Source: a virus (lineage: Duplodnaviria; Caudoviricetes). From it: a stretch of DNA of 64,000 bases. A model generated the notes under the pieces. That model had not been told where the DNA came from. It did no database searches and was given only the letters and a program-made list of their open reading frames with translations. The stretch lies in the IMG/VR virus record IMGVR_UViG_3300026077_000001. One strand, given 5' to 3'. Every line of letters starts with the position of its first letter. Position 1 is the first letter of the stretch. The position numbers and the translations under genes were made by a program. Below are positions 1-64,000 of this stretch, one piece after another.

Positions 1-23
1 ATACCTGTAGTAAAAGAGTGTAA

Positions 24-3000
24 ATGTCTGGCAATAACGCCTGGTTCGAACAAAATTGTGATCCTGATGACGTAGTAGAAAGTACTGAACCCGTTGCGTC
101 AGGTGGTGGTCCTATTGGTGCACCTGGCGGTGGAGCTTCACCTAATACTGTTAATGCTGTCATCGAACAACTCATTGGACAGTGTTACGGGACACCTATA
201 CCAAGGAAGCCAAACTTTAGGGATGATGATGACGATGATGACGATGATGAATTCGAGCTTGACTGGGAATACTTAGTACCAACATTAACTGGACACGGTT
301 GGCCACCACCAACTATAACCAAGATAAAATTAAAGATACCAACAACAGATAATCCAGGTGAACCTAATATTTGCTTCGCTGAGAATGGTGAGGAGATAAA
401 GTGTGACCACGGAAAGGATCCTACCCTAGAGGATTGTATTAAAGAGCATTTGAAGTGTGTCTTTAAACCTTACGTTGGTGGTGCTTGGAAACCACCAGCA
501 GCAGACTGTGATTCGTTTGTACCAGCTTCAATGTTTGGTACGACAAAGAAAATATGTGTACAGGATTGTGTAACAGATAGAGTACCAGTATACGAACACA
601 TCTTAGGTGATACTCCTACAGCTACTGCAGCCTTCAGTGATAAAGATACTGTCACAGTAACAGGTAGTGGTACTTGTCTCTGTACCTTTGAGCATAGATG
701 GAAAGACCAAGAGTATACTGCTGGTACTGCTGTAGATACTATTACTATTAATGGTACTACGTTCACCCGTTCAGGTACCCGTGGAAAGACGACACAGACT
801 ATCGCATTAACCGCAGGAAATTATCCCATAACTTATGGAGGTTTACACCCCACTGGTGGATATAATATTGAGGTGAATCAAGAGTATGGTACTAATAAGA
901 CTGTCGTATTCAGAGATGGACACGGTTCTGATGTCAACGGTAGGTTTAGTATTCTATCTAGCAATATATCTTCCGATCATATGTACAGCTTGAGCCCGAC
1001 TGCTCCAGCTGGGTACTTACAGAACAGTACACCAATGTTCTATGCACACAACGTGCAACAGGCTCGTGGTGCGTTCCCTGTGTACACGTCATACTCATCA
1101 ATGAATGTAGATCATATGCTTACCACTGACCCAGCTGGTGAGAAAGCAACGATGGATTCTCAAGGGTTCGGTGCACGGGATGAAGTATTGTTCTACGGGT
1201 TCACAGACAAACAGGATATGATATCAGAAATGATGGATGGAGAAACTCCTGTGACACTTTATAGGTATTACTCCCCTGAAAGTAAGGATCATATGTATTC
1301 CACCACACCTATTGGTGGTCCTCCTATTGAAGCTAACCTAGAGGAAGGATATTATATGTTATCGAGTAAGGCAGAGACTTATCTGAACTTTACTTTTAAT
1401 TGTAGACAGGGATCAGCAAGTTATGACAACACAATGGGGTTCTATCTATGTAATGCTGACGATGAACCTGTACACGGTAGAGTTATACTAGAGAACGCAA
1501 CTGATGCTAGTGGTACGTTTACTTACAAAGTACCAGTTGATGAACTGAATCAATACATCCCTTGCAAATTAGGATTCTTTATGATACCTGACGGAGATGG
1601 ACGTGGAACTTCTCGTGGTGATGCAGTGACTTTTAGTACCCTTAATGGTGGGTGGAGAGTAGACCAGAGTGGATCTGCACAGAATAATAATACTTGGTTC
1701 TCACAAAAGCATTTGAATCCTGGTGGTAAAGATATGACCAAGTGGCCTGATAGAACGTGGCAATATTGGGAAGACTTATTGAATGGTGATGATGATTATA
1801 ATGATATGAAACAGTCATATCAATTACGTTATGGAGACAGCGAGTATATTTACGAAGGAATACAATGCTTTGTCTTTGGAGTGGATTCTAATCCAGTATA
1901 TGAGGACATCACTTCTGTAGATAAGTGTGAAGAGAGAGTGTTTGATGAGCAGTTTGTTAACTGTTCGATGACAAGGACTGAGTGTGGAGCAATGCAAGAA
2001 GAGAATGACTATGGATGTTCTGCTTGTACTGGTACTGTTGCATATAAAATGGCAACCACACAGAATGTTACTGCACTTAAGAATGCAGACCTAGAGATCA
2101 GATCACACGGTGGTATGACAGGTGGTTGGGGTGACTGTACTAAATTTACTTGGTCACTTCATAAGAATGGAGTACAAATACATTCTAAACAAGAGGATGT
2201 AAGTAAGTGGAAGAAGATTGGAACTCCTCTTTATAGTTTTAGTGTTATTAAAGGTGATCGTATCACTTGGAAGTTAGATTCTATTGATGTAGGACATTAT
2301 AATGGTAGGGTGACACCTGCTATGTCCCTACGAGATGCTACTACTAAGAAGTTCCTGAACACTTGGGAGTTATTGTTGATAACTCAGTCAAGTAGTTACA
2401 GAACTAATAACCCTGCACAGAATGATGGTAACCTAGCAACACACGAACCAACAGAACCTTGTGGTTTACCTTATAGTATTCAGTTGTATAACTTTGAAGA
2501 TGATGGTGACGATGAAGTAACTAAAGAGAATTACACTACTGTACTTACTAATCAGGTAGTTCAGAACAATGTACTTGAAGTACGTGGTGGATACCAGACC
2601 AATGAGTTGAAAGTTATAGGACGTAAACCTACTTGGCAAATGGTCAATGGTGACACAGGATACATTAATACTACTGGTGACTATGGTTTCACAGTTAAAC
2701 TTCAGTGGACAATGCACGATGATGATAACGGTGAGACTGACTGGAAGTTAATAGAGGTAATTGATTGGGGTAAAGGTGGATACTATGTTGATGATGAGTG
2801 TAAATTATTTGTTGGTAAGTATCCAGAGGATGATGATGATAATTCTGGATCTTTCTACCTAGGTATGAAGGTAACAGGCATCAATGATGTTGAATGTCCT
2901 GCTGCTGGTAGTACACAAGGTAGGATCCAAGACCTACAGTTACAAGCATCACACGAGAGAGATCAATCAACACCTAGACAGTTAGATGTATTGGTTGTAG

Positions 3001-3578
3001 ATCAGCAGGTTGTACAAACTAATGAGTTCGTAGTTAATATGGATTCAATCTTCTCTAGTTTCTTTAGATATAAAACAGGTAAGGCTGAGTCCTTCCATCA
3101 ATATTGGTTACAACAATCTCTTCTAGGTAATGATGTTCTATTCTATACAGACTACAGAGATCCTCAAGGATTAGAATTTAGATTACGTATAAGAGTTACC
3201 AGACAAGAGTACTATCAAGCAGGTGATGCTTATAAGTTTAAGAAGTATGGATGGTTTGGTAACGTAAGGATGCACTCAGTAACAAGTTATGGTAAGAGGT
3301 ATGCTGAAGGACACATAGCACAGATCTCTTGGCCACCTGAAAGATTGCAGTATACTAATGGTAAGGAACCCAGTTCACCATACTTCCCAGTGCAGACAAA
3401 CTTACCTAAGAAGGTACAGGTGAGAGATGCTACCAACGCAAGGTTCCAACGTAACGCTAGGTATGCAATTTACCAGTCAATGCACGACAAAACCTCTCAA
3501 GTGTGGTATAGTAATCAAAACAGCTATGTACCAACTCAAACGAGATGGTTTGACATCCTAGCAACGGAGGTAGATTAA
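24..3578 (+). CDS. Large virion structural protein with DUF4114-like and DUF5648-like modules
   Basis: 1184-aa ORF; WEDLLNGDDDYND (DUF4114-like) and LYRYYSPESKDHMYST (DUF5648-like) motifs; Cys-, Gly- and Thr-rich beta character. Confidence 0.6.
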   Translation: MSGNNAWFEQNCDPDDVVESTEPVASGGGPIGAPGGGASPNTVNAVIEQLIGQCYGTPIPRKPNFRDDDDDDDDDEFELDWEYLVPTLTGHGWPPPTITKIKLKIPTTDNPGEPNICFAENGEEIKCDHGKDPTLEDCIKEHLKCVFKPYVGGAWKPPAADCDSFVPASMFGTTKKICVQDCVTDRVPVYEHILGDTPTATAAFSDKDTVTVTGSGTCLCTFEHRWKDQEYTAGTAVDTITINGTTFTRSGTRGKTTQTIALTAGNYPITYGGLHPTGGYNIEVNQEYGTNKTVVFRDGHGSDVNGRFSILSSNISSDHMYSLSPTAPAGYLQNSTPMFYAHNVQQARGAFPVYTSYSSMNVDHMLTTDPAGEKATMDSQGFGARDEVLFYGFTDKQDMISEMMDGETPVTLYRYYSPESKDHMYSTTPIGGPPIEANLEEGYYMLSSKAETYLNFTFNCRQGSASYDNTMGFYLCNADDEPVHGRVILENATDASGTFTYKVPVDELNQYIPCKLGFFMIPDGDGRGTSRGDAVTFSTLNGGWRVDQSGSAQNNNTWFSQKHLNPGGKDMTKWPDRTWQYWEDLLNGDDDYNDMKQSYQLRYGDSEYIYEGIQCFVFGVDSNPVYEDITSVDKCEERVFDEQFVNCSMTRTECGAMQEENDYGCSACTGTVAYKMATTQNVTALKNADLEIRSHGGMTGGWGDCTKFTWSLHKNGVQIHSKQEDVSKWKKIGTPLYSFSVIKGDRITWKLDSIDVGHYNGRVTPAMSLRDATTKKFLNTWELLLITQSSSYRTNNPAQNDGNLATHEPTEPCGLPYSIQLYNFEDDGDDEVTKENYTTVLTNQVVQNNVLEVRGGYQTNELKVIGRKPTWQMVNGDTGYINTTGDYGFTVKLQWTMHDDDNGETDWKLIEVIDWGKGGYYVDDECKLFVGKYPEDDDDNSGSFYLGMKVTGINDVECPAAGSTQGRIQDLQLQASHERDQSTPRQLDVLVVDQQVVQTNEFVVNMDSIFSSFFRYKTGKAESFHQYWLQQSLLGNDVLFYTDYRDPQGLEFRLRIRVTRQEYYQAGDAYKFKKYGWFGNVRMHSVTSYGKRYAEGHIAQISWPPERLQYTNGKEPSSPYFPVQTNLPKKVQVRDATNARFQRNARYAIYQSMHDKTSQVWYSNQNSYVPTQTRWFDILATEVD

Positions 3579-3847
3579 TGGATGCAGCAGACAGAAGACT
3601 TGCAAAGTCAATGAAAGAACTCCAAGCAATCAATCGTGGATTGAAGAGAGCAGACGGAGATCAGAGTAAAATGAACAAAGAACTTAAGAAAATAAGGAGA
3701 TATTTTAAAAGTCCCTTAGCAGAGGTTGCAAGATTAGACAATACGCTATATAATATAACGAAACCAACACAAACTGTCCAGGATGAGCACAAAGGAACAG
3801 AAGCAGAGGGGGATAACCCTTCTATTGGAGAGTCTGCACAAACCTGA
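3578..3847 (+). CDS. Hypothetical protein
   Basis: 89-aa ORF coupled by TAATG overlap. Confidence 0.6.
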   Translation: MDAADRRLAKSMKELQAINRGLKRADGDQSKMNKELKKIRRYFKSPLAEVARLDNTLYNITKPTQTVQDEHKGTEAEGDNPSIGESAQT

Positions 3848-3962
3848 TACTAAGCTTAGGAATTGTGCACACAACCAAGAATGTTATAATGAACTCATAA
3901 TGTACAGAGAACAGGTTATTGAATACTGTCAGACATTACTAAAGGAGGTAAACGATGATTAA
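3783..3962 (+). CDS. Small cyanophage hypothetical protein (59 aa, not in ORF track)
   Basis: Hand translation MSTKEQKQRGITLLLESLHKPDTKLRNCAHNQECYNEL...; overlaps both neighbours. Confidence 0.65.
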   Translation: MSTKEQKQRGITLLLESLHKPDTKLRNCAHNQECYNELIMYREQVIEYCQTLLKEVNDD

Positions 3963-4170
3963 TCTGGACGAAAAGTATCATCACTACCTCGAATCAGGTA
4001 GAACACTCAGAATTGATGGGTGTAATGAGAAACTAACAGGATATGGTTATAACTGCGATGGCAATGAAATCGTAGGGTACTATCTACTCACGGATAACTA
4101 TAAGTTATTCTATAATATGAATGAGCAGTTCCTTAAGCTTGTGCCAGTTCGAGAACTGTCACACACATAG
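3955..4170 (+). CDS. Hypothetical protein
   Basis: 71-aa ORF with GGAGG RBS upstream. Confidence 0.7.
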   Translation: MINLDEKYHHYLESGRTLRIDGCNEKLTGYGYNCDGNEIVGYYLLTDNYKLFYNMNEQFLKLVPVRELSHT

Positions 4171-4205
4171 TTGACGGTTATCACACTCTCATAGTATTAT
4201 AAATA
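4141..4205 (+). promoter_or_regulatory. Composite promoter: 22-bp palindrome, TTGACG/TATTAT sigma70-like boxes and T4 late box TATAAATA
   Basis: GTGCCAGTT-CGAG-AACTGTCAC 4141-4162; TTGACG 4171-4176; TATTAT 4195-4200; TATAAATA 4198-4205. Confidence 0.7.
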
Positions 4206-4213
4206 CTTCTTAA

Positions 4214-4310
4214 CAAAGGACTCGAAATTATCGTACCCCTGCGTTGGATTCATACAACTCTCTATGTCGAGAGAGTTATCATCCGCAGGGTATTTTTGTG
4301 TCCTTGCGAG
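4214..4310 (+). ncRNA. Structured 5-prime leader RNA candidate upstream of the OMP gene
   Basis: Nested helices AAGGAC/GTCCTT, (T)ACCCCTGCG/CGCAGGGTA, GGAT/ATCC, AACTCTCT/AGAGAGTT; alternative CTCG/CGAG pairing. Confidence 0.6.
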
Positions 4311-4326
4311 ATAGAAACATAAACAA

Positions 4327-4716
4327 ATGTCTATTAAATCAACAATCGCTGCAGTAGCAGCATCTCCATTCCTATTCGCTGGTGCAGCTTTTGCTGGTCC
4401 ATATGTGAATGTCGAAAGCAACCTTTCTTACCCTGATGGTGAGTATTCAGGTGCTACAACTGACATCCACGTAGGTTACGAAGGAGTTAATGCAACAGGA
4501 AAATTAGGTTACTACGTACAAGGTGGTCCAGCTATTACTCATAGCGAAGCTGCTTCTGATACTGATACAGATTTCTCTGGTAAGGTTGGAGTATCTTATG
4601 CTCTTGCTGATGCTACATCTGTATACGGTGAGCTTTCAGGCATCACTGATGAGGACACTAATGGTGACTCACTAGTTAACTGGGGAGCAAAAGCTGGAGT
4701 TAAGTTCGTTTTCTAA
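4327..4716 (+). CDS. Host-like small outer-membrane beta-barrel protein
   Basis: Signal peptide ending AAFA; alternating amphipathic strands; C-terminal aromatic signature KAGVKFVF. Confidence 0.75.
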   Translation: MSIKSTIAAVAASPFLFAGAAFAGPYVNVESNLSYPDGEYSGATTDIHVGYEGVNATGKLGYYVQGGPAITHSEAASDTDTDFSGKVGVSYALADATSVYGELSGITDEDTNGDSLVNWGAKAGVKFVF

Positions 4717-4746
4717 TTGACAAACGTCTATTAGATAATATATACT

Positions 4747-4773
4747 GGGTGGGGATTTTCTCCACCCTTTTTT
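4747..4773 (+). terminator. Intrinsic terminator
   Basis: GGGTGG...CCACCC hairpin followed by a T-run. Confidence 0.7.
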
Positions 4774-4789
4774 ATTGCTTTAAAACCCT

Positions 4790-5038
4790 ATGGCTGCTCC
4801 CAATAATACTGCAATCTACACTAAATCAGGTTGCCCATTTTGTACAAAGATTAAGAGAGTATATAACGAGAAAGGTTGGAACTACGTAGAGTATAAACTT
4901 GATGAGAATTTTAATCGTGATCAATTTTATAGTGAGTTTGGACGTGGTGCTACCTTCCCTCAACTAGTAGTTGATGGTAAAAAGTTAGGAGGATGTAACG
5001 AAAGTATCAATCTTTTTAGAAGTCAAGGTATCATCTAA
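4790..5038 (+). CDS. nrdC: Glutaredoxin (NrdC-like)
   Basis: CPFC active site; TFPQ and GG motifs. Confidence 0.9.
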   Translation: MAAPNNTAIYTKSGCPFCTKIKRVYNEKGWNYVEYKLDENFNRDQFYSEFGRGATFPQLVVDGKKLGGCNESINLFRSQGII

Positions 5039-5066
5039 ATAGAATCAAGATCCCTAGGAGGTTTTT

Positions 5067-5306
5067 ATGGAAGAAGTATTGAGTTCACTTTATAACTTTG
5101 CACTCTTTGGATCTTTCCTCCTTGGTGTGGTTGTTACCTTTATTGGTAAGAGTTATCTCGACTCATACATTGACAACGCAGCGTATGCTAAGTCAATCAC
5201 ACACCCTGAGATGTTGGATGAAAACGGAAACGTAGACCAGTCAGAGTTACTCTATTTGCATCTCGTTGACGATGATGCTATACTAGAGGACAATGACGAC
5301 GATTAA
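5067..5306 (+). CDS. Small membrane protein
   Basis: N-terminal hydrophobic helix, acidic tail; CTAAATA late-type box near 5035. Confidence 0.65.
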   Translation: MEEVLSSLYNFALFGSFLLGVVVTFIGKSYLDSYIDNAAYAKSITHPEMLDENGNVDQSELLYLHLVDDDAILEDNDDD

Positions 5307-5325
5307 TTAATTTCTTGGAATTACT

Positions 5326-5763
5326 ATGAAACTGATGTTATCTGAAATTATTCAGAAGGCACACAATGCTAAGACTAAAGCAGAGAAGATTAAAATCCTT
5401 CAAAGCAACAACAGTCAAGCATTGAGGTCTCTATTCATTTGGAACTATGATGACAGTGTTACTTCTGTCATCCCTGAAGGTGAAGTACCTTATAGACCTA
5501 ATGAAGCACCTCAAGGAACTGAGCACACTAACTTAGCGTTAGAGTCAAGGAAGTTCTACTACTTTGTTAAAGGTGGTGCTGATAATCTATCTCGCACTAA
5601 GAGAGAGACAATGTTCATTCAAATGTGTGAAGGATTACACAAGGATGAAGCAGCAATTCTATGTCTTGTTAAGGACAAGCAACTTGGGAAGAAGTATAGG
5701 ATCACTAAAGCAGTGGTGACTGATGCATTTCCTGAAATCAAATGGGGAGGTCGTAGCAAGTGA
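5326..5763 (+). CDS. Conserved T4-like hypothetical protein
   Basis: 145-aa ORF; LPEGxVPY-type and KRETMFIQ motifs typical of a T4-like family. Confidence 0.7.
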   Translation: MKLMLSEIIQKAHNAKTKAEKIKILQSNNSQALRSLFIWNYDDSVTSVIPEGEVPYRPNEAPQGTEHTNLALESRKFYYFVKGGADNLSRTKRETMFIQMCEGLHKDEAAILCLVKDKQLGKKYRITKAVVTDAFPEIKWGGRSK

Positions 5764-6044
5764 ATATTATTCACGAGAACTGCGATCCAAAACTTGCTGA
5801 AGATAGAAAATTACCATACACAGCGTACTTAGTACAGTATGAAGTGGATGGTAAAGTTCAGCACGACATTGCTATGGGTAGTCAAGCAGTTGAATTGTTT
5901 GATCATTACTATGACAAGTACAAGAAGAACTTCAAGTGGTTGAAGCAATCTGAAGGTAGACTTAGACCTCAAGAGTGGAATACTACACCTACCCCACCAC
6001 GTAAGAAACGTAAGAGGAGGAAGCCAGATGCGGATTCCGTCTGA
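5760..6044 (+). CDS. Cyanophage hypothetical protein
   Basis: GTG start overlapping previous stop; basic C-terminus. Confidence 0.7.
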   Translation: MNIIHENCDPKLAEDRKLPYTAYLVQYEVDGKVQHDIAMGSQAVELFDHYYDKYKKNFKWLKQSEGRLRPQEWNTTPTPPRKKRKRRKPDADSV

Positions 6045-6207
6045 AGAAATTGAACGTTGGGAGAGCGAGTACGATATGACAATGAATGATGGAAACAGAA
6101 CTGACAGGGAACAAGAGATCCTTGAGGGTTCTCCATTAAAAACTAATGAAGGTATGCTCTACGGTAGAATGTATGCCGATTGGAAGAAGAGGAAGGGATA
6201 TGAGTAA
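6028..6207 (+). CDS. Small hypothetical protein (59 aa, not in ORF track)
   Basis: Hand translation MRIPSEEIERWESEYDM...GRMYADWKKRKGYE. Confidence 0.6.
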   Translation: MRIPSEEIERWESEYDMTMNDGNRTDREQEILEGSPLKTNEGMLYGRMYADWKKRKGYE

Positions 6208-6448
6208 CTTTTATAATCTTAAGAAGAAAGTAGAGCACGCAGCAGAGGTACCAGAGGAGGTTGCTAAAGAGTTAATCACCTCTGAAATGGTAGGGAAATT
6301 CATAGGAATATACCTATTAGGACCACTATTATGGATGTTTTTATGGAACTATACAATGCCCTACATATTTGCAGTGAAGAGTATTAATTACCTTCACGCT
6401 TTTTGTATTATTACTATGGTTAGGTTCTTACAGAATGACAAAAGCTAA
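6200..6448 (+). CDS. Membrane protein
   Basis: Start moved to MSNFYN, which overlaps the previous stop; two hydrophobic segments. Confidence 0.65.
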   Translation: MSNFYNLKKKVEHAAEVPEEVAKELITSEMVGKFIGIYLLGPLLWMFLWNYTMPYIFAVKSINYLHAFCIITMVRFLQNDKS

Positions 6449-7172
6449 AGTATGTTTAGTGAGCGTCACACCTGACGCTGAAAAAACAATAGGATACATT
6501 GCAAGAGTATCCAACCCTAAAAACCAAGAGAATCCGAACGTTGAGAAACTCTTAGGTTATTGCATCAAGCACGGACACTGGTCTGTATTTGAGCAAGCAC
6601 ATATGACGTTGGAAATCAACACCACACGTGGTATTGCTGCACAGATCTTAAGACATAGATCATTTACATTCCAAGAGTTTAGTCAGCGTTATGCTAACAC
6701 TGAACTACTTGGTACTACAATTGAACCACCTGAACTGAGAAGACAGGACACTAAGAATAGGCAGAATTCAATCAATGATATCCCCACACATCAGACAGAC
6801 TTCCTCAAGAAGAAGATCGAAAGGTACTTTGCTGAGGGAGTTGATCTATACGATGAACTCATACGTGAAGGTGTTGCGAAGGAATGTGCGAGATTTGTTC
6901 TCCCTCTAGCAACTCCTACCAAGATCTATATGACAGGTAGTGCTCGTAGTTGGATGCACTACATTAATCTACGTACTGCTAACGGTACACAGAAGGAACA
7001 TATGTTGATTGCTGAGTTATGTCAGCGTCATTTCATTTGTAACTTCCCCACCATTGCTAAAGCATTAGACTGGTGTGAAACTGCAACTCAAGATGATGAT
7101 TGCGATTGCGATTACAAGAACGAACACCCCGATGGGTGGGACGATTTGCAGCCGTGCCTAAGAATAGATTAA
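6435..7172 (+). CDS. thyX: Flavin-dependent thymidylate synthase ThyX
   Basis: GHWSVFEQ and RHRSFTFQEFSQRY ThyX motifs. Confidence 0.95.
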   Translation: MTKAKVCLVSVTPDAEKTIGYIARVSNPKNQENPNVEKLLGYCIKHGHWSVFEQAHMTLEINTTRGIAAQILRHRSFTFQEFSQRYANTELLGTTIEPPELRRQDTKNRQNSINDIPTHQTDFLKKKIERYFAEGVDLYDELIREGVAKECARFVLPLATPTKIYMTGSARSWMHYINLRTANGTQKEHMLIAELCQRHFICNFPTIAKALDWCETATQDDDCDCDYKNEHPDGWDDLQPCLRID

Positions 7173-7780
7173 TGCCCTTAGAAGTAATACCACTATTCTC
7201 ATCCCCAGTTTATGTTGCTAACGATGGTGAAATGCCTGACGTTACCGATGTAATAGATGATATGGAAACGATGGATTACCCACAGAATAATAGTGGTAAT
7301 GTGACCAGTAATCCTCATACATTAAAAGAGTTACCTCAGTTACAGACTTGGGTATACAAACACGTTCAAGAATATGTGTATGGTATACAAGGAATAGATC
7401 CTAAGAAACATACACCAGAGATCACTAATAGTTGGATTAATTGGATGTACGTTGGCGATAGATCTAATGGACACGATCATTGCAACTCTCAGTTCTCTGG
7501 TGTATGTTTTTTAAGTGCACCTGCTGGTGGTGGTAACCTTACCTTCCATAGTACTAAACATCATATGTTGGAACCACACTTGCAGCATCCGAACCTATAT
7601 AATGCTACAACCTATGCAATATCTCCCGAACGTGGTATGATATGCATATTCCCTTCAGAATTGATCCATTCAGTTACTCGCTGTAATCAGGACGATGCTA
7701 AGGAACCACGTATTAGTCTCTCATTTAATGTTATTTGTAGAGGTGAATACGGTATTCATACGAATCTATTAAAGATCTAA
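7172..7780 (+). CDS. 2OG-Fe(II) oxygenase (TIGR02466-like)
   Basis: HDH...H facial triad; RISLSFN; start at TAATG overlap. Confidence 0.8.
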   Translation: MPLEVIPLFSSPVYVANDGEMPDVTDVIDDMETMDYPQNNSGNVTSNPHTLKELPQLQTWVYKHVQEYVYGIQGIDPKKHTPEITNSWINWMYVGDRSNGHDHCNSQFSGVCFLSAPAGGGNLTFHSTKHHMLEPHLQHPNLYNATTYAISPERGMICIFPSELIHSVTRCNQDDAKEPRISLSFNVICRGEYGIHTNLLKI

Positions 7781-8010
7781 TGCCAAATTACGACTTTAAA
7801 AACAAAGAAACTGGTGAAATCATCGAGGTTATGATGTCTATGCACGATCTCGATAAATATAAGGAAGATCATCCAGAGTTAGAACGCTATTTTGGCAATC
7901 AAGTACCTAGAAGCATTTATGGGAAACCTAAGCAGTCTGATGGATTTAAAGACGTAATGTCTAAGATCCAAAAAGCACATCCTGCTGCAAACCTTTCACG
8001 ATTCACATAA
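7780..8010 (+). CDS. FmdB-like small T4-type protein
   Basis: MPNYDFKNKETGEIIE N-terminus; usual position upstream of phoH. Confidence 0.65.
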   Translation: MPNYDFKNKETGEIIEVMMSMHDLDKYKEDHPELERYFGNQVPRSIYGKPKQSDGFKDVMSKIQKAHPAANLSRFT

Positions 8011-8763
8011 ATGGCAGTTAAAAAGCGTAAAACTACCTCTCAAAACAACAGCAGATCTGCTAAAGCAATGAGAAGGAAGAAGCCAATTGGTATAGACCAA
8101 TTAAAAGTTATAGAACCCCTTACCTCGAATCAGGAAAGAGCGTTCAAATCCTATGCGTCTGGTAAGCACCTAATTTTACACGGTGTAGCAGGTACAGGTA
8201 AGACTTTTATTAGTTTGTACTTGGCATTACAACAAGTATTAGAAGAAGGAACTCCATACGAAAAAGTCTATATGGTCAGGTCTCTCGTACCTACAAGAGA
8301 GATTGGATTCCTACCAGGAGACCACGAAGACAAATCTGACCTCTATCAGATACCTTACCGTAATATGGTGAAGTATATGTTTGAGATGCCAGATGACAAC
8401 TCCTTTGATATGTTATACGACAATCTAAGGACACAAGATACTATTTCATTCTGGAGTACCTCATTTATAAGAGGAACTACGTTTGATAACTCTATTATCA
8501 TTGTAGATGAGTTTAGTAACTTGAACTTTCACGAGTTAGATAGTATAATCACTAGGATAGGTCAAAACTGTAAAATCATCTTCTCAGGTGATATAGCACA
8601 GTCTGATCTCGTCAAGAACAACGAACGTACTGGTATTCTGGACTTTTTACAGATTATTCAGTCAATGTCATCATTTGACTGCATTGAGTTCGGTATTGAT
8701 GACATCGTACGCTCTGGTTTAGTCAGAGAATACCTTATCGCTAAAATTAACTCTCAACTTTGA
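8011..8763 (+). CDS. phoH: PhoH-family ATPase
   Basis: GVAGTGKT Walker A; EIGFLPG; IIIVDEFSN; GDIAQSDL. Confidence 0.95.
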   Translation: MAVKKRKTTSQNNSRSAKAMRRKKPIGIDQLKVIEPLTSNQERAFKSYASGKHLILHGVAGTGKTFISLYLALQQVLEEGTPYEKVYMVRSLVPTREIGFLPGDHEDKSDLYQIPYRNMVKYMFEMPDDNSFDMLYDNLRTQDTISFWSTSFIRGTTFDNSIIIVDEFSNLNFHELDSIITRIGQNCKIIFSGDIAQSDLVKNNERTGILDFLQIIQSMSSFDCIEFGIDDIVRSGLVREYLIAKINSQL

Positions 8764-9431
8764 TTATGTTTAAAACTGTAGGACCGCCCGTACCTTTGAC
8801 GGAGCTAAATGCTGTTACAAAGGAAAAAGGACGGTTATATGAGGTATCTGAAGGTAAATGGTACCCATCAGTTACTACAGTTACAGGTATCCGTAAGAAA
8901 GATCAGATATTGAAGTGGAGACGCAAAGTAGGTGAGGAAACCGCAAATAAAATATGTGGTAGAGCTACATCACGTGGCAATAAGTTTCATTCTATGGTAG
9001 AATGTTACTTGAAGAATGAAGATGTTAAATTCGATGAAAAGCACCCTCTGGCTAGTTTCTTATTCAAATCTGCCAAAGATACTCTTGATCGGATCAACAA
9101 TATACATCTTCTTGAATCTCCTCTCTATAGCGACAAACTTTGTTTGGCAGGTCGGGTTGATTGTATAGCAGAATTTGATGGAGTTCTCTCTGTCATTGAC
9201 TTTAAGACATCAACTAGGGAAAAGAAGATTGAATGGATAGAAAACTATTTCGTTCAAGAGACTGCCTACGCTGCAATGTATTATGAACGTTGTGGTGTTA
9301 AGGTTGATCAAATTGTCACATTGATTGCTACCGAGGAGGGTGTGATACAGGTCGTTGAAAAGACTGACCTTAATTATTATTATGAACTTCTCCTAGAGTA
9401 CATCAATGAATTTATGGCTACTATTAAATGA
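8760..9431 (+). CDS. PD-(D/E)XK exonuclease
   Basis: YPSVTTV, RGNKFH, AGRVDCIAEFDGVLSVIDFKTS, Q..AYA motifs. Confidence 0.85.
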   Translation: MIMFKTVGPPVPLTELNAVTKEKGRLYEVSEGKWYPSVTTVTGIRKKDQILKWRRKVGEETANKICGRATSRGNKFHSMVECYLKNEDVKFDEKHPLASFLFKSAKDTLDRINNIHLLESPLYSDKLCLAGRVDCIAEFDGVLSVIDFKTSTREKKIEWIENYFVQETAYAAMYYERCGVKVDQIVTLIATEEGVIQVVEKTDLNYYYELLLEYINEFMATIK

Positions 9432-9673
9432 AAGAATTTAAAGAAAAATTTATGACTCAATCTAAATTCTCTACTATGGTAGAGGAGGTAGTCAAAAATT
9501 CTAATGGTTTAGTGAACTACATAGATGCTGTAATTGTAGTCTGTGATGAACTGGACATCGAGGTTGATACGGTCAATAAGTTGATCAGCAAACCTCTGAA
9601 GGACAAAATTAAGTTTAATGCCCAACAACTAAACTACGTAAAACGCACCACAAGAGGTGTGCTTCCAATATGA
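9428..9673 (+). CDS. gp33: Late transcription coactivator gp33
   Basis: YIDAVI...KLISKPLKDKIK...LP; synteny before gp32. Confidence 0.85.
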   Translation: MKEFKEKFMTQSKFSTMVEEVVKNSNGLVNYIDAVIVVCDELDIEVDTVNKLISKPLKDKIKFNAQQLNYVKRTTRGVLPI

Positions 9674-10008
9674 GCAATAAATTCTACGAATCAGACCAAG
9701 TTAAAGAAGAGATAAAAGGGATGGAGAAACTGTATACCGAACTAGCACGGTTATCCATACAGTTCCCATCTATGGATGATGATCTCAAACGAGAACATCT
9801 TGAGAAGACTATGATGCTTATTGCAAAGCAGAAGGTCTTCTATGCTAGACTATGCTTAATGGCAGTCGAGAATGAAGAAGCTAAGATTATCAAGGAACAA
9901 CTTGATAAAATGTCCCAAGTTTACTCTCAAGGACGTACCATACAGGACGTTTTAGGAGAGATGGAGGATAAGTTAAGGCACTTCAAAAAGCAGCTTGACG
10001 AAGCCTAA
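9670..10008 (+). CDS. DUF1825-like cyanophage protein
   Basis: Helical 112-aa protein, KQKVFYARL motif; conserved position before gp32. Confidence 0.6.
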   Translation: MSNKFYESDQVKEEIKGMEKLYTELARLSIQFPSMDDDLKREHLEKTMMLIAKQKVFYARLCLMAVENEEAKIIKEQLDKMSQVYSQGRTIQDVLGEMEDKLRHFKKQLDEA

Positions 10009-10067
10009 ATAGTATGTTACCCTTAATGGGTAGTAAATTCACACTTACAAAATACAGGTACACACGT

Positions 10068-10985
10068 ATGTCTTTTTCATCACTGAAGAAAAAGTCTGGC
10101 AAGTTCTCTAACTTGACCAAAGAAATCGAAAAAATGACCAGTGGTGGTCGCAAAGTCGATGAACGATTTTGGAAGCCACAGGTCGATAAGTCAGGTAACG
10201 GATTCGCCGTTATCAGATTCCTACCAGAGACTGAGGGTAACGAACTCCCTTGGGCACAGGTCTGGAGTCACGCATTCCAAGGACCAGGTGGTTGGTACAT
10301 TGAGAATTCTCTCACAACCATCGGACAGAAGGATCCAGTTTCTGCACTGAACTCTTCTTTATGGAACTCTGGAAGTGAGTCAGACAAGGACACTGCTCGT
10401 AAGCAGAAGCGTAAGCTTTCCTACTACAGCAACATCTATGTTGTTAAGGATCCCTTGAACCCTGAGAATGAAGGCAAAGTATTCTTGTACAAGTACGGCA
10501 AGCGTATCTTCGACAAGATTATGGCTAAAATGCAGCCTAATGAGAATGATTATGATCCAGAACCCGCTTTCAATCCTTTCGATTTATGGAAGGGTGCTGA
10601 CTTCAAATTGAAGATCAAGCAAGTTGCTGGTTTTTGGAATTATGATGATTCTACATTCACAACACCTAATACTCTAGGTGATTTTGATGATAAAAAACTT
10701 GAAGCGATCTACAATGATGCTCACAATTTAGGTGACTTCACTAGTGCTGATCAATTCAAGTCATATGAGGATCTCGAAGCACGTCTGAAAGCAGTTCTTG
10801 GTGGTCGAGTAGACCGTGAGACTGTTGCTGAAGAGTTACCACCTAGAGCAGAAGAAGAGGTTGCATCCAACTTAGGATCTACAGTCCAAGCAAAGGACTG
10901 GAGTGAATCAGTGGACAAAACAGCTTCTGTCACAGAAGATGATGATGCGTTGTCTTACTTTGCTAAACTAGCAGAAGAAGCATAA
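10068..10985 (+). CDS. gp32: ssDNA-binding protein gp32
   Basis: DERFWK, GNGFAVIRFLP, YKYGKRIFDKI, acidic tail; start set at MSFSSLKK. Confidence 0.95.
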   Translation: MSFSSLKKKSGKFSNLTKEIEKMTSGGRKVDERFWKPQVDKSGNGFAVIRFLPETEGNELPWAQVWSHAFQGPGGWYIENSLTTIGQKDPVSALNSSLWNSGSESDKDTARKQKRKLSYYSNIYVVKDPLNPENEGKVFLYKYGKRIFDKIMAKMQPNENDYDPEPAFNPFDLWKGADFKLKIKQVAGFWNYDDSTFTTPNTLGDFDDKKLEAIYNDAHNLGDFTSADQFKSYEDLEARLKAVLGGRVDRETVAEELPPRAEEEVASNLGSTVQAKDWSESVDKTASVTEDDDALSYFAKLAEEA

Positions 10986-10990
10986 GACCA

Positions 10991-11287
10991 ATGAAAAGAA
11001 TCGCCATTGCTGTTGTTGCTTGCCTTGCAGGTGCTCCTGCAATGGCATCTTACAACCATAACTTAAGATCAGGGGAGTTCGAAGTAGAACCTTCCCATTG
11101 CGTCCACGACGCATTATATGGATGGAATTGCTGGTATAAACCAGTTGAAAGGGAGTTCAGGTGGAGACACGAAGATCCATCTCACCATCACCATTACCCA
11201 CACTACAGACCACATTTCAGACCAAATAGATGGAATGAGCACGGAACTCCTTGTTATTTTTATAAAAAGAACGGTTGGTGTTTCTAA
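10991..11287 (+). CDS. Exported His/Pro/Arg-rich small protein
   Basis: Signal peptide (APAMA); HHHHYPHYRPHF tract. Confidence 0.6.
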   Translation: MKRIAIAVVACLAGAPAMASYNHNLRSGEFEVEPSHCVHDALYGWNCWYKPVEREFRWRHEDPSHHHHYPHYRPHFRPNRWNEHGTPCYFYKKNGWCF

Positions 11288-12169
11288 TTAATAACCACCA
11301 CCAGAGGAACTAGTTTGAGTAGTTTGAGTAGTAGTATTTGTTTGAGTTGTTGCAATTGTTCCTGCGTCGTTAGGATTTATTGTAGTCGTTGAACTTACAG
11401 TTGTTATTGGTGCTGTACCCGCAGTAGAACTGCCAGATGATATAAGGGCAGTACTAGAACCACCACCTTGAGCAGACCCAGTTGAAGCAGTGCTTTGACT
11501 GGGTTTTCTATATGTTGAGATACCTATGAATTCTTCAGCGATAGATGTTTGTGTCTTCTTATTACCTTGGTCATCAACTTCACCGTGAGGTAGGTACTTA
11601 GCAAGTTTCTTAAATTCATTAATGAAGTCAGTCACATAATCTTCACGTAGCAGATATATATTTCTCTTCTCTTCATTCTTATTGTAGTACACCTCAAAGT
11701 AAGTTACTCCGTGACGACACTCTGCTTTGGGTACTACTGTACCATCAGGTCTGATGTATTGGAAATTCTCATTAACTACAATACCTTCAGAGAATACCTT
11801 AGTTCCATCAGTAGCAAATATATCATTAGATTCATAGTGACTTATAAGATCAACATTACCAAATTCCTGTTCAACATATGCATATAGGTCAGCACGTGTC
11901 ATTGGCCAGTCTTGATTCACGTTGATGATGTTATTAATTATCAACACAATCCAATCAAGACCTGAGTCACCGTAGAATTTACGAGCAACTTGATCTGGTC
12001 TTTCACCTTCTTCTATTTCATACTGTAAGAAACCTAATAGTGGTCCTTGTAGATCATCTTTGATTTTTATTCGTCTAAAGATGTTCCTACACAATTCATA
12101 GGGATGTACACCATCTTTGATGGTTCTGTTACGTACATAAACTTTAGGTAAGTATCTGAAGTATGCCAT
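11288..12169 (-). CDS. gp53: Baseplate wedge protein gp53
   Basis: MAYFRYLP; ERPDQVARKFYGDSGLDWIVLIINNI LysM-like motif; Ser/Thr-rich tail. Confidence 0.9.
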   Translation of the reverse strand: MAYFRYLPKVYVRNRTIKDGVHPYELCRNIFRRIKIKDDLQGPLLGFLQYEIEEGERPDQVARKFYGDSGLDWIVLIINNIINVNQDWPMTRADLYAYVEQEFGNVDLISHYESNDIFATDGTKVFSEGIVVNENFQYIRPDGTVVPKAECRHGVTYFEVYYNKNEEKRNIYLLREDYVTDFINEFKKLAKYLPHGEVDDQGNKKTQTSIAEEFIGISTYRKPSQSTASTGSAQGGGSSTALISSGSSTAGTAPITTVSSTTTINPNDAGTIATTQTNTTTQTTQTSSSGGGY

Positions 12170-13236
12170 TAGCCTCTCACCATTTCTCTTGTAATGAATT
12201 GAGTTTCTTTAAATGTTACTGAAACATCCATAGCAGCAGGACCATAATCCCTTGCTGTATCTGCTCCATCTTTTAATGAATTGTATTGACCGTCAGGTGA
12301 CGTGTTAACAGATAATGTGGACAGTACACACTTCGTAGGGAACCTAATTATCTTAGCAATACCAGCTGGTATCCTTGTAGCGTTATCTGTAGTGGACATC
12401 CTTACAATAGACAGTCTCATAATGTCAGGAATGTTAAGGAATCTAGCACCACCAATATATCCAGATTTACTTGTTAATACATTAGCAACATCTTCATTAA
12501 GGTTACCAAAATCATCTTGACCACCAGTAGAAGGAAGCATTGCAGTCCTTAGTGTTGATATGATTTCATAACATTCTTTTGCTTCTTTAGCATTACGTGG
12601 TGCAAATTTAAAGTTAAAAGCGTGATCTCTATAATTCACACCTTTAAATGTTGTCTCTTGGTATGGGTTGAACACCTTCTTTGATGTTACTGCTAACAGA
12701 TCATTAGCATCTGCAGATCCACCTACAGTACCAAGTGCTGCAGCTGCAGTGTCCATAACAAATTGTGGTTTAGCACTACCAGCAGTTTCTTGAGCAATAG
12801 CAACTGCATCATCCATTGTGTTACCACTTTTTACTGCGTTAGCTAAACCTACGCCAGCAGCACCAAGAGTAGTAACATTATAATTCGTAGAATATTGTTC
12901 ATTTAACCCCACAGGAAGGTATAGATAAATAGTTTTTGAAATGTTGGACATATTAGCACCTTTATAAGGTTCTTTAAATCCACCACCATCACCTGTCCAC
13001 GTATATGGATTTGCACCATTAGCACCCTGAGTCTTATAGATTGTTATTCTTAAATAATCTAAGTACTCGGTTTCATAATTATCATCGCCTCTAATACCAC
13101 TATCGGTGTTTGGTACTTGTCTCGGTAACTGTCTGGGATAAACTAACGGTCCATTTAAAAAGTTGGAACGTTGATTAGTACCAGTATCTTTAAGTAACGA
13201 GTTGAGTGCTTTTGAAAATAGACTTGGAATCGACAT
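12169..13236 (-). CDS. gp48: Baseplate tail-tube cap gp48
   Basis: IYLYLP, VFNPYQETTFKGVNYRDHAFNFKFAPRN, TFKET motifs; synteny. Confidence 0.85.
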   Translation of the reverse strand: MSIPSLFSKALNSLLKDTGTNQRSNFLNGPLVYPRQLPRQVPNTDSGIRGDDNYETEYLDYLRITIYKTQGANGANPYTWTGDGGGFKEPYKGANMSNISKTIYLYLPVGLNEQYSTNYNVTTLGAAGVGLANAVKSGNTMDDAVAIAQETAGSAKPQFVMDTAAAALGTVGGSADANDLLAVTSKKVFNPYQETTFKGVNYRDHAFNFKFAPRNAKEAKECYEIISTLRTAMLPSTGGQDDFGNLNEDVANVLTSKSGYIGGARFLNIPDIMRLSIVRMSTTDNATRIPAGIAKIIRFPTKCVLSTLSVNTSPDGQYNSLKDGADTARDYGPAAMDVSVTFKETQFITREMVRG

Positions 13237-13237
13237 T

Positions 13238-13678
13238 ATGTCCTATAAAAGTTATTCAGGTAGGTTCAAACCATCAAATCCTGCAAAATATAAAGGGGAT
13301 CCCACAAACATTATTTATAGATCTTTGTGGGAGAGGAAATTTATGGTATGGTGTGATAGAAATTTAAACGTTATGGAGTGGGCAAGTGAAGAAATTATTG
13401 TACCTTACATATCTCCTCTTGATAGGAAGCCTCACCGTTATTTCCCTGACTTTTATGTTAAATCGAGGGGAACCAACGGTAGACTCCAAAAGAGAGTTAT
13501 TGAGATTAAACCTTATGCACAAACTCAACAACCGAAACGTGGGAGGAAGACTAAGAAGCTTCTAAAGGAGATTGCCACTTATGGTGTCAATCAAGCAAAA
13601 TGGAAAGCAGCACGAGAGTACTGTAGAGACAGAAAGATGGAATTTGTGATATTAACAGAGCACGAGTTAAAGGTATGA
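13238..13678 (+). CDS. gp4: Head completion nuclease gp4
   Basis: YKGDPTNIIYRSLWE, HRYFPDF, EIKP, NQAKWKAA. Confidence 0.95.
   Translation: MSYKSYSGRFKPSNPAKYKGDPTNIIYRSLWERKFMVWCDRNLNVMEWASEEIIVPYISPLDRKPHRYFPDFYVKSRGTNGRLQKRVIEIKPYAQTQQPKRGRKTKKLLKEIATYGVNQAKWKAAREYCRDRKMEFVILTEHELKV
13312..13319 (-). promoter_or_regulatory. T4 late promoter for gp48-gp53, inside gp4
   Basis: TATTTATA on the plus strand equals TATAAATA on the minus strand, about 75 nt upstream of gp48. Confidence 0.6.
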
Positions 13679-14121
13679 GTCTCTTTGAGGATATAAAAGA
13701 CTTATCAAATGGTAAACCTCAGTCACCTTCTTGGTGGAGGAGTCAGTTATTCTTTGGATTACAAGGACGTGGACTAGATAGTCCATTAATAGGTGCTGCT
13801 ATCACATTCCAATATGATGCTAAATTTGGTGAAAGAATGCAGAAGTGGGATAAATACCCATTAGTATATGTTACTGGAGAAAGTACGAACCACTTTTGGG
13901 GTTCAAATGTACATTATTTACAACCAGCTGCTAGAAGAGCAGGGTTTACACCAGAACACCCACCTCAAACATTCCATAAATACTTGAGGAGTAATGTATT
14001 AAGTCCTTTTTACAACGTTCCAGAATCGGAATGGGATGATATAGGATTGATTCCCTCTGAACAATTCACCGTTACAGTTAACGGAAGAAATATCGACATC
14101 CCGACTAGAATTATATTCTAA
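13675..14121 (+). CDS. gp2: DNA end protector gp2-like
   Basis: FQYDAK...WDKYPLVY...GSNVHYL...HKYL motifs; synteny. Confidence 0.7.
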   Translation: MSLFEDIKDLSNGKPQSPSWWRSQLFFGLQGRGLDSPLIGAAITFQYDAKFGERMQKWDKYPLVYVTGESTNHFWGSNVHYLQPAARRAGFTPEHPPQTFHKYLRSNVLSPFYNVPESEWDDIGLIPSEQFTVTVNGRNIDIPTRIIF

Positions 14122-14861
14122 TGCCACATCGTCACCAAAATTCATTTACTCACTTTAAAGAGTTAGTAGCAACTGGAGCAAAAGAACCTGCTTTAGGTAA
14201 TCTGTACTCCATTGATTTTGGCGTACCACCAATATTCGGGCGTATTCCAGGCTGGGAATTTAATCCATCAGAATATTGTGATGCATTGAATTACTTTGCT
14301 AGTAACGTGACAGTACCATCACGTAACGTTACTACAGGTGAGATACGTAACTTTGGTATTACTAGGACTTATGCTACAGGACAGACTGCGAACGAATTAA
14401 ATATATCTTTTATGGTTACCAAAGATCAGTGGCATAGAAACTTCTATGAGAAGTGGATGAATGCTATGGCACCTGATTCTGAGAATAGAGTTGGTTTCTA
14501 TGATGATTATGTTACTGAAGTATGGGTAAGGAAGTGGGAACGTGGTTCTAACTTATTGTCCAGAACTAGAAGAGCAGGTGTAGATTACTACGGTAGATTG
14601 AATAAAGCAGTTGGTGTATGGTGTTTTAGTGGTGTATATCCATATAATATGGGTACATTAGACTTCTCTAACGATAACAGCAGCGTACTAACACTACCTA
14701 TTTCATTTAAGTTTGAGAGATATAGGTTCACTACTAAGGTACAACGTAATAAGGATTGGACTGGAGATCACGTGGTTAGTGATACAGCAGAGATTGCCAA
14801 GTTATTAGGAATAAAAGACTTTAAGACTTCACAGCACGAAAATACACAGTACGGCGTATAG
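14121..14861 (+). CDS. gp54: Tail tube initiator gp54-like
   Basis: gp19/gp54-fold pattern (YPYNMGTLDFS...LPISFKFE); synteny. Confidence 0.7.
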   Translation: MPHRHQNSFTHFKELVATGAKEPALGNLYSIDFGVPPIFGRIPGWEFNPSEYCDALNYFASNVTVPSRNVTTGEIRNFGITRTYATGQTANELNISFMVTKDQWHRNFYEKWMNAMAPDSENRVGFYDDYVTEVWVRKWERGSNLLSRTRRAGVDYYGRLNKAVGVWCFSGVYPYNMGTLDFSNDNSSVLTLPISFKFERYRFTTKVQRNKDWTGDHVVSDTAEIAKLLGIKDFKTSQHENTQYGV

Positions 14862-14898
14862 GCTAAATAGATATACTGAAGTGTAATACCCTTACAAG

Positions 14899-15603
14899 AT
14901 GCCTTTACCCAAGCTGAGCATTCCAGATTATGAATGCGTGTTACCTCGTGGTCTCAAAGTGACCTATCGTCCATTTTTAGTTAAAGAGGAGAAACTTCTT
15001 TATCTTGCGATGGAGACTCAAAATCAGAAAGAAATGATAAAAGCCGTTAAGGAAATTATCAAAGCTTGTACGAACGTTAAAAATTCTGCAACTCTTGCTA
15101 CTTTTGAGATTGAATACTTATTTTTGAAGATTAGAGGTAAATCTGTTGGAGAAGTAAGTGAATTTAAACTCACTTGCCCTGATGATAATGAAACTCAGGT
15201 CGATGTTGAAGTTAATTTGGATCAAGTAGAAGTACAAATTCCAAAAGAACACACCAATATTATCAAACTTACTGATGAAATCACTTTAACGATGAAATAT
15301 CCTTCATTGGATGTATTCGTTAAGAATAATTTGGTTGATAATCCTGGTATTGATGATGTATTTAAACTAGCAGCAGATTGTACAGATACAATTGCTGATG
15401 GTGAAGAACTACACGAAGCAAAAGACTACAAGAAGGCAGAATTAGTTGCTTTCTATGAGGATATGAACAGTGGACAATTTGCTGAAGTGCAGAGGTTCTT
15501 CGAAACTATGCCTAAACTGTCGAAAGACATCGAGGTCTTCAACCCTAAAACTGAAGTAACCAGTACAGTTAAACTGGAGGGACTAGCAAGTTTTTTCGCG
15601 TAG
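14899..15603 (+). CDS. gp26: Baseplate hub protein gp26
   Basis: MPLPKL, YRPFLVKEEKLL, LKIRGKSVGE, FFETMPKL, LEGLASFF. Confidence 0.92.
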   Translation: MPLPKLSIPDYECVLPRGLKVTYRPFLVKEEKLLYLAMETQNQKEMIKAVKEIIKACTNVKNSATLATFEIEYLFLKIRGKSVGEVSEFKLTCPDDNETQVDVEVNLDQVEVQIPKEHTNIIKLTDEITLTMKYPSLDVFVKNNLVDNPGIDDVFKLAADCTDTIADGEELHEAKDYKKAELVAFYEDMNSGQFAEVQRFFETMPKLSKDIEVFNPKTEVTSTVKLEGLASFFA

Positions 15604-15623
15604 CCCTAGCCCACGACTCGTTG

Positions 15624-15794
15624 ATGAATATGTATGAAGTAAACTTCGCTATGATCCAGCATCATAAGTGGAGTTTAACTGAAATTGAGAATATGATGCC
15701 GTGGGAAAGGGATGTATACGTTAATATGCTACTTCGGTACCTTAGAGAAGAAGAACGTAGGCAGAAACAAGGTCAAATGAGTCCATCTCTTTAA
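15624..15794 (+). CDS. gp51: gp51-like hub assembly protein (56 aa, not in ORF track), possibly read as a -1 frameshift extension of gp26
   Basis: MNMYEVNFAMIQHHKWSLTEIENMMPWERDVY; frame is open back to the slippery site at 15591. Confidence 0.8.
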   Translation: MNMYEVNFAMIQHHKWSLTEIENMMPWERDVYVNMLLRYLREEERRQKQGQMSPSL

Positions 15795-18010
15795 TGGCAA
15801 AGATAAAGATCAGATCCTTTTTACCATCGAAAGTTACAGGAGACATTCGAACAGATCCTACAGCTGCGATGACCGTACAAATCAATCGTTTAGGATTTGT
15901 GGTGGAGGATATTGGTAAATTAGTAGCCTGTATGTATGAAGAGAAATTAGATGCTGTACAAGATAATAAAAGGAAGAGGACACTATCACGGGATAAGTCA
16001 CGTGAGGATAATATAGAGAAGAAGGTACAGAAGAAAGTAGCAGATAAAGCACAGAAAGAATCTGGCAATGCAGATAAGAAGTCAGGCACTTGGTTACAGA
16101 AGTTATTGGCACCATTCAAATGGTTAGCAGAAAAGGCTTTAACCTGGTTTGCTTTGGACTGGCTGTCTAATCCAGACAATAAAAAGTTTATAGGTACGAC
16201 ACTTAATGTTATAGGTAAGTGGTTAGGGACATTCTGGAATGTATTCTCTAAAGGTGTTGGTTGGTTACTAGAAGCATTTAGTGAGAAGAGTCCAGTAATG
16301 GGTGCTCTTAAGATACTTGGTGGTATCGGAGCATTATTTTTAGCAGATAGGATACTTCAACCGTGGAAGTTACTTGGTGATTTCCAGAAGTTAAGTAAGT
16401 TCCTAGGACCAGGAATTGATAAGTTAGGAAAAGCACTTCAACAGGTAAAACCTGGTCAGTTGGCAAAGAACTTTGTCACCAACCCAATGGCAATGTCACT
16501 AACTGCTGGTGTTGTATCAACAACCACTAGATTAGCAGCAGGTGATGATGCTGACGTTGCTATTGGTGCAGGTATTGGTGCTACTGTCACGTCACTTGGA
16601 TTGACTGCACTGTTAACACCCATATTAGGACCATTTGCTCCTATAGTGGGCAGTATGCTTGGTGGTTTTATAGGAGATAAGATTGGTGCATTCCTTGGTG
16701 AAGCAATGAGACCTGTCTTTGGTCCCATTAAAGATTACTTTGTTGATGTATGGTTCCCAGCTATGAAGGCATTCATAGAACCAATTACTGGACCTGTGAT
16801 GGATTTCTTCCAAGAATTTCTACCAGTAATGAAGAAACTTGGAGAGTTCTTACAACCTATAGCTGAGTCAGCAATAGTAGAGATTGGTAAGTTCTTAGGT
16901 GGAGTTGCAATGGTTCAGTTTCAATCATTAGTATGGATAATTAAGCACGGTGCTAGAGCTATAGCTGATTTTGTAGAAGGTGCAGGTGATCTTGGATCAC
17001 GTATTGATATTGCTGGTGTATGGACATCTGATGTTGATAAAGCAGGTCAAGAGTTTAGAGATAGAGAGAGGGAAGTTAAAAATCATAAGAGATCTATAGA
17101 AGATTCCAAGAAGAAACTTGGAGAATTGATACAACAAAGAGATGAAGACGGTAAAGGTGATGATAATTGGAAAGGATGGGGTTGGAGATTTACCATTGGA
17201 GAACGTATCGAATTTGAAAAAGAACATATAATGAATCTTGAAAAGCAGCTTATACAAAGGGAGGCTGCTGTTATTAAAGCAAAAGAGAAGTGGGAACTTG
17301 AAAAGGAAATTGCTCAACAGGAAGCTGAGGAGGCTAAAGTATTAGCTGCTGAGAACTTAGCTATTGGAGATGGGGGTCATATTGTTACTTCAGAAGCAAT
17401 GAGAGATCGCCAGATGCAATTATCACCTGGTATGCATATGGGTGTAGATATTGCCACACAGATTGGTGAAGAACTTAAAGCGTTCTTAGGTGGTACAGTA
17501 CAACACGTAGGATATGATGAAGGATATGGTAATTATATTGCTTGGACATCTAGTGATGGTTTAGGTCAGTTATATGCTCATATGAAGGATATGTCACCAT
17601 TTAAAGCAGGTGATACATTCCAAGCAGGAGCAATACTAGGTTATTCAGGTGAGACTGGTAAAACTACTGGTCCTCATCTACATTGGGAGACATCAAAGAA
17701 TCCTCTTGATGTTGGTAAACCAAATACTGATCCTTTAAGTAGAATAAATCCTTTAGGTTTATATGGTAAAGAATCTCCATTCACAGGTAAACAAGAACCT
17801 GTTACTGAGATTACACCTACCAATGGTAATGAAGGGGGTGGACTAAATAATGAATTGATAGAGAGGTCTATTACAGAAGCATCCCAACAATGGAAAGGTT
17901 CTACCACTAATACTCAATTCATTGTTCAACCAGTGGTTAAGGAGGTCGTTAAGACTAACCAAACTAACGTCTCGGTTATTACTAAACCAGCATCTATAAG
18001 CATAAATTAA
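15794..18010 (+). CDS. Tape-measure/hub-like protein with C-terminal M23 peptidase
   Basis: Amphipathic Gly-rich helices; HMGVD, YGNY, YAHM, TGPHLHWE M23 motifs. Confidence 0.8.
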   Translation: MAKIKIRSFLPSKVTGDIRTDPTAAMTVQINRLGFVVEDIGKLVACMYEEKLDAVQDNKRKRTLSRDKSREDNIEKKVQKKVADKAQKESGNADKKSGTWLQKLLAPFKWLAEKALTWFALDWLSNPDNKKFIGTTLNVIGKWLGTFWNVFSKGVGWLLEAFSEKSPVMGALKILGGIGALFLADRILQPWKLLGDFQKLSKFLGPGIDKLGKALQQVKPGQLAKNFVTNPMAMSLTAGVVSTTTRLAAGDDADVAIGAGIGATVTSLGLTALLTPILGPFAPIVGSMLGGFIGDKIGAFLGEAMRPVFGPIKDYFVDVWFPAMKAFIEPITGPVMDFFQEFLPVMKKLGEFLQPIAESAIVEIGKFLGGVAMVQFQSLVWIIKHGARAIADFVEGAGDLGSRIDIAGVWTSDVDKAGQEFRDREREVKNHKRSIEDSKKKLGELIQQRDEDGKGDDNWKGWGWRFTIGERIEFEKEHIMNLEKQLIQREAAVIKAKEKWELEKEIAQQEAEEAKVLAAENLAIGDGGHIVTSEAMRDRQMQLSPGMHMGVDIATQIGEELKAFLGGTVQHVGYDEGYGNYIAWTSSDGLGQLYAHMKDMSPFKAGDTFQAGAILGYSGETGKTTGPHLHWETSKNPLDVGKPNTDPLSRINPLGLYGKESPFTGKQEPVTEITPTNGNEGGGLNNELIERSITEASQQWKGSTTNTQFIVQPVVKEVVKTNQTNVSVITKPASISIN

Positions 18011-20047
18011 ATGACAGCAATAAGCAAGGTTAGATTCTTTAAAATGGTGACTCCGCCTGACAAGTCGGATGATACCAAAGTTTCTGTTGGAAATAAAACT
18101 ATAGCAGGTAGTAGTTTTTCTACAACTATATCTGCTATTAATTCTTTAGGTGCTACAGTTAATAGTATTGCTGTAGCAATAAAAGAAGTTAAGGATCAGA
18201 ATAAGCGTCAAGTTGACCGTCAGAAAAGAAATGCTGCTTTAGCATCTGATGCTGCTAGAGAGAAGAAGTTAGAAGCAGATAAAGATGGTGGTGGTGATGA
18301 TAATACAGTAGCGAAGCTTGTTGGAGGAGGACTGGGATTCTTAGGGAATCTTATGAAGTTCTTCAAGGGTCTTATAATGTACAAGGCTCTTGATTGGATT
18401 AGTGATCCTGCTAATAGAGAACGAGTAAAAACAACGTTAGAAAGAATTAAAAAGTTTTGGGAGATGTTAGTTGGTGCATTTACTAAACTAAGCAATTGGA
18501 TTGGAGAGAACTGGGAGAAGACGTTTGGTGAAGATAAGACCTTAATAGAAAGGTTACAAGGAATAGCTGGGCTTACAGGAGCATTAGCTGGACTAGCATT
18601 TCTAGCAAATCCAGTAGGTTTCATTAGTAATATCACTGGCATCCTTCAGATGGTTGGTGGTGGTATTGTTAACCTTGGTAAGTTCTTAGGTGGGAATACT
18701 GTTGGTAGATCTCTATTGGCAATTGGTCAAGGAGTTGAGGCTTATAATAGAACACTAAATGATGAAACGATAGCAGAAGAAGATAGACAGTCAAGTGCTA
18801 TAGGTGCTGGTGTTGGTAGTACTACTGGATCAATGGTTGGTAGTACTATTGGTGCTAGTTTCTTAGGACCTATTGGTGGTATTATTGGTGCTGCTCTTGG
18901 TGGATTTATAGGTGAGAACGTTGGTAAGTTTCTTGGTCCTATTGCTGAGGACTTCTTTAAAGGAATTAAGGAGGTCTTTGATGTGGTTATGGAATGGTTC
19001 GAGAAACTTATGGAACCATTAAAACAAGCAGTATCAGAGGTATTTGAAGCACTTGGTCCTGTAATGCAAACGATAGTCGATAAACTTAAAGAACATATGC
19101 CTTTCATTGAAAAGGTAATGGGTATTTTAGGTACGGTTGTCTTTGGTCCTTTGATTCTGTTGCTTAAAGGTTTGACTGGTCTACTCAAATTAGTACCAAC
19201 AGAGTCTGAGATGAATGAAATAAAGGATGGACAGGAGACTAATGGTGATACACCAGAAGCAAGTAAGGGTGGAATAATACCGTACAGATCTATTGGTGGT
19301 ATCGTTCCATTCAATATGGACTTTAAACTACCTGAGAGAAGTCAAGGTGGTTGGATAAGTGGTCCTCAGTCTGGTTATCCTGTTAGTCTGGATGGTAGAG
19401 GTGTTGATTTCATTGGTCACGGACTAGAGTACGTTGCAAAGAGATCGTCAGGTGGATTTGTTATACCCGTTGACACACCACACACCCGTAGAGATCCTGG
19501 TTTAACTAAGAGAAAAGCAGTTCAAGCAAATGCATTTGGATACAAGGTTCCTGGCTTCTCTGAAGGTGGTAAGATTAATATTGATAAACTTGTTACATCT
19601 CCAGTACTTAATTTACCTGAATTTAGTACTGGTGGATTAGCTTTAAGTGGAGGAGAGTCTGATTCTGCGATAATGAGACAAATGATAGGATCTGGAATGC
19701 TTACATCTCCAGTAACAAATTCTATTAGTGTAAATTTGACTGGAGGGGAGTCTGATTCTAATATATTGTTAAAGGCGATCAAAGCTCAACAGAATAATGT
19801 TGGACAGAATCTTAATGATCTGGTTGGTAGAGTTAAGGATGCAGCCTCCTCAGTAACCTTGACTGGAAATGAGTCTGATTCTCAAATAATGTTAAAGGCA
19901 ATCAAAGCTCAACAAGAGCAAGTTCCTCAAGATGTTACTGAAATACCTATCACTAGAGAAGGTAAGCGTAACCCTGCAGCACCATTCTTAGTAAGTAGAT
20001 TCGGTAGAAATGCTGAGTCTAGTAACCCAGTAAGCAACTTCTTATGA
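18011..20047 (+). CDS. Tape-measure/hub-like paralog
   Basis: Architecture similar to the preceding gene; GGIIGAALGGFIG glycine-zipper. Confidence 0.65.
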   Translation: MTAISKVRFFKMVTPPDKSDDTKVSVGNKTIAGSSFSTTISAINSLGATVNSIAVAIKEVKDQNKRQVDRQKRNAALASDAAREKKLEADKDGGGDDNTVAKLVGGGLGFLGNLMKFFKGLIMYKALDWISDPANRERVKTTLERIKKFWEMLVGAFTKLSNWIGENWEKTFGEDKTLIERLQGIAGLTGALAGLAFLANPVGFISNITGILQMVGGGIVNLGKFLGGNTVGRSLLAIGQGVEAYNRTLNDETIAEEDRQSSAIGAGVGSTTGSMVGSTIGASFLGPIGGIIGAALGGFIGENVGKFLGPIAEDFFKGIKEVFDVVMEWFEKLMEPLKQAVSEVFEALGPVMQTIVDKLKEHMPFIEKVMGILGTVVFGPLILLLKGLTGLLKLVPTESEMNEIKDGQETNGDTPEASKGGIIPYRSIGGIVPFNMDFKLPERSQGGWISGPQSGYPVSLDGRGVDFIGHGLEYVAKRSSGGFVIPVDTPHTRRDPGLTKRKAVQANAFGYKVPGFSEGGKINIDKLVTSPVLNLPEFSTGGLALSGGESDSAIMRQMIGSGMLTSPVTNSISVNLTGGESDSNILLKAIKAQQNNVGQNLNDLVGRVKDAASSVTLTGNESDSQIMLKAIKAQQEQVPQDVTEIPITREGKRNPAAPFLVSRFGRNAESSNPVSNFL

Positions 20048-21753
20048 GCGACTTACCAATACAACCTAAAGGTTATAAGATAACCAAATTCAATCTTATA
20101 ACTAAGGACGATTCTAATCCTGATCAAAAAGTTGACCAGATTGAACCTCTTGGGGAACATTCTCTTGTTGATGTAAGGAAACTTTGTTCTGGGTTTAATT
20201 ATATTGAGTCCATAGATTCACCATCGGTTAGGATGGAGATTGCTATGTTTGATACTATTGACCTTATCAGTGGTATGACTGGTAATGAAATTATTCAAAT
20301 AACAATAGAAACTGACTCTGCTCCTGGTATGGAACTGGAGATAAGTCAGAAAATATTTAAAATTGGTGAGATTACTAAGTCTGAACGTGCACAACTCTAC
20401 GTCATTTATACTGTGTCACCTGAGACTATTAACAATGAAACCAATAAAGTCTTCAAGTCGTTTAAGGATAACATCGGCTCAGCACACGTTGAGTGGTGTG
20501 TTAAAGAAAAATTGAAGTCCTCTGGCAAGAACTATTCCTACGAACCCTCGAAGGGTAACTTCAGATTCCTAGCACCGACTTGGAGACCATATGATTGTAT
20601 CGGATATATCTCAGATAAAATTGTCAGTTCAATAACCAATACTGCTGGTTACTTGTTCTTTGAGAATAGAGATGGTTATTATTTCCATACTATAGATTGG
20701 TTATGTTCGGACAGAAATCCTACTGCTGCTAAACCACCCAAGTATACTTATGAACAGGCAAACGTAGGTGACTCAGATTTTAATGCTTTTAAGATTGAAA
20801 GTATAAACTTCCCAGACAGAGCAAATCATTTGGAGAAGATGAGATCAGGTACCTATAGTAATACAGTAATAGGAATTAAGTTACCTGCAGTAACCAGTGG
20901 TAATCTACCTGCATCAGGTGATGGTGACTCCTCTCTTGTAGATATTGCTGCAGCCAACGATGTCAGCAGATTGATTGAAATAGACAATCGAATGGATACA
21001 TTGAATGCAAGACGAGATACCTGGGATGATGCGGATAAAGCAGAATATGCTGCTCTTGAAAAAGAAGAAGCGGAAATAGATGCAAGAAGTGAAGCTGCAC
21101 TTATTGCCAATCAACAAACAACTACCACGACCAGTGGGAACAGCACAACAACTACTACGACCTCTTCCACGTATGTTGAGGCTAAAATAAATGCAGGTGT
21201 AACAACTACTGCAAATTCAGACGGACTGAATACAAACCAAGTTACTACAACTGGAGGGTCTGGTTCTATACAACCACCATTACATATGGGACTGGACAAT
21301 GTGTTTGGAATGGCTAACACAGCAGGTGGAATTTTAAATGATCAGTTCCCATTTCCAAAGGTTAAACCTATATACTTTGATGAAAAGAGACCAACACGTA
21401 CTAAAATACGTGCTCTTCCTGGTATGAAGAACGCCCAGAACCAACAGGATTCTACTGGTGGTGCTGGTAATATGGACTTCGATACAGTGTGGGCATCTGC
21501 ATATAGTTTCAGCCGTTGGCAGTTACTTAATGCAATTACACTTGACATCAGCATACCAGGTAATGTAGCATTAGCAGTAGGTCAACAACTAGAATGCGTT
21601 ATACCTGCTTCAACTAAGGAGGAAGAACGCACAGTTTTAGATCCCATTTATTCAGGTAGATACCTGATTATTGGATTGACTCACAAGTACAATCCAGAAG
21701 GGGTTACGACTATGTTAAACCTATCTAAGGACAGTATTACTACTCCTACTTAA
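20044..21753 (+). CDS. Baseplate hub protein (gp27-like)
   Basis: YLFFENRDGYYFHTIDWL, PGNVALAVG, YSGRYLIIGLTHKY motifs of phage hub proteins. Confidence 0.65.
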   Translation: MSDLPIQPKGYKITKFNLITKDDSNPDQKVDQIEPLGEHSLVDVRKLCSGFNYIESIDSPSVRMEIAMFDTIDLISGMTGNEIIQITIETDSAPGMELEISQKIFKIGEITKSERAQLYVIYTVSPETINNETNKVFKSFKDNIGSAHVEWCVKEKLKSSGKNYSYEPSKGNFRFLAPTWRPYDCIGYISDKIVSSITNTAGYLFFENRDGYYFHTIDWLCSDRNPTAAKPPKYTYEQANVGDSDFNAFKIESINFPDRANHLEKMRSGTYSNTVIGIKLPAVTSGNLPASGDGDSSLVDIAAANDVSRLIEIDNRMDTLNARRDTWDDADKAEYAALEKEEAEIDARSEAALIANQQTTTTTSGNSTTTTTTSSTYVEAKINAGVTTTANSDGLNTNQVTTTGGSGSIQPPLHMGLDNVFGMANTAGGILNDQFPFPKVKPIYFDEKRPTRTKIRALPGMKNAQNQQDSTGGAGNMDFDTVWASAYSFSRWQLLNAITLDISIPGNVALAVGQQLECVIPASTKEEERTVLDPIYSGRYLIIGLTHKYNPEGVTTMLNLSKDSITTPT

Positions 21754-21759
21754 ACTATT

Positions 21760-21987
21760 ATGGAAACCATAGAACAACACATCCAAAAAGATAGAGAGAT
21801 CTTAGACGATCCTCAAACAAACCCTGCTGCTCGCAGGCACTACAAAGAAGAGCTACACGATTTAGAAGAGTATGCAGAGCATCATAAAGCAGAGATTGAT
21901 GCAGGAGATCATCACGATCCTAATGCTATTGAACTGTTTTGTGATCAGAACCCAGATGAGCCAGAATGCCTAGTGTATGACGATTAG
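21760..21987 (+). CDS. cp12: CP12 Calvin-cycle regulator
   Basis: C-terminal ELFCDQNPDEPECLVYDD. Confidence 0.95.
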   Translation: METIEQHIQKDREILDDPQTNPAARRHYKEELHDLEEYAEHHKAEIDAGDHHDPNAIELFCDQNPDEPECLVYDD

Positions 21988-22150
21988 AAGATTATGGAGA
22001 ATCTGGAAGTATACTCTAGGTTCTTTTAGTGACGAGACAACCAAACGATACGATAATACTGTAGCAATTATGAGGTCTCTCATCTTTGCTACATATCTTA
22101 TAACCAACTGCTTTATTACAGCAGGGGTAATTCGTCACTGGAACAATTAA
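21977..22150 (+). CDS. Small membrane protein (57 aa, not in ORF track)
   Basis: MTIRRLWRIWKYTLGSFSDETT...NCFITAGVIRHWNN; typical cyanophage ORF. Confidence 0.7.
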   Translation: MTIRRLWRIWKYTLGSFSDETTKRYDNTVAIMRSLIFATYLITNCFITAGVIRHWNN

Positions 22151-22153
22151 ATT

Positions 22154-22717
22154 ATGACTGCTGTACAATCATTCATCGCAGGTGGAACCATTGAACCTGA
22201 GATATGCGATGGGGTTTTAGATTTTTATAACACTTGCGAATACCTTGAAAAGGTAGCAGGTGAGACAAGTCAAGGGGTTGATAAGATAATTAAACAGTCT
22301 ACAGATATGGCAGTACCATCTTGGATAAAGGATCCACGTATTGTTAAATATCTTGATGCCGTTCAAGGTGGATTATCTCTATACATAGAACAGTATCCGT
22401 GGGCTTCTATGGCAGACTTAGAGGTACTTGAACCATTTAATATACAACATTATATTCCTGGTGCTTGTTTCTCTCAACCTCATACTGAACGTGTGGGATC
22501 TAATAAGACAAGTTCCTTCAGACATCTAGTCTGGATGACCTATCTTAATGATATTGAAGAGGGTGGTGGTACTAACTTTGTACACCAAGATTTAGAGTTA
22601 GAACCTAAGAAAGGACTGACTATGATCTGGCCTGCAGACTGGACTCACGTACACCACGGAATACCTGCACCTAAAGAAGATAAATATATAGTAACAGGAT
22701 GGGTATCATACGCTTAA
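22154..22717 (+). CDS. 2OG-Fe(II) oxygenase (prolyl-4-hydroxylase-like)
   Basis: PHTE, YLNDIEEGGGTNF, WTHVHHG, KYIVTGW. Confidence 0.85.
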   Translation: MTAVQSFIAGGTIEPEICDGVLDFYNTCEYLEKVAGETSQGVDKIIKQSTDMAVPSWIKDPRIVKYLDAVQGGLSLYIEQYPWASMADLEVLEPFNIQHYIPGACFSQPHTERVGSNKTSSFRHLVWMTYLNDIEEGGGTNFVHQDLELEPKKGLTMIWPADWTHVHHGIPAPKEDKYIVTGWVSYA

Positions 22718-22720
22718 ACA

Positions 22721-25141
22721 ATGCCAGCAACACTTGACGCTATAGGAAAATCAGATGTAATGGGACGTGACGGATTCACTTGGTGGGTCGGTGAAGTCGA
22801 AGACATTGAGGATCCCCAGAATCTAGGACGTACTAAGGTACGTATTATAGGTTGGTATACTGGTGCGGGTGAAGTTGCCTATACTAAAGAAATGCCGACT
22901 GAGGATTTACCTTGGGCGGTTACTATGCTGCCTACTGATCAGGCAGGTATAAAAAACTCTGGGACGAAGTGTGAACTTCAGGTCGGTGCTCAGGTATTAG
23001 GGTTCTTCCTTGATGGAGAGGAAGCACAACTACCTGTTGTTATGGGATCACTGCGTGGTTTCAAGAACAATAGTCAAGACGGACAAGCAAGTACAGAGGC
23101 AGAGACAGGAGCTACAGTTGTTGCTGATCCTACGAAAGCTCTTCCAGAGGAAGAGATGCCACCTCAGGCTAAGTCTTTACAAGGTGAGGTAGTTCACGGA
23201 GGATCACCCTTTAATGTTGTCGGTGGAGAACAAGCAGGAGATGAGAACGGAGGAGAAGAAAAGTCCCGTGGTGTCATCTCAATAGCAGAAGTTCGAGCAC
23301 CAGGTAACGTTTATACGAACCCAATAAAAATCCCTGCAGATGCGTTTGCAGTCGGGGATGGACTCAGTGGACCAGCAGGTATAGGATTCGAGAAGGATCT
23401 TAAGAGAATGCTTACCGAATTTGGTCAATTAACAGGTTCCATAGCAAGAGGAAGTAAAGGAGATTTAATCTCCATTATTAGTGGAGGAAAGATTAGTAAC
23501 AAGCAGATCCAAGCTTCTCTTGATGGCATTAAGACATCAGTGTCTAATGCAATTAGTGGTATTATGAGTGCATTGAAGAACGTACTAGCACAAGGAATAG
23601 AGAGTATGGTTAGTAGCCTACTCGGTTCGTTAACAAATGTGATACCACTCGGTATAATACAGCAGCTATTGAAACTCGCTACATTCATTACAGGTCTGTT
23701 TTGTAACTTCGAAGCAAATTATATTTTAGGAGCGATCAGTGGTGCTCTAGGAGACATTACTGGATTTGCTAATAGTATTTCATCTAATATCGTTGATAAA
23801 GTTGTCGGTGGTCTTGCCACTAAGGTAAATGACACAGTTAACGGTGTTCTATCAAAGGTACAAGGAGCAGTAGGTAAGGTTGCTGCTATGGGTAACAAGG
23901 TAATGGCTGCAATTAACGTTGCAAAAGGTGGATTGAGTCTAGTATCTAAACTTAAGTCATTATTCTCGTTCGATTTCTCAAAGATGAACTGGTCTTCCTT
24001 GATCAGCATCATCATCGGACTATTGAAGATGTTGTTCGGTAACAAGGACTGTGGGAGGGGTCATCGAGAACCTAAACAAAAGTTCTGGCTGCCACTGTTA
24101 GGTACGAGTACGTGTGAATCCGTACCAGAATTCTTGCAGCAAGAAATTGAGATAGGAGGATCAAGTGATTTAGCTGGTGAAGGTAATTACACCACTAAAG
24201 GTGACTATTTCAGTAGCTTGATGGAAGGTATTAACCCATTTAAGGTTCAAGCTCAAACATTCCTTAACGGTTCTTCTATTATTCAGGACAATACACCTGG
24301 TAAAGAAAAGACCATTGTTAAGCATAGTGGTGGTCAGACTACTATTGCTACTGCTGATGGTAATCAACACAGGAACCAACCTGGTAATGATACAAAGATT
24401 GTTGGACGTGATGAATGTACTAATGTTAAAGGAAATAAGACTGTAACTATTGAGGGTGACTATACTCTTAAAGTTATGGGTGACTTCAACATAGAAGTTG
24501 GAGGAACACACAACCTAAACGTATCACAGGGTGTTGGTAATGGTGGTAGTAAGCAATCTAAAGCAGCAACAACTTATGCATCTGACTACGATGTGAGTTA
24601 TGAAGGAGATTACAAAATACAGGCTCCTAATATCACGTTTAATGCCCTTAATGAGTTCTCTTGTAATGCTTCTACGATTTCTAACAAGGCATCTTCACTA
24701 ATGAACTCCATATCTGGTGAGATTATTAATGAGTGTGCTTGGAAGACAGAATTTATTAACAACGTTCACTTTAAGAATGTTGGTATGATGAACCCCATAC
24801 CTGCTATCACAGGTGTGGTTAACCTTGTTAAAGGACCAACTATTTCAATTAATGGTAGTGGTCTCGGTCCTGTACCAATGCCAGCAGCACAGATTAATAT
24901 TTGTGAATGTACAATTCCTGGTGGAATCATTGATGTTGTGAACGGTACTTCAGGTGGTCGCTTAACTCTTGTAAACACTGGTGCAGGTGGTATCGGAGAA
25001 TTCAATACTGCTCCAGGTGGTGCGATATTTAATCAGGTTCAAAGCGGTGTAGCAGTATATAACGTAAACACAGGGGTCTTCGCTGCAGGATGTGGTGGTG
25101 GACCTGCTCAATTCTATGGGTTGCCAGTTCTGCTGAATTAG
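22721..25141 (+). CDS. gp5: Baseplate central spike gp5
   Basis: OB-fold WWVGEVEDIEDPQNLGRTKVRIIG and VLGFFLDGEEAQLP; beta-helix repeats; no T4-lysozyme domain visible. Confidence 0.88.
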   Translation: MPATLDAIGKSDVMGRDGFTWWVGEVEDIEDPQNLGRTKVRIIGWYTGAGEVAYTKEMPTEDLPWAVTMLPTDQAGIKNSGTKCELQVGAQVLGFFLDGEEAQLPVVMGSLRGFKNNSQDGQASTEAETGATVVADPTKALPEEEMPPQAKSLQGEVVHGGSPFNVVGGEQAGDENGGEEKSRGVISIAEVRAPGNVYTNPIKIPADAFAVGDGLSGPAGIGFEKDLKRMLTEFGQLTGSIARGSKGDLISIISGGKISNKQIQASLDGIKTSVSNAISGIMSALKNVLAQGIESMVSSLLGSLTNVIPLGIIQQLLKLATFITGLFCNFEANYILGAISGALGDITGFANSISSNIVDKVVGGLATKVNDTVNGVLSKVQGAVGKVAAMGNKVMAAINVAKGGLSLVSKLKSLFSFDFSKMNWSSLISIIIGLLKMLFGNKDCGRGHREPKQKFWLPLLGTSTCESVPEFLQQEIEIGGSSDLAGEGNYTTKGDYFSSLMEGINPFKVQAQTFLNGSSIIQDNTPGKEKTIVKHSGGQTTIATADGNQHRNQPGNDTKIVGRDECTNVKGNKTVTIEGDYTLKVMGDFNIEVGGTHNLNVSQGVGNGGSKQSKAATTYASDYDVSYEGDYKIQAPNITFNALNEFSCNASTISNKASSLMNSISGEIINECAWKTEFINNVHFKNVGMMNPIPAITGVVNLVKGPTISINGSGLGPVPMPAAQINICECTIPGGIIDVVNGTSGGRLTLVNTGAGGIGEFNTAPGGAIFNQVQSGVAVYNVNTGVFAAGCGGGPAQFYGLPVLLN

Positions 25142-25149
25142 TGTATAAT
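25121..25149 (+). promoter_or_regulatory. Sigma70-like promoter
   Basis: TTGCCA-N17-TATAAT. Confidence 0.75.
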
Positions 25150-25153
25150 AATT

Positions 25154-25347
25154 TTGTTGGGTTGATCACCCGACAAGGGAGTGACTGAATAATCTTTCTG
25201 GCAAACGCTGGATAAGGTGATGAGACACAGGTGGTGCTGCACCGAGAGGTGAATCGACTTACCAGTCGGGTCTCAGGCAAGGACGTAAAATTTACTACTG
25301 TAGTAATGCCCGTTCTTTGTTGGTATACAGAAATCCAACCTCCCACC
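25154..25347 (+). ncRNA. Large multi-helix structured RNA, possibly the manA RNA motif
   Basis: Closing GGGAG/CTCCC; TGAGAC/GTCTCA; CACC-GAGA-GGTG; CGACT/AGTCG; AAGGACG/CGTTCTT; GTTGG/CCAAC; family name recalled from memory, not verified. Confidence 0.65.
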
Positions 25348-25368
25348 CTACCTATTCACGAGGCTATT

Positions 25369-25521
25369 ATGAGTAGAAGACAGTACACAGTCAAACTTAG
25401 AAGACCACAGTCTGCGGTTCCACTAATTGAAATCGTTACAGATTGCTTGACTATGCAAGAAGCAATCATTCGTGCAGAAGCACGTACAGGTTTAAAGCAC
25501 TTTACTGCATTCCCCTCCTAA
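25369..25521 (+). CDS. Small hypothetical protein (50 aa)
   Basis: Start at MSRRQY with GAGG RBS; longer track ORF overlaps the RNA. Confidence 0.6.
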   Translation: MSRRQYTVKLRRPQSAVPLIEIVTDCLTMQEAIIRAEARTGLKHFTAFPS

Positions 25522-25769
25522 TGGATTCTGAAGAAATCAACTATATACTCTTTGAGTACTTCGATCTTCTTATGGACACACAAGAACTCTGGTTAGATTA
25601 TGTGTGGATTAATGTTCCACAACGATCAGTATCCCTTCAGTCATCTGATGGAAATATTGAAAAGATACGATTCAAGTGGGATGAAGAAGGTGCAGAAGGA
25701 TTCCAAGAGGTAATCGCAACTATTTGCGAGACCGTACCTGAAGACCAACGTTGTTTTGTATCTAAATGA
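25521..25769 (+). CDS. Hypothetical protein
   Basis: Start MDSEEINY at TAATG overlap. Confidence 0.65.
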   Translation: MDSEEINYILFEYFDLLMDTQELWLDYVWINVPQRSVSLQSSDGNIEKIRFKWDEEGAEGFQEVIATICETVPEDQRCFVSK

Positions 25770-26056
25770 ATAGACTAACTTATGAAGAAGCCATTGAAAA
25801 CATTGGTTTCACTTTGAAATTAGCATCACGAGGACAACCATTTGTAGTGGAATGTCCAGAAGGAAACGTTATTATTTCACCTGTTGCTAATTCACCTACA
25901 CAAGAATTTGCAGATAAAGAGATAGAAGGATATCATCAAGGACCACCACCAATGCCAGGAGTGGGTGGACTTCCAAGTCAAACAGATGTAGCGAGTTTCG
26001 CTCAACAAGAGACTATGGAAGCGGTTAAGGAAATTAGAGCACGTGGCAATCTCTAG
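25766..26056 (+). CDS. Hypothetical protein
   Basis: 96-aa coupled ORF. Confidence 0.65.
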   Translation: MNRLTYEEAIENIGFTLKLASRGQPFVVECPEGNVIISPVANSPTQEFADKEIEGYHQGPPPMPGVGGLPSQTDVASFAQQETMEAVKEIRARGNL

Positions 26057-26483
26057 TGCTACATTTCTAGAGTACCTGTGTCATAAGTGGGATAATCTAC
26101 ATCAAGCACAGTGTCAACCTAATCAGTTTGCACACGTGCATTATGATTGGTGGGTAGAAGGAGCTCATTTACATAGTAGACAATGGTATGATTGGAATGG
26201 TCACGTATATCGTGAGAGAACGCATCGACTGGATGTACAAGATGACCATATAAAACTGAATATCAACGAAAGTGGCCTGCACCTTATCTTTACATTAGAT
26301 GAGACAGGTCACGGTTTTATTGGTAAGGTACCACCAAATTCATACAATGAAAATGGTATACTAATAGAAACTACTATCACCTTAGATTGTGCTACATTCA
26401 CATCATTTGATGTAGGTACAGATAAGGATGGTAAGATATTATGGGGTAAGATCCCTGGTCCTTTCATTTTTAAACATACATAA
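26043..26483 (+). CDS. cpeT: CpeT/CpcT-like bilin lyase, copy 1 (short, divergent)
   Basis: WDNLHQAQ..P.QFAH, YRER, D.G.D..G..LWG..PGPFIF pattern of T-type lyases. Confidence 0.65.
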   Translation: MAISSATFLEYLCHKWDNLHQAQCQPNQFAHVHYDWWVEGAHLHSRQWYDWNGHVYRERTHRLDVQDDHIKLNINESGLHLIFTLDETGHGFIGKVPPNSYNENGILIETTITLDCATFTSFDVGTDKDGKILWGKIPGPFIFKHT

Positions 26484-26929
26484 TGCAGACCGATGAATTT
26501 CTTGAGGTGCTAGTCAAGCACTGGCACAATCTTAAACAAGCTCAATCTAGTCCAACGTCATTTGCTTATGTGCATTATGAATGGTACTACGATGACGGTG
26601 TTCTAAAAACTAAACAATGGTACGATTACAATCCACACGAACCTTATAGACAGAGAGAACACAAAGTCTACGTTAACCGTTGGAATGATGCTATTATATT
26701 AGAGACAAATGATGCAGCAGATACTATATGGACTGCAAGTACTAATGGGTGGGTAGGAAAGACTGATCCAAATTGGAAGCATCCTAAAGGGTATACTGTT
26801 AAGACTAAAGCAACTCTTGATAAGTCAGGAGTTTTTGCTACTGATGATAGAGGTTGGGATAAGGATGGGAATTTACTTTGGGGATCTAACAAAGGACCAT
26901 TTGTATTTGAACAATGCGATACAAGATAA
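26483..26929 (+). CDS. cpeT: CpeT/CpcT-like bilin lyase, copy 2
   Basis: WHNLKQAQSSPTSFAY, PYRQR, DDRGWDKDGNLLWGSNKGPFVF. Confidence 0.7.
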   Translation: MQTDEFLEVLVKHWHNLKQAQSSPTSFAYVHYEWYYDDGVLKTKQWYDYNPHEPYRQREHKVYVNRWNDAIILETNDAADTIWTASTNGWVGKTDPNWKHPKGYTVKTKATLDKSGVFATDDRGWDKDGNLLWGSNKGPFVFEQCDTR

Positions 26930-27168
26930 CCTCAGACCCAAGAATGCTTCATAACCACGGTATTGTACTGATGTGGTTCATTATGGGTATGCCATTTACT
27001 TTTGATGAAATTGACAATCCCTCGTTTGAATTGATTGAAGAATGTGAAGAGAAAACCAAATACACAATGGAGGATCTCTATCACATATCACAGTATTTGA
27101 TTATGGAAGAATGTCATCCAATATTGTTTGAGATGTCAGCTCAGTGTGAAGGTGAGGTTCCATATTAA
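26914..27168 (+). CDS. Cyanophage hypothetical protein
   Basis: 84-aa coupled ORF. Confidence 0.65.
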   Translation: MRYKITSDPRMLHNHGIVLMWFIMGMPFTFDEIDNPSFELIEECEEKTKYTMEDLYHISQYLIMEECHPILFEMSAQCEGEVPY

Positions 27169-27186
27169 ACCCGCCTTTGATAGAGT

Positions 27187-27194
27187 TATAAATA
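27187..27194 (+). promoter_or_regulatory. T4 late promoter
   Basis: TATAAATA upstream of the fibre block. Confidence 0.75.
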
Positions 27195-27222
27195 AAACTG
27201 TACGTAATAGCGAATAGAGTTA

Positions 27223-28548
27223 GTGGGAACCAAAAGAATTTCACAATTAGACACTCTAGCAGATGGTGTGTTAACAGGGGAAGCAGTTCTTCCTGTTGTT
27301 ATTTCCGATCCACTGATTCCTAACCGTAAGGCAAAGATTAATCAGATCTTTAAAGGAGTTGGTGCAGGAAGTCAATCACAGCCAGGATTATGCTTTGACT
27401 TGGATAGGGACACAGGACTCTATCAAGACGCATATAACGAGTTAGGTCTTGCTTTCGGTACATCAAGTATGTACTATAAGAAGCAAGATAATGCTGATGG
27501 TTCTGCTACGATTAGATTCATTGCAGGTGACACAACGTCATCTAATGTAAACATTGATATGAGACCACAGGGTTCTGGTAAGTTCCTTGTAAATGGTCCT
27601 GCAGAATTCCAAGATACAAACTTCTTCCTTGCTGACGATCAGAACCCTGATAAGAAAGCTAAGTTTGAAATCTCTGGTGTATCAACTGGAGCTGGAATTA
27701 GATCGTTCGCTTTACCAAGTACAGGTAGTTTCACTTCTACAACTCTGTTAGGTAACGATACCGCACAGACTATTAGTAATAAGACTATCATCATTCAAGA
27801 CGGTAACCTACAGATTGTTGGTTCATCTAATTCTGGTAAGATAGCATTATTTGAGACTGACTCGTGGGAAGCACCTGTTACACACATATACAGACTACCT
27901 GACTATGGTACTTCAGCAGCACAGTCAACACTGATTGATACTATTACTGAACAAAATATTAGTAATAAAAACCTTATCAATCCTTCGATATCTAATATTG
28001 AGTCTGGTGATCCTAATAACCCAACACCACAGGTTACATTTGTCTCACCTGATGTAACGTCTGATCGTATAGTTACTTGGCCTGATCAATCATTAACAGT
28101 TGCAGGTACTGGAGCTACACAGACATTTACTAACAAAGATTACGCTGATCCTCGGTTCGCTGATGGTACTGATATTAGTAAGCGTATTCAGTTTGATTTA
28201 AGTAATCAGTCTGGTGCTACAATACTTCGTTATGAATTCCCAAGTGCGAACCTTAATGTTCCTATTTCGGATAATAATATAGTTGTAACGACAAAAGCAA
28301 CTCAGGTATTTGAGGGTAAATCTGCAAAAGAATTTATCCTTATTGATGCTACTAATGACCAAAACCAAGTTAGATTGGTCATAGATAATATAACAGGAAC
28401 GAGATCAATTAAGTTCCCAGATGCAGACGCTACTCTGTTATCTACTGAAAACGTTGGAACACTAGGTGTTAGCTTTGGTGGACCAATTTCTGCTCCTGAC
28501 TTTGGTGGCAGACTAAGACTTCAAAATCACTTCGTAGGACTCTGGTAA
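27223..28548 (+). CDS. Virion structural / fibre-associated protein
   Basis: Repeated beta motifs (T.D.....T.QT..NK); late promoter. Confidence 0.65.
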   Translation: MGTKRISQLDTLADGVLTGEAVLPVVISDPLIPNRKAKINQIFKGVGAGSQSQPGLCFDLDRDTGLYQDAYNELGLAFGTSSMYYKKQDNADGSATIRFIAGDTTSSNVNIDMRPQGSGKFLVNGPAEFQDTNFFLADDQNPDKKAKFEISGVSTGAGIRSFALPSTGSFTSTTLLGNDTAQTISNKTIIIQDGNLQIVGSSNSGKIALFETDSWEAPVTHIYRLPDYGTSAAQSTLIDTITEQNISNKNLINPSISNIESGDPNNPTPQVTFVSPDVTSDRIVTWPDQSLTVAGTGATQTFTNKDYADPRFADGTDISKRIQFDLSNQSGATILRYEFPSANLNVPISDNNIVVTTKATQVFEGKSAKEFILIDATNDQNQVRLVIDNITGTRSIKFPDADATLLSTENVGTLGVSFGGPISAPDFGGRLRLQNHFVGLW

Positions 28549-28552
28549 AACA

Positions 28553-30448
28553 ATGACAGCAGGAATCTTAGCTGCACTATCCCCCGCAGCAACCACAGCA
28601 TCAGTCCTTTATTCTACTTCATCGTCACATACTGCATCGTCAGTACTGACTGTGGCAGAGAGAGGAAATAGTGCTGCAACATATCGTGTCGGTCATAAAG
28701 ACTACACACAGAAATTAACGATGGATGCCAATACGTATGCATTTAGACGTGGTAATCCAATTTCAACTTATAAGATGGAAATAAATCCTGGTATTAGTAG
28801 ACAAGACGCTACACCAGGTCTTTTAATAGGTTCAACAGACTTAGCAAAGAGTGCTTATATTCTGGATACTGTTGTTGAGACTGCAACTATCACGAACTAT
28901 GTAAAAGTTAAGAAGTGCACAAGTATACAGATTGATACGAACTCAGTTACTGGTACTTTCCAAGGTGGAGAGACACTTACTGGTGGAACTTCTGCTTTAA
29001 CTGCTACCTTTAGGGGATTAGGAACGTCATTAAACGTAGAAGTTGCTGATATTGCTTCAGGTGCTACATCACTTAAGTTTGTAGATGGTTTAGCATTACA
29101 AGGTAATCCTGGATATTTTGTATTATCAGACGGTATTACTGGATATACTCCTGAGATCATCCTAGCAGGTGCTGCTACTTTCTATTCAGGTACTACAGGT
29201 GGTGCTAACGTGGCTGTCACACGTGCACAATTTGGAACTACTGCTGCAGCACACCCATCAGGGCAACTGGTTTCAATTTACACAGATTCTGGTACAACAA
29301 CTACTATTAACGAAGGTGGTCAGTTTGCTGCTGGAGACACAACTCTAACTGTTACTGATGGTACTACTATAGTTACTGGTACTCACATCAGAGTTGGTAA
29401 CGAAGTTATGCTTGCTACTGGTGTTACTGGTAATGACGTAACAGTCACACGTGGTGTATGGGGTACAACTGATGCAGCACATAATGATGGATCTACTGTT
29501 ACTCCTATGGTACAGGGTTCACAAGCATTGGTTGAGTGGTTCGATACTTCTGAGACCTTAACTGGTGGTACTACAAACGCAACTGCTACTACTCAGTTTA
29601 CTGCTACTTCAAGTGCAGTATATACAACTCAGTTTACTTGGGGTACTGTTGCTGGACGTGAGACAGTTCCATCTCAATTTAGTATGGATGTTGATCGTAC
29701 CTATCTCTTTGATCAGTCCGACTCATCTAATACAGGTTTACCATTAAGATTCTCTGATACTCAGGAGGGTACAGGTGCTACACCTACTGCTGGTACTGAA
29801 TATACAACTGGTGTAACTAAAGCAGGTACTGCAGGTACTGACGGAACGATTGAAATTATTCCAACAGTTAACACACCCGATCCTCTGTATTACTATGCTG
29901 AAGGTACAGTATCAGCAGCACCTGATACACAGTATTCAAGTGGTATTAACATAGTTACTGATCCTCAGTTTACTGAACTTTATCTTTATGATGTAGATGG
30001 TACTTGGGTTACTGGTGATACATTCCAAATTGGTACTGCTACACAAACAGTTGGTACTGTAACTGGTGGTAAGTATGGTTGGGTCTCTGCTTGGTCAGGA
30101 TCTGATCTATATGTGACACTTGGAACTGGATCTGCAGCATTTGCAGGATCTGATGTCTTTGTGGATACACCACGTGGACAGGGTGCTGATAGAGCAAATG
30201 CAACTGTCTCTAGTGTAACTGCTGCAACTGATCTTGAAACAAAAGATTATATTTACTATGATGTTGCTATTAGTGCAAATAGTACTAATGAGCATAAAGG
30301 TCTAGTAGTTGGACCTAATTCACACCTTATTGTTTATGCTTCTTCAGCTAATCTATCGTTCCAAGTCAATGGATTTGCGAACACTGTATCTGATTGGGAA
30401 GCACAACAGTACAATCAAACAACAGGATCAGCTGGCGGTGGAGCTTAA
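28553..30448 (+). CDS. Virion structural protein
   Basis: Thr/Gly-rich repeats (VTRGVWGTTDAAH), YLFDQSDSSNTG module, HKGLVVG C-terminus. Confidence 0.65.
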   Translation: MTAGILAALSPAATTASVLYSTSSSHTASSVLTVAERGNSAATYRVGHKDYTQKLTMDANTYAFRRGNPISTYKMEINPGISRQDATPGLLIGSTDLAKSAYILDTVVETATITNYVKVKKCTSIQIDTNSVTGTFQGGETLTGGTSALTATFRGLGTSLNVEVADIASGATSLKFVDGLALQGNPGYFVLSDGITGYTPEIILAGAATFYSGTTGGANVAVTRAQFGTTAAAHPSGQLVSIYTDSGTTTTINEGGQFAAGDTTLTVTDGTTIVTGTHIRVGNEVMLATGVTGNDVTVTRGVWGTTDAAHNDGSTVTPMVQGSQALVEWFDTSETLTGGTTNATATTQFTATSSAVYTTQFTWGTVAGRETVPSQFSMDVDRTYLFDQSDSSNTGLPLRFSDTQEGTGATPTAGTEYTTGVTKAGTAGTDGTIEIIPTVNTPDPLYYYAEGTVSAAPDTQYSSGINIVTDPQFTELYLYDVDGTWVTGDTFQIGTATQTVGTVTGGKYGWVSAWSGSDLYVTLGTGSAAFAGSDVFVDTPRGQGADRANATVSSVTAATDLETKDYIYYDVAISANSTNEHKGLVVGPNSHLIVYASSANLSFQVNGFANTVSDWEAQQYNQTTGSAGGGA

Positions 30449-30489
30449 TCCCTGATGACAACTAAATAAACATAAGAGGATCAGAGTAA

Positions 30490-33400
30490 ATGGCACTAAC
30501 CCGTCTAAAGAATATCATTACGTCGAGGACTGGTCGTATTATATACGTCAACCCCGACGACTTTGACGCATCAGATGCATATGATAACCGAGGTAACTCG
30601 GCACTACGTCCATTCAAGACATTGCAGAGGGCATTTCTTGAAGTGGCTAGATTCTCTTATCGTGTTGGTCTAAGTAATGACGAATTTGACGCATTCAGTA
30701 TATACCTATATCCCTCTGAATATGTTCTAGATAACAGACCAGGCACAAACTTATATTCTGAGATCACACCGTTTGATGAAAATACTAACTTTGATCTTAC
30801 TTCTCCTAACAATATCCTATACAAATTCAATTCAACTCGTGGTGGCATCGTAGTCCCTAGGGGTTGTTCTGTTGTAGGATCTGACCTTAGAAGAACTAAG
30901 ATCATTCCGAAGTACGTACCATATCCAACACTACAAGCATCCCTAGGTATTACCTCAAGTAATGAACCATCTGCGTCTGCTATATTCAGACTCACTGGTG
31001 GATGTTATTTCTGGCAGATGTCATTTTTTGATGGTGACAACAATGGAGTTTACTACCGTTCTGACGTTGTAGATACTATTGCTCCTAACTTCTCACATCA
31101 TAAACTAACCTGCTTTGAGTACGCTAATAATGATGACCTAGAATTATACTATCAGAAGATATCTAAGGCATACGCAACTATTCCTGATACTTCTGGAACT
31201 ATCGCTCAAGACCAATTACAGGCAAGAGTCGAAGAAAACAGAATCGTTGGTCCGATCTCTGATGAATTTAGAGTTTCTCAAATCATCAGAAATGGTCAGA
31301 CTGCAACCGCATTTACTGTTGACATTCAGGATAACCCAAGCAACCACGGATTCTCTGTTGGTGTTGCTGTTAATATTTCTGGTGTCACAGGACCAACTGA
31401 GACAGACTCCAATTTGTATAATGGTTCGTTCCTTGTCACGTCAGCACAAGGTAACCAGTTTACTTATCAGATGTCAGCAGAACCAAGTGGTAATGCTATA
31501 GGATCTAACGTACTGGTTAAAGTTGAGATTGATACAGTTGACTCAGCTTCACCTTACGTGTTTAACAACTCCTTACGATCTGTATGGGGTATAAATGGTA
31601 TGCACGCTGATGGTGCTGAATCCACTGGTTTCAAATCAATGGTTGTTGCTCAGTTCACTGGCATATCGCTACAGAAAGATGACAGAGCATTCGTACTATA
31701 CAACCCGTCCACTGGAAACTACGAAGCACAAGCTTCGGGATCTGGTGCACACATTAACGGACTATGTAAATACCGTAAAGGTTGGAGACATAGACACATC
31801 TACGCAAGTAACGACGCATTCATCCAGGTCGTCTCGGTGTTCGCTGTCGGATTCGGAGATCATTTCTTCTCTGACTCAGGAGGAGACCTCTCGATTACCA
31901 ACTCGAACTCAAACTTTGGTAACACTTCTCTCCGATCTAAAGGCTTTAAAGCAGCGTCATTCACGAAAGATAAGGCAGGACAATTAACACATATAATTCC
32001 ACCCAAGAGTATAGAAGATATTCCTGCAATTTCAATTAACTGGGTAACATTTGATATTGCTAAGATAAGAGCAGCAGCAGACCCAACTAAGTTATATCTC
32101 TATGGTTATACCAATGAGAATGCAAAACCACCTAGTAAGATTCAGGGTTATACAGTTGGTGCTAGAAAAGATGGACCAACAACTCCTGATGAGATTAACG
32201 TACTGTTGATTGCTTCAGGTGCACAGCAACCAACAACTCATACTGCAAAGATTGATCCATCAGGACCTGACGTTACAGGTTCATTACCTGGTTCAGATGA
32301 GTCACCTATCAAGTATGATACTAACCAGTCAAACTGGTATCTACAAGTTGATTCTACTAATAATGACATCTATACAACTCTTATTGCTAACTCACAGTAT
32401 CAGAACCTAGGATTTACTCCTACTTCATTCATTAGAAGAATACCTGATGCAAGAGACCTTAAAGATAGAATCTACAGATTTAGATACGTACTGGACAAGG
32501 ATGCGTTCCCGATTCCTAGAGAACCCATTACTGGTTTCGTATTACAACCTAGATCTTCAGAGACTAACTCACCTTCATATGATAAGACATACTACATCTA
32601 TGAAGTAGAAATATTCCAGACATTTGAACGTGGTGTTGCTGACGGTATCTATTACCTCTCAGTTCTTAATGCTTCAGTATCTCCTGCAACATCAAACTTT
32701 GATGACTTTGCATTCTCACAGTATGCTGTAGACATTTATCCTACATTTGACAGAGATAACCCAGTTGCTGACCCAGCACCTGCCGTTTCTGTTGCTGATA
32801 ATGATATTCTTGGTAAGGTTACCACAACTGACGGTGCACAACCACAACCTAATGAAGATACTAAACTATCAATTAGTAAGGAGACTGCACAGTTCTTCCT
32901 ATTAGAACAAGAGAACAACTTAGGATATAACACTACTTCTAATACATTGAATGCTGTTGTTGTTACTGCACGTTTAGGTGATGAGGAAGAAAGAAAGATT
33001 CCACTCAAACTAAACGCTGACAACTCTGTTGCTCCATTGCTGATTGAGTTACGAAGATACTCTATCCTTAGAGCATCAGGTCACACGTTTGAATACCTTG
33101 GTTTTGGTCCAGGTAACTACAGTACAGCATTCCCATCTACACAGGTGGAAGTTCTATCACCCACACAGGTCAGACTGTCACAGTCATTGAAGGAAGCAGC
33201 AGGTGTTGCTTACTACTCTGGTGTTAACAGTGATGGTGAACTATATGTTGGTAACCAGGTTATTAACCCGATTACTGGTCAGATCACCAATGAAGATATT
33301 GCACAGTTGAATGTTGTTGGTGAAGAAGGAACTACAATTCAGACATTCTCTGAGGTTGTTCTTACTGATAAACTAACCGTAATTGGTGGTGCATCTAACC

Positions 33401-34065
33401 AACTTGAGTCTGTATTCTCAGGTCCAGTGACTTTCCAGAAGAGAATCAATGCTCAGGAAAATATTCAGACAATAAAATTGACGTATGCCAACGATGATGG
33501 AACTGTACTAAAGCAGAACTTCCTTGCAGAAGATGATGGCACAGGTCAACCAGATATTGATTCGACATTAGCATTTAATGATGGCGATATTATCTATAAC
33601 ATTGACTGGCAAGCTGGTGATTCATTAGGTTGGATTTACGAGACAGGTATATGGTATAAGTTCGGTCTAACCGATACTACACCTATAACTGCACGTAGAT
33701 TCTCTGGTGTTACAAATTATGGTATTGGTATGGCACCTGACGCATCCAACAGGATGAAGATTGCAGGTAACACTTATATTAATGGTAACCTAGATGTTAC
33801 TGGTAGATACGGTTGTCAAGATAAATACACTCTTGCAACGGGTATTGCTAACAATAACAACGGGGTTGTATATAATGGAAACGGATCCACTACTGGATTC
33901 GCTATTTCTCCTGGACACACATCATATTCAGTGATAGTGTTCAATAATGGTGTTTGTCAGATTCCTGGTGTTGATTATCAGGTATCAGGTAACGCAGTTG
34001 ACTTTAGTATTTCGACCCCACCTGCTACAGGGTCGGTGATCCATATAAGAGAGATGGTTATCTAA
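30490..34065 (+). CDS. Large tail-fibre/structural protein
   Basis: MALTRLKNIITSRTGRIIYVNPDDFDASD...RPFKTLQRA N-terminus typical of cyanomyoviruses; beta-helix-like body. Confidence 0.75.
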   Translation: MALTRLKNIITSRTGRIIYVNPDDFDASDAYDNRGNSALRPFKTLQRAFLEVARFSYRVGLSNDEFDAFSIYLYPSEYVLDNRPGTNLYSEITPFDENTNFDLTSPNNILYKFNSTRGGIVVPRGCSVVGSDLRRTKIIPKYVPYPTLQASLGITSSNEPSASAIFRLTGGCYFWQMSFFDGDNNGVYYRSDVVDTIAPNFSHHKLTCFEYANNDDLELYYQKISKAYATIPDTSGTIAQDQLQARVEENRIVGPISDEFRVSQIIRNGQTATAFTVDIQDNPSNHGFSVGVAVNISGVTGPTETDSNLYNGSFLVTSAQGNQFTYQMSAEPSGNAIGSNVLVKVEIDTVDSASPYVFNNSLRSVWGINGMHADGAESTGFKSMVVAQFTGISLQKDDRAFVLYNPSTGNYEAQASGSGAHINGLCKYRKGWRHRHIYASNDAFIQVVSVFAVGFGDHFFSDSGGDLSITNSNSNFGNTSLRSKGFKAASFTKDKAGQLTHIIPPKSIEDIPAISINWVTFDIAKIRAAADPTKLYLYGYTNENAKPPSKIQGYTVGARKDGPTTPDEINVLLIASGAQQPTTHTAKIDPSGPDVTGSLPGSDESPIKYDTNQSNWYLQVDSTNNDIYTTLIANSQYQNLGFTPTSFIRRIPDARDLKDRIYRFRYVLDKDAFPIPREPITGFVLQPRSSETNSPSYDKTYYIYEVEIFQTFERGVADGIYYLSVLNASVSPATSNFDDFAFSQYAVDIYPTFDRDNPVADPAPAVSVADNDILGKVTTTDGAQPQPNEDTKLSISKETAQFFLLEQENNLGYNTTSNTLNAVVVTARLGDEEERKIPLKLNADNSVAPLLIELRRYSILRASGHTFEYLGFGPGNYSTAFPSTQVEVLSPTQVRLSQSLKEAAGVAYYSGVNSDGELYVGNQVINPITGQITNEDIAQLNVVGEEGTTIQTFSEVVLTDKLTVIGGASNQLESVFSGPVTFQKRINAQENIQTIKLTYANDDGTVLKQNFLAEDDGTGQPDIDSTLAFNDGDIIYNIDWQAGDSLGWIYETGIWYKFGLTDTTPITARRFSGVTNYGIGMAPDASNRMKIAGNTYINGNLDVTGRYGCQDKYTLATGIANNNNGVVYNGNGSTTGFAISPGHTSYSVIVFNNGVCQIPGVDYQVSGNAVDFSISTPPATGSVIHIREMVI

Positions 34066-34096
34066 ATAGTTAACAAAGAGGGGAGGTTAGTCTAGT

Positions 34097-34951
34097 ATGT
34101 CTACCCAGATTAATGGTAATAATATTCAAGCAACAACTAGAGGTCTAGTTGAAGCGTGGAGCATTACCGAACAACTTAATTTACCAAATCTGAACCAAGC
34201 ACAAGTAACTGCTTTAGGTACTCCTGCTTTTGGTACTTTGGTGTATAACAGCACCGAAGATATGGCACAGATATACAAACAAGATGCTAACCAAGGTAAC
34301 CCAGGTTGGACAGACGTTGGTGGAGGTGGTCCTGCTCTTGGTGAAGGAAGTATAATTAGAACGAACGGTACAACAATACAAGAAAATATAACCATTGGTC
34401 CTATAGCGAACGGTGGTGTAGAATTTACAAACGGTTTTACTGCTGGTCCTGTAGAAATTGCTTCAGGATGGACAGTTACTATTGAAAACACCGCATCTTG
34501 GACATTACTTGGAGACGACGACCTGTCATATGCTCACTTTGTTGATATTGAATCACAACATATTACTTCAACTGGTAGGTTACACTTTGAAGAAACTTCA
34601 GAGCGTATCTACTACTATACAACAAGTGGAAGTATAACTCACGACTATAATAATGGTAACTCTATTTGGGTAAATAAGAACGGTGGAGGTAACTGGACAT
34701 TATCTTTAAACAATGTTCCTACTGATGGTGCACACGGATATGGTATTACGGTTGCTGTATATGAAGTAGGTGGGTCTGGTATTCCATCATCCATTAATAT
34801 TAATGGACAGAGTACTAACATCCAGTGGATAGGTGGATCAGCTCCATCACACGATGAGAAATGGTGCGTAGTATCATTTGCTTTGGTAAATACACCTAAT
34901 ACTTCTCAACACGCATTCACTGTATTTGGGTCTGGATCTAATTACGCATAA
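34097..34951 (+). CDS. Tail-fibre-like protein
   Basis: CTAAATA late box at about 34062; fibre-tip-like C-terminal domain. Confidence 0.6.
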   Translation: MSTQINGNNIQATTRGLVEAWSITEQLNLPNLNQAQVTALGTPAFGTLVYNSTEDMAQIYKQDANQGNPGWTDVGGGGPALGEGSIIRTNGTTIQENITIGPIANGGVEFTNGFTAGPVEIASGWTVTIENTASWTLLGDDDLSYAHFVDIESQHITSTGRLHFEETSERIYYYTTSGSITHDYNNGNSIWVNKNGGGNWTLSLNNVPTDGAHGYGITVAVYEVGGSGIPSSININGQSTNIQWIGGSAPSHDEKWCVVSFALVNTPNTSQHAFTVFGSGSNYA

Positions 34952-34953
34952 TT

Positions 34954-35928
34954 ATGTCAACACAAATTGGTTATTCAGGGTTATTAAATAACTTTAGTCA
35001 TTCACTAGGATCCAGAGGACCTGGAGGTGGTGGTGGAATGGAGAAGGTGACTGCTGACGATAATGGATCAGTATTTAATACATCACAGTTTGGTAAACAA
35101 CTAAGATGTCACAGGTTTCAGGGTAGTGGAGATAATAGTCTTTATATAAGAACAGGTACAGGTAACTATATTTGGGTTTGGGCTTGGGGTGCTGCTGGTG
35201 GAAATGGTGGACAAGGTGGTCAGCACGGTGGTTCAGGTGGTGCTGCATATGCCAAACTTGTTTTACAACAAGGATGGGTAGAGTCAGCTCGCTTCCGAGC
35301 ATACGTCGGAGGTGGCGGAGGTGGCGGTGGAGGCTGCTTCGGATGTTGGGGTGGTGGAGGAGAAGGTAATAACGGATCTGGTTATGGTTCAGGTGGACGT
35401 GGCACACACGCTTCTTGTAGTGGATGCTCTGCAGGTGGTGGAGGTGGTGGAGCAGCAAGTATGTTCTTCTCACCTTGGGGTGTAAATTTAAGTCAAGGCA
35501 ATATCCTGTTGGTAGCAGCAGGTGGTGGCGGGGGCGGTGGACGTGAAGGATGCTCTTCTGCAGGTCGTGGTGGAGCAGGTGGACAGAGAGGAGAGAACGG
35601 ACAGTGTGGTTCCCAAGGTGGTGCTGCAGGTGGTAACGGAGATACTAATGGAGATGAGTGTGGAAGACCAGGTAATGACGCTTCTGGAGGAGGAGGCGGT
35701 GGAGGCGGTTGGAACGCAGGTAATTGTGGATCAAACCCAGGCTGTGACTGTAATGGTGCTGCTGGTGGGGGTGGTGGAAACAACTGGTCAGGTTCTAACT
35801 ATGCTGAAGAAACCGAAACTTGGTCTGGTTCATATGGAAACGGTGGAAACTGGGGACATTGGGCAAGAAACGGTGCAGGTGCATATAATGGTGGAACAGG
35901 AAACATTACCGTATGTTATGAATTGTAA
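34954..35928 (+). CDS. Polyglycine-rich adhesin-like protein
   Basis: WGAAGGNGG, many GGGGG runs interspersed with Cys. Confidence 0.7.
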   Translation: MSTQIGYSGLLNNFSHSLGSRGPGGGGGMEKVTADDNGSVFNTSQFGKQLRCHRFQGSGDNSLYIRTGTGNYIWVWAWGAAGGNGGQGGQHGGSGGAAYAKLVLQQGWVESARFRAYVGGGGGGGGGCFGCWGGGGEGNNGSGYGSGGRGTHASCSGCSAGGGGGGAASMFFSPWGVNLSQGNILLVAAGGGGGGGREGCSSAGRGGAGGQRGENGQCGSQGGAAGGNGDTNGDECGRPGNDASGGGGGGGGWNAGNCGSNPGCDCNGAAGGGGGNNWSGSNYAEETETWSGSYGNGGNWGHWARNGAGAYNGGTGNITVCYEL

Positions 35929-35930
35929 TT

Positions 35931-36485
35931 ATGGAACAAATTAGTAACCCAAGAATAACGGATCCTAATGATCCAAGACCAGCTGATGAAAACATTCAAG
36001 CAGTTGAGTATAATGAAGCAACAGTAGTATTTGATGTTGCTAAGAAGACTGTAGAATCTTCAGGATTTCAGACATTAAAATCTTATGACCCTAATCTTAA
36101 GATGAGTGTCAGAAAGAATGGTGAGTATAAACTTTACTTCAAAGACCTAGAGATGTATGTGTGTATCAGCAAAGGAAACGATACACCACTGTATGAGATG
36201 AAGTATGATCAAATCATATGTACAGATTGTCCTTGGTTTGAGAACTTATCATTCCCTAGACTTGACCCTGATACTGACTACATAGTACAGGCTTATGTTA
36301 AGGAAGATGGTGTCACTTTAACATTTAAAGAGACATTTCAAGTAACATCTTGGGAGGATACTTCTAGTCGTAGAGATTATCCTGCTAATAAAGTTCATTA
36401 TCATCCAGGTTATTACCCTGATGATGAACAATGGAATAGAGATCAACCATATCTGGAGACAGATGAGGTTAGACCAACTCCATAA
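35931..36485 (+). CDS. Hypothetical protein (fibre-associated)
   Basis: 184-aa ORF in the fibre operon. Confidence 0.6.
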   Translation: MEQISNPRITDPNDPRPADENIQAVEYNEATVVFDVAKKTVESSGFQTLKSYDPNLKMSVRKNGEYKLYFKDLEMYVCISKGNDTPLYEMKYDQIICTDCPWFENLSFPRLDPDTDYIVQAYVKEDGVTLTFKETFQVTSWEDTSSRRDYPANKVHYHPGYYPDDEQWNRDQPYLETDEVRPTP

Positions 36486-36488
36486 ACA

Positions 36489-36496
36489 TATAAATA
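36489..36496 (+). promoter_or_regulatory. T4 late promoter
   Basis: TATAAATA upstream of 36523 and the halogenase/oxygenase run. Confidence 0.75.
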
Positions 36497-36522
36497 GATT
36501 TGAGGAAAACTAAACAGGTAAA

Positions 36523-37323
36523 ATGAGTACACTTAAAGTTGCATCTATTAGAGACCTGTCAGGCATCGGTGGATTTACCCTAGCGTCTGGTAATATTACT
36601 GCGAACGGAACTTTAACCGTCAGTAATTTGACCGTGAACGGAACTATGTCAGGTTCGTCTGGTCAGATCGTACCTAGTGTCTCTGGACAGTCTGGAAAGT
36701 TTCTAACTAACAATGGTTCTTCTATGTCTTGGACATCAGTAAGTTCCGAAAACATTTATAATATGCAAGTATGGACAGGAGGGGGAACCTGGAACCGTCC
36801 ATCAGGTGTTAAATACATCCACGTACGCTGCAATGGTGGAGGTGGTGGTGGTGCTGGACACGGAGAGTCTGGTGGTGCTGGTGGATATTCTGAGCGTGTA
36901 ATGAGCGTCGAAAACATTTCTTCAGTTGGTATTTCTATCGGTGGCGGTGGAGGAGGTACTTGGTACTTCAACCGTGGTGGTGACGGAGGATCCTCATCCT
37001 TTGGACCTTACCTATCTGCTGGTGGTGGACACGGTGCTGCACGTAACAACTCTCACTCAGGTGGACTCGGCAGACAGGGTTCTGGCGGTGACCTGAATAT
37101 CTGGGGTGGTGGTGGACAATCACACGCTGCTCACGGTGGTGGAACTGGTGGACCTTCTCACTTTGGAGGATCAGTTGCTGCTGGTTGGCCAAATGGAGGA
37201 AACTTCTCACACAATCACCAAGATCACGCTGCATATGGTGCTGGTGGATCTGGTGGACACTTTGGTTCTTTCCGTGGTTCTGAAGGTAAGCACGGTGTTA
37301 TTACTGTTATTAACTACAAATAG
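36523..37323 (+). CDS. Glycine-rich tail-fibre protein
   Basis: MSTLKVASI N-terminus; TWNRPSGVKYIHVRCNGGGGGG glycine-rich domain. Confidence 0.75.
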   Translation: MSTLKVASIRDLSGIGGFTLASGNITANGTLTVSNLTVNGTMSGSSGQIVPSVSGQSGKFLTNNGSSMSWTSVSSENIYNMQVWTGGGTWNRPSGVKYIHVRCNGGGGGGAGHGESGGAGGYSERVMSVENISSVGISIGGGGGGTWYFNRGGDGGSSSFGPYLSAGGGHGAARNNSHSGGLGRQGSGGDLNIWGGGGQSHAAHGGGTGGPSHFGGSVAAGWPNGGNFSHNHQDHAAYGAGGSGGHFGSFRGSEGKHGVITVINYK

Positions 37324-37332
37324 GGGTCACCA

Positions 37333-37857
37333 ATGAAGAAAGCATTAATGGATTTCAATGGATACGTGGCAGACGTAGTGGATCCTGGTGAAGAATATAC
37401 ATTATTCTTAGGTCGTGGATGTGCTCAGATGTGGGTGAATGCACCTGATGATGTATCAATCACTTGGACACTAGAATGGTCACCATCTGCCAATGATATG
37501 ATATGGGTTAAGCGTGTAGATACATATGCTGATCCTGCTACAACTCGTAGAGTTGCATATGGTGAGGTAGGTCAGCAATTAGATATGCTATACAAAGACA
37601 TCGCAGCAGGTAAAGATCTAGCAGCATCGGATGCTTTGTGGTATAATCACGTTAAGACAGTTAAAGAGAATACTCAAAGACCATCTGACGTAGAGGAACC
37701 AATGGATCCAGCTATGACAGAGGAAGAGATTCAAGAGTTTATGTCTGATATGGTTGAGCCATCAACGACAAGACCTGCTAAACTGTGTTCACAAGACAAT
37801 CCCTGTTGGGAGCGTTATTCAAATTGGGGTGGTTCTTACGTAGAAGCACCTGTATAA
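37333..37857 (+). CDS. Fibre-assembly-like hypothetical protein
   Basis: RRVAYGEVGQQLDMLYKD motif; follows the fibre gene. Confidence 0.55.
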   Translation: MKKALMDFNGYVADVVDPGEEYTLFLGRGCAQMWVNAPDDVSITWTLEWSPSANDMIWVKRVDTYADPATTRRVAYGEVGQQLDMLYKDIAAGKDLAASDALWYNHVKTVKENTQRPSDVEEPMDPAMTEEEIQEFMSDMVEPSTTRPAKLCSQDNPCWERYSNWGGSYVEAPV

Positions 37858-37863
37858 AATATT

Positions 37864-39363
37864 ATGAAATTTAATAACATCTGTATTGTCGGAGGTGGCA
37901 GTGCAGGGTGGATGACAGCATCAGTGCTACTTAAACATTTTGAGGGCACTAAAAATATTACGTTGATTGAGTCTCCTCTCGTAGGTTCTATTGGAGTAGG
38001 AGAGTCAACAACACAGCATTTCAATACATTTATTAGGTATCTGGAACTCGAAGATAAAGAGTGGATGCCAGCGTGTGACGCAACATATAAGAACAGCATT
38101 CAATTTGAAAATTGGGGTACTGACCAACCGTGGCAGTACCCTTTTGGTTCGTTTGATACTAATATTCCACCCTTAGACTATTATATTTGGAAGTACTATA
38201 GACAACCATCTAATTCATTATTTCAGAATGTATTCTCTAATGCTGCTGCAGTATCTGCACAAGGAAAATTATATACACCACACATAGAAAAGTTAGTTGG
38301 TTATCATATTGATGCTAGTAAGTTTGCTAAGTATCTAAAGGATAGTTTTTGTATCCCACGTGGTTTAAATTATATTAGTGAAACAGTAGATAGGATTGAC
38401 ACTGAGGGTGACAACATAACTAAACTAACTCTTGATGATGGTAGAGAGATAACTGCTGATCTATTCATAGACTGTACAGGATTCAGAGCAATATTGATGA
38501 ATCGTCTTGGAGTAGAGTGGGAGGATTGGAGTGACGTGTTACTCAATGACAGCACGTGGTGCACAAGAATGGATTACTGTGATAAAGAACGGGAACTTAC
38601 GAGCTATACACGGGTCACTGCACTGTCAAGTGGTTGGGTCTGGTCTGTACCAACTTGGTCTCGTATTGGGACAGGTTATAATTTCAGTTCAAAGTTTCAG
38701 GATAAAGCCTTTGCACTAAAGGAGTTTAAGGCACATTTAGGTTGTCCTGATGCACCAGATGAGAACTTTAGATACTTACGTTGGCCAACAGGTATGAGAG
38801 AACAGATATGGGTAGGTAATACAATAGCAATAGGACTATCTGCTGGTTTTATTGAACCATTAGAATCAGGTGGTTTGTTCTCAGTACACGAGTTCTTATT
38901 TAATTTCATACAGTTTGCTGATCCTAAGAGAGATTGTATATCAGGACTACAACGTGACTGGTTCAATGCAGCGTGTCACGTCAAGTTTATGACATTCAGA
39001 GATTTTGTCGTACATCATTTCACAGCAGCATACAAAGACGACACACCATACTGGGATGCTGCAACTTCAGTACCATTTCACACATTAAATAATATTGACT
39101 GTCGTGATGTACCAACAACATTAAATGATTTGTTTATTGGTATGCAGTTTGTGATGGCAGGTCTAGGTTATACTATTATTGGTAGGAAGGAAGTTATGGA
39201 TATGGAAGCACATTATGATCGAGAGTTTGGTGGTGACTTCTTACCCATCTTAGATGCTGCTATAGAGAAGAGGATTACAGAAGGTAAGGAGATCGCATCA
39301 TTTATGCCAAGACCCATTGACTATTACAATGATGTCCTATATAATACTGACGGTATCAAATAG
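37864..39363 (+). CDS. Flavin-dependent (tryptophan-halogenase-family) halogenase 1
   Basis: GGGSAG, IGVGEST, ATYK catalytic Lys, WVWSVP, FIEPLESGG. Confidence 0.9.
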   Translation: MKFNNICIVGGGSAGWMTASVLLKHFEGTKNITLIESPLVGSIGVGESTTQHFNTFIRYLELEDKEWMPACDATYKNSIQFENWGTDQPWQYPFGSFDTNIPPLDYYIWKYYRQPSNSLFQNVFSNAAAVSAQGKLYTPHIEKLVGYHIDASKFAKYLKDSFCIPRGLNYISETVDRIDTEGDNITKLTLDDGREITADLFIDCTGFRAILMNRLGVEWEDWSDVLLNDSTWCTRMDYCDKERELTSYTRVTALSSGWVWSVPTWSRIGTGYNFSSKFQDKAFALKEFKAHLGCPDAPDENFRYLRWPTGMREQIWVGNTIAIGLSAGFIEPLESGGLFSVHEFLFNFIQFADPKRDCISGLQRDWFNAACHVKFMTFRDFVVHHFTAAYKDDTPYWDAATSVPFHTLNNIDCRDVPTTLNDLFIGMQFVMAGLGYTIIGRKEVMDMEAHYDREFGGDFLPILDAAIEKRITEGKEIASFMPRPIDYYNDVLYNTDGIK

Positions 39364-39366
39364 ATT

Positions 39367-41049
39367 ATGCAAGTCAATAACGTTGTAATTGTAGGGGGTG
39401 GCACCTCTGGTTGGATGACCTGTGCTGCCTTGTTGAAACTATGCCCTTGGGTTAATGTTGTACTCGTAGAGAGTTCAAAGCATAAACCTATTGGGGTTGG
39501 TGAATCTACTTTAGGTCATTTCAATAAGTATCTTGATGCTCTTGGTCTTGAAGATAAAGACTGGATGGAGTATTGTAATGCAACCTATAAGAATAGTATT
39601 CAGTTCACAGATTTTAGAGAGAAAGGGACGACCTTTCAATATCCATTTGGTAAGTATAAGTTAGATAACACTGCTAATGGTATTGAAGATTGGTTTGACT
39701 TACAGAAGAGACATCCAGAAGAATATAATCCAGATAACAAGTCATTCTCTCAGTATTATAATCCTGAGAACGATACACTTGTAGCAAATAATAAGCAGTG
39801 GAATAGTGCTCAGACTCCAGAAGGATATATGGACTGGGATAACTATAATTTCCAGACAGATACAGCATATCATTTAGATGCTGAGAAGTTTGGTGAGTTC
39901 CTAAGAGATAGAGTATGTTATCCTTGGGTAGAGAAGAACAGGTTCACACACGTAATTGGTGAAGTACGTGGAATGATTAAGGATGTTAAACGTGGTGGAT
40001 CTCCTGCTGCATCTAACAGACAGATTAATCAGTTGGGTGTAAGACTAGACGCAGATAAAAAGCAAGTAGGAGTAACAGGAGATCTATTCATTGACTGTAC
40101 TGGATTTAAAGGTGCACTCATTGAAGGATTGATGAATGTATCATTCGAACCATTCAAAGATATACTTGCAAATGATAAAGCATTCTTTGCACGTTTACCT
40201 TATCTTGATATAGAACAACGTAAGGAAATGATGCATAATGTGACTGACTGCACAGCAGCAGAGAATGGTTGGATGTGGACTATTCCATTATGGGATCGTA
40301 TTGGTGTTGGTTATGCTTGGTCATCACGTTTTGCAATGGAACACGAGACAGAGCAAGAGTTCAGAAACTGGATCCAACGTAAGTTTGGACTAGAAGATGG
40401 TGAGTATGAGGTATCCTCTATTGATATAAAGCACGGTTATAGACAGAAAGCGTGGGAACTTAATTGTCTTGCTATTGGTCTATCATATGGATTTGTAGAA
40501 CCATTAGAATCAACAGGACTATTAACTACACACGAGAGTATCCTTAGACTGGTTGACATACTCAATAGAAGAAAGGGATACGTCACAAACATAGAGAGAC
40601 AATGGTATAATTATTGTGCACAACGTGAAGTAATTGGATTTGCTAAGTTTGTTGCTATGCACTATGCATTATCAATGAGAACTGACAATCCATACTGGAA
40701 GTGGTGTACACAACGTAATGATTATATGGATATTGAAACTATGAACAGTGGTAACATCAAGGTTAATGATAACTTTGAAAGGATGGGATCTATATTAGAT
40801 CACGCTGAACCATTGAATGCTAATATGCACGGTATGAACTATATTGCTGCAGGTCACGGATTACAATTAGGTACAAGATATCTAATGGGTAGTGAAGAGA
40901 ACGAGCACGCAATAGGAGTCAGTAAGGTGACAAGAGAAGAGTATATTGCTGGAGTGAAAAAATTTGTTGAGTCAGATGATTGTCCGACTCATTATGATTA
41001 CTTACTTGAAAACATTTATGGGGAAGACAATGTGGAATATCTTCCGTAA
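39367..41049 (+). CDS. Flavin-dependent halogenase 2
   Basis: GGGTSG, IGVGEST, ATYK, WMWTIP, FVEPLESTG. Confidence 0.92.
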   Translation: MQVNNVVIVGGGTSGWMTCAALLKLCPWVNVVLVESSKHKPIGVGESTLGHFNKYLDALGLEDKDWMEYCNATYKNSIQFTDFREKGTTFQYPFGKYKLDNTANGIEDWFDLQKRHPEEYNPDNKSFSQYYNPENDTLVANNKQWNSAQTPEGYMDWDNYNFQTDTAYHLDAEKFGEFLRDRVCYPWVEKNRFTHVIGEVRGMIKDVKRGGSPAASNRQINQLGVRLDADKKQVGVTGDLFIDCTGFKGALIEGLMNVSFEPFKDILANDKAFFARLPYLDIEQRKEMMHNVTDCTAAENGWMWTIPLWDRIGVGYAWSSRFAMEHETEQEFRNWIQRKFGLEDGEYEVSSIDIKHGYRQKAWELNCLAIGLSYGFVEPLESTGLLTTHESILRLVDILNRRKGYVTNIERQWYNYCAQREVIGFAKFVAMHYALSMRTDNPYWKWCTQRNDYMDIETMNSGNIKVNDNFERMGSILDHAEPLNANMHGMNYIAAGHGLQLGTRYLMGSEENEHAIGVSKVTREEYIAGVKKFVESDDCPTHYDYLLENIYGEDNVEYLP

Positions 41050-41833
41050 GAAGAAACCTTGGATCAGGTTCTTCTCACTTGAACCTGGTTTAGCAGAGAA
41101 CTATCCACTTATACCTGCATCATCCATTAAAAGACAATGGAAAGATAAGGAACATAAGGGTAGAAGGTGTCCTTTTATGGGTACACAAAATGTTGCTAAT
41201 TGTCCTGGTCTAAAACAACTCACACGTATGGGTTGGGTGGTAACCTCACCTATGGACTTCAGGATATTTACTAACAATGATGGTATCTCTTATAGATATG
41301 AACAGGTAACCAATTTTATGAGACACTCCAATTTTATTGGAGATCATCCACCTGATCAAACAGTTCCTTTATTGGAAGATAAAGAGTCAGGGTTCCCAGA
41401 GGATACCCTTGCTCACGTTATAAAACTTGAAACACCTTGGAGGGTTCGTGCTAGTGATGACATTGTATTTTTACAACTCCCAGTGTATTACAACAATGAA
41501 ACTAGATTCGAAGCAGTTGCTGGAATGTATGACCCAAGATTTGCAATGCAAGTCAACGTCCAACTCTTCTGGAAAGTCATTGACACAGGAGAAGATGGAG
41601 TCCTCGTCAAAGCAGGAACACCCTTAGCACAGTTTGTACCTGTGTTACGTGAACACATTGAAAAGGATTGGTATGATTTTGTTCAAGAACCTGCTGAACA
41701 AAAAGACTGGGACTTAGAAAACTCATTTAACTATTCATTAGCAGCAGAGTATTCAACTGAAGATACTGTTGCTAGGAAAATAGCAAGAGCAATGAGAGCA
41801 ATTAACTATCACTCTGATGGCAAAAAAAGATGA
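41030..41833 (+). CDS. DUF6065-like / degenerate dUTPase-fold protein
   Basis: CPG...GWVVTSPMD; GMYD...VKAGTPLAQFVP; start set at MWNIF. Confidence 0.55.
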   Translation: MWNIFRKKKPWIRFFSLEPGLAENYPLIPASSIKRQWKDKEHKGRRCPFMGTQNVANCPGLKQLTRMGWVVTSPMDFRIFTNNDGISYRYEQVTNFMRHSNFIGDHPPDQTVPLLEDKESGFPEDTLAHVIKLETPWRVRASDDIVFLQLPVYYNNETRFEAVAGMYDPRFAMQVNVQLFWKVIDTGEDGVLVKAGTPLAQFVPVLREHIEKDWYDFVQEPAEQKDWDLENSFNYSLAAEYSTEDTVARKIARAMRAINYHSDGKKR

Positions 41834-42562
41834 CTATTGATGAACTGATACAAAACTTCCACTTACAAAAGGAAGAACAATCTAAATTGATTGAACAACT
41901 AGATGAGGAATTTAGTAACAAGAAACTAAACCCTTATGGTGTGACCACTGTTGATTTCAGCAAGAGGTCAGAAGCATACAGTCAGAGATCAAGACTTGAA
42001 GGTGCTATTGACGCACTGTTTATGGTCAAACGTGATATACTAGGAGAGGAAGAAGATGTTAATATGCCATCATTCGAACTCGCTACCGAGGAGGATGATA
42101 ATATAGAAACCATAGGACAACGCACGGAGGACTAATGTCAACATACCACATATATCTTAAAGATCGTTGTCTATTCAAAGACCTTGATGATGACGAATTT
42201 AAAGTTATATGGGGTAGGTTATATCATTCCTATTGGGATGACTTGACATTTTCCGAGGTCAATGAACCCGCTAACGATTTAGAACCTAGTTACTAACTAT
42301 GTCAGTTTACAGAGATTATGAGATACGTATCAACCTCAATGAATTAATTGAGAAGCGTGTCCCTTGTTGTGATCTATTACATCCTGATCATTGCTTCTCA
42401 GCAGATCAAATATCACAGATAGCACACGACATTAATATGGATTTAGACCTGCATCCTGTTTATCATCAGATTGATGAACATATTATGAGATATGTAACAG
42501 CAGCAGGAATAGACAACTCAGATCACTGGGTTGAAAAGAAATTACCTGACCTTAAGGATTAA
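41830..42562 (+). CDS. Three small hypothetical genes (41830-42135, 42135-42296, 42299-42562)
   Basis: Tightly coupled ORFs; the middle one (MSTYHIYLKDRCLFK..., 53 aa) was hand-translated. Confidence 0.65.
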
Positions 42563-42564
42563 TT

Positions 42565-43143
42565 ATGTCACTCAAAGAAGCAACGTGGGAACACCACAAA
42601 AGAGCAGAAGAACAACCATTTGTAGGTATGATGTTTGGAGGTAAGTTACATCCAAAATCATATGCTATATTCTTATACAATCAGATCCAACAGTATGATG
42701 TATTAGAGGACACAGCATCAAAGAATGATGTACTAACAGGACTAGAAGATATCAATAGATATCCTGGTTTAGTTAAAGACTTCCAAGAATTATGGGGAGA
42801 GTATGGTGGAGAAGCAGAGATACCACCAACTTTAGAAACAACCAACGAGTTTACTAAGTACATTCTGGAGATTGATAAAGATCCTAGTTCAGAGAGTAGA
42901 CAAAAAAGATTGATGGCACACATCTACACACGTCATATGGGTGATCTTATGGGTGGACAGATGCTTGCTAAGAAAGTACCAGGATCTTCAGCAATGTATG
43001 AGTTTGCTGACCCAGAAAAACTGAAAGGTGCTATTCGTGCTAAACTAGATGATTCAATGGCAGATGAAGTAAGAGTTGCTTACAAGTTTGCTACCAGTAC
43101 ATTCAAGGAGATGCTACCTTACGCTAATGTCAAAGAAGAGTAA
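42565..43143 (+). CDS. ho1: Heme oxygenase
   Basis: LKEATWEHHKRAE (proximal His); AHIYTRHMGDLMGGQML; MYEF. Confidence 0.92.
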   Translation: MSLKEATWEHHKRAEEQPFVGMMFGGKLHPKSYAIFLYNQIQQYDVLEDTASKNDVLTGLEDINRYPGLVKDFQELWGEYGGEAEIPPTLETTNEFTKYILEIDKDPSSESRQKRLMAHIYTRHMGDLMGGQMLAKKVPGSSAMYEFADPEKLKGAIRAKLDDSMADEVRVAYKFATSTFKEMLPYANVKEE

Positions 43144-43297
43144 CGACACAAATTTCTGGTCTTCATTTATTAACTATGAAACTCATCCACCCACTCTTAA
43201 ACGTCTATCCAAAAAGGTTAGAGAAGAGACTGCCAAACGAGTCAAGCAGTTAAAGGAGAGAATGGATGAGTTTAATAATAACACCAGACGACCCTAA
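43127..43297 (+). CDS. Small hypothetical protein
   Basis: Start MSKKSND overlapping the ho1 end. Confidence 0.5.
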   Translation: MSKKSNDTNFWSSFINYETHPPTLKRLSKKVREETAKRVKQLKERMDEFNNNTRRP

Positions 43298-43880
43298 ACC
43301 AGTTGAGTACATTCCAAATTATGTTTGGAGACTCAACTATGATTTTGAGTATGAACAAGGTGGTTCATTACAATATGATATTGGGTCATTATTAGATACA
43401 GTTAAAAAGAATTCAGAACTAGAGAGCAACAACGCATTTAGTACAGCGTCAGCATCACTAGAACCTTATGCACCCCATAATTGGGAGTGCTTAGAGAAGT
43501 TTTTATATATTATTCACAAACAGTTGGTTCCAATTTGGAAGCACTGGGGTTATTTCGATTGTCGCATTGCACCACGTGAGTCTTGGATCAATATCCACAA
43601 GCGTGGTGGAATAACCACAGAGCATTTACACAGTCCCTGTCCTATGGTAGTCTCTTGTTATCTCAAGGCACCACGAGGATCAGGGAACTTTTTAATTAGA
43701 GATCCATTAGAGTATCATCGCTTTGGTTCTCCACAGGTACCAGAACAAAATTTATGGAGAGAGATACCAGTTCAAACAAATGACATACTGGTATTTCCTG
43801 GTTGGTTGAAGCACGCAACACAACCAAATAATACTGATGAAGATCGCATTAATCTATCAATCAATTATGAAGGTCATTAA
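43266..43880 (+). CDS. 2OG-Fe(II) oxygenase (TIGR02466-like)
   Basis: EHLH...FPGWLKH...RINLSIN. Confidence 0.82.
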   Translation: MSLIITPDDPKPVEYIPNYVWRLNYDFEYEQGGSLQYDIGSLLDTVKKNSELESNNAFSTASASLEPYAPHNWECLEKFLYIIHKQLVPIWKHWGYFDCRIAPRESWINIHKRGGITTEHLHSPCPMVVSCYLKAPRGSGNFLIRDPLEYHRFGSPQVPEQNLWREIPVQTNDILVFPGWLKHATQPNNTDEDRINLSINYEGH

Positions 43881-44385
43881 CAAACTGCTTCCAGAATTAT
43901 ATGCAGACAGAATTCACGAGATGATGTCAGGAATAAAATTCAACTGGCATTTTTTAGATGATATAACATATGCTAATGAAGGTCCACATCAACGAGGTAC
44001 ACCAGGATTTGCACACCTATTCTTTGATGAACAAGAGGGAATAGAATCAGAGTGTTTGGATTTTGTATATCCTATGCTCTTACACTTTATACCTAAGAAA
44101 CATAAACTACTGAGGATTAAGGGAGGGTTGCTTTTAAGTACCAAAACAGGATATAATAGACCACATATTGATTTTGATATACCACACACTACAGCACTAT
44201 ATTATGTCAATGATTCTGATGGTGAAACTATCTTCTTTGATGAAAATGGTACAATCACAGACAAGATTAAACCAGAGAAAAATAAACTCATTATTTTTGA
44301 TGGTTCTAAGATGCACGCATCGAGTTCACCTACCTACGCTACAAATAGAATTGTGATTAATTTTAACTATGTCTGTACTGATTAA
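43867..44385 (+). CDS. 2OG-Fe(II) oxygenase
   Basis: PHID, YYVNDSDGET, HASSSP, RIVINFN. Confidence 0.85.
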   Translation: MKVINKLLPELYADRIHEMMSGIKFNWHFLDDITYANEGPHQRGTPGFAHLFFDEQEGIESECLDFVYPMLLHFIPKKHKLLRIKGGLLLSTKTGYNRPHIDFDIPHTTALYYVNDSDGETIFFDENGTITDKIKPEKNKLIIFDGSKMHASSSPTYATNRIVINFNYVCTD

Positions 44386-45058
44386 CTACTACCAATACGA
44401 AGGTGCTGAAAATGTCACAGACATACTAGATTCACCTCTATCAATAGATGGTGTTGGCATTGAACCAGAGAGAACTCTGGATAAAATGCCTAAGACAACA
44501 CCATACTTAGATTGTCCTGCATTTACTCATAAAGCATCACGTGAGTGGATAGTATATGCACCTAAAGATATCACACTAGAGATTGATAATGATAATTCAC
44601 AAATAATATGTAAGCAGTTAAATGCTCAAGATTTAAACAGAACAGTACAGGTACAAAATAAGAGAGCACCAATAACAACATTACAATGTTGTATGCCTAT
44701 GTTAATATGTTGGACTTGTTGTAAAAATATATGGGTAGAGGTTAAAGATTATCCACTCACTTCACTTAATAATAATTTCACAGTAGTTCAAGGATGGTTC
44801 AATCTATCATCTTGGACACGTCCAATATCATTTGGGTTGAATATTGTTGACAATACTAAACCTGTTATCATTAAGCGTGGTGATCCATTATATAAAATAA
44901 ACTTCATTCAAGAGGGTAATCTCAATCAAGATTTTAGATTTGAAAAGGCAATGCCACCTGAAGATCTATTAATCCAAATGAATAAGAGAGTGAGGGTGAA
45001 GGGATTCATCAACAACTTAGCAAAGACTCTTATGTTTAAACAATGTCCATTCAAATAA
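44369..45058 (+). CDS. DUF6065-like / dUTPase-fold protein
   Basis: CPAF...W..YAPKD; GWFNLSSWTRP...IKRGDPLY. Confidence 0.55.
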   Translation: MSVLINYYQYEGAENVTDILDSPLSIDGVGIEPERTLDKMPKTTPYLDCPAFTHKASREWIVYAPKDITLEIDNDNSQIICKQLNAQDLNRTVQVQNKRAPITTLQCCMPMLICWTCCKNIWVEVKDYPLTSLNNNFTVVQGWFNLSSWTRPISFGLNIVDNTKPVIIKRGDPLYKINFIQEGNLNQDFRFEKAMPPEDLLIQMNKRVRVKGFINNLAKTLMFKQCPFK

Positions 45059-45741
45059 ACTATCTACAATATGAGTCACCAGACTGGTCACTTGATAGAG
45101 CACTAGACTCTTCATTGACACTAGATGGTGTTGGGTTTGAACCTGAGAGATATTATGATACGTTTGATCCTAGTAAAACAATATATCATTCTTGTCCTGC
45201 TTGGCAGCATAAGGTGAAACGGGAATTTGTGATACGGGCACCTAAGCATATTGAATTAAGAATGAATAGAGAAGAGCAGTTCATCACATCTAATATTGAA
45301 GGTGATCTGTTTCATCAAATAATACAACCACCACCAAATTGGGAGGTGGATCAGACATTTCAAATACATATACCTATCTTCTTAATGTGGACAAGATCAA
45401 AGAATGTATGGGTAGAACAGAAACAATGTAATGGTAATAACTTTAAGGTAGTAGAAGGATGGTGGAATCTATCTGATTGGTCACGTCCTATTGGATTTGC
45501 TATTAACTTTATAGATGAGTCTAAACCTATTATAATTAGAAGAGGAGATCCAATATATCGTGTAGCATTCTCTCAAGAGCATAACCATAATCAAACATAT
45601 AATATGGTTAAATCTACACCAACAAGTAAACAATTACGTGATGCACAAAAGAGAGTAGATACTAAGAATCTATTCCCTAGAATCACACACAATCTTATTT
45701 TTAACACGACTAAATGTCCTTTTAGATTATGGCAGAAATAG
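45043..45741 (+). CDS. Paralog of 44369-45058
   Basis: CPAW...RAPKH; GWWNLSDWSRP...IRRGDPIY; same C-terminal CPF. Confidence 0.55.
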   Translation: MSIQINYLQYESPDWSLDRALDSSLTLDGVGFEPERYYDTFDPSKTIYHSCPAWQHKVKREFVIRAPKHIELRMNREEQFITSNIEGDLFHQIIQPPPNWEVDQTFQIHIPIFLMWTRSKNVWVEQKQCNGNNFKVVEGWWNLSDWSRPIGFAINFIDESKPIIIRRGDPIYRVAFSQEHNHNQTYNMVKSTPTSKQLRDAQKRVDTKNLFPRITHNLIFNTTKCPFRLWQK

Positions 45742-46391
45742 TACCAACAACTATTATTGATAGATTTTTTGAGACACCAAGTTTAGTGCGAAAGTATGCA
45801 CAATCACTTGAATATTATCCTTGTACTGAACATCCAAACAGAGGGTATTGGCCAGGTAAGAGAACTAAACTCATACAAGATTTAGATCCTGTTTTTCACG
45901 AGATTATATGTAGAAAGATAATTAAATACTTACCAAGTTATCGTGCATTTGAGATAGCAGACGCAGCATTTCATATTAGTACAGGTGAGTGTGGTAGTGG
46001 ATGGATACACACAGATGATGACCATTTAGGAATTGGTGGTGTTATCTATCTTAATCCAGATATGACTGAGGATAGTGGAACAACAATATATGATGTACCT
46101 GCTGGTGCTGAAATGCAAGGATATGAAGAGGAGTTTCATAAGGCAATGGAAGCACAAGGTACTGAAGCGATTACTAACTTTGATAAGTATAAGGAGGAGT
46201 GTAATTCATATTTTAATGAGTCTATCAAGGTGCAAGCACGTTACAATCGTGCTATAATATTTGATGGACGTAAGTATCACGGAGGACAGAACTTCTATGG
46301 TTCTACATCTGATGATGCAAGACTAACCTTAGTATTCTTTGGCAGGGGAATTAATGACTACCAATCATATGACGCAAGATTTGAATGTTGA
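45729..46391 (+). CDS. 2OG-Fe(II) oxygenase-like (DUF6445-like)
   Basis: WPGKRT, WIHTD, GVIYLNP, YNRAIIFDGRKYH, RLTLVFF. Confidence 0.75.
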   Translation: MAEIVPTTIIDRFFETPSLVRKYAQSLEYYPCTEHPNRGYWPGKRTKLIQDLDPVFHEIICRKIIKYLPSYRAFEIADAAFHISTGECGSGWIHTDDDHLGIGGVIYLNPDMTEDSGTTIYDVPAGAEMQGYEEEFHKAMEAQGTEAITNFDKYKEECNSYFNESIKVQARYNRAIIFDGRKYHGGQNFYGSTSDDARLTLVFFGRGINDYQSYDARFEC

Positions 46392-47016
46392 TACTATACG
46401 TGATGGCAAATTATATGTCATTCGTAATGGTTTATCAATCGAGACTTGTGAACAATTAAAAATAGAATATATGATGATTAAGGATGTTGTCGAAACACAG
46501 TATTCGGGACCAACTTCTGATCCTATAATGCCAGGTGCATTTGCAATGTATTCACCAGTATGTTTTGAAGCAATGGGACAACACATACAACCACAGATTG
46601 AACAGGTGTTAGATACACAATTACATCAAACATTTAGTTATGCCAGAGTATATGTTAAAGGAACAAATTTAGTAAGACATAGAGATAGAACAAGTGGTGA
46701 ATGGGTTGCTAATGTGTGTATAACAAGAGACGATACTGATTGGCCCTTGTACTTAGAAATGGAGGGTAAATCACATCAAGTTCTTATGAATCAAGGAGAT
46801 ATATGTATCTTCCGAGGACATAAAGATTTCCACTGGAGACCTAAGTACACAGGTGAGTTACAGATACAAGCATTCGTATCTTATGTTGATGCAAATGGAA
46901 AATATGCTAAGAACAAATATGATGGACGACCAATGTTATCAATGCCTTGGGAGTCAGCAGCAGACTTCATTAAAGAAGAACAAGCAATGATTAACTCATC
47001 ACCCTACTACACATAA
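46354..47016 (+). CDS. 2OG-Fe(II) oxygenase-like
   Basis: LVRHRDR, WPLYL, GDICIFRG...HWR; exact start uncertain. Confidence 0.78.
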   Translation: MTTNHMTQDLNVDTIRDGKLYVIRNGLSIETCEQLKIEYMMIKDVVETQYSGPTSDPIMPGAFAMYSPVCFEAMGQHIQPQIEQVLDTQLHQTFSYARVYVKGTNLVRHRDRTSGEWVANVCITRDDTDWPLYLEMEGKSHQVLMNQGDICIFRGHKDFHWRPKYTGELQIQAFVSYVDANGKYAKNKYDGRPMLSMPWESAADFIKEEQAMINSSPYYT

Positions 47017-47017
47017 T

Positions 47018-47683
47018 ATGAAGTTCACAGTACAGTCACCATTTAAGACACAATTTAATAATATGCAAGACGTTATTGTCTTTGATGATATAATCCCACC
47101 AGTATATCAGAATTGGTTAATAGATTGTATTAAGAACCCTGATCTCAAATGGATGATTAAGGACAATGCAATTAGTGATTTATTTGAAGATGACCCTCGC
47201 AATGGATATTGTAATTTCCATTATTTGTATGAAGTAGAACAGGGTGAGTTATCACCATTATGCAACGCATTTATGCCTCTAGCATTACAGTTCAGAGATA
47301 AGTTAAAGGCAGAATCATTGCTTAGGATGAGAGTTAACCACGTACCTGCTTGGTGCTCTAACATCATTCAGTTACCACACGTTGACAGTTATGTCAAAAA
47401 CTCTTGGAATGTGGTATATTATATTGATAATTCAAATGGTGACACTATTATCTACAACGAGAGGACACAAGATCCCCAACAATATGTTGAGTTAGCAAAA
47501 CAGGATAAATTCACAGAAATGACACGAGTATCACCTAAGAAGGGTAGAGCAGTGGCATTCAAGGGTGATTTATTTCACTCATCAACAACACCAGTAGGTA
47601 CTTGGCGACCTGTTGTTAACATCAATTTAGCAGAGCAACCACCTACTGCTAATGACATCATTTACAATCCAAACAAAAAATGA
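47018..47683 (+). CDS. 2OG-Fe(II) oxygenase
   Basis: PHVD, YYIDNSNGDT, FHSSTTP, RPVVNIN. Confidence 0.82.
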   Translation: MKFTVQSPFKTQFNNMQDVIVFDDIIPPVYQNWLIDCIKNPDLKWMIKDNAISDLFEDDPRNGYCNFHYLYEVEQGELSPLCNAFMPLALQFRDKLKAESLLRMRVNHVPAWCSNIIQLPHVDSYVKNSWNVVYYIDNSNGDTIIYNERTQDPQQYVELAKQDKFTEMTRVSPKKGRAVAFKGDLFHSSTTPVGTWRPVVNINLAEQPPTANDIIYNPNKK

Positions 47684-48348
47684 CCTATAAAATTAAAGAT
47701 GGTGAGGACTGGGTATTGTACAGATCACCAGTTGTAGAGCACGAGCAAGAAGAAATGCTACGTCAACTAGGACGTGGTTATAGACTCTTCAAAGAGACAT
47801 TTACTGGTCTTGATAGTTCTTTAAGGCAAGAGGGTTTAACACTCGGTGCACTGCCATCTCTGTTCAATGTAGATCACGTTAAGAAGGATAGAGAGCACTT
47901 AGATAATATGGACACTAACTATTCTGGTTATCGGTTCTATAATCTATTTTCATTGACTGCACCATCACCATTATTCTGGTTATTGCTACAAGATATAAGG
48001 ACAGTAGTTAGAACAACGTTAGGAACTGATGAACCATTATGGATGCAATGTTGGGTTAATATGCACAAACCAAATGAAGTATTAAATTGGCACGATCATA
48101 AGTTTGATTATCACGGATATGTAAGTATTGACCCAAAGAACAGCATAACAAAATTTAGAGATAGTAGAGGTCCATTATATGAAATAAATAATGAAGTTGG
48201 TAACATTTATTTCGGACCTGGATGGGAACGAATGCACAAAGTATGTGTTAATGAAGAGTACGAAGGTAATAGAATTACCCTAGGATTTGATATAGAAACA
48301 CGAGGTGACTTACCAGACGACCAGTTCTCTCTTATCCCTTTACTGTGA
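47680..48348 (+). CDS. 2OG-Fe(II) oxygenase-like
   Basis: WVN...WHDH...HKV...RITLGFD. Confidence 0.7.
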   Translation: MTYKIKDGEDWVLYRSPVVEHEQEEMLRQLGRGYRLFKETFTGLDSSLRQEGLTLGALPSLFNVDHVKKDREHLDNMDTNYSGYRFYNLFSLTAPSPLFWLLLQDIRTVVRTTLGTDEPLWMQCWVNMHKPNEVLNWHDHKFDYHGYVSIDPKNSITKFRDSRGPLYEINNEVGNIYFGPGWERMHKVCVNEEYEGNRITLGFDIETRGDLPDDQFSLIPLL

Positions 48349-49912
48349 TGTTAGGAATCAAGACACAAATATTAAATAGCGAGAGCAAAGACATCTTGCG
48401 TAAATCTCTTGGTATGTTCATATCTAAAACATATCAATCACATAGTGAAGGGAGAATAGATGAAGGACAACTGCACGAGTTGTTACATACTGTAGAAGAA
48501 ATTACTGATCTGTTATATCTAAAGTATGTTGAGAATTTAGAATAATATGACCATCAACATATTACTTGCAAACTCTATTCAACTTGAAATGCGTAACATT
48601 CTAAAATCTCTTGAATTAGGTAACTACATCAAATTTAAAGGTGAGACTGGTTACATATCATTTGTATGTGATGATTATATTACAATGTGTACTCACGAGA
48701 CTGACGATCCAGACGCAATGCACGGAAAAAAGTTCTGTAATGTGCTAATATACAATGGAGACTGGTTGGACATTGAAATAGATGAGAGTCTATTCCCTCG
48801 CAATGTCAGAAACTATCACGGAAAGATAGTTGAACATCCAGGAAATGACCTACTACCACCTATTGAAGAAAGATGATGATTAAAGCAAATCCAAATGCAA
48901 CACAAAGTGAGTTTGATGGTAAGGTTATTGTACCTTGGGTTAACATTAACCTATCAAAGAATGAAGCAGAAGCATTATTAACTGCTTTACAACATTTCCC
49001 ACTTGAGTTACAACGACCTAGTGAGAATATCCACGGAGTTAAATACTCTGACATTTACAACACTATTAGACAGGAGGTTGATGATGCCACCATTGAGGAA
49101 ATTGGCGAAAGTAAGACCAATTAGTGATCGTGCTAAATTACAGTTCGTTGAAGCAATGAACAGTAATAATATGGCAACCATTGAAGATCGTAGAGAAGAT
49201 GGTAGGACATTCTTATCATCTAATCACAATCACGACTTTTGGTTTTGGTCAGATGGTAATGATGACCCACATTGGAGGTTTGAAGAGGTAGTATGACTGA
49301 CGCTAAAGCAGGTGAATCACTCAAGGTTACTGTTGATGACAATGGTAAAGTTGCTCTTGAGTTTGACCCTAACGACCCACATTGGAGTTGGTTAAGTAAA
49401 GCAACTGATGAACAAATTGAAGCATTCATTCAAGCAGCGAGGGATGATTATGACACACCTTGATAAGGTTATCCGTAACCTTGAGAAAGAGTTGGAACAA
49501 CTCAAACGTATTAACACAATGCTTAAATCAGATGATCTCAGACAAATACTATACAGAACTGAAACACGAGTTGGTAAAGATCTTGATGCACTCGACTCTC
49601 ATTGTTATGATAATCAGACTGGAGGAGCAGAGATACAAAGAACTGCTATAATAGATGATATCGAGCACTCTAAGTATTACTACGATTATGACCGTAACCG
49701 ATAGCGAACTCAATTTCATTGAAGAGTTATTATCTGGTGGATATGAATACAACTCACACCACCATTGCTATGAACGTGTATGGACTACAAATGAAGGTAA
49801 GGAGTCCATAGTTGAACTATATTTAAAGGACAGTAACAGTACAGAGTGGGTTCACAAGATGATAGGGTATGGTGGTAGCATATTCTATCAAGAGAGAGTG
49901 ACAAACGTGTAA
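48345..49912 (+). CDS. Run of small hypothetical genes (48345-48545, 48547-48876, 48873-49124, 49081-49296, 49293-49463, 49450-49704, 49688-49912)
   Basis: Consecutive coupled plus-strand ORFs with overlapping start/stop codons; 49293-49463 hand-translated. Confidence 0.6.
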
Positions 49913-49955
49913 CTGTCACATATAACTAGCATTTTGCCTTGTTTGCCTGTATGAT
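49898..49955 (+). promoter_or_regulatory. Early promoter with palindrome
   Basis: GTGACAAAC-GTGT-AACTGTCAC then TATGAT 30 nt downstream. Confidence 0.65.
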
Positions 49956-49976
49956 TAATACAGTTAAGCAAGGCAT

Positions 49977-51209
49977 TTGAGTATCACACTAAGACCACAC
50001 CAGAAAAGAGCACTCGAAGCAATGGGTGACAATGATAAAGGACAGATCATTGTGCCTACTGGTGGTGGTAAGACAATGATAATGATACAGCACGCTATCA
50101 AGCATTTTGAAGAGAGTCCAGTACCACAGACTATAGTTGTAGTTGCACCTCGTATTCTATTGGCACAACAACTATGTACTGAGTTCACATCATTGATTGA
50201 TGCTGATGTGTTACACGTCCATAGTGGTAAGAATGAGTATAAGAATACTACTGACCCTAAAGTTATTCAAGAGTGGGTAGATAACAATACAAATAATATA
50301 CTAATCTTTACAACATACCATTCACTTCATAAGGTATGTGTATTGGATGATGTTGACATAGTATATTATGATGAAGCACATAATAGCACAACTAAATCAT
50401 TTTTTCCTGCTGTTCAGGAGTTTAGTCAGAGAGAACAAACTAAGGACTATTATTTCACAGCAACACCTAAGTATGGAACTAGATCTAATTTCATAGGTAT
50501 GAACATACCTAGCATTTATGGTGAAATAATAGAGAATGTTACTGCTAGTGAGTTGATTGACAATGGTTCAATCATACCACCTACAATAGTACCATTTAAT
50601 GTTAATGGCACAAGGACTAGACAGAATGCTCACGAGTTTGATGTAGATGCAACACTAGACCTACTTGATGAGATAGATGATAATGAATTGACCCCTAAAG
50701 TGGTTGTCAGTATTGGATCTTCTAAGGTTCTTCAGTCAATGTTAGGTAGAACACCACTATTACAAGAGTTAAAAGATCGTGGATATGATGTATTACACGT
50801 CACTAGCAAGTTTGGTGCATACGTTAACGATAAGAAAGTATCAAGGTCTCAGTTTATGACCACACTAAATGAGTGGGGAACTGATGATGATAAGAAGTTT
50901 ATCGTATTTCATTACTCTATACTATCTGAAGGTATATCAGTTAGTGGATTGACTCACAGTATTATGTTGAGACAGTTGAATCTCATAGAAATGGCACAGA
51001 CAATAGGTAGAGTTATAAGGATGGATGCACGAGACAAGGCAGATATTAGTTCAAATAAACTGAAATCTGGTCAAGTGCAGTTCTATCGCAAGTCAACTGG
51101 TTATGTGTGTGTACCTATGAGCAGTAAAGCAACAGTAGCAAGATTACAAAGAGTAGTGGACGACATATTTGTTAAAGGTATCCCACCACTTCCTCTATCG
51201 TATAAATAA
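49977..51209 (+). CDS. SF2 DEAH helicase (restriction-enzyme-Res-like)
   Basis: LRPHQ, PTGGGKT, YYDEAH, FTAT, ILSEGI, QTIGRVIR; TTG start. Confidence 0.88.
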   Translation: MSITLRPHQKRALEAMGDNDKGQIIVPTGGGKTMIMIQHAIKHFEESPVPQTIVVVAPRILLAQQLCTEFTSLIDADVLHVHSGKNEYKNTTDPKVIQEWVDNNTNNILIFTTYHSLHKVCVLDDVDIVYYDEAHNSTTKSFFPAVQEFSQREQTKDYYFTATPKYGTRSNFIGMNIPSIYGEIIENVTASELIDNGSIIPPTIVPFNVNGTRTRQNAHEFDVDATLDLLDEIDDNELTPKVVVSIGSSKVLQSMLGRTPLLQELKDRGYDVLHVTSKFGAYVNDKKVSRSQFMTTLNEWGTDDDKKFIVFHYSILSEGISVSGLTHSIMLRQLNLIEMAQTIGRVIRMDARDKADISSNKLKSGQVQFYRKSTGYVCVPMSSKATVARLQRVVDDIFVKGIPPLPLSYK

Positions 51210-51239
51210 ATCAGGCACAGTATTAATTAGGATTTAACA

Positions 51240-51659
51240 ATGGCAACTACTCAAGTAAATAATTGGGCAGATTTATTGCTTGCTCAACTAGCAGCAAACG
51301 CTAAGGCATATAGATTGAAAGCAGTAAATGATAGCATCACCAGAGTAAGTGCTCAACAAGGAGCAGCAGAATATCGCTTTACAAATAAGAAAGCAAAGAT
51401 TGAAGCGGATGACGCTAGTGTCACTTGGACATTCAGCAAAGCGGATGCAGCAAGTGGTGATGATGTAGTAATATCAGCAACAGCACCAGTTGATAGAGGT
51501 GGACATACTAAAGTATGGGGAATAATAGAAGGCACAAGTGGTGATAATGAAGGATATGTAAGAAAGTCAACAAGTGACCCTTATGTGGATGCCAATTCAT
51601 TAGGTGACACATATCGTGCAGCATTCTTTGATAAGGTTAATCAATTTGGATGGGGATAA
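51240..51659 (+). CDS. Orphan late-expressed protein
   Basis: TATAAATA at 51201-51208; 139-aa ORF with no recognised motif. Confidence 0.65.
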   Translation: MATTQVNNWADLLLAQLAANAKAYRLKAVNDSITRVSAQQGAAEYRFTNKKAKIEADDASVTWTFSKADAASGDDVVISATAPVDRGGHTKVWGIIEGTSGDNEGYVRKSTSDPYVDANSLGDTYRAAFFDKVNQFGWG

Positions 51660-51729
51660 TACCATAATATGTGCCACTCAACAAACTGTCTCGCATTTGG
51701 TTGCAAGGCAGTTTTTTTGTGTATAATAA

Positions 51730-51898
51730 GAATGTTGAGGGATATGTGGTTCCTATGCCCGAAACATCATCTGCAGTAACTGATTCGCTCATCTGCAGTA
51801 ACTGATGTAGTAGGGGTTCAGGTGTAAGCGATTCCCATAGGTTAAATTTGGACTCTTGGGTGAAACCCATTTAAGTTAGTCCCACTCTCTCAACATTC
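51730..51898 (+). ncRNA. Structured RNA candidate with an internal 18-nt direct repeat
   Basis: 13-bp closing stem GAATGTTGAGGGA/TCTCTCAACATTC; CCTATG/CATAGG; GGACT/AGTCC; TGGGT/ACCCA; starts just after TATAAT 51722. Confidence 0.65.
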
Positions 51899-51915
51899 AA
51901 TTATATGGAGATTAG

Positions 51916-52205
51916 ATGACATTACAGTTTTTGACAACAGTCTTGAACAACTTCTGTTCAAACAATGGTTTACCATTTCAGTCAGCAGATGACTTACGTC
52001 ACAACTATCAAATTACTCTAACAAAATATCAAGAGAATTGGTTAGAGCAATATGGTAAGGTGTGGGATATCGTAGTGGAGAATGCAGACTAATGACTATT
52101 CAAGAATACAAAGAACTCATAGCACAAGACACATTAAAAATTGGATGTGAACTTGAAGATGTGACTGATGAGTGGTATGATGAAGAAGGCAACCTAAAAG
52201 AATAA
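51916..52205 (+). CDS. Two small ORFs (51916-52092, 52092-52205)
   Basis: Hand-translated 58 aa and 37 aa; GGAG RBS; TAATG coupling. Confidence 0.55.
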
Positions 52206-52206
52206 T

Positions 52207-53121
52207 ATGAAAGATACCATATTATATGGAGATTGTCGAGAGACTCTCAAACAATTTGATGAAAAGGCGAGGATGTGTGTAACATCACCGCCTTATTATG
52301 GTTTAAGAAACTATGGTAACGAGGACAATCAAATTGGATTAGAACAAACACCTGAAGAATACATTAAACAATTAGTTGAAGTATTCAGGTCAGTTCGTGA
52401 TGTACTTACGGATGATGGAACACTATGGGTAAACATAGGTGACACATACTATAATTACAGATCAGATGGTAATTATCCTAAGCAAACAGTATCTAAAACT
52501 AATCAAGATTTACCAACATTTACACCAGTTAGAGGTAACAAGTTTGATAACTTAAAATCTAAGGATTTAATTGGTATACCTTGGATGTTGGCATTTGCTT
52601 TGAGGGATGATGGATGGTTCTTACGTCAAGATATAATATGGCATAAACCAAATCCAATGCCTGAAAGTGTTAGAGATAGATGCACTAAATCTCACGAATA
52701 TATCTTCTTATTATCAAAGAATAAGAGATATTATTATGATAATGAAGCAATCAAAGAACCTGCTAAGGACTGGGGAACCAGAGATAGAACCAATGGCAAG
52801 TATCACAATAAAGGAACTGGACTGCAACCACATTCAGGATTGACCAAATCATATCCTATGAAGAATAAAAGAAGTGTGTGGTCAGTCACGTCCAAACCTT
52901 ATAAAGGTGCTCACTTCGCTACTTTCCCACCTGATTTGATAGAACCTTGTATCAAGGCAGGATCTTCACAAAATGACATAATTCTTGATCCATTTATGGG
53001 ATCAGGCACAACTGCAATGGTAGCAAGGGAACTGGGTAGGCATTACATAGGATGTGAGTTACATAACGACTATTCTAACCTAGTTCAGAAGCGATTAGGG
53101 TTGTTCCAGTTCACAAACTGA
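52207..53121 (+). CDS. Beta-class N4-cytosine/N6-adenine DNA methyltransferase
   Basis: TSPPY motif IV precedes DPFMGSGTT motif I; IIWHKPNPMPESVRDR. Confidence 0.92.
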   Translation: MKDTILYGDCRETLKQFDEKARMCVTSPPYYGLRNYGNEDNQIGLEQTPEEYIKQLVEVFRSVRDVLTDDGTLWVNIGDTYYNYRSDGNYPKQTVSKTNQDLPTFTPVRGNKFDNLKSKDLIGIPWMLAFALRDDGWFLRQDIIWHKPNPMPESVRDRCTKSHEYIFLLSKNKRYYYDNEAIKEPAKDWGTRDRTNGKYHNKGTGLQPHSGLTKSYPMKNKRSVWSVTSKPYKGAHFATFPPDLIEPCIKAGSSQNDIILDPFMGSGTTAMVARELGRHYIGCELHNDYSNLVQKRLGLFQFTN

Positions 53122-53187
53122 ACACATTTACACCCATTTCACTCATTTACCATTATTATAAGAGAGTTCAAACGATTTTATTGATCT

Positions 53188-53514
53188 ATGCCAACTGCAA
53201 CTGCTACTCAAGCGACTACAACACCACGCAAGAGAGCAAGACGCAAAGCAGCAACCACTTCAAAGACTGTCACAAAGAAGGCAGCAACACCAAAACTAAA
53301 TAAGGTAGTTGCAGTTCCACAAGTGTCACGTCCACAAGTTGAGTTGATATCAAGAGATCAGTACATTCAGGACATCAAAGCACGTTGGTCAGTACATCAG
53401 TATGAGATCAACGAGTTAGGCAAGGATCTCAAATTTGGTTATGAGTATCTTGTCAAGCAATCAGTTTTACTTATTGATTATTGCAAGAATTCATACAACA
53501 GAGCATTCAACTAG
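53188..53514 (+). CDS. Early protein with a basic, low-complexity N-terminus
   Basis: TPRKRARRKAATTSKTVTKKAATPK; own palindrome promoter. Confidence 0.7.
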   Translation: MPTATATQATTTPRKRARRKAATTSKTVTKKAATPKLNKVVAVPQVSRPQVELISRDQYIQDIKARWSVHQYEINELGKDLKFGYEYLVKQSVLLIDYCKNSYNRAFN

Positions 53515-53537
53515 ACCACTTGAATTACTGACACACT

Positions 53538-53560
53538 AGCACCCTATATGGGTGCTTTTT
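53538..53560 (+). terminator. Intrinsic terminator inside a promoter spacer
   Basis: AGCACCC-TATAT-GGGTGCT followed by a T-run. Confidence 0.7.
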
Positions 53561-53590
53561 AATGTAATATAATAATAGTTAAGGAATTTT

Positions 53591-55275
53591 ATGAACAACT
53601 TCGCTGAGTTTATTGATTACTGTATGTCATTCTACAATGATGTTGATGGACTCTATCCCATTGCTAACCTAACAGAAGAAGAGTTAGCACTTGCAACTCT
53701 CAAGTATCTTGACCTATGTGCATCATCCGATATTGAGTGGGGTGATGGCGATTCACTTGATCGTGAGCGTGTACGCAACATAGTCATTGAGTCTAGAGCA
53801 ATAAAGCAAGGTGGATGGATAACAGATGAACCAGTTAGCAAAGTGTCCACAAAATCACCAAACCTACCAAATTTCGTGTAATATAAGAATATGAACAAAA
53901 CAATCACACTTTCCGATCAGCAACATTCACTACTTGTGGATTTATTCTCTTCAATCGCTGATCTAGACTTGCAAGAGCATTGCGAGGACTCAACAGAATT
54001 CGATTCCCTATGGGATGCAGTTATAGACGCTAAGGAGGTCAACTAAATGTCAACATTACATCACGAGTCAATAATGGAACAATGTCACGATGAAGCGTGG
54101 GAGAGTTTCAGAAAGCATAACAAATTGACTGAAGATCAGTTAAATGAGTTATGTTGGAGACAAACTTCAGGCACATTACTTGCAATAGAAAAGCAAGCAC
54201 AGAGACTATTTGAAGCGAGGTGCCAATGAGTTACACCCAAAACGAAACAGCACTTCTTACTTTGATTTCTAACATCAACAACCAATTTTATTATATTGGC
54301 GAGGACAATGATAAAGTTGCACCAGTTGATGTTAAGAAATTTACTCAACATTGTGTAGCATTTATTGACTCTTTGGAGATCGAACAATGATAGTAAACTT
54401 TACAGCATCCATAGTATGTGATGATGAAGGAGTAAATCCACTTCATTTATGTGAAGAAATTCAAGCATATTTAAACTCTAATCATAATGAGAGTTACATT
54501 GACACTAAAGTGATAAGTTATAAATTAGAAGTTGATAAACAAGTCCCATTCTTTTATCAGGAGGAGTATTAATGCAAATTGAATTAACATTTGACGAGCA
54601 ATATGAGTTCGTTAAGTTATACGATCTACTCAGAGATATGGACTTTGAGTTAACACCTAATCAAACAAATGTGTTTGATAAAATATTAACAAATGGAGGA
54701 CAATCCTAATGAAAAGACAACTAACTTCACAACAATGGGATGAACTAATTGAACAGTATGTTCAGTTACAAGTTGATAGTATGGACTACAAATCTTTAGA
54801 GCAATTTGTTAAACAAACTCTAACACAAGATCTAAGAGAAATTGAGTATAGAGAAGATTTATGTGATGAAATTAAATATACATTTGATGAGGAAACATTG
54901 AATGAGTTAGTTGATAACGTAACTAATGAAACTGTACTTGACATTAACAACAATGGAGGTAAGTATTAATGAGAGAAGATTTAATGCCAGATGGATTTAA
55001 TGGTGAAATTAACTACAATGATGACGGAACCATTAATCTCAATGGTAACCTACTTCCAGAGGATTTAAGAGTAGTATCAGAGATAATATTTGATACTATA
55101 GCAAATTGTGGTCTATTTGATGACCACGATAAATTTTCATTTCAAATAAACATTAAGGAGGAAATTGACAATGATTGAATTATTTGTTATTGTTGGAGGT
55201 GCATACGCTCTTTATGTGTGTGGTGTTGCTATTGCAACAAATTTAGATTATTACGAGGTTAACAAACGTGATTAG
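53591..55275 (+). CDS. Early-region small ORF run (53591-53881, 53891-54046, 54047-54229, 54226-54390, 54387-54572, 54572-54709, 54709-54969, 54969-55178, 55171-55275)
   Basis: Consecutive coupled acidic ORFs with GGAGG RBSs; several hand-translated. Confidence 0.65.
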
Positions 55276-55432
55276 ATTTATTTTTGGATGTGTGTGCATC
55301 TTTATGGGTGTTAACATTCTAATCAATGTTATGAATAGCACAATGGTTGACAGTTGGGAAGAGAGGAACAGGACACTTCAAGAACTGACACAACCAAATC
55401 CCATTCAACCCTAAAATCAAGTATATTATAAA

Positions 55433-55543
55433 TGTGGGGGATGGTTCGATTCCATCACTAACGTGGATACGAAGATCTAGGTCTAAAGATTCGTGAACTG
55501 CTTCTAAGAAGAGAAAGCACGAAATTACTAGGTCATTCCCACA
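55433..55543 (+). ncRNA. Structured RNA candidate with a tRNA-like T-arm
   Basis: GATGG-TTCGATT-CCATC; closing TGTGGG/CCCACA; GATCTAG/CTAGGTC; TTCGTG/CACGAA; follows an early promoter. Confidence 0.6.
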
Positions 55544-55564
55544 ATCAATTTTACAGGATTTTAA

Positions 55565-55804
55565 ATGAATTTATTTGATGCAGTTCCAACAGTTGTAAGA
55601 GACAATTTTCAAGGATACGACAAGGGTGAATCAATTTCAGTTAAAGAGATCACCAACGCAGTATTTCAGGTAATTGATCTATGTGACAACTTTGACAAGG
55701 ACACCATCAAAATGACAACATTTAGACAAATCCGTCTAATGGTCTCAAATGGTGTTGATATGTTACTCAATGACCCGATTCAATTTAACGAGGTAATGTT
55801 CTAA
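55565..55804 (+). CDS. Hypothetical protein
   Basis: 79-aa ORF coupled to the nuclease gene. Confidence 0.65.
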   Translation: MNLFDAVPTVVRDNFQGYDKGESISVKEITNAVFQVIDLCDNFDKDTIKMTTFRQIRLMVSNGVDMLLNDPIQFNEVMF

Positions 55805-56322
55805 TGAATGTTGTTATTGACAAGATGCAATCACCCGAAGCAAAGTATCAACAACTGTTCGAAGCAATGTATCAACTTTGTGACGAAAATAACTGGGGAG
55901 ATCCTTTCAGTTATGCACGAAGCAGAGAGATACATTTAGCGAGCATACTTGGGCACCGAGTTAGTGATACTTTATCAGGTGCAGATGCCTATGATGAGAA
56001 TAACTTACCAGTTGAATATAAGTCAACTATTGGTAAGAAACTAACAGCAACTTATAACGGCATAAGTGTACAAAACTCGTGGGAGGAGCAAGTTAACTAT
56101 CTTAGAGAAGATAAGATAGGTAAGTATCACAAACACTTCTTTGCTAGGTATCATTTAGGCAAGGTAGTTGAGATTTGGGTTATGAATGCGGATGACGTAT
56201 TACGCATACTAATTGATAACCTAGAGAGACAATTTAAGACAGTTGGTAATAAGAAAGACCCCAGACTTGGGTACACTATTAGTAACAAACTCATCCAAAC
56301 TTACGGAACTAAAGTATTATGA
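55804..56322 (+). CDS. PvuII-fold type II restriction-like endonuclease
   Basis: GADAYDENNLPVEYKS matches PvuII GNDAVDNAGQEYELKS spacing; KIGKY and C-terminal GTKVL also correspond; recalled sequence, no search run. Confidence 0.7.
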   Translation: MNVVIDKMQSPEAKYQQLFEAMYQLCDENNWGDPFSYARSREIHLASILGHRVSDTLSGADAYDENNLPVEYKSTIGKKLTATYNGISVQNSWEEQVNYLREDKIGKYHKHFFARYHLGKVVEIWVMNADDVLRILIDNLERQFKTVGNKKDPRLGYTISNKLIQTYGTKVL

Positions 56323-56700
56323 GCATTGAACAATTAAACCCAGAGAGAGAACAATCCATTGATCTTATTGCTGAAACTTATTACAATCGTATGAAATTAC
56401 ACGTTGATAATAATAACCCACGCAATGCAGAAGCACTATGTTTAGAATACTTAGTGGACGGAATTGACCCCGAAGATGGTAACTATTCCTGGATGTTCTT
56501 ACAACATTTAGATAGTTTGTTTGAGTGATTACAGTCCTTAAGTATGACTTTAAACTGCTTAATCTGTTCCCTTAATTAACAATCAAATGGCAGAATCCAT
56601 CCTTGAAAACAACTCTTACCTAGTTGAATTATTTGATGAATGTGTTAATGGTAATGACATATTAGCATTACTAGATGAACTCTACCCTAGTGTGGACTAA
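56319..56700 (+). CDS. Two small ORFs (56319-56528, 56587-56700)
   Basis: ORF track plus hand translation. Confidence 0.55.
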
Positions 56701-56737
56701 TTTACATTTAGTCTATGACAATTAAATAAGTGGCACA

Positions 56738-56762
56738 GAACCCCTGTTATCAGGGGTTTTTT
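56738..56762 (+). terminator. Intrinsic terminator inside a promoter spacer
   Basis: AACCCCTG-TTAT-CAGGGGTT followed by a T-run. Confidence 0.7.
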
Positions 56763-56802
56763 CCTTTATAATAGGTACATACCAAACAAAGGCATTTAAC
56801 TT

Positions 56803-57126
56803 ATGAGAAAGATTGAAGCAGCAATGAACAGAGCAATCAGAAGCAGATCAAACTGGAGTTCAGGCAACACCAGAGTTGAAATCACACCTGATAATGACGC
56901 TCTTGTTTATCTTCATTCTAACCTTATTGGTAAGGTATCTCAGCATTTTGTTAAACTATTTGACGGCGGATGGCAGTCCAACACTACGAAATCCCGTTTA
57001 AATGCTATTTTGGATGAATTTCATTATGGTAGCGGAGTATTTCAAAGAGACTGGACTTGGTACGTTAATTTACAAATAGGAGGACATATTCCTTTCTATT
57101 CAGGTATAGAACTAAACCACAATTAA
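56803..57126 (+). CDS. Conserved early cyanophage protein
   Basis: MRKIEAAM...VYLHSNLIG...TTKSRLNA; TATAAT at 56767. Confidence 0.75.
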   Translation: MRKIEAAMNRAIRSRSNWSSGNTRVEITPDNDALVYLHSNLIGKVSQHFVKLFDGGWQSNTTKSRLNAILDEFHYGSGVFQRDWTWYVNLQIGGHIPFYSGIELNHN

Positions 57127-57280
57127 ATTGCCAAAATGTCACAAACTAACTACAAAATGACTGAAGAAACTTACAAACAACTTTGCAATCCTACCCCAAT
57201 TATTAAGTATTACTTCTTAATAAATGATCGGGTTAAGTATAACAAACGTTGACAAGGTATCAAACTATGATATATAATGA

Positions 57281-57305
57281 GGGGAGTAAATAACCCCTCT
57301 TTTTT
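57281..57305 (+). terminator. Intrinsic terminator
   Basis: GAGGGG...CCCCTC followed by a T-run. Confidence 0.65.
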
Positions 57306-57319
57306 ATTACAAACTCGTT

Positions 57320-57976
57320 ATGGACAATAGTAACATTTTATCGGACGATCTTTCATCCATAAGTGATAAGAATGAAAGCACAGTTTACGGTATGTTTATG
57401 ACACCAGTAGGGGTAAAATCTCTCACTAATCATCAACAACATAAACAGACTATATTAGATTATATCAGCAAATTGTCGCCTGAAGATGTCACAAACAGTT
57501 CCAGGAAAGATATAAACAATGGGGTGCTACAATTAGGTCAATTAGGTTTACTTAACCTAGAACAGTTCTTAACACTTAAGGAGGACATAATTGAAGCAGT
57601 TGTTGATATAAACTCTAAATCACTATGTTATGACTTAGGAGACAATCCTAATATAATTGATGATACTTTAGAGTTGACAAATAAGGGTGGAATGTATGCA
57701 CCACACGAGCAAAGTAATTGTCTTTATAGTGCAACTTATTTTGTAAATTGGGATATTAATTTACATTCACCATTACAATTTAAACGCAATGTAACATCAA
57801 CTCATTACCCAGTTATTCAATACAATCAAACACAAATTACCCCTTTCAATATGTTAGATGGAACAGTACCAATTACAGAGGGTTGTTTATGTTTATATCC
57901 ATCAAATATGGTGCGAGGGTATCAACAAAACAACGAAGGTAACCGTATTAGTTTAACATTTAACATTGGACTTTGA
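57320..57976 (+). CDS. Degenerate TIGR02466-like 2OG oxygenase
   Basis: HEQ...YPSNMVRG...RISLTFN; two iron ligands appear substituted. Confidence 0.65.
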   Translation: MDNSNILSDDLSSISDKNESTVYGMFMTPVGVKSLTNHQQHKQTILDYISKLSPEDVTNSSRKDINNGVLQLGQLGLLNLEQFLTLKEDIIEAVVDINSKSLCYDLGDNPNIIDDTLELTNKGGMYAPHEQSNCLYSATYFVNWDINLHSPLQFKRNVTSTHYPVIQYNQTQITPFNMLDGTVPITEGCLCLYPSNMVRGYQQNNEGNRISLTFNIGL

Positions 57977-57999
57977 CCCCTTAATTATCATTTAACGCT

Positions 58000-58329
58000 A
58001 TGAATCCCTTTAAAAAAATTGATAACGATACCTATCAAGATGATGCTGGTATTTTATACAAACCTATCCCTAATTACGAGGACTATTTTGTATCTAACGA
58101 AGGACAGATATATTCAACTAAGTGGGGTAAATGGAAGAAATTAAAGATACATTTAAACGAAAATGGATATAGACGTGTTACTTTAAGACAAAATGGTAAG
58201 ACAGTTGTAAGAAGATGTGCACGATTATGTGCTCTTGCTTATCATCCAGGCGGAACAGATTACCAGAACGTTATTCACATTGACAAAAACAAATTGAATG
58301 ACCAAAGTAATAATCTAAAATGGGTATAG
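58000..58329 (+). CDS. NUMOD4-HNH homing-endonuclease-like protein, probably degenerate
   Basis: PIPNYEDYFVSNEG, GYRRVTL, CARLCALAY, HIDKNKLN...NLKW. Confidence 0.75.
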   Translation: MNPFKKIDNDTYQDDAGILYKPIPNYEDYFVSNEGQIYSTKWGKWKKLKIHLNENGYRRVTLRQNGKTVVRRCARLCALAYHPGGTDYQNVIHIDKNKLNDQSNNLKWV

Positions 58330-58531
58330 TTTGTATTAGTTTTCCACACAATTTCCACAACTAAGTAATATTTTGTGGATTAAATAAATGGTTAAATAAA
58401 CATACTTTAGTGTTTTATATTGATGCTCTTAAATGTTATAAACCCCACGAGGAATAGCGGTGTTAGGAGTATATATAAGAACGGAACAGTTGTCAACACA
58501 TAGGGGACACACATATTTGTGTCACAAATGC

Positions 58532-58560
58532 TTGACATTTTTCCACAATTCGTTTATACT
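58532..58560 (+). promoter_or_regulatory. Sigma70 promoter
   Basis: TTGACA-N17-TATACT. Confidence 0.8.
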
Positions 58561-58603
58561 AACTGTATGAACACTAATTAACACAAACTCGCTCTAATTT
58601 CCA

Positions 58604-59082
58604 ATGGGAAGGACTTACAAACGTAACGACACGTATGTATCAAATAGACCAAAAAGTTTGAGAGAAAAGAGAAACAAATCAAAGCGTAATAAGACGCTTG
58701 ATTATAAACAATCCAACTCACAATCATTCCAGGAAACTAACACAAATGGACAAACAAATTAAACCCACTAATAGTAAAGAATGGGTGGAATATATGCTTG
58801 ATAATAGTGATAATCAAGACGCTAATCTGGTCGAGGTTAGTGATAGTTCATTTGGAGATTTGGATCTTGACTATACACATTCCCAGTAAATATGCAATCT
58901 ATTTGGATCTATTAGATGAGGGTAATTTGCCACCTGATGAACAAATAGACCTGGCACAGTTCTTAATAGATACTGACCTTAATAACCAGTTGCTTCAGTA
59001 TCAACAACTATGCGATTATTTCATTGCGGAAGGGTTATGTTATGACGTGCAATTTGAGGAGGAAAGTATTAACAACTCGTAG
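58604..59082 (+). CDS. Three small ORFs (58604-58762 basic MGRTYKRN..., 58746-58889, about 58850-59082)
   Basis: Hand translation and ORF track; third start uncertain. Confidence 0.55.
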
Positions 59083-59305
59083 CCCCACTATGTAACACAA
59101 ACTAGCACGTAATCGTGGAGACTAAGTGATACTAACTAGTGCACGCACTAAGTAACACAAATTAATCACGATTGCACTCACTAATTAACATTTTGCTTAT
59201 ATTAATTTTTGCACTAAGTGTAACCTACAAAAGTATAGGATGGCATATATTATCGAAATCGCAATAAATGGTACCTAGATATATAAAAAATTTCCCAGTA
59301 TAAAA

Positions 59306-59722
59306 ATGACCAAAAAGGTTCGCAAGAAATTAGAAGACCAGTACTACCACTACCTTGGCAGAGAATGGTCTAAGACTAAGGGTGGAGGTTGCTTCACCCT
59401 TCTTTATGATATGGGTAAGGACATTGGTTACCATACCTGCAAAGAAGACTACAGTTTCACCGCCAAAGAGTTCCTCAAAGACCTGTGGGAGGCAGAAGGG
59501 TGGTCTGTACTGAAAACATCAGAGATGGGAGAAGTCTTTGATATAGACGATCTGCAGAAGTTTGATATATTGGTGATGAGGTTGGATAAACGTCTCAATC
59601 ACTGTGCTGTATACCTAGGAGAAGGTTACTTATTACATCATCTAGCATTTGATGTCTCAAAGATAGAGTCTGTTCAATCCTATATACCGAAGACACTCTA
59701 CGTGATAAGAAAAGATGCATAG
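59306..59722 (+). CDS. NlpC/P60-family peptidase
   Basis: Cys (GGGCF), His (NHCAVYLG), His (LLHH) triad. Confidence 0.8.
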   Translation: MTKKVRKKLEDQYYHYLGREWSKTKGGGCFTLLYDMGKDIGYHTCKEDYSFTAKEFLKDLWEAEGWSVLKTSEMGEVFDIDDLQKFDILVMRLDKRLNHCAVYLGEGYLLHHLAFDVSKIESVQSYIPKTLYVIRKDA

Positions 59723-59879
59723 ATTTACCACTAAGATATTGGAGGATGACCATACAGGGGATCTGTACGTCATTCTACCAGACACTATATTCGCAGAAGC
59801 TGACTTAATGGCAGGTGATGAGGTAGAATATAGCGTAGATAACGAAACCATTTTATTGGAGAAAACCAACAATGAGTGA
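59715..59879 (+). CDS. AbrB/MazE-like small DNA-binding protein (54 aa, not in ORF track)
   Basis: GDLYVILPDTIFAEADLMAGDEVEYSVDNETILL swapped-hairpin pattern. Confidence 0.6.
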   Translation: MHRFTTKILEDDHTGDLYVILPDTIFAEADLMAGDEVEYSVDNETILLEKTNNE

Positions 59880-60217
59880 CTTTACTTCACAAGAGGAAAA
59901 ATTGTGTTATGATGCTGTTAGGTATTATCAAATGAACCACATTGGTCCTTTCAAACACGCAGCATACGAGACTTGCAACAGCATTCTCAGAAAACTCGAA
60001 CACACGCAACCCTATTATAATGAGCAAACAGTCGGAACCGCAGACTGAATGGACTGCTACGTTCACGAAGGAGGAACGTCAGTTAATATGCAACTCTGGC
60101 AAATGGTGTTTGTTATACAAGGCTGAGGTCTGTGGTGGCAAACCCCTTGAAAATGTACAGAGGATATGGAGAAGTATAAGAACAAAGTTGGAATCTGGTG
60201 ATGATTTCTTAGAGTAG
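59872..60217 (+). CDS. Two small ORFs (59872-60048, 60020-60217)
   Basis: Hand-translated, overlapping coupled ORFs. Confidence 0.5.
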
Positions 60218-60259
60218 TAAACCCCTTAAAACCCCTCCTCCGCCGAGCGACGCAACATT

Positions 60260-60775
60260 ATGGAGATTAATGATAGATTCTTAGATCCGTATGAATATGG
60301 ACAACTAAGAACGGCTATAGAAGCAGATACCTTCCCTTGGTACTATGGGAGGAAGACCAATCATATTGCCCAGATGTTTGATCCTGACTTAATTAAGAAG
60401 GAGAAGTATAACTGGCATATGTTTAACCTAATGTACTCTAATGGGGTTCCTATGACCCCTGAGTACGACCTTATACTAGGATTAATAAACAAGATTAAAC
60501 CGAGGGCAATTATACGAGTGAAGGCGAATATGACCCCAGTTGCGGATACTGTCCGTGAGTTTGAAATGCATAACGACATAAACGATGATAAAAAAGGGGA
60601 ATCAAAGACCTCAATCTACTATATAAATGATAACGATGGTTTTTCCTTATTTGAAGATGGTTCGAAAATTGAATCAGTAGGGAACAGGTTAGTAACATTT
60701 CCTGAGTCTATGATGCATTGCGGAACGACTTCAACTGACGAAAGACGTATTGTAATAAACTTAAACTACTTTTAA
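60260..60775 (+). CDS. 2OG-Fe(II) oxygenase
   Basis: MHND, YYINDNDG, MHCGTTST, RIVINLNY. Confidence 0.85.
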   Translation: MEINDRFLDPYEYGQLRTAIEADTFPWYYGRKTNHIAQMFDPDLIKKEKYNWHMFNLMYSNGVPMTPEYDLILGLINKIKPRAIIRVKANMTPVADTVREFEMHNDINDDKKGESKTSIYYINDNDGFSLFEDGSKIESVGNRLVTFPESMMHCGTTSTDERRIVINLNYF

Positions 60776-60777
60776 AA

Positions 60778-61335
60778 ATGCAAATGGATTGTTGTGTCAT
60801 TTGTGGCACCACTGAGAACCTACATCATCACCATATTATACAAAGGAATTCGAAACTAGCTGATGATATGATCGGCAAAGAGTATGAAGGTTCTACTATA
60901 GACAGGGATTGGATTAATAACCACCCACATAACCAGATTACAGTATGCGTCCCACATCATAAGTGGGTACACGGTTTGAGATATTCATTAAGAGACAAAG
61001 CTTGGTCTGAGAGTGTTAAAAGAGGTCAAGCAAAGGCAAGAGCAGAAGGTAGATTACCTGGTGCACCTAGACTTGCTGATGAGAAACGTGATATGATCTA
61101 TAAGATGTACGATGAAGGTAAGAAATGGATAGAGATTAGAGAAGAGGTAGGAGTAGGTTTTAACAGTATATCCAAATGCTTACGAGCTAGAGGAACGAAG
61201 CTTAATCGTATTAAGCGTGACTTCAATGATACGTATTGGGACGGTAAAGCAGACCTATGGTTTAAGGAAGAACAAGAAAGACTGAAGAAACCACGTATCA
61301 AGCGTGATTTCTCAGATTTAGCACTATTAAGTTAA
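60778..61335 (+). CDS. HNH endonuclease with C-terminal helix-turn-helix
   Basis: CVICG...HHHHII...NQITVC..HH..VH; resolvase-type HTH (IREEVGVGFNSISKCL). Confidence 0.7.
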   Translation: MQMDCCVICGTTENLHHHHIIQRNSKLADDMIGKEYEGSTIDRDWINNHPHNQITVCVPHHKWVHGLRYSLRDKAWSESVKRGQAKARAEGRLPGAPRLADEKRDMIYKMYDEGKKWIEIREEVGVGFNSISKCLRARGTKLNRIKRDFNDTYWDGKADLWFKEEQERLKKPRIKRDFSDLALLS

Positions 61336-61337
61336 TT

Positions 61338-61601
61338 ATGGAAATCCCTGAATTTGAATCATATGAAGCCGAATTGGAATGGAGGTTTGAAAGGATTGCT
61401 GAATCCATCAAGACTCTTGCCAAACAAGCTCAGTCTCACGAAGCGTTCTTAAAGCGTGGAGCAGAGATGATACAGTATAAGATACCAGGAACAGATAAGT
61501 ATTCTAATCTAAAAGAAGTGTTTGACGATCTATATGCCCGACTAAATAAGTTGGAGGTACATTACCTAAATGCCAGCTTACCTGATAGAGACAGGACGTA
61601 G
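61338..61601 (+). CDS. Hypothetical protein
   Basis: 87-aa ORF. Confidence 0.65.
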   Translation: MEIPEFESYEAELEWRFERIAESIKTLAKQAQSHEAFLKRGAEMIQYKIPGTDKYSNLKEVFDDLYARLNKLEVHYLNASLPDRDRT

Positions 61602-64000
61602 TTATCAGAATCCCGTAGATTCACACGAATACTCCCGTTCATATACAACTGAAGATCATCAAGCATTTGCCCAGTTCGGTCCTGGTGGGTATCAGATTAA
61701 GGTGGAAGGAAGTGGTCCTGGATCATATGAATTTGGAAAAGATGAAGTTTATTATATCGGAACACAGGTTGAGACTTGCGTTGCTAACTGTGATGCGGAA
61801 AGAAGACCTATATGGAGATGGTTCTCTTGTAGGAGAGTAGATCATACTTGGCATTACTTAAAAGAACTACCTGATAGCGTTCCTTTTAATCCTAGACGTT
61901 ATAATGCAGAACCTAGGAATAAGAGGGAGGTCTTTTATCTTTCAGAGAAGAGTCTGACTGGTAATCAAGAGTTATTCTTATTATATGACGCTGCAAACTT
62001 TAATAGTTATTTCTCTACAGTTAGTGGTGCTAGTACAGTAGCAGCATCATTTGATTCAAGTGGTAATCTAGTTTGTACAGGATCAGGTACCGCTACGATT
62101 ACATTTAACTTTAGTTGGAACGATAATCCTAGTACTGCTGGTACTGCATTAGGAACATATGCAATTCCTAGTCTGAATATATCATTTACTCAAAGTGGAA
62201 GGACTGGTACTGCAGTTCCACAGACTGCTACGATTACAGGTGGTCAAACATACAACTGTACCATTACTAATGGTAACTCAGCAGGGTTTACCTTACAAGA
62301 TAGTAATACTAAGATATGCTTTAAGGATGGAGACGGTAGTGATTGCAATGCTTCACTTACTACAGGTATACTTAATGACCCAGGTAACTCAGTTGCTAGT
62401 CTAGGACATATCTGGTCTTCATCTGCTGCAGCAGTCTCTGCAGGTGTAACACATCCTGGTGAGTCACTAATACCTCTGTATCATTATAAGAGGTTAGATA
62501 TCATCGATGATTTCTATACTACAGACCCAGCTAATGAGTACAACCTAGAGATGGACATTCCTGGTGTCCCTAACTGTAAGTTACCACTAGATCAGGCATA
62601 CAAGTATCAAGGTATATTGGGATATGTGTTCTCTAGAAATGCACCACGTAAGAAGAAGCAGGTTGTTGAATCAGGTAAACCTATCAATACTGGAGAGGTT
62701 TCTAGGTCAACTTGGTACGAATGGGATGAAGATGGAGGCTATGGAGAGGAAGATTATAACGAACAATCACCCCCTGCAAGCACTTTAGGTTGGGGAAACC
62801 CCGATAATGCCGAATTAATCGATGAAAAAGGCAATTTTGAGTGGTATTATGGCAAAAATGGTGCTGTAAAGGCAGCTTTACCCCGATTTTTGGGTTTTCA
62901 CGACGCTTTTGAGGGTCAATTCGTGTATTATTTGTATGATACCGTATTTCCCTTCTCTGGACCCATATATGGCATCAATTTGATCACTACTGATGCACCT
63001 TGTAATCCGTCTACTGCTGACTGTCCACACGACCCGCATACAACTTACCACTCTTATTACTATCAGATGCGTCAAGATGCGTGGGTGACCCAAAAAACAC
63101 ATATTGCAGTCGATGCACCAGCTGGAAGTGGTCTTCAAGAGTCATTTTGGGCTGTAGGAACCGATGATTTGATGATATTCTTCCGATATACGAACGAAGA
63201 TGGGTTCTATACGGTTGGAGAACAGATAAATGGTTGGTTGATCCAAAGTGTAAGGTATTTTGGTGATGAATTAAGATGTGGTTATATGAGATTACAACCT
63301 ATAGCAGGTCAAAATGGCAATACTTTCCAATATCAACAGACATTTAACTCTGATAATGGAGCAATTGCTTCAATTTTAGCTGGATATGGTATAAAAGACA
63401 AAGCGTGTTTCTTTGGAGTATATGAATTTCCAAAGAAATTGTCGTATTATAAGGTAGAAATTGATAATGAAGCACAGATACCCAAAAGAGATTTTGATGA
63501 AGCTATACTAGAAGCAACAGTTAATGATGCAGGACAAATAGGATCTATTGAAATCATCAATGGTGGTAGAGATTATACTAACCCACAGGTGGTTATTTCT
63601 ATTCCTGACCTTGCAAGACAAGAAGGATACTCTGATACTGCGTCTCATATACCAGAAACCTTCGAAGATAACGTATCTGGAGAGATTGCAATCAGTTATC
63701 AGACTAATGATGACTTTAAAGAGGCAGGTTATGATGCTACAAACGTTGCAGGTAACGTAAAAAATCAACAATATATCACTGAAGCTGGATATACTGGTAA
63801 TATTAAGCAAGCAGAAGCGACTGTTACTATAGATGCATTAGGTTGTGTCAAGACAGTAACCATTGCTGACCCAGGTGCTGGTTATCAACCTGGTGAAGAA
63901 GTACAGATCTCTGTAGTACAACGTGATAAAAAGACTCGTAGTGACTCATATGTTGCTGAAAGTGCTGTAGGACTTGAAGAAGAATTGGATAGATCACTAA
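61570..64000 (+). CDS. Large virion structural protein (baseplate-wedge-initiator-like), 3-prime truncated by the window; absent from ORF track
   Basis: MPAYLIETGRSYQNPVDSH...; the frame appears open to the window end (810 codons); GRDY/GAGY repeats. Confidence 0.75.
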   Translation, partial: MPAYLIETGRSYQNPVDSHEYSRSYTTEDHQAFAQFGPGGYQIKVEGSGPGSYEFGKDEVYYIGTQVETCVANCDAERRPIWRWFSCRRVDHTWHYLKELPDSVPFNPRRYNAEPRNKREVFYLSEKSLTGNQELFLLYDAANFNSYFSTVSGASTVAASFDSSGNLVCTGSGTATITFNFSWNDNPSTAGTALGTYAIPSLNISFTQSGRTGTAVPQTATITGGQTYNCTITNGNSAGFTLQDSNTKICFKDGDGSDCNASLTTGILNDPGNSVASLGHIWSSSAAAVSAGVTHPGESLIPLYHYKRLDIIDDFYTTDPANEYNLEMDIPGVPNCKLPLDQAYKYQGILGYVFSRNAPRKKKQVVESGKPINTGEVSRSTWYEWDEDGGYGEEDYNEQSPPASTLGWGNPDNAELIDEKGNFEWYYGKNGAVKAALPRFLGFHDAFEGQFVYYLYDTVFPFSGPIYGINLITTDAPCNPSTADCPHDPHTTYHSYYYQMRQDAWVTQKTHIAVDAPAGSGLQESFWAVGTDDLMIFFRYTNEDGFYTVGEQINGWLIQSVRYFGDELRCGYMRLQPIAGQNGNTFQYQQTFNSDNGAIASILAGYGIKDKACFFGVYEFPKKLSYYKVEIDNEAQIPKRDFDEAILEATVNDAGQIGSIEIINGGRDYTNPQVVISIPDLARQEGYSDTASHIPETFEDNVSGEIAISYQTNDDFKEAGYDATNVAGNVKNQQYITEAGYTGNIKQAEATVTIDALGCVKTVTIADPGAGYQPGEEVQISVVQRDKKTRSDSYVAESAVGLEEELDRSL

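What the first reader, a model, noticed from the sequence alone, without database searches (positions are those of the whole stretch)
1..64000. The tetramer CATG appears completely absent from 64 kb
I checked the base preceding each ATG line by line and found no CATG. A rough estimate from base composition (about 37% GC) is around 200 sites. Other palindromes (GATC, AGCT, GTAC, TGCA, ACGT, TCGA, GGCC) do occur. Codon choice bends around the site: His-Gly, His-Asp and His-Glu use CAC in the cases I read, and Pro-Trp is written CCG-TGG (15699, 16361, 22397, 38128) or CCT-TGG although CCA is common elsewhere. This indicates strong selection against a CATG-cutting nuclease, either host-encoded (NlaIII/FatI/CviAII-type specificity) or the phage's own. 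I also noticed no CCGG or GCGC but did not count them systematically.
Basis: partly seen in the sequence, partly recalled or inferred. Interest (0 to 1): 0.85.

Follow-up and report, generated by a model that had tools for sequence, protein, structure and literature searches.

The report
CATG-free cyanophage with its own nuclease
A marine cyanobacterial virus has no CATG anywhere in its DNA, apparently so that its own restriction enzyme, which has lost its protective methylase, can cut host or rival DNA without cutting the virus.

Summary
CATG occurs 0 times in 64 kb, against about 240 expected. The avoidance is made by synonymous codon choice: His-CAT never precedes G (0 of 92), NCA never precedes TG (0 of 96), and NNC never precedes ATG (0 of 155).

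The window is a T4-like cyanomyovirus assembled from a marine metagenome. Its whole clade is CATG-free: 0 sites against about 1,750 expected over 477 kb of related contigs. Close relatives P-RSM6 and P-TIM40 have normal CATG, so the loss is specific to this lineage. The absence of CCGG, GCGC and CGCG is also real, but it is family-wide.

ORF 55804-56322 is a PvuII-fold type II restriction endonuclease with an intact D/E-x-K catalytic site, and it is under purifying selection. In 18 viral lineages that carry it, CATG is the most depleted of 136 tetramers in 16 and third in 2.
- Where a methyltransferase abuts the nuclease, CATG is only partly depleted (observed/expected 0.2-0.6).
- Where no methyltransferase is found, as here, CATG is nearly always zero.
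- Four newly fetched loci fitted this rule.

Best reading (about 0.6): a solitary CATG-cutting enzyme carried by the phage, with self-immunity through loss of every site.

Caveats:
- Specificity has not been assayed.
- The lineages are not independent.
- S-CAM7 lacks the gene yet is CATG-poor.
- A second nuclease-like ORF lies upstream of the window.

Other readers of this scan noted the same purge in neighbouring windows.

The parts
1..64000 (.). CATG-free DNA covering the whole window, coding and non-coding. CCGG and GCGC are also absent and CGCG occurs once.
   Evidence: A near-identical TARA scaffold (99.99% identity over 13 kb) shows that the CATG-free state continues at least 38.8 kb upstream.
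55804..56322 (+). 172-aa PvuII-fold PD-(D/E)XK type II restriction endonuclease (phrog_35715), the candidate CATG-specific enzyme. Catalytic residues are D61, E71 and K73. KDPRL (151-155) is a conserved motif in the place of PvuII's NNPK recognition loop.
   Evidence: The family profile A1 matches PvuII chains full-length at E 1.7e-7 to 4.7e-15, with D-x9-E-x-K aligned. AF2 model pLDDT 96.5. Foldseek top hits are PvuII, TM 0.65-0.74. dN/dS 0.06-0.2. Homodimer model score 0.37 against best control 0.00.
55565..55804 (+). 79-aa ORF of unknown function. Its stop abuts the nuclease start, so it is probably in the same operon.
   Evidence: Conserved only in the closest relatives. No Pfam hit.
56319..56528 (+). 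69-aa ORF overlapping the nuclease stop codon. It takes the place that the small methyltransferase holds in relatives. Function unknown.
   Evidence: Homologues at 38-58% identity lie directly downstream of the nuclease in the methylase-less, CATG-free loci L016, L017, L034 and L165, and 1.3 kb downstream of it in L164. No Pfam hit.
56737..56760 (+). Intrinsic-terminator-like hairpin (10-bp stem followed by a T run) closing the three-gene unit.
   Evidence: A metatranscriptome contig ends at 56733 (run X9, record 27).
52207..53121 (+). 304-aa N6_N4 (beta-class, CcrM-like) DNA methyltransferase. It is probably not the nuclease's partner.
   Evidence: Pfam PF01555, E 8e-59. NCBIfam gives partial CcrM-like hits. 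P-RSM6, which lacks the nuclease and keeps CATG, has an orthologue. P-TIM40, also nuclease-free, has DNA methyltransferases annotated in the syntenic region, but orthology was not tested.

Best explanation
The phage carries a solitary type IIP restriction endonuclease of the PvuII fold (55804-56322) that most likely recognises CATG.

In other marine viruses the same enzyme comes with a methyltransferase next to it, a classical restriction-modification pair, and those genomes keep some CATG sites. In this clade of T4-like cyanomyoviruses no such methylase is found. The genome is instead protected by having no target: every CATG has been removed, mostly through synonymous codon choice, over the roughly 190 kb that readers of neighbouring windows also report as CATG-free.

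The enzyme, encoded among small genes typical of an early region, could then cut any DNA in the infected cell that contains CATG. That means the host chromosome (for nucleotide scavenging and shut-off) and co-infecting phages, while the phage's own DNA is spared.

What is shown:
- the absence of CATG and its codon-level origin;
- the fold, the catalytic residues and purifying selection on the enzyme;
- the association of the gene with CATG depletion;
- the methylase-present/partial versus methylase-absent/total pattern.

What is inferred:
- CATG specificity;
- cleavage activity;
- the target, whether host DNA or competitor DNA;
- the timing of expression.
For: 1. Fold and chemistry.
- The profile of 49 homologues matches R.PvuII end to end, with PvuII's D58/E68/K70 aligned to D61/E71/K73.
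- The AF2 model (pLDDT 96.5) superposes on PvuII at TM 0.65-0.74.
- A dimer through the N-terminal helices, as in PvuII, is supported: score 0.37 against best control 0.00. That mark was reached by 21 of 30 solved homodimers and 0 of 23 monomers.

2. The gene is maintained. dN/dS is 0.06-0.2 among window-lineage copies.

3. Unbiased association.
- Of 136 tetramers, CATG best separates nuclease-bearing from nuclease-free genomes.
- It is the single most depleted tetramer in 16 of 18 nuclease-bearing lineages and third in the other 2.
- These include viruses outside the cyanomyoviruses. In G011 (44% G+C) CATG is by far the most depleted tetramer. L167 is a 318-kb jumbo-type contig. L022 is another such virus.
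- In 8 nuclease-free genomes CATG ranks 4th to 12th.
- With four more isolates added: observed/expected is 0-0.63 in the 18 carriers and 0.66-0.97 in 11 of 12 non-carriers (one-sided Mann-Whitney p = 2e-5, not corrected for phylogeny).

4. Methylase rule.
- A 176-197-aa NPPF methyltransferase starts about 5-70 bp after the nuclease in L007-L015, L018, L032, L033, L166 and P-TIM68, and lies 7 kb away in P-SSM2. An N6_N4 methylase lies within about 450 bp in L022-L031 and L167. All of these keep CATG at observed/expected 0.11-0.63.
- The window, L002-L006, L016-L017, L034, L164, L165, G007 (102 kb) and G014 (50 kb) have no such methylase. Each has 0 CATG against 41-356 expected.
- Four loci fetched after the rule was formulated all fitted it.

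5. A clade trait. The ten nearest relatives by gp32 (98% down to 63% identity, G+C 38.6-44%) all have 0 CATG. In total, 477 kb shows 0 sites against 1,748 expected.

6. Same-host relatives keep CATG. P-RSM6 and P-TIM40 (host NATL2A) have normal CATG. P-SSM2 and P-SSM5, on the same host strains, carry the nuclease and P-SSM2 is half-depleted. Depletion therefore follows the gene rather than that host.

7. Distant family members that lack the KDPR motif sit on contigs with normal CATG: L160 8 against 7 expected, L163 21 against 23.

8. The gene region is present in contigs from three marine metatranscriptomes.
Against: - No biochemical evidence of cleavage or of CATG specificity. PvuII itself cuts CAGCTG, and no characterised CATG enzyme could be compared because REBASE is not available here.
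- Synechococcus phage S-CAM7 (complete genome) lacks both the nuclease and the small methylase. It nevertheless has CATG 128 against 715 expected, and GGCC 0 against 235. Strong CATG depletion can therefore arise otherwise.
- Cyanomyoviruses show many other lineage-specific tetramer purges of unknown cause: CCGG almost everywhere, GTAC, AATT, AGCT and GAAC in single lineages. Total purges are thus not unique to this word.
- The methylase-less, CATG-free lineages share synteny and are not independent. The nuclease tree gives at most 2-3 state changes.
- L019 (no methylase within 7 kb, CATG 3 against 18 expected) and L020/L021 (about 0.5) do not fit cleanly. Their contigs are too short to exclude a distant methylase.
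- A second restriction-like ORF (336 aa) lies 25 kb upstream of the window in the same genome.
Near-identical contigs from four samples are CATG-free there, but I could not read the record itself.
- The presence of the region in RNA libraries does not prove transcription.
Confidence: 0.6

Rival explanations
1. Host restriction alone. A CATG-specific restriction system in the picocyanobacterial hosts (NlaIII/FatI-like) selects against CATG in phage DNA. The PvuII-like enzyme has another specificity or role and is tolerated for unrelated reasons.
For: - S-CAM7 has CATG 128 against 715 expected without the nuclease or the small methylase.
- Cyanomyoviruses carry many other purged tetramers that look like classical restriction avoidance.
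- The methylase rule is also compatible with methylase-bearing phages being shielded from a host enzyme.
Against: - The trait follows the phage clade across G+C 38.6-44%, and it follows the gene across unrelated virus types.
- P-RSM6 and P-TIM40, on the same host strain as the nuclease-bearing P-SSM2 and P-SSM5, keep CATG.
- A methylase-less restriction enzyme under purifying selection must have no sites in its own genome. CATG is the only word that fits in every carrier.
- No other 6-bp palindrome is associated with the gene, and CAGCTG is at expectation in the window.
Confidence: 0.22
2. The CATG-specific nuclease is the other restriction-like gene of this genome, the 336-aa ORF about 25 kb upstream of the window (motifs PKAD...SHK and FQQYGG). 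The PvuII-like enzyme would then cut something else.
For: - The ORF exists in near-identical contigs.
- S-CAM7, which is CATG-poor, has a 29%-identical homologue, annotated 'type-2 restriction enzyme' in one record.
Against: - Equally distant homologues sit in S-T4 (CATG 43 against 55 expected), S-CAM9 (45 against 51), G003 and G004 (0.66-0.75).
- P-SSM2, P-TIM68 and the fetched parts of G008, G009 and G011 are CATG-depleted without it.
- It cannot explain the depletion in nuclease-plus-methylase carriers.
Confidence: 0.08
3. There is no nuclease selection. CATG is lost for another reason: mutational bias, avoidance of internal start-like or protein-binding motifs, or an assembly or processing artefact.
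For: None that is specific. Mild CATG under-representation (0.66-0.9) is general in these phages.
Against: - An exact zero against about 1,750 expected is seen across independent assemblies from many samples.
- The avoidance appears in all three codon phases and in non-coding DNA.
- One-mismatch neighbours are enriched, not depleted.
- Sister lineages are normal.
Confidence: 0.03

Closest known systems
R.PvuII (type IIP restriction endonuclease, Proteus hauseri; Pfam PF09225)
   Same: Same fold, same size (157 against 172 aa) and same D-x9-E-x-K catalytic spacing. An N-terminal helix forms the dimer interface, and the ends are collinear.
   Different: About 21% identity. The window protein itself does not reach the Pfam model.

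PvuII's HHH and NNPK recognition elements are replaced by Y-N-G-I-S...W-E-x-Q and KDPRL.

PvuII's site CAGCTG is at expectation here, 9 against 8.

PvuII always travels with M.PvuII and a controller protein, whereas this gene has no adjacent methylase.
Chlorovirus restriction-modification systems, e.g. R.CviAII/M.CviAII of PBCV-1 (cuts C^ATG). Recalled from established literature, not tested here.
   Same: A lytic virus of a photosynthetic microbe encodes a restriction enzyme for a 4-bp site (the same word, CATG, for CviAII) that is used to degrade host DNA early in infection.
   Different: Chloroviruses protect themselves by methylating their own sites. The window lineage apparently has no methylase and no sites. 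The host is eukaryotic.
Phage T4 host-DNA nucleases EndoII/EndoIV, with a hydroxymethylcytosine genome (established knowledge)
   Same: The same logic: a T4-like phage degrades host DNA with nucleases to which its own DNA is chemically or informationally immune.
   Different: T4's immunity comes from a modified base. Here it would come from sequence content alone. The enzyme families differ.
Host-driven restriction-site avoidance in phages (e.g. GATC-free Staphylococcus phage K; palindrome avoidance surveys). Recalled.
   Same: Complete or near-complete absence of a short palindrome, achieved by synonymous codon choice.
   Different: There the selecting nuclease is the host's. Here the depletion tracks a phage-borne nuclease gene and the presence or absence of its methylase.
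Known CATG enzymes NlaIII, FatI and Hin1II
   Same: The presumed recognition word.
   Different: NlaIII is recalled to be of the HNH type, not PD-(D/E)XK. No sequence comparison was possible with these tools.

Membership tests
PvuII-like type IIP restriction endonucleases (PF09225) | PvuII three-dimensional fold | tested here: met
   AF2 model pLDDT 96.5. Foldseek top 12 PDB hits are all PvuII, TM 0.58-0.74, E down to 6e-7. The top Swiss-Prot hit is P23657.
PvuII-like type IIP restriction endonucleases (PF09225) | PD-(D/E)XK catalytic residues at PvuII's positions (D58, E68, K70) | tested here: met
   D61, E71 and K73 align with them. K73 is invariant, and D61 and E71 are at least 90% conserved in 49 homologues.
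PvuII-like type IIP restriction endonucleases (PF09225) | Significant match of the protein itself to the curated Pfam model | tested here: not met
   No Pfam hit for the window protein even at E = 1. Only 9 of 49 homologues hit PF09225, best E 2.8e-6. Homology is visible only at the profile and structure level.
PvuII-like type IIP restriction endonucleases (PF09225) | Homodimer through the N-terminal helices | tested here: met
   Prediction only. Score 0.37 against best control 0.00, with the interface at residues 11-40. The mark was reached by 21 of 30 solved homodimers and 0 of 23 monomers.
PvuII-like type IIP restriction endonucleases (PF09225) | Recognition of CAGCTG | tested here: not met
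   CAGCTG occurs 9 times against 8.2 expected in a genome with no linked methylase, and it is not associated with the gene. The recognition-loop residues differ. This is indirect evidence only, with no assay.
Type II restriction-modification system | Cognate methyltransferase gene adjacent to the endonuclease gene | tested here: not met
   In the window the flanking ORFs are 79 and 69 aa with no methylase features. The small NPPF methylase is absent from the window, G007 (102 kb), G014, G010 and G017. The feature is met in relatives: P-TIM68, L007-L015, L018, L022-L033, L166 and L167.
Type II restriction-modification system | Sequence-specific double-strand cleavage that is blocked by the cognate methylation | not testable with these tools
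   This needs an enzyme assay and a methylome.
CATG-specific restriction enzymes (NlaIII/FatI/CviAII group) | Cleavage at CATG | not testable with these tools
   Only comparative inference is available: CATG is the most depleted tetramer in 16 of 18 carrier lineages.
CATG-specific restriction enzymes (NlaIII/FatI/CviAII group) | Sequence homology to a characterised CATG enzyme | not tested
The Swiss-Prot and PDB fold searches returned only PvuII and methyl-dependent PvuII-fold enzymes.

The most novel reading that the evidence does not exclude
A widespread clade of oceanic T4-like cyanophages has turned a restriction enzyme into an offensive weapon. It has discarded the partner methylase and erased the enzyme's 4-bp target from its entire genome of about 190 kb. 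Self and non-self are then told apart purely by sequence content.

The many other lineage-specific tetramer purges in cyanomyoviruses may reflect the same strategy with other solitary nucleases, such as the 336-aa ORF upstream. These purges include CCGG, GGCC, GTAC, AATT and GAAC.

The abundant orphan copies of the small methylase in marine metagenomes could be counter-measures of rival phages.
Probability: 0.45. Interest if true: 0.85.

Novelty: new variant of a known kind. Interest (0 to 1): 0.78.

Why it matters
How cyanophages shut down and recycle the chromosomes of Prochlorococcus and Synechococcus is poorly understood. It bears on nutrient flow in the oligotrophic ocean.

A methylase-less restriction enzyme with a target-free genome would be a simple answer to self/non-self discrimination: it is written into the sequence and needs no base modification. 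It would be the bacterial-virus counterpart of the chlorovirus restriction systems.

It would also supply a small blunt- or sticky-end CATG enzyme of a new family, together with a compact 176-aa adenine methylase.

It would give a general rule for reading phage-borne nuclease specificities directly from genome word statistics. The prediction is immediately testable in vitro and on the cultured relatives P-SSM2 and P-TIM68.

Tried and rejected
- **Single-sequence searches of the nuclease.** Searches against PDB, Pfam and NCBIfam found nothing. Only the family profile and the structure model revealed PvuII.
- **Scan of bacterial genomes.** I therefore have no bacterial context for the family.
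- **Distant homologues.** P0140, P0087 and P0110 lie on contigs of 1.5-4 kb. These are too short for word statistics beyond a hint.
- **Ortholog-by-ortholog tracing.** I tried to see what replaces relatives' CATG sites in the window. Only 44 sites came out (17 with P-TIM40, 2 with P-RSM6, 25 with S-SZBM1). About 40% kept the same amino acids (18 of 44), and the replacements are mostly CACG, TATG and AATG. The numbers are too few and the sequences too diverged to add much.
- **Small methylase.** No PDB or NCBIfam match, and only weak Pfam hits to EcoRI/Eco57I-type adenine methylases. Its class rests on the NPPF motif.
- **Protein-DNA complex model.** The window itself holds no CATG to use.
- **Literature.** Five full-text searches found no paper on CATG avoidance or PvuII-like nucleases in cyanophages.
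- **tRNA scan.** The window holds no tRNA genes.
- **Methyl-dependent cutter.** I considered whether the enzyme cuts only methylated DNA, like the PvuII-fold NhoI and Eco15I. I rejected this because relatives keep CATG sites together with an adjacent methylase, which would then be suicidal.
- **The 52207 N6_N4 methylase as partner.** Rejected because nuclease-free P-RSM6, which has normal CATG, carries an orthologue.
- **Whole genome.** It is not held, so the CATG-rich stretch reported upstream could be examined only in near-identical contigs.

Full report
**1. The observation**

CATG does not occur in the 64,000-base window on either strand.
- Base composition predicts 221 sites, and a second-order Markov model predicts 239.
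- Dinucleotide-preserving shuffles give about 163 sites (326 strand-matches, sd 17.6) and never come close to zero.
- Among all 136 strand-collapsed tetramers it is the most under-represented.
- CCGG (0), GCGC (0) and CGCG (1) are also missing.

The avoidance is visible in every codon phase of 74 crude gene calls.

| Context | Before the avoided partner | Elsewhere |
|---|---|---|
| His CAT before a G-starting codon | 0 of 92 | CAT 172, CAC 101 |
| NCA (Ser/Pro/Thr/Ala) before TG | 0 of 96 | 46% NCA |
| C-ending codon before ATG | 0 of 155 | 27% C-ending |
| C before an ATG start codon | 0 of 60 | n/a |

The purge is therefore real, strongly non-random, and made largely by synonymous choice.

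**2. What the DNA is**

The window is a T4-like cyanomyovirus (Kyanoviridae).
- It encodes gp32, baseplate proteins, gp5, tail fibres, two tryptophan halogenases and an array of 2OG-Fe(II) oxygenases.
- The nearest isolates are P-RSM6, P-TIM40 and S-SZBM1, at about 75% nucleotide identity in conserved genes.
- It was assembled from a marine metagenome and recurs in many marine metagenomes.
- The whole genome is not held.

**3. Is the purge shared?**

P-RSM6, P-TIM40 and S-SZBM1 have near-normal CATG: 191 against 218 expected, 199 against 240, and 176 against 222. All three lack CCGG; P-RSM6 and P-TIM40 also largely lack GCGC and CGCG, which S-SZBM1 keeps. Those absences are therefore widespread in the family, and CCGG is 0 in 65 of 80 gp32-anchored loci. 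The CATG loss is lineage-specific.

It is nevertheless a clade trait.
- The ten IMG/VR contigs nearest to the window by gp32 (98% down to 63% identity, G+C 38.6-44%) all have 0 CATG.
- A 102-kb contig of the same lineage (G007) has 0 against about 360 expected.
- Summed over the CATG-free contigs I fetched, 477 kb holds 0 sites against 1,748 expected. Some contigs overlap.

**4. The nuclease**

ORF 55804-56322 (172 aa, phrog_35715) has no Pfam hit of its own. A profile of 49 homologues drawn from 1.8 billion proteins matches R.PvuII over its full length, E 1.7e-7 to 4.7e-15. PvuII's catalytic D58, E68 and K70 align with D61, E71 and K73, which are invariant or nearly so in the family.

Further support:
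- The AF2 model (pLDDT 96.5) finds PvuII as its top hit in PDB and Swiss-Prot, TM 0.65-0.74.
- A homodimer through the N-terminal helices is supported: score 0.37 against best control 0.00. That mark was reached by 21 of 30 solved homodimers and 0 of 23 monomers.
- The gene is under purifying selection within the CATG-free lineage, dN/dS 0.06-0.2.
- PvuII's base-contacting elements are replaced by family-specific conserved motifs, Y-N-G-I-S...W-E-x-Q and KDPRL.
- PvuII's own site CAGCTG is at expectation in the window, 9 against 8.

The specificity is therefore expected to differ from PvuII's.

The gene sits in a run of small plus-strand ORFs typical of T4-like early regions. It is bracketed by two overlapping small ORFs and followed by a terminator-like hairpin. 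The region is present in contigs from three marine metatranscriptomes, and one contig ends at the terminator. This is suggestive of transcription but is not proof.

**5. Linking the gene to the word**

All 34 IMG/VR loci that encode a homologue are CATG-poor.

On larger samples, CATG observed/expected in 18 carrier lineages is as follows:
- 0 in six lineages: the window, G007, G014, L034, L164 and L165;
- 0.16-0.63 in the other twelve: P-SSM2 0.50, P-TIM68 0.48, G008 0.39, G009 0.40, G011 0.33, L167 0.18, and so on.

Eleven of 12 genomes without the gene lie at 0.66-0.97. Absence was checked by tblastn of 50,697 phage records and by profile search of whole records.

In an unbiased screen of all 136 tetramers:
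- CATG is the best discriminator. The next ones (CATA, CACG, ACAT, CATC) are its one-letter neighbours, which are enriched in compensation.
- CATG is the most depleted tetramer in 16 of the 18 carriers and third in the other 2.
- It ranks 4th to 12th in non-carriers.

The carriers include viruses that are not cyanomyoviruses. One is a lineage at 44% G+C in which CATG is by far the most depleted tetramer. Another is a 318-kb jumbo-type contig with tRNA synthetase and ligase genes. No 6-bp palindrome is associated with the gene.

**6. The methylase rule**

In every partly depleted carrier the nuclease is accompanied by a methyltransferase.
- Most often this is a compact 176-197-aa protein with an NPPF motif (an amino-methyltransferase with weak EcoRI/Eco57I-type Pfam hits). 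It starts about 5-70 bp after the nuclease stop codon in P-TIM68 gp051, L007-L015, L018, L032, L033 and L166. In P-SSM2 it lies 7 kb away.
- In the other virus types an N6_N4 methylase lies within about 450 bp of the nuclease: L022-L031 and L167.
- In about 1.5 Mb of control cyanophage DNA the small methylase was never seen without the nuclease. It is, however, more abundant than the nuclease in metagenomes, 5,059 against 1,363 clusters.

In the lineages with zero CATG no such methylase is present. This holds for the window, 102 kb of G007, 50 kb of G014, G010 and G017. A conserved 69-aa ORF occupies the downstream position instead.

I formulated this rule and then fetched four further lineages.
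- The two without a methylase have 0 against 77 and 0 against 74 expected.
- The two with one have 32 against 78 and 12 against 68.

On the nuclease tree the methylase-bearing cyanophage group lies inside the clade that also holds the three methylase-less, CATG-free groups. The state has therefore changed more than once, but not many times.

The pattern is what a restriction-modification pair with CATG specificity predicts. With the methylase, sites are tolerated but still selected against. Without it, only a site-free genome survives.

**7. The apparent contradiction upstream**

Earlier readers of neighbouring windows reported two things. First, the CATG-free state continues for about 100 kb beyond this window. 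Second, a stretch ending 26.9 kb before the window start has 21 CATG in 5 kb, with a sharp boundary, and a 336-aa restriction-like ORF lies just inside the CATG-free side.

I could not read that record. I walked upstream instead on a TARA scaffold that is 99.99% identical to the window over 13 kb, and on contigs from three other samples.
- From 38.8 kb upstream to 13.6 kb inside the window there is a single CATG (in psbA) against 173 expected.
- The 336-aa ORF is present.
- The DNA upstream of it (MazG, primase-helicase, UvsX, DNA polymerase) is CATG-free in all four samples.

The CATG-rich piece is therefore peculiar to the window's own record. It is either a chimeric join of a metagenome assembly or a very recent recombinant, and it does not undermine the clade-wide picture.

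**8. Rivals**

*Host restriction alone.* The strongest argument for this is S-CAM7. It is a complete genome without the nuclease or the small methylase, yet it has CATG 128 against 715 expected and GGCC 0 against 235. Cyanomyoviruses in general show striking lineage-specific purges of unknown cause:
- GTAC 14 against 224 expected in G004;
- AATT 93 against 566 in G003;
- AGCT 10 against 160 in G005;
- GAAC 5 against 147 in P-TIM40.

Against this rival:
- The trait follows the gene across unrelated viruses.
- Relatives on the same host strain without the gene keep CATG.
- A methylase-less restriction enzyme that is kept intact needs a site-free genome whatever the host does.

*The 336-aa ORF as the CATG enzyme.* Equally distant homologues sit in phages with normal CATG (S-T4, S-CAM9), and carriers of the PvuII-like gene are depleted without it. 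In the window lineage itself the two genes are confounded.

*A methyl-dependent enzyme* (the NhoI/Eco15I type, which shares the fold). This is excluded by the adjacent methylases in genomes that keep sites.

**9. Comparison with what is known, and verdict**

The enzyme works like, and is a distant structural member of, the PvuII family. It fails the curated Pfam threshold and almost certainly has another specificity.

The biology most resembles the chlorovirus restriction systems. One of these, CviAII, cuts CATG and degrades host DNA. It also resembles T4's host-DNA nucleases, but here immunity comes from sequence content rather than from methylation or a modified base.

I found no paper describing this in cyanophages.

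I rate it a new variant of a known kind. Confidence is about 0.6 that the phage's own PvuII-like enzyme is the agent that keeps CATG at zero. A simple digest with the purified protein would settle it.

Noticed in passing
window 1-64000; L001, L038, L039, L140-L159, L195-L205: Cyanomyoviruses show several other total or near-total tetramer purges that differ by lineage.
- CCGG is 0 in 65 of 80 gp32-anchored loci.
- GCGC and CGCG are 0 in the window and P-RSM6 and nearly absent in P-TIM40.
- GGCC is 0 against 235 expected in S-CAM7.
- GTAC is 14 against 224 in G004.
- AATT is 93 against 566 in G003.
- AGCT is 10 against 160 in G005.
- The non-palindromic GAAC/GTTC is 5 against 147 in P-TIM40.

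The causes are unknown. They may be host enzymes or further phage-borne nucleases.
   Followed up: partly
L181:2871-3881 (about 25-26 kb upstream of the window start in near-identical contigs): A second restriction-like ORF of 336 aa (motifs PKAD...SHK and FQQYGG) lies next to MazG. Homologues at 26-30% identity sit at the same position in S-CAM7, S-T4, S-CAM9 and S-CAM3, and also in Sinorhizobium T4-like phages. One record annotates it as 'type-2 restriction enzyme'. Its target is unknown.
   Followed up: partly
L174:6275 (= L177:15873); L175:163 and 328: In contigs nearly identical to the window's genome, almost all of the few CATG sites lie inside psbA (L176 has one in a small upstream ORF), and another sample's contig (L178) has none. 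This fits the known exchange of psbA segments with hosts, or assembly mixing in this conserved gene. It would be a natural test of how fast new sites are removed.
   Followed up: no
The record is probably chimeric or a recent recombinant at that point, in or near the MazG/primase-helicase genes.
   Followed up: partly
window 55430-55465: The sequence GGGGGATGGTTCGATTCCATCAC looks like a tRNA T-arm, just upstream of the nuclease operon, yet ARAGORN finds no tRNA in the window. It may be a tRNA remnant or a tRNA-like element.
   Followed up: partly
window 42565-48348: A tandem array of eight consecutive ORFs of about 180-230 aa on the plus strand. Judging by related loci, these are 2OG-Fe(II) oxygenase/DUF6445-type paralogues (L164, L165). 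PHROGs labels some relatives 'DNA endonuclease V', which looks like a mis-annotation.
   Followed up: no
window 58000-58329 and 60778-61335: Two homing-endonuclease-like ORFs lie in the early region. One corresponds by position to a NUMOD4-type ORF in related loci (L164, L165). The other is an HNH protein with an added C-terminal DNA-binding part.
   Followed up: no
P0272 family: The small NPPF methyltransferase that partners the nuclease forms 5,059 clusters in marine metagenomes, against 1,363 for the nuclease. Many copies are therefore probably orphans. They might protect other phages from the nuclease.
   Followed up: no

Follow-up and report, generated by a model that had tools for sequence, protein, structure and literature searches.

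The gp26 and gp51 genes of a T4-like cyanophage as a probable single tail assembly chaperone gene with a predicted programmed −1 frameshift

The −1 frameshift of lambda G/GT, and the conservation of such a frameshift among tail assembly chaperone genes, are described by Levin (1993) and by Xu, Hendrix and Duda (2004). For T4-like phages, poly-T slippery sequences are reported as known −1 signals in the genes for the short chaperone form, TAC-N (PMC12846349, citing Vladimirov et al. 2022), and some of these phages are reported to have two genes in place of a frameshift, a short one and a separate one for the long fusion (PMC10274946, citing Vladimirov et al. 2022). In T4, gp26 and gp51 have been classed as hub assembly chaperones (Leiman et al. 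2010, PMC3004832), and gp51 is needed for tail assembly and is absent from the particle (PMC3004832). The initial annotation of the locus described here knew of no earlier treatment of gp26 and gp51 as a frameshifted pair. That remark is contradicted by Vladimirov et al. 2022, as this work is cited in PMC10274946 and PMC12846349, and by the record of Acinetobacter phage Octan (MT409116), in which both gp26 and gp51 are annotated as "tape measure protein assembly chaperone". As far as the citing papers describe it, the 2022 work deals with the same gene family and the same TAC-N/TAC-NC idea as the pair presented below, and the frameshift principle seems to have been published there for T4-like phages. 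Two cyanophage papers that we consulted contained no mention of gp26, gp51 or a frameshift.

We analyzed a stretch of viral DNA of 64,000 nucleotides (IMG/VR record IMGVR_UViG_3300026077_000001), referred to below as the window, in which PHROG and Pfam scans identified the tail and baseplate module of a T4-like cyanomyovirus. According to these scans, the gene order in the window is a tube-like gene, an overlapping chaperone pair and tape-measure-like genes. The features that enter the analysis are the following, with coordinates given on the window.

11288-12169, minus strand: gp53-like wedge gene (PHROG/Pfam scans)
12169-13236, minus strand: gp48-like tube cap gene (PHROG/Pfam scans)
13202-13678, plus strand: gp4-like head completion gene (PHROG/Pfam scans)
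13675-14121, plus strand: gp2-like end protector gene (PHROG/Pfam scans)
14121-14861, plus strand: tail-tube-family gene, gp54-like tube initiator (phrog_45 tail tube, E 5.8e-42)
14899-15603, plus strand: gp26-like ORF, putative short chaperone form (TAC-N), 234 aa, ending ...LEGLASFFA and stop (ORF list, PF12322, phrog_150)
14899-15794, plus strand: coding span of the predicted long form (TAC-NC), 298 aa, with the junction ...LEGLASFF followed by RVALAH... (predicted fusion)
15570-15572, plus strand: TAA of the −1 frame, which is open from 15573 (−1-frame translation)
15576-15581, plus strand: SD-like GGAGGG within Leu-Glu-Gly codons, its GGAGG (15576-15580) ending 10 nt 5' of the heptamer (sequence)
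15591-15597, plus strand: slippery heptamer T_TTT_TTC, gp26 codons agT TTT TTC (sequence)
15597-15794, plus strand: −1-frame extension, 65 codons and TAA, elsewhere annotated as a small "gp51" (phrog_634, −1-frame translation)
15601-15603, plus strand: gp26 0-frame stop TAG, one codon past the heptamer (sequence)
15621-15794, plus strand: small ORF matching phrog_634, "baseplate hub assembly catalyst" (gp51), E 3.3e-25 (PHROG)
15794-18010, plus strand: tape-measure-like gene, 738 aa, with a C-terminal M23 peptidase domain (PHROG tape-measure/endolysin families; PF01551)
18011-20047, plus strand: tape-measure-like gene, 678 aa, with a glycine zipper (PHROG tape-measure; PF13488)

The gene of Cronobacter phage S13 that occupies the position equivalent to 14121-14861 is annotated as gp54. 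BLASTP of the 738-aa, 678-aa and 246-aa neighbors against T4 gp27, gp28, gp29, gp48 and gp51 detected no similarity, and because these comparisons were empty, the tape-measure assignment of the neighbors is taken from the PHROG hits only. The two consecutive large genes between 15794 and 20047 both match tape-measure PHROGs, and either of the two could be the one that measures tail length. The stop codon of gp51 overlaps the ATG of the 738-aa gene (TAATG, 15792-15796), so that termination on the long form could be coupled straight to translation of the first tape-measure-like gene. When the locus was compared with phage records by megablast, only a 231-nt stretch of 75% identity was found, in P-RSM6.

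The position of the window pair, between a tube gene and a tape-measure gene, is that of lambda G/GT (and also of P2 E/E+E'), and in both cases the −1 extension is without a conserved start codon of its own. The N-part of gp26 shares the chaperone fold of the G/GT-type proteins, as described below, and no sequence similarity between gp26 and lambda G is detectable. Unlike lambda G, the gp26 protein of the window is larger (234 aa) and has extra domains after a chaperone-fold domain of about 90 residues. The heptamers also differ, being U_UUU_UUC in the window and G_GGA_AAG in lambda, and a 0-frame stop fixed one codon downstream distinguishes window-type sites from the lambda site.

As the initial annotation had pointed out, gp26 ends with AGT TTT TTC GCG TAG, in which T_TTT_TTC (15591-15597) lies in the X_XXY_YYZ phase of the gp26 frame. 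The site was compared among 80 IMG/VR loci with a gp26 protein identity of 47-96%, which together with the window provided 81 distinct junctions. In this alignment of gp26 ends, a comparison that had been suggested along with the frameshift claim, both the heptamer and an open −1 frame were kept in all 81 junctions. Each junction has the form nnT TTT TTC, one codon, then stop. The residue that precedes the two phenylalanines varies (S, A, N, D or G), yet its codon invariably ends in T (AGT, TCT, GCT, AAT, GAT or GGT). The background usage of Phe codons in these genes is 69% TTT and 31% TTC, and the conserved Leu and Gly codons beside the heptamer are represented by four to six synonymous codons. 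Synonymous sites are saturated around the heptamer and frozen inside it. The 81 lineages are related, and the counts are therefore of non-independent events; the contrast between the heptamer and the adjacent codons holds regardless of lineage independence.

The heptamer is not confined to the loci closest to the window. T_TTT_TTY, together with an open −1 frame that codes for a tail resembling gp51, was also found in Pseudomonas phage pf16, Stenotrophomonas phage Moby, Cronobacter phage S13, Vibrio phage vB_VmeM-32, Ochrobactrum phage OC and Synechococcus phage ME01; the run consists of six T residues in the window and of seven in pf16, VmeM-32 and OC. All 81 junctions, and five of the distant phages, have the 0-frame stop exactly one codon 3' of the heptamer. 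ME01 (locus L087, 3690-3710) differs in that no codon lies between heptamer and stop (GAT TTT TTC TAG). The gp26-like gene of Vibrio phage VAP7 (Ackermannviridae; locus L090, 2190-2420) ends with CAC GTT TTT CGC TAA; its GTTTTTC is out of X_XXY_YYZ phase, but the −1 frame is nonetheless open into a gp51-like tail, which suggests that the VAP7 site may be a single-tRNA slip variant of the same recoding.

One could argue that the heptamer and the open frame are juxtaposed by chance and have no function, given that a lone TTTTTTC is ordinary in a 64-kb AT-rich window. Seven copies were counted there (at 6480, 10128, 15591, 40956, 48725, 50400 and 56757), compared with 14.6 ± 3.5 expected from dinucleotide-preserving shuffles of both strands, and this scarcity, if anything, fits an avoidance of slippery runs outside the programmed site. 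One TTTTTTC does not exceed chance expectation, and the weight rests on its position and on its invariance in relatives. The position and sequence of the motif are fixed in 81 of 81 junctions, and the motif persists in distant families. In addition, the −1 frame is open in every case, and its product is colinear with T4 gp51, as shown below. Judged by these comparative data, a chance juxtaposition appears to be effectively refuted already, and we assign it a negligible probability.

The reading of the −1 frame directly into gp51 was borne out by translation. No stop interrupts this frame between 15573 and the TAA at 15792-15794; it reads FFRVALAHDSLMNMYEVNF..., and the fusion computed from it is 298 aa, close to the approximately 299 aa that the initial annotation had claimed. 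In relatives, the −1 frame opens 0-21 codons 5' of the heptamer, and in every complete locus it continues from the heptamer for 62-71 codons before it reaches the gp51 stop. Conserved residues of the −1 frame start at the slip site itself (F1, F2, R3, H8, L11, N18 and F19) and continue further on (H25, K26, P37, W38, E39, Y43 and L47). An AF2 model of the 65-residue extension showed a small helical domain (pLDDT 79.5).

If gp26 and gp51 were ordinary genes, gp51 would be translated solely from its own TTG at 15621 or ATG at 15624, or by termination-reinitiation, and the T run would be kept for Phe-Phe only. Nine GenBank records with the same-strand arrangement do show gp26 as a plain CDS, with the downstream ORF either a separate small CDS or unannotated, and many relatives have an ATG 5-8 codons past the heptamer, near the gp26 stop, from which some independent or re-initiated translation is possible. 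However, TTG 15621 and ATG 15624 are the earliest possible starts in the −1 frame of the window, and both lie 3' of R3 and H8; the conserved R3, H8 and L11 of the extension are located before or at the first start codon. No ATG, GTG or TTG is present ahead of extension codon 10 in 19 of the 81 loci, several loci have no start until codon 20-21, and one (L056) has none before codon 35, positions that lie within the conserved domain. The conserved residues ahead of the starts and the loci with no early start argue that an independently initiated gp51 cannot be the conserved product. Furthermore, Phe-Phe requires neither TTT TTC in 81 of 81 junctions nor a T-ending codon across five amino acids, and T4 gp51 has this same C-domain in frame on a gp26-like body. 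We consider it very improbable that the two reading frames are expressed only as ordinary genes.

The relationship to T4 was examined at the level of both genes. The gp26 protein of the window matched the Pfam profile PF12322 (T4_baseplate) with an E value of 4.5e-67 and 226.4 bits (cut-off 24.5), over profile positions 2-219 of 219, and T4 gp26 (208 aa), which ends with GLKEFFELL, belongs to PF12322 as well. T4 genes 26 and 51 are separate and divergently transcribed, and therefore no frameshift can join them; their products are paralogues over approximately 160 residues (E 2e-6). Pairwise BLASTP aligned residues 13-278 of the 298-aa predicted fusion with residues 7-244 of T4 gp51, through the junction, and hhalign of 79 predicted fusions against five T4-type gp51 proteins aligned positions 12-280 with 6-246 of 249 (98.9% probability, E 2.6e-17). 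T4 gp51, with which the predicted fusion is thus colinear on both sides of the junction, would correspond in a single reading frame to what the frameshift produces, and T4 gp26 would correspond to the short form. T4 has two paralogous genes (gp26, 208 aa, and gp51, 249 aa), whereas in the window one gene and a −1 shift would give both products; there is a single PF12322 body at this locus, followed by the −1 extension, and a T4-style second full-length gene is absent from the locus. Two full genes were found in T4, Octan, 44RR2.8t, KFS-EC and RB16, and in Octan, 44RR2.8t and KFS-EC their layout is that of T4. Our comparisons agree in this respect with the short gene and separate long gene reported for some T4-like phages (PMC10274946). 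Escherichia phage RB16 (locus L092, 1501-2794) has a third layout, 54-51-26-25 on one strand, with a full-length 51 followed by 26.

The gp26 protein was modeled with AlphaFold2 from a 49-sequence alignment (pLDDT 87.5, pTM 0.81), and the model was compared exhaustively with 48,161 representative PDB chains by VIA-align. The top three matches were 3FGX, 2OB9 and 3KLU, with Z scores of 7.4, 7.0 and 6.9, and the next match had a Z score of 4.7. Each of the three covers 82-83 residues with an rmsd of 3.9-4.2, and pairs gp26 residues 1-93 with most of the target. These make up the set of solved chaperone structures that the literature names, which includes 2OB9 (the HK97 gp13 tail assembly chaperone) and 3KLU (YqbN). 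In a Foldseek search of the PDB with the same model, no match reached significance (best E value 0.48; 2ob9_B at rank 31 with a probability of 0.47). Although a Z score near 7 is modest when taken alone, the assignment of a tail-assembly-chaperone fold to the modeled N-domain of gp26 is credible, because the hits are cleanly separated from the rest and all three are chaperones.

The −1 frameshift of E. coli dnaX has an SD-like element about 10 nt upstream and a downstream stem-loop. The likeness to dnaX that the initial annotation had drawn holds in part: GGAGG ends 10 nt before the heptamer in the window, which is a spacing known to stimulate −1 shifts, but this geometry is not conserved across relatives. 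A GAGG core is present in 60 of the 81 junctions, GGAGG at a spacing of 10 in 25 and GAGGG at a spacing of 9 in 35, and the remaining 21 junctions have only AAGG or AGGA at the SD-like position, so that, unlike in dnaX, the element is weak or absent in a quarter of the relatives. The Glu codon at this position is GAG in 60 of 81 junctions, compared with 34% among the other Glu codons that precede Gly in these loci (binomial p 4e-13 with relatedness ignored). The upstream SD-like element is enriched and non-invariant. Window-type sites further differ from dnaX in their slippery sequence and in having no conserved downstream stem-loop. RNAalifold on 51 junctions found 0 conserved pairs downstream, and the downstream fold of the window alone (MFE −18.9 kcal/mol, z −0.33) gave no stem-loop or pseudoknot signal. 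The fixed 0-frame stop one codon past the heptamer may matter mechanistically; its position is also constrained by the overlapping residues of the −1 frame. One could envisage that the cyanophage site is a minimal, structure-free −1 cassette whose efficiency is set by the invariant stop and the SD-like GAGG, in hosts where SD sequences otherwise play a small part, a suggestion that we put forward tentatively and consider doubtful. Such a minimal cassette may be absent from the 2022 paper on T4-like chaperone genes.

An alternative is transcriptional slippage, by which RNA polymerase would add one U in the T6 run and a minor mRNA would encode the long form. The conserved element is a homopolymer (T6 in the window; T7 in pf16, VmeM-32 and OC), and conservation of the run fits either mechanism. 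Slippage by bacterial RNA polymerase generally requires runs of about 8-9 or longer, and six T residues are short by that measure. In addition, the exact X_XXY_YYZ phase, the SD-like element enriched 9-10 nt upstream and the fixed nearby stop are features of relevance to ribosomes rather than to the polymerase. A contig from an RNA library (X15, 15568-15814) has an unaltered T6; since minor variants are lost from contigs and the library may contain DNA, this is weak evidence at most and indicates neither transcription nor a lack of slippage. Given the shortness of the run and the features around it, which are of the kind that act on ribosomes, we regard slippage of the polymerase as unlikely.

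The claim of a programmed −1 frameshift that joins gp26 to gp51 in a G/GT-like manner is supported by the invariance of the heptamer, the open −1 frame, the colinearity with T4 gp51, the fold and the gene order. What the analysis shows is the heptamer site with its conservation, an open −1 frame, an end-to-end match to T4 gp51 and the chaperone fold of the gp26 model, and we conclude that gp26 and "gp51" very probably constitute one recoded tail-assembly-chaperone gene with a predicted programmed −1 frameshift.

From these features we infer the slippage itself, along with its efficiency, stimulators and binding partners. Most ribosomes would translate 14899-15603 only, which yields the 234-aa short form (TAC-N). 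In a minority, a slip by −1 would occur with two tRNA-Phe on UUU UUC of U_UUU_UUC (15591-15597), after which both tRNAs would re-pair with UUU. Position 15597 would then be read twice, the second time as the first base of CGC (Arg), and translation would proceed through CGC GUA GCC to the TAA at 15792-15794. The product would be the 298-aa long form (TAC-NC), which carries the 65-residue helical C-terminal domain. Stimulation would likely come from the SD-like GGAGG on the 5' side and from the 0-frame stop one codon past the heptamer, and a conserved RNA structure would not be involved. If the pair works as lambda G/GT does, the N-part common to both forms would coat the tape-measure protein, whose gene follows immediately, and the extra C-domain would couple the tape-measure complex to subunits of the tube family. 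By analogy with lambda, neither form would be part of the virion.

By tblastn, 553 phage records were found to encode a gp26 of the type described here. Among the nine GenBank records with the same-strand arrangement that were inspected, none had a joined gp26-gp51 ORF; the long form is never annotated in these records, and even the small ORF is sometimes missing (S-WAM1, S13). The unannotated gp51-like −1 ORF lies at 3702-3893 in S-WAM1 (locus L081) and at 3211-3375 in Cronobacter phage S13 (locus L085). The S-WAM1 record also starts gp26 about 38 codons too late (3115, compared with a match at 3001). For this locus, the public annotations of T4-like cyanophages appear to be incorrect.

As the idea seems to be in print already, what is gained here is chiefly a better annotation and a set of details on the site, namely the invariant heptamer, the spacing of the stop, the partial SD-like element and the lack of RNA structure. 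The site would be a clean natural example of a −1 frameshift signal that operates without a downstream RNA structure. With gp26 and gp51 read as one recoded gene, the T4 superfamily would follow the rule, nearly universal among long-tailed phages, of producing two forms of the tail assembly chaperone, and the long-puzzling genes 26 and 51 of T4 would be explained as the two-gene version of the chaperone pair.

What the first reader, a model, noticed from the sequence alone, without database searches (positions are those of the whole stretch)
55804..56322. Early-expressed PvuII-like endonuclease: a possible host-DNA cutter whose site the phage has purged
The 172-aa protein tracks R.PvuII (recalled from memory) end to end: GDPFSY vs NDIFQD; GADAYDENNLPVEYKS vs GNDAVDNAGQEYELKS (D58/E68/K70 spacing identical); KIGKY vs IIAKY (Y94); GTKVL vs GTKIY. 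It lies downstream of an early palindrome promoter and has no adjacent cognate methyltransferase. CAGCTG itself occurs in this genome (e.g. about 1006, 1132, 12363), so the specificity is probably different or is covered by methylation. CATG shares PvuII's outer CA..TG bases. Hypothesis: a self-immune-by-avoidance nuclease that degrades host or competitor DNA to feed nucleotide synthesis (thyX, nrdC, cp12, phoH).
Basis: partly seen in the sequence, partly recalled or inferred. Interest (0 to 1): 0.85.

Follow-up and report, generated by a model that had tools for sequence, protein, structure and literature searches.

The report
Lone PvuII-type nuclease, CATG-free phage
A marine T4-like cyanophage carries a restriction-enzyme gene of the PvuII family without a protecting methylase. 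Its DNA holds not one CATG, whereas related phages that keep a small adenine methylase beside the gene still have CATG, so the enzyme most likely cuts CATG in host or rival DNA.

Summary
The ORF at 55804-56322 (172 aa) is real and is a full-length homologue of R.PvuII. A family profile hits PvuII chains end to end (E about 3e-8). The AF2 model (pLDDT 91) matches PvuII best (Z 13.9). D61/E71/K73 align with PvuII D58/E68/K70. The positions that read CAGCTG in PvuII are replaced by another, invariant set, and CAGCTG occurs at chance frequency.

The window has 0 CATG (about 225-330 expected). In related viral contigs the gene is usually followed directly by a ~185-aa NPPF adenine methyltransferase ('c0'), which the window lacks.
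- Nuclease with c0 (n=40): median CATG O/E 0.36.
- Nuclease without c0 (n=40): 32 have zero CATG, as do 180 kb analysed from each of two complete genomes.
- Neither gene (n=72): median O/E 1.06.

CATG is the most discriminating 4-mer, and sampled picocyanobacterial (possible host) DNA has normal CATG. The 304-aa N6/N4 methylase 2.7 kb upstream is a common cyanomyovirus gene, not the cognate.

The best reading is a solitary CATG-specific type IIP endonuclease that the phage tolerates because its genome has no site. Activity, early expression and the host-DNA role are untested, and independent evolutionary contrasts are few (about 4-5).

The parts
55804..56322 (+). Gene for a 172-aa PvuII-family (PD-(D/E)XK) endonuclease homologue ('pvu'). 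An alternative start at 55825 (M8) is possible.
   Evidence: ORF; PHROG 35715; profile hit to PvuII chains; AF2 pLDDT 91.3; Foldseek and VIA top hits are PvuII; dN/dS 0.05-0.19 among solitary copies.
55984..56022 (+). Catalytic motif D61-x9-E71-x-K73, aligned with PvuII D58/E68/K70.
   Evidence: Alignment. These residues are invariant in 34 unique c0+ and 20 unique c0-/CATG-free homologues.
56065..56082 (+). S88-V89-Q90-N91-S92-W93, the strand aligned with the PvuII recognition strand S81-T82-H83-H84-H85-M86. Candidate DNA-reading element.
   Evidence: alignment. S88/V89 are invariant and Q90/W93 nearly so in the family. The PvuII histidines are not kept.
56254..56265 (+). K151-D152-P153-R154, the loop aligned with PvuII D138-I139-N140-N141. 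Candidate second DNA-reading element.
   Evidence: alignment. D152/P153/R154 are invariant and K151 nearly so.
55165..55193 (+). Sigma-70-like promoter match (TTGACA-17-TATTGT with TG), followed by a small palindrome at 55224-55239. Possible start of the transcription unit.
   Evidence: It is a consensus match only: the number of such sites in the region equals the shuffle expectation.
55565..55804 (+). 79-aa ORF whose stop overlaps the pvu start (TAATG). Function unknown; found only in the window's own clade.
   Evidence: no Pfam or PHROG hit.
56319..56528 (+). 69-aa ORF whose start overlaps the pvu stop (ATGA). PHROG 710, function unknown. It sits where c0 sits in relatives, and the window plus 16 further solitary-pvu loci (of 38) have it there.
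56737..56760 (+). Intrinsic-terminator-like hairpin (10 pairs, then a T run) that would close the unit.
52207..53121 (+). 304-aa N6/N4 DNA methyltransferase (PF01555; CcrM-like by NCBIfam). It is context and not the cognate methylase.
   Evidence: It is present in many cyanomyoviruses without pvu and absent from the pvu+ genomes G006, G008 and G009 (two of them complete).
1..64000 (.). The whole window is free of CATG, the inferred target site.
   Evidence: 0 sites against about 225 (base composition), 239 (Markov) or 326 (shuffles) expected.

Best explanation
The gene encodes an active, homodimeric type IIP restriction endonuclease of the PvuII family that has a different specificity from PvuII, most probably CATG. 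In many related cyanomyoviruses it forms a two-gene restriction-modification cassette with an NPPF N6-adenine methyltransferase (c0) encoded directly downstream, and their CATG sites would be protected by methylation. In the window's lineage the methylase is absent and every CATG has been removed from the genome, so the phage is immune to its own enzyme by lacking the site. Once made in the infected cell, the enzyme would cut any unmodified CATG-bearing DNA. Candidates are the host chromosome (sampled Prochlorococcus/Synechococcus chromosomal loci, taken as candidate hosts since the window's own host is unknown, carry about one site per 300 bp) and the DNA of co-infecting phages.

Shown here: homology, fold, a conserved catalytic triad, purifying selection, the gene linkage with c0, and the three-way association with CATG content.

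Inferred: CATG as the recognition site, c0 as a CATG adenine methylase, nuclease activity, timing of expression, and the physiological target (host or competitor DNA).
For: Homology and fold:
- The family profile matches PvuII end to end at E about 3e-8, with D61/E71/K73 on D58/E68/K70.
- PF09225 hits above the curated cut-off occur in homologues.
- The AF2 model has pLDDT 91. PvuII is the top hit by Foldseek and by VIA-align (Z 13.9, with NhoI next at 10.9).
- Homodimer prediction through helices 10-29 and 40-53: score 0.52, best of 3 controls 0.09. That mark was reached by 20 of 30 proteins solved as pairs of one chain and by 1 of 23 solved as single chains. The runs agree in at least 86% of contacts and partner pLDDT is at least 83. 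The pass may reflect memory of solved PvuII dimers.

Specificity differs from PvuII:
- The positions aligned with the PvuII segments that I recall as DNA-reading (D34, H83-85, N140/N141; my knowledge of the PvuII-DNA co-crystals, not checked here) hold Y37, VQN(S/T) and PR instead.
- CAGCTG occurs 9 times against about 9-11 expected.

The partner gene c0:
- It starts -13 to +19 bp after pvu in 40 loci and about 1 kb away in 7. It lies within 77 bp downstream in 51 of 68 further c0 loci and 0.4-1.1 kb away in 4.
- It is PHROG 799 'DNA methyltransferase' at E 7e-32, carries an SNPPF motif, and its model matches M.TaqI and M.BseCI best.
- Among phage isolates c0 occurs only in P-TIM68, P-SSM2 and P-SSM5, which are exactly the pvu carriers.

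CATG association:
- pvu+c0+ (n=40): median O/E 0.36. pvu+c0- (n=40): 32 loci with zero CATG. pvu-c0- (n=72): median 1.06, with 2 loci at zero.
- CATG is the top 4-mer that separates c0+ from c0-, and among the top two (with CACG, the likely replacement) that separate pvu+ from pvu-.
- The two complete genomes G006 and G008 have pvu, no c0 and no N6/N4 methylase, and 0 CATG in 180 kb each, against about 610-660 expected. The c0 search found c0 in 5 of 5 positive controls.
- A second, deeply diverged pvu lineage (15 loci) is likewise c0-less and CATG-free.

The solitary gene is maintained:
- dN/dS is 0.05-0.19.
- Catalytic and putative recognition residues are identical in c0+ and c0- groups.

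Candidate host DNA has the site: CATG O/E is 0.75-1.1 in 11 Prochlorococcus/Synechococcus chromosomal loci.

Context: cyanomyoviruses lack T4 denA, denB and ndd, so their means of host DNA degradation is an open question (PMC2984593).
Against: - There is no biochemical evidence for cleavage or for the site.
- The association has few independent contrasts, about 4-5: the window's large clade, an embedded c0+ subclade, L065, and the L149 lineage. The independent-pairs test cannot reach significance.
- Exceptions exist. Four c0+ loci are also CATG-free and four more nearly so. Eight pvu+ loci without c0 in reach keep some CATG, one of which, P-SSM2, has c0 6.6 kb away; L368 (14/54) is a further one. 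L155 and L157 are CATG-free fragments with no pvu.
- 13 of 68 c0 loci have no pvu, so c0 can act as an orphan methylase.
- Cyanomyoviruses purge other palindromes (CCGG, GCGC; AGCT strongly depleted) regardless of pvu, so outside forces can remove 4-mers.
- A few 6-bp palindromes, such as GACGTC, CTCGAG and GTCGAC, are also absent and cannot be formally excluded as targets.
- Only 64 kb of this genome was available, so c0 could lie elsewhere in it.
- No known CATG enzyme belongs to the PvuII family: NlaIII is HNH, and CviAII had no fold assignment in 2008 (PMC2441816).
Confidence: 0.65

Rival explanations
1. CATG avoidance and the c0 methylase are both answers to an outside CATG-specific nuclease, such as a host restriction system or a rival phage's enzyme. 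The PvuII-like protein would then cut some other site, for example a rare 6-bp palindrome that is also absent, or act on other substrates. Its link with CATG would come from shared ancestry and gene neighbourhood.
For: There are few independent contrasts. c0 occurs without pvu in 13 of 68 loci, and those loci still show CATG depletion (O/E 0.1-0.7). L155 and L157 are CATG-free without pvu. Several c0+ loci are also CATG-free. Other 4-mers are purged in all cyanomyoviruses. Some 6-mers are absent from all solitary-pvu genomes.
Against: c0 sits within a few bases of the pvu stop in 40 of 47 and about 50 of 55 loci, the layout of an R-M operon. c0 was in none of 72 pvu-less control loci, and among isolates it is only in the pvu carriers. 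A fully CATG-free state is nearly confined to pvu+ c0- genomes (32 of 40 against 2 of 72). An unprotected solitary restriction enzyme must have a site that is missing from its own genome, and CATG is by far the strongest such site. The absent 6-mers are equally absent from phages without pvu.
Confidence: 0.17
2. The gene is a selfish or mobile nuclease, homing-endonuclease-like or the remnant of an addiction module, that spreads among cyanomyovirus hyperplastic regions. It would contribute nothing to host DNA breakdown and act mainly in phage-phage gene conversion or exclusion.
For: Its distribution among isolates is patchy: 3 phages (6 GenBank/RefSeq records). It lies in the variable small-ORF region, and its position relative to the helicase and methylase varies. 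PD-(D/E)XK homing enzymes such as I-Ssp6803I appear among the fold hits at Z 7.5. A NUMOD4 homing-type ORF lies 1.7 kb downstream.
Against: The best match by far is a classical type IIP enzyme over its full length, with a predicted symmetric dimer. It is linked to a methylase rather than inserted in a conserved target gene. Genome-wide purging of a 4-bp site is not what a long-site homing enzyme would cause.
Confidence: 0.1
3. The protein is not a conventional nuclease. It would be either a modification-dependent enzyme, like the PvuII-fold enzymes NhoI and Eco15I, or a catalytically silent DNA-binding protein.
For: NhoI and Eco15I are the next-best structural hits at Z 10.9 and 9.1. One source names some homologues 'DNA-binding protein Fis'.
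Against: The D/E/K triad is invariant and under purifying selection. A methylation-dependent enzyme encoded next to a methylase would be self-destructive. The similarity to PvuII is stronger than that to NhoI or Eco15I in both sequence and fold.
Confidence: 0.05

Closest known systems
R.PvuII (Proteus hauseri type IIP restriction endonuclease, CAG^CTG; PDB 1PVI, 1NI0 and others; Pfam PF09225)
   Same: Same fold over the whole length (Z 13.9, 153 of 157 residues). Same D-x9-E-x-K catalytic motif. Similar size (172 against 157 aa). The predicted symmetric dimer uses the N-terminal helices.
   Different: Identity is only about 18-22%. The positions aligned with PvuII's DNA-reading residues (D34, H83-H85, N140/N141, as I recall them) are replaced. 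CAGCTG is not avoided. The partner methylase in relatives is an NPPF adenine methylase, whereas M.PvuII (from my knowledge) is an N4-cytosine enzyme. The gene is in a lytic phage and, in this window, stands without a methylase.
Chlorovirus PBCV-1 CviAII restriction-modification system (A252R/A251R; CATG, m6A)
   Same: A virus-encoded R-M pair with an adenine methylase, for the very site inferred here (PMC7248222). Chlorovirus endonucleases are thought to help break down host DNA (my knowledge; not checked in a paper here).
   Different: The host is eukaryotic. The virus keeps its methylase and its CATG sites. R.CviAII had no fold assignment in 2008 (PMC2441816) and did not appear among the viral fold hits. 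No homology was shown.
Phage T4 endonucleases II and IV (denA, denB), with self-immunity through hydroxymethylcytosine DNA
   Same: Phage nucleases that destroy host DNA while the phage's own DNA is not a substrate. This function has no known agent in cyanomyoviruses (PMC2984593).
   Different: The protein families are unrelated. T4's immunity comes from base modification, whereas here it would come from complete absence of the site.
NlaIII / iceA1-type CATG endonucleases
   Same: They cut the site inferred here and are paired with m6A CATG methylases.
   Different: They belong to the HNH superfamily (PMC2441816), not PD-(D/E)XK. They are not homologous.
NhoI / Eco15I (PvuII-fold, 5mC-dependent endonucleases; PDB 8Q5N, 8Q5M)
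   Same: They are the second-best structural matches (Z 10.9 and 9.1).
   Different: They need methylated DNA, sequence similarity is negligible (E 0.2), and such an activity would be incompatible with an adjacent methylase.

Membership tests
PvuII restriction endonuclease family (Pfam PF09225) | The protein itself reaches the Pfam gathering score. | tested here: not met
   There is no Pfam hit for the window protein even at E<=1. Close homologues do reach it: P0085 at 26.8 bits and P0159 at 30.6 bits, against a cut-off of 25.
PvuII restriction endonuclease family (Pfam PF09225) | Detectable full-length sequence homology to R.PvuII. | tested here: met
   A profile of 42 family members hits PvuII chains at E 2.9e-8 to 8.6e-8, covering profile positions 10-167 and chain residues 13-157.
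PvuII restriction endonuclease family (Pfam PF09225) | PvuII fold (PD-(D/E)XK core plus an N-terminal helical dimerisation subdomain). | tested here: met
   The AF2 model has pLDDT 91.3. The top 12 Foldseek hits are all PvuII. VIA-align gives Z 13.9, rmsd 3.8 over 153 residues, above all other chains.
PvuII restriction endonuclease family (Pfam PF09225) | Catalytic Asp ... Glu-x-Lys at the PvuII positions. | tested here: met
   D61/E71/K73 align with D58/E68/K70 and are invariant in 54 unique homologues.
PvuII restriction endonuclease family (Pfam PF09225) | Homodimer. | tested here: met
   This is a prediction only. Score 0.52, best of 3 controls 0.09. The mark was reached by 20 of 30 proteins solved as pairs of one chain and by 1 of 23 solved as single chains. 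The runs agree in at least 86% of contacts and partner pLDDT is at least 83. The pass may reflect memory of solved PvuII dimers.
PvuII isoschizomer (CAGCTG specificity) | PvuII's DNA-contact residues (D34, H83-H85, N140, N141, K143) are kept. | tested here: not met
   The aligned positions hold Y37, V89-Q90-N91-S92 and P153-R154. These residues are conserved within the family.
PvuII isoschizomer (CAGCTG specificity) | The own genome is protected from, or depleted of, CAGCTG. | tested here: not met
   There are 9 CAGCTG sites in the window against 8-11 expected. No m4C-type cognate methylase is linked to the gene.
Type II restriction-modification system | The endonuclease gene is accompanied by a cognate methyltransferase gene. 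| tested here: not met
   For this window, there is no c0 homologue anywhere in the 64 kb. The N6/N4 methylase 2.7 kb upstream is not linked to pvu across phages. The feature is met in relatives, where c0 lies directly downstream.
Type II restriction-modification system | Sequence-specific, Mg-dependent cleavage that is blocked by the cognate methylation. | not testable with these tools
   This needs enzyme assays. CATG is inferred only from genome composition.
c0 as an N6-adenine DNA methyltransferase | SAM-dependent Rossmann fold with an (N/D)PP(Y/F) motif. | tested here: met
   The SNPPF motif is invariant. PHROG 799 matches at E 7e-32. The AF2 model (pLDDT 73) matches M.TaqI and M.BseCI best, at E about 2e-5. 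There is no Pfam or NCBIfam hit above threshold.
Homing endonuclease | The gene is inserted in, or next to, a conserved target gene and has a long asymmetric site. | tested here: inconclusive
   The neighbours vary and no interrupted gene was seen. I-Ssp6803I reaches only Z 7.5.

The most novel reading that the evidence does not exclude
Lineages of marine T4-like cyanophages have turned a CATG restriction-modification cassette into a free-standing weapon. They dropped the methylase, erased every CATG from genomes of about 180 kb, and kept the PvuII-fold endonuclease under purifying selection. The enzyme can then shred the host chromosome and any co-infecting phage that carries unmethylated CATG. 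Phages with only the methylase (c0 alone) would be the counter-move. This would be a PvuII-fold CATG enzyme (none known to me), and perhaps part of the missing host-DNA degradation function of cyanomyoviruses.
Probability: 0.5. Interest if true: 0.85.

Novelty: new variant of a known kind. Interest (0 to 1): 0.72.

Why it matters
Restriction enzymes without a protecting methylase are expected to be lethal to their carrier. A lytic phage that escapes this by having no site at all would be a clean natural example of immunity by avoidance directed at the phage's own enzyme rather than at the host's.

It gives a testable candidate for how some cyanomyoviruses, which lack T4's denA, denB and ndd, attack host DNA or exclude rival phages in the ocean's most abundant phototrophs. 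The comparative pattern (nuclease plus methylase with CATG kept, nuclease alone with CATG gone, neither gene with CATG normal) predicts the specificity of an uncharacterised enzyme family from sequence alone. If it holds, the enzyme would add a CATG cutter of a new fold class, possibly with a new cut position.

Tried and rejected
- Direct Pfam, NCBIfam and PDB sequence searches with the single protein gave nothing. A profile of close homologues only (A1) also missed PvuII; the wider alignment A2 was needed.
- AGCT, the core of the PvuII site, looked strongly depleted in pvu loci. Controls showed the same depletion in cyanomyoviruses without pvu, and the window still has 86 AGCT, so it was rejected as the target. 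CCGG, GCGC and CGCG were rejected for the same reason; they also hold no adenine for an NPPF methylase.
- The 304-aa N6/N4 methylase was rejected as the cognate. It is widespread without pvu and absent from complete pvu+ genomes.
- No whole genome is held for the window, and 4-base patterns cannot be sent to the genome search.
- The contigs behind the CATG-free, pvu-less loci L155, L157 and L115 were searched for pvu and none was found. They are 6-16% fragments, so this decides nothing.
- A distant soil homologue (P0260) has no methylase next to it on its 1.5-kb contigs. That is uninformative.
- Longer homologues showed no informative methylase fusions. One has a Zeta-toxin/AAA domain and one a Myb domain.
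- The BFVD viral fold library gave only weak matches and no chlorovirus enzyme. ESM Atlas features only echoed the PF09225 link.
- Literature searches found no paper on this gene family, on CATG avoidance in cyanophages, or on expression timing of the P-SSM2 or P-TIM68 orthologues.
- ARAGORN and Rfam found no RNA gene near the locus.
- No partner gene is conserved downstream in all solitary-pvu loci, so an obligate protein inhibitor is unlikely.
Full report
**1. What is there.**
The window is part of a T4-like cyanomyovirus. It holds gp32, baseplate genes, thyX, phoH and a Kyanoviridae Gp96 gene. Its nearest isolates are Prochlorococcus phages.

The ORF 55804-56322 (+) encodes 172 aa. It overlaps a 79-aa ORF upstream (TAATG) and a 69-aa ORF downstream (ATGA). 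A sigma-70-like match lies at 55165-55193 and a strong terminator-like hairpin at 56737-56760. These would delimit a small transcription unit. Promoter-like matches in the region are no more frequent than in shuffles, so 'early expression' is not shown.

**2. The PvuII likeness is real.**
- The single sequence finds nothing in Pfam, NCBIfam or PDB.
- The family is large: 1363 relatives in the 5.8-billion-protein set and 197 clusters at 50% identity, nearly all from marine viral metagenomes.
- Ten of 25 close relatives hit PF09225, one of them above the curated cut-off.
- A 42-sequence profile hits PvuII chains end to end at E about 3e-8.
- The AF2 model (pLDDT 91.3) has PvuII as its top 12 Foldseek hits. 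By VIA-align PvuII scores Z 13.9 over 153 of 157 residues; next come the PvuII-fold enzymes NhoI (10.9) and Eco15I (9.1).
- D61, E71 and K73 align with PvuII D58, E68 and K70.
- A symmetric homodimer through the N-terminal helices is predicted. The score is 0.52 and the best of 3 controls 0.09. That mark was reached by 20 of 30 proteins solved as pairs of one chain and by 1 of 23 solved as single chains. The runs agree in at least 86% of contacts and pLDDT is at least 83. The pass may reflect memory of PvuII dimers.

**3. It is not a PvuII isoschizomer.**
The positions aligned with PvuII D34, H83-H85 and N140/N141 (the DNA-reading residues as I recall them from the co-crystal structures; not checked here) hold Y37, V89-Q90-N91-S92 and P153-R154. 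These residues are themselves invariant in the family. CAGCTG occurs 9 times, which is the chance level.

**4. CATG.**
The window has no CATG at all, against 225 expected from base composition, 239 by a Markov model and 326 +/- 18 in shuffles. CCGG and GCGC are also absent, and CGCG, GGCC and AGCT are depleted. Those depletions are found in cyanomyoviruses in general, including P-SSM4 and P-HM1 and 53 control loci without the nuclease. They are therefore unrelated to this gene.

**5. The decisive comparison.**
I fetched 80 viral contigs that carry a relative of the nuclease ('pvu'). As controls I fetched 80 cyanomyovirus contigs anchored on the common 304-aa N6/N4 methylase.

- *A partner gene, c0.* Clustering the neighbours of pvu showed a gene of about 185 aa, 'c0'. 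It starts -13 to +19 bp after the pvu stop in 40 loci and about 1 kb downstream in 7.
- *c0 is an adenine methyltransferase.* It has an invariant SNPPF motif, matches PHROG 799 'DNA methyltransferase' at E 7e-32, and folds like the N6-adenine methyltransferases M.TaqI and M.BseCI.
- *c0 and pvu travel together.* Among phage isolates c0 occurs only in P-TIM68, P-SSM2 and P-SSM5, exactly the isolates that carry pvu. In P-TIM68 the order is common methylase, pvu, c0. In P-SSM2 c0 lies 6.6 kb from pvu.
- *c0 is missing here.* The window has no c0 and no remnant of one.
- *CATG follows c0*:

| Group | Loci | Median CATG O/E | Loci with zero CATG |
|---|---|---|---|
| pvu with c0 | 40 | 0.36 | 4 |
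| pvu without c0 | 40 | 0.00 | 32 |
| neither gene | 72 | 1.06 | 2 |

- *CATG stands out among k-mers.* It is the 4-mer that best separates c0+ from c0- and, with CACG close beside it, pvu+ from pvu-. CACG, the likely replacement for CATG, rises in step.
- *Whole genomes agree.* The two complete viral genomes G006 and G008 have pvu, no c0 and no N6/N4 methylase, and 0 CATG in 180 kb each, against about 610-660 expected. A third genome, G007 (94% complete), likewise has pvu and no c0; its CATG was not counted genome-wide. The c0+ genomes G009, P-SSM2 and P-TIM68 have 140/621, 192/390 and 256/323.
- *A second lineage repeats the pattern.* A deeply diverged pvu lineage of 15 loci is likewise c0-less and CATG-free.
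- *The solitary gene is maintained.* dN/dS is 0.05-0.19. Its catalytic and putative recognition residues are identical to those of the c0-linked copies.
- *Candidate host DNA has the site.* Chromosomal loci of Prochlorococcus and Synechococcus, taken as candidate hosts because the window's own host is unknown, have CATG at 0.75-1.1 of expectation, about one site per 300 bp.

**6. Interpretation.**
The simplest account is that pvu and c0 are a type II R-M pair specific for CATG. The window's lineage keeps the endonuclease alone and is immune because its genome has no site. Unmodified CATG-bearing DNA in the infected cell, whether host chromosome or rival phage, would be the substrate.

This matters because cyanomyoviruses lack T4 denA, denB and ndd, so how they degrade host DNA is unknown (PMC2984593). 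The nearest functional analogue is the chlorovirus PBCV-1 CviAII system (CATG, m6A), which keeps its methylase (PMC7248222). Known CATG enzymes are not PvuII-like: NlaIII is HNH, and CviAII had no fold assignment in 2008 (PMC2441816).

**7. Limits.**
- Nothing was measured biochemically.
- On the pvu tree the pattern reduces to about 4-5 independent contrasts, and the independent-pairs test cannot reach significance.
- There are exceptions: CATG-free loci that still have c0; loci without a nearby c0 that keep some CATG (L048, L051, L368 and others); and the CATG-free fragments L155 and L157 without pvu.
- c0 also occurs alone in 13 of 68 c0-anchored loci, with CATG still depleted. This fits an arms-race reading, but it equally fits the rival view that CATG pressure comes from outside.
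- A few absent 6-bp palindromes cannot be excluded as targets.
- Only 64 kb of this genome was available.

**8. Verdict.**
I put 0.65 on a solitary CATG-specific endonuclease with immunity by site avoidance. It is a new variant of a known kind: a PvuII-family type II enzyme, phage-borne, without a methylase.

Noticed in passing
window 1-64000; L083 (P-SSM4), L084 (P-HM1), control loci L085-L164; host loci L217-L255: Cyanomyoviruses as a group, whether or not they carry the nuclease, have almost no CCGG, GCGC, CGCG or GGCC and very little AGCT. Prochlorococcus and Synechococcus chromosomal loci have these 4-mers near expectation, and AGCT above it. The cause was not pursued; host restriction systems are one possibility.
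   Followed up: partly
L083:20591-23189 (P-SSM4 40590-43188): P-SSM4 carries an annotated 'restriction endonuclease II' (240 aa) and a second methyltransferase directly upstream of the common N6/N4 methylase. This neighbourhood therefore seems to be a hot spot for different R-M-like cassettes in cyanomyoviruses.
   Followed up: no
L290, L302, L325, L326, L329, L330, L331, L336, L338, L340, L342, L345, L348: Thirteen contigs carry the c0 methylase without any PvuII-like ORF, even by profile search, and have CATG at 0.1-0.7 of expectation. In several of them an unrelated ORF of about 165 aa sits where pvu would be.
   Followed up: partly
L155, L157 (IMG/VR fragments): Two related cyanomyovirus fragments are completely CATG-free (0/40 and 0/43) but show no pvu on the 11-22 kb available. 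They are not close to either CATG-free pvu lineage at the DNA level. This is unexplained.
   Followed up: partly
window 56319-56528: A 69-aa ORF (PHROG 710, unknown function) overlaps the pvu stop codon. The window and 16 further solitary-pvu loci (of 38) have it directly downstream, in the place that c0 holds elsewhere. A role as regulator or inhibitor was not tested.
   Followed up: partly
window 55425-55460: An intergenic stretch (GGGGGATGGTTCGATTCCATCAC) looks like a tRNA T-arm, but ARAGORN and Rfam find no tRNA. It may be a tRNA remnant.
   Followed up: yes
L205, L206 (contigs binned as 'Methanobacteriota archaeon' MAGs), L214 (194-kb contig in a Synechococcus MAG): These contigs carry a thyX 69-77% identical to the phage's and show the CCGG/GCGC-free composition of cyanomyoviruses. 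L206 also has CATG 1/45 and AGCT 0/45. They are probably phage contigs placed in the wrong bins.
   Followed up: no
window 58000-58329: An ORF with a NUMOD4 motif, typical of homing-endonuclease modules, lies 1.7 kb downstream of pvu.
   Followed up: no
P0162 (557 aa), P0157 (243 aa): Some metagenomic relatives of pvu are fused to other domains: a Zeta-toxin/AAA kinase domain at the N terminus, or a Myb-like DNA-binding domain at the C terminus.
   Followed up: no
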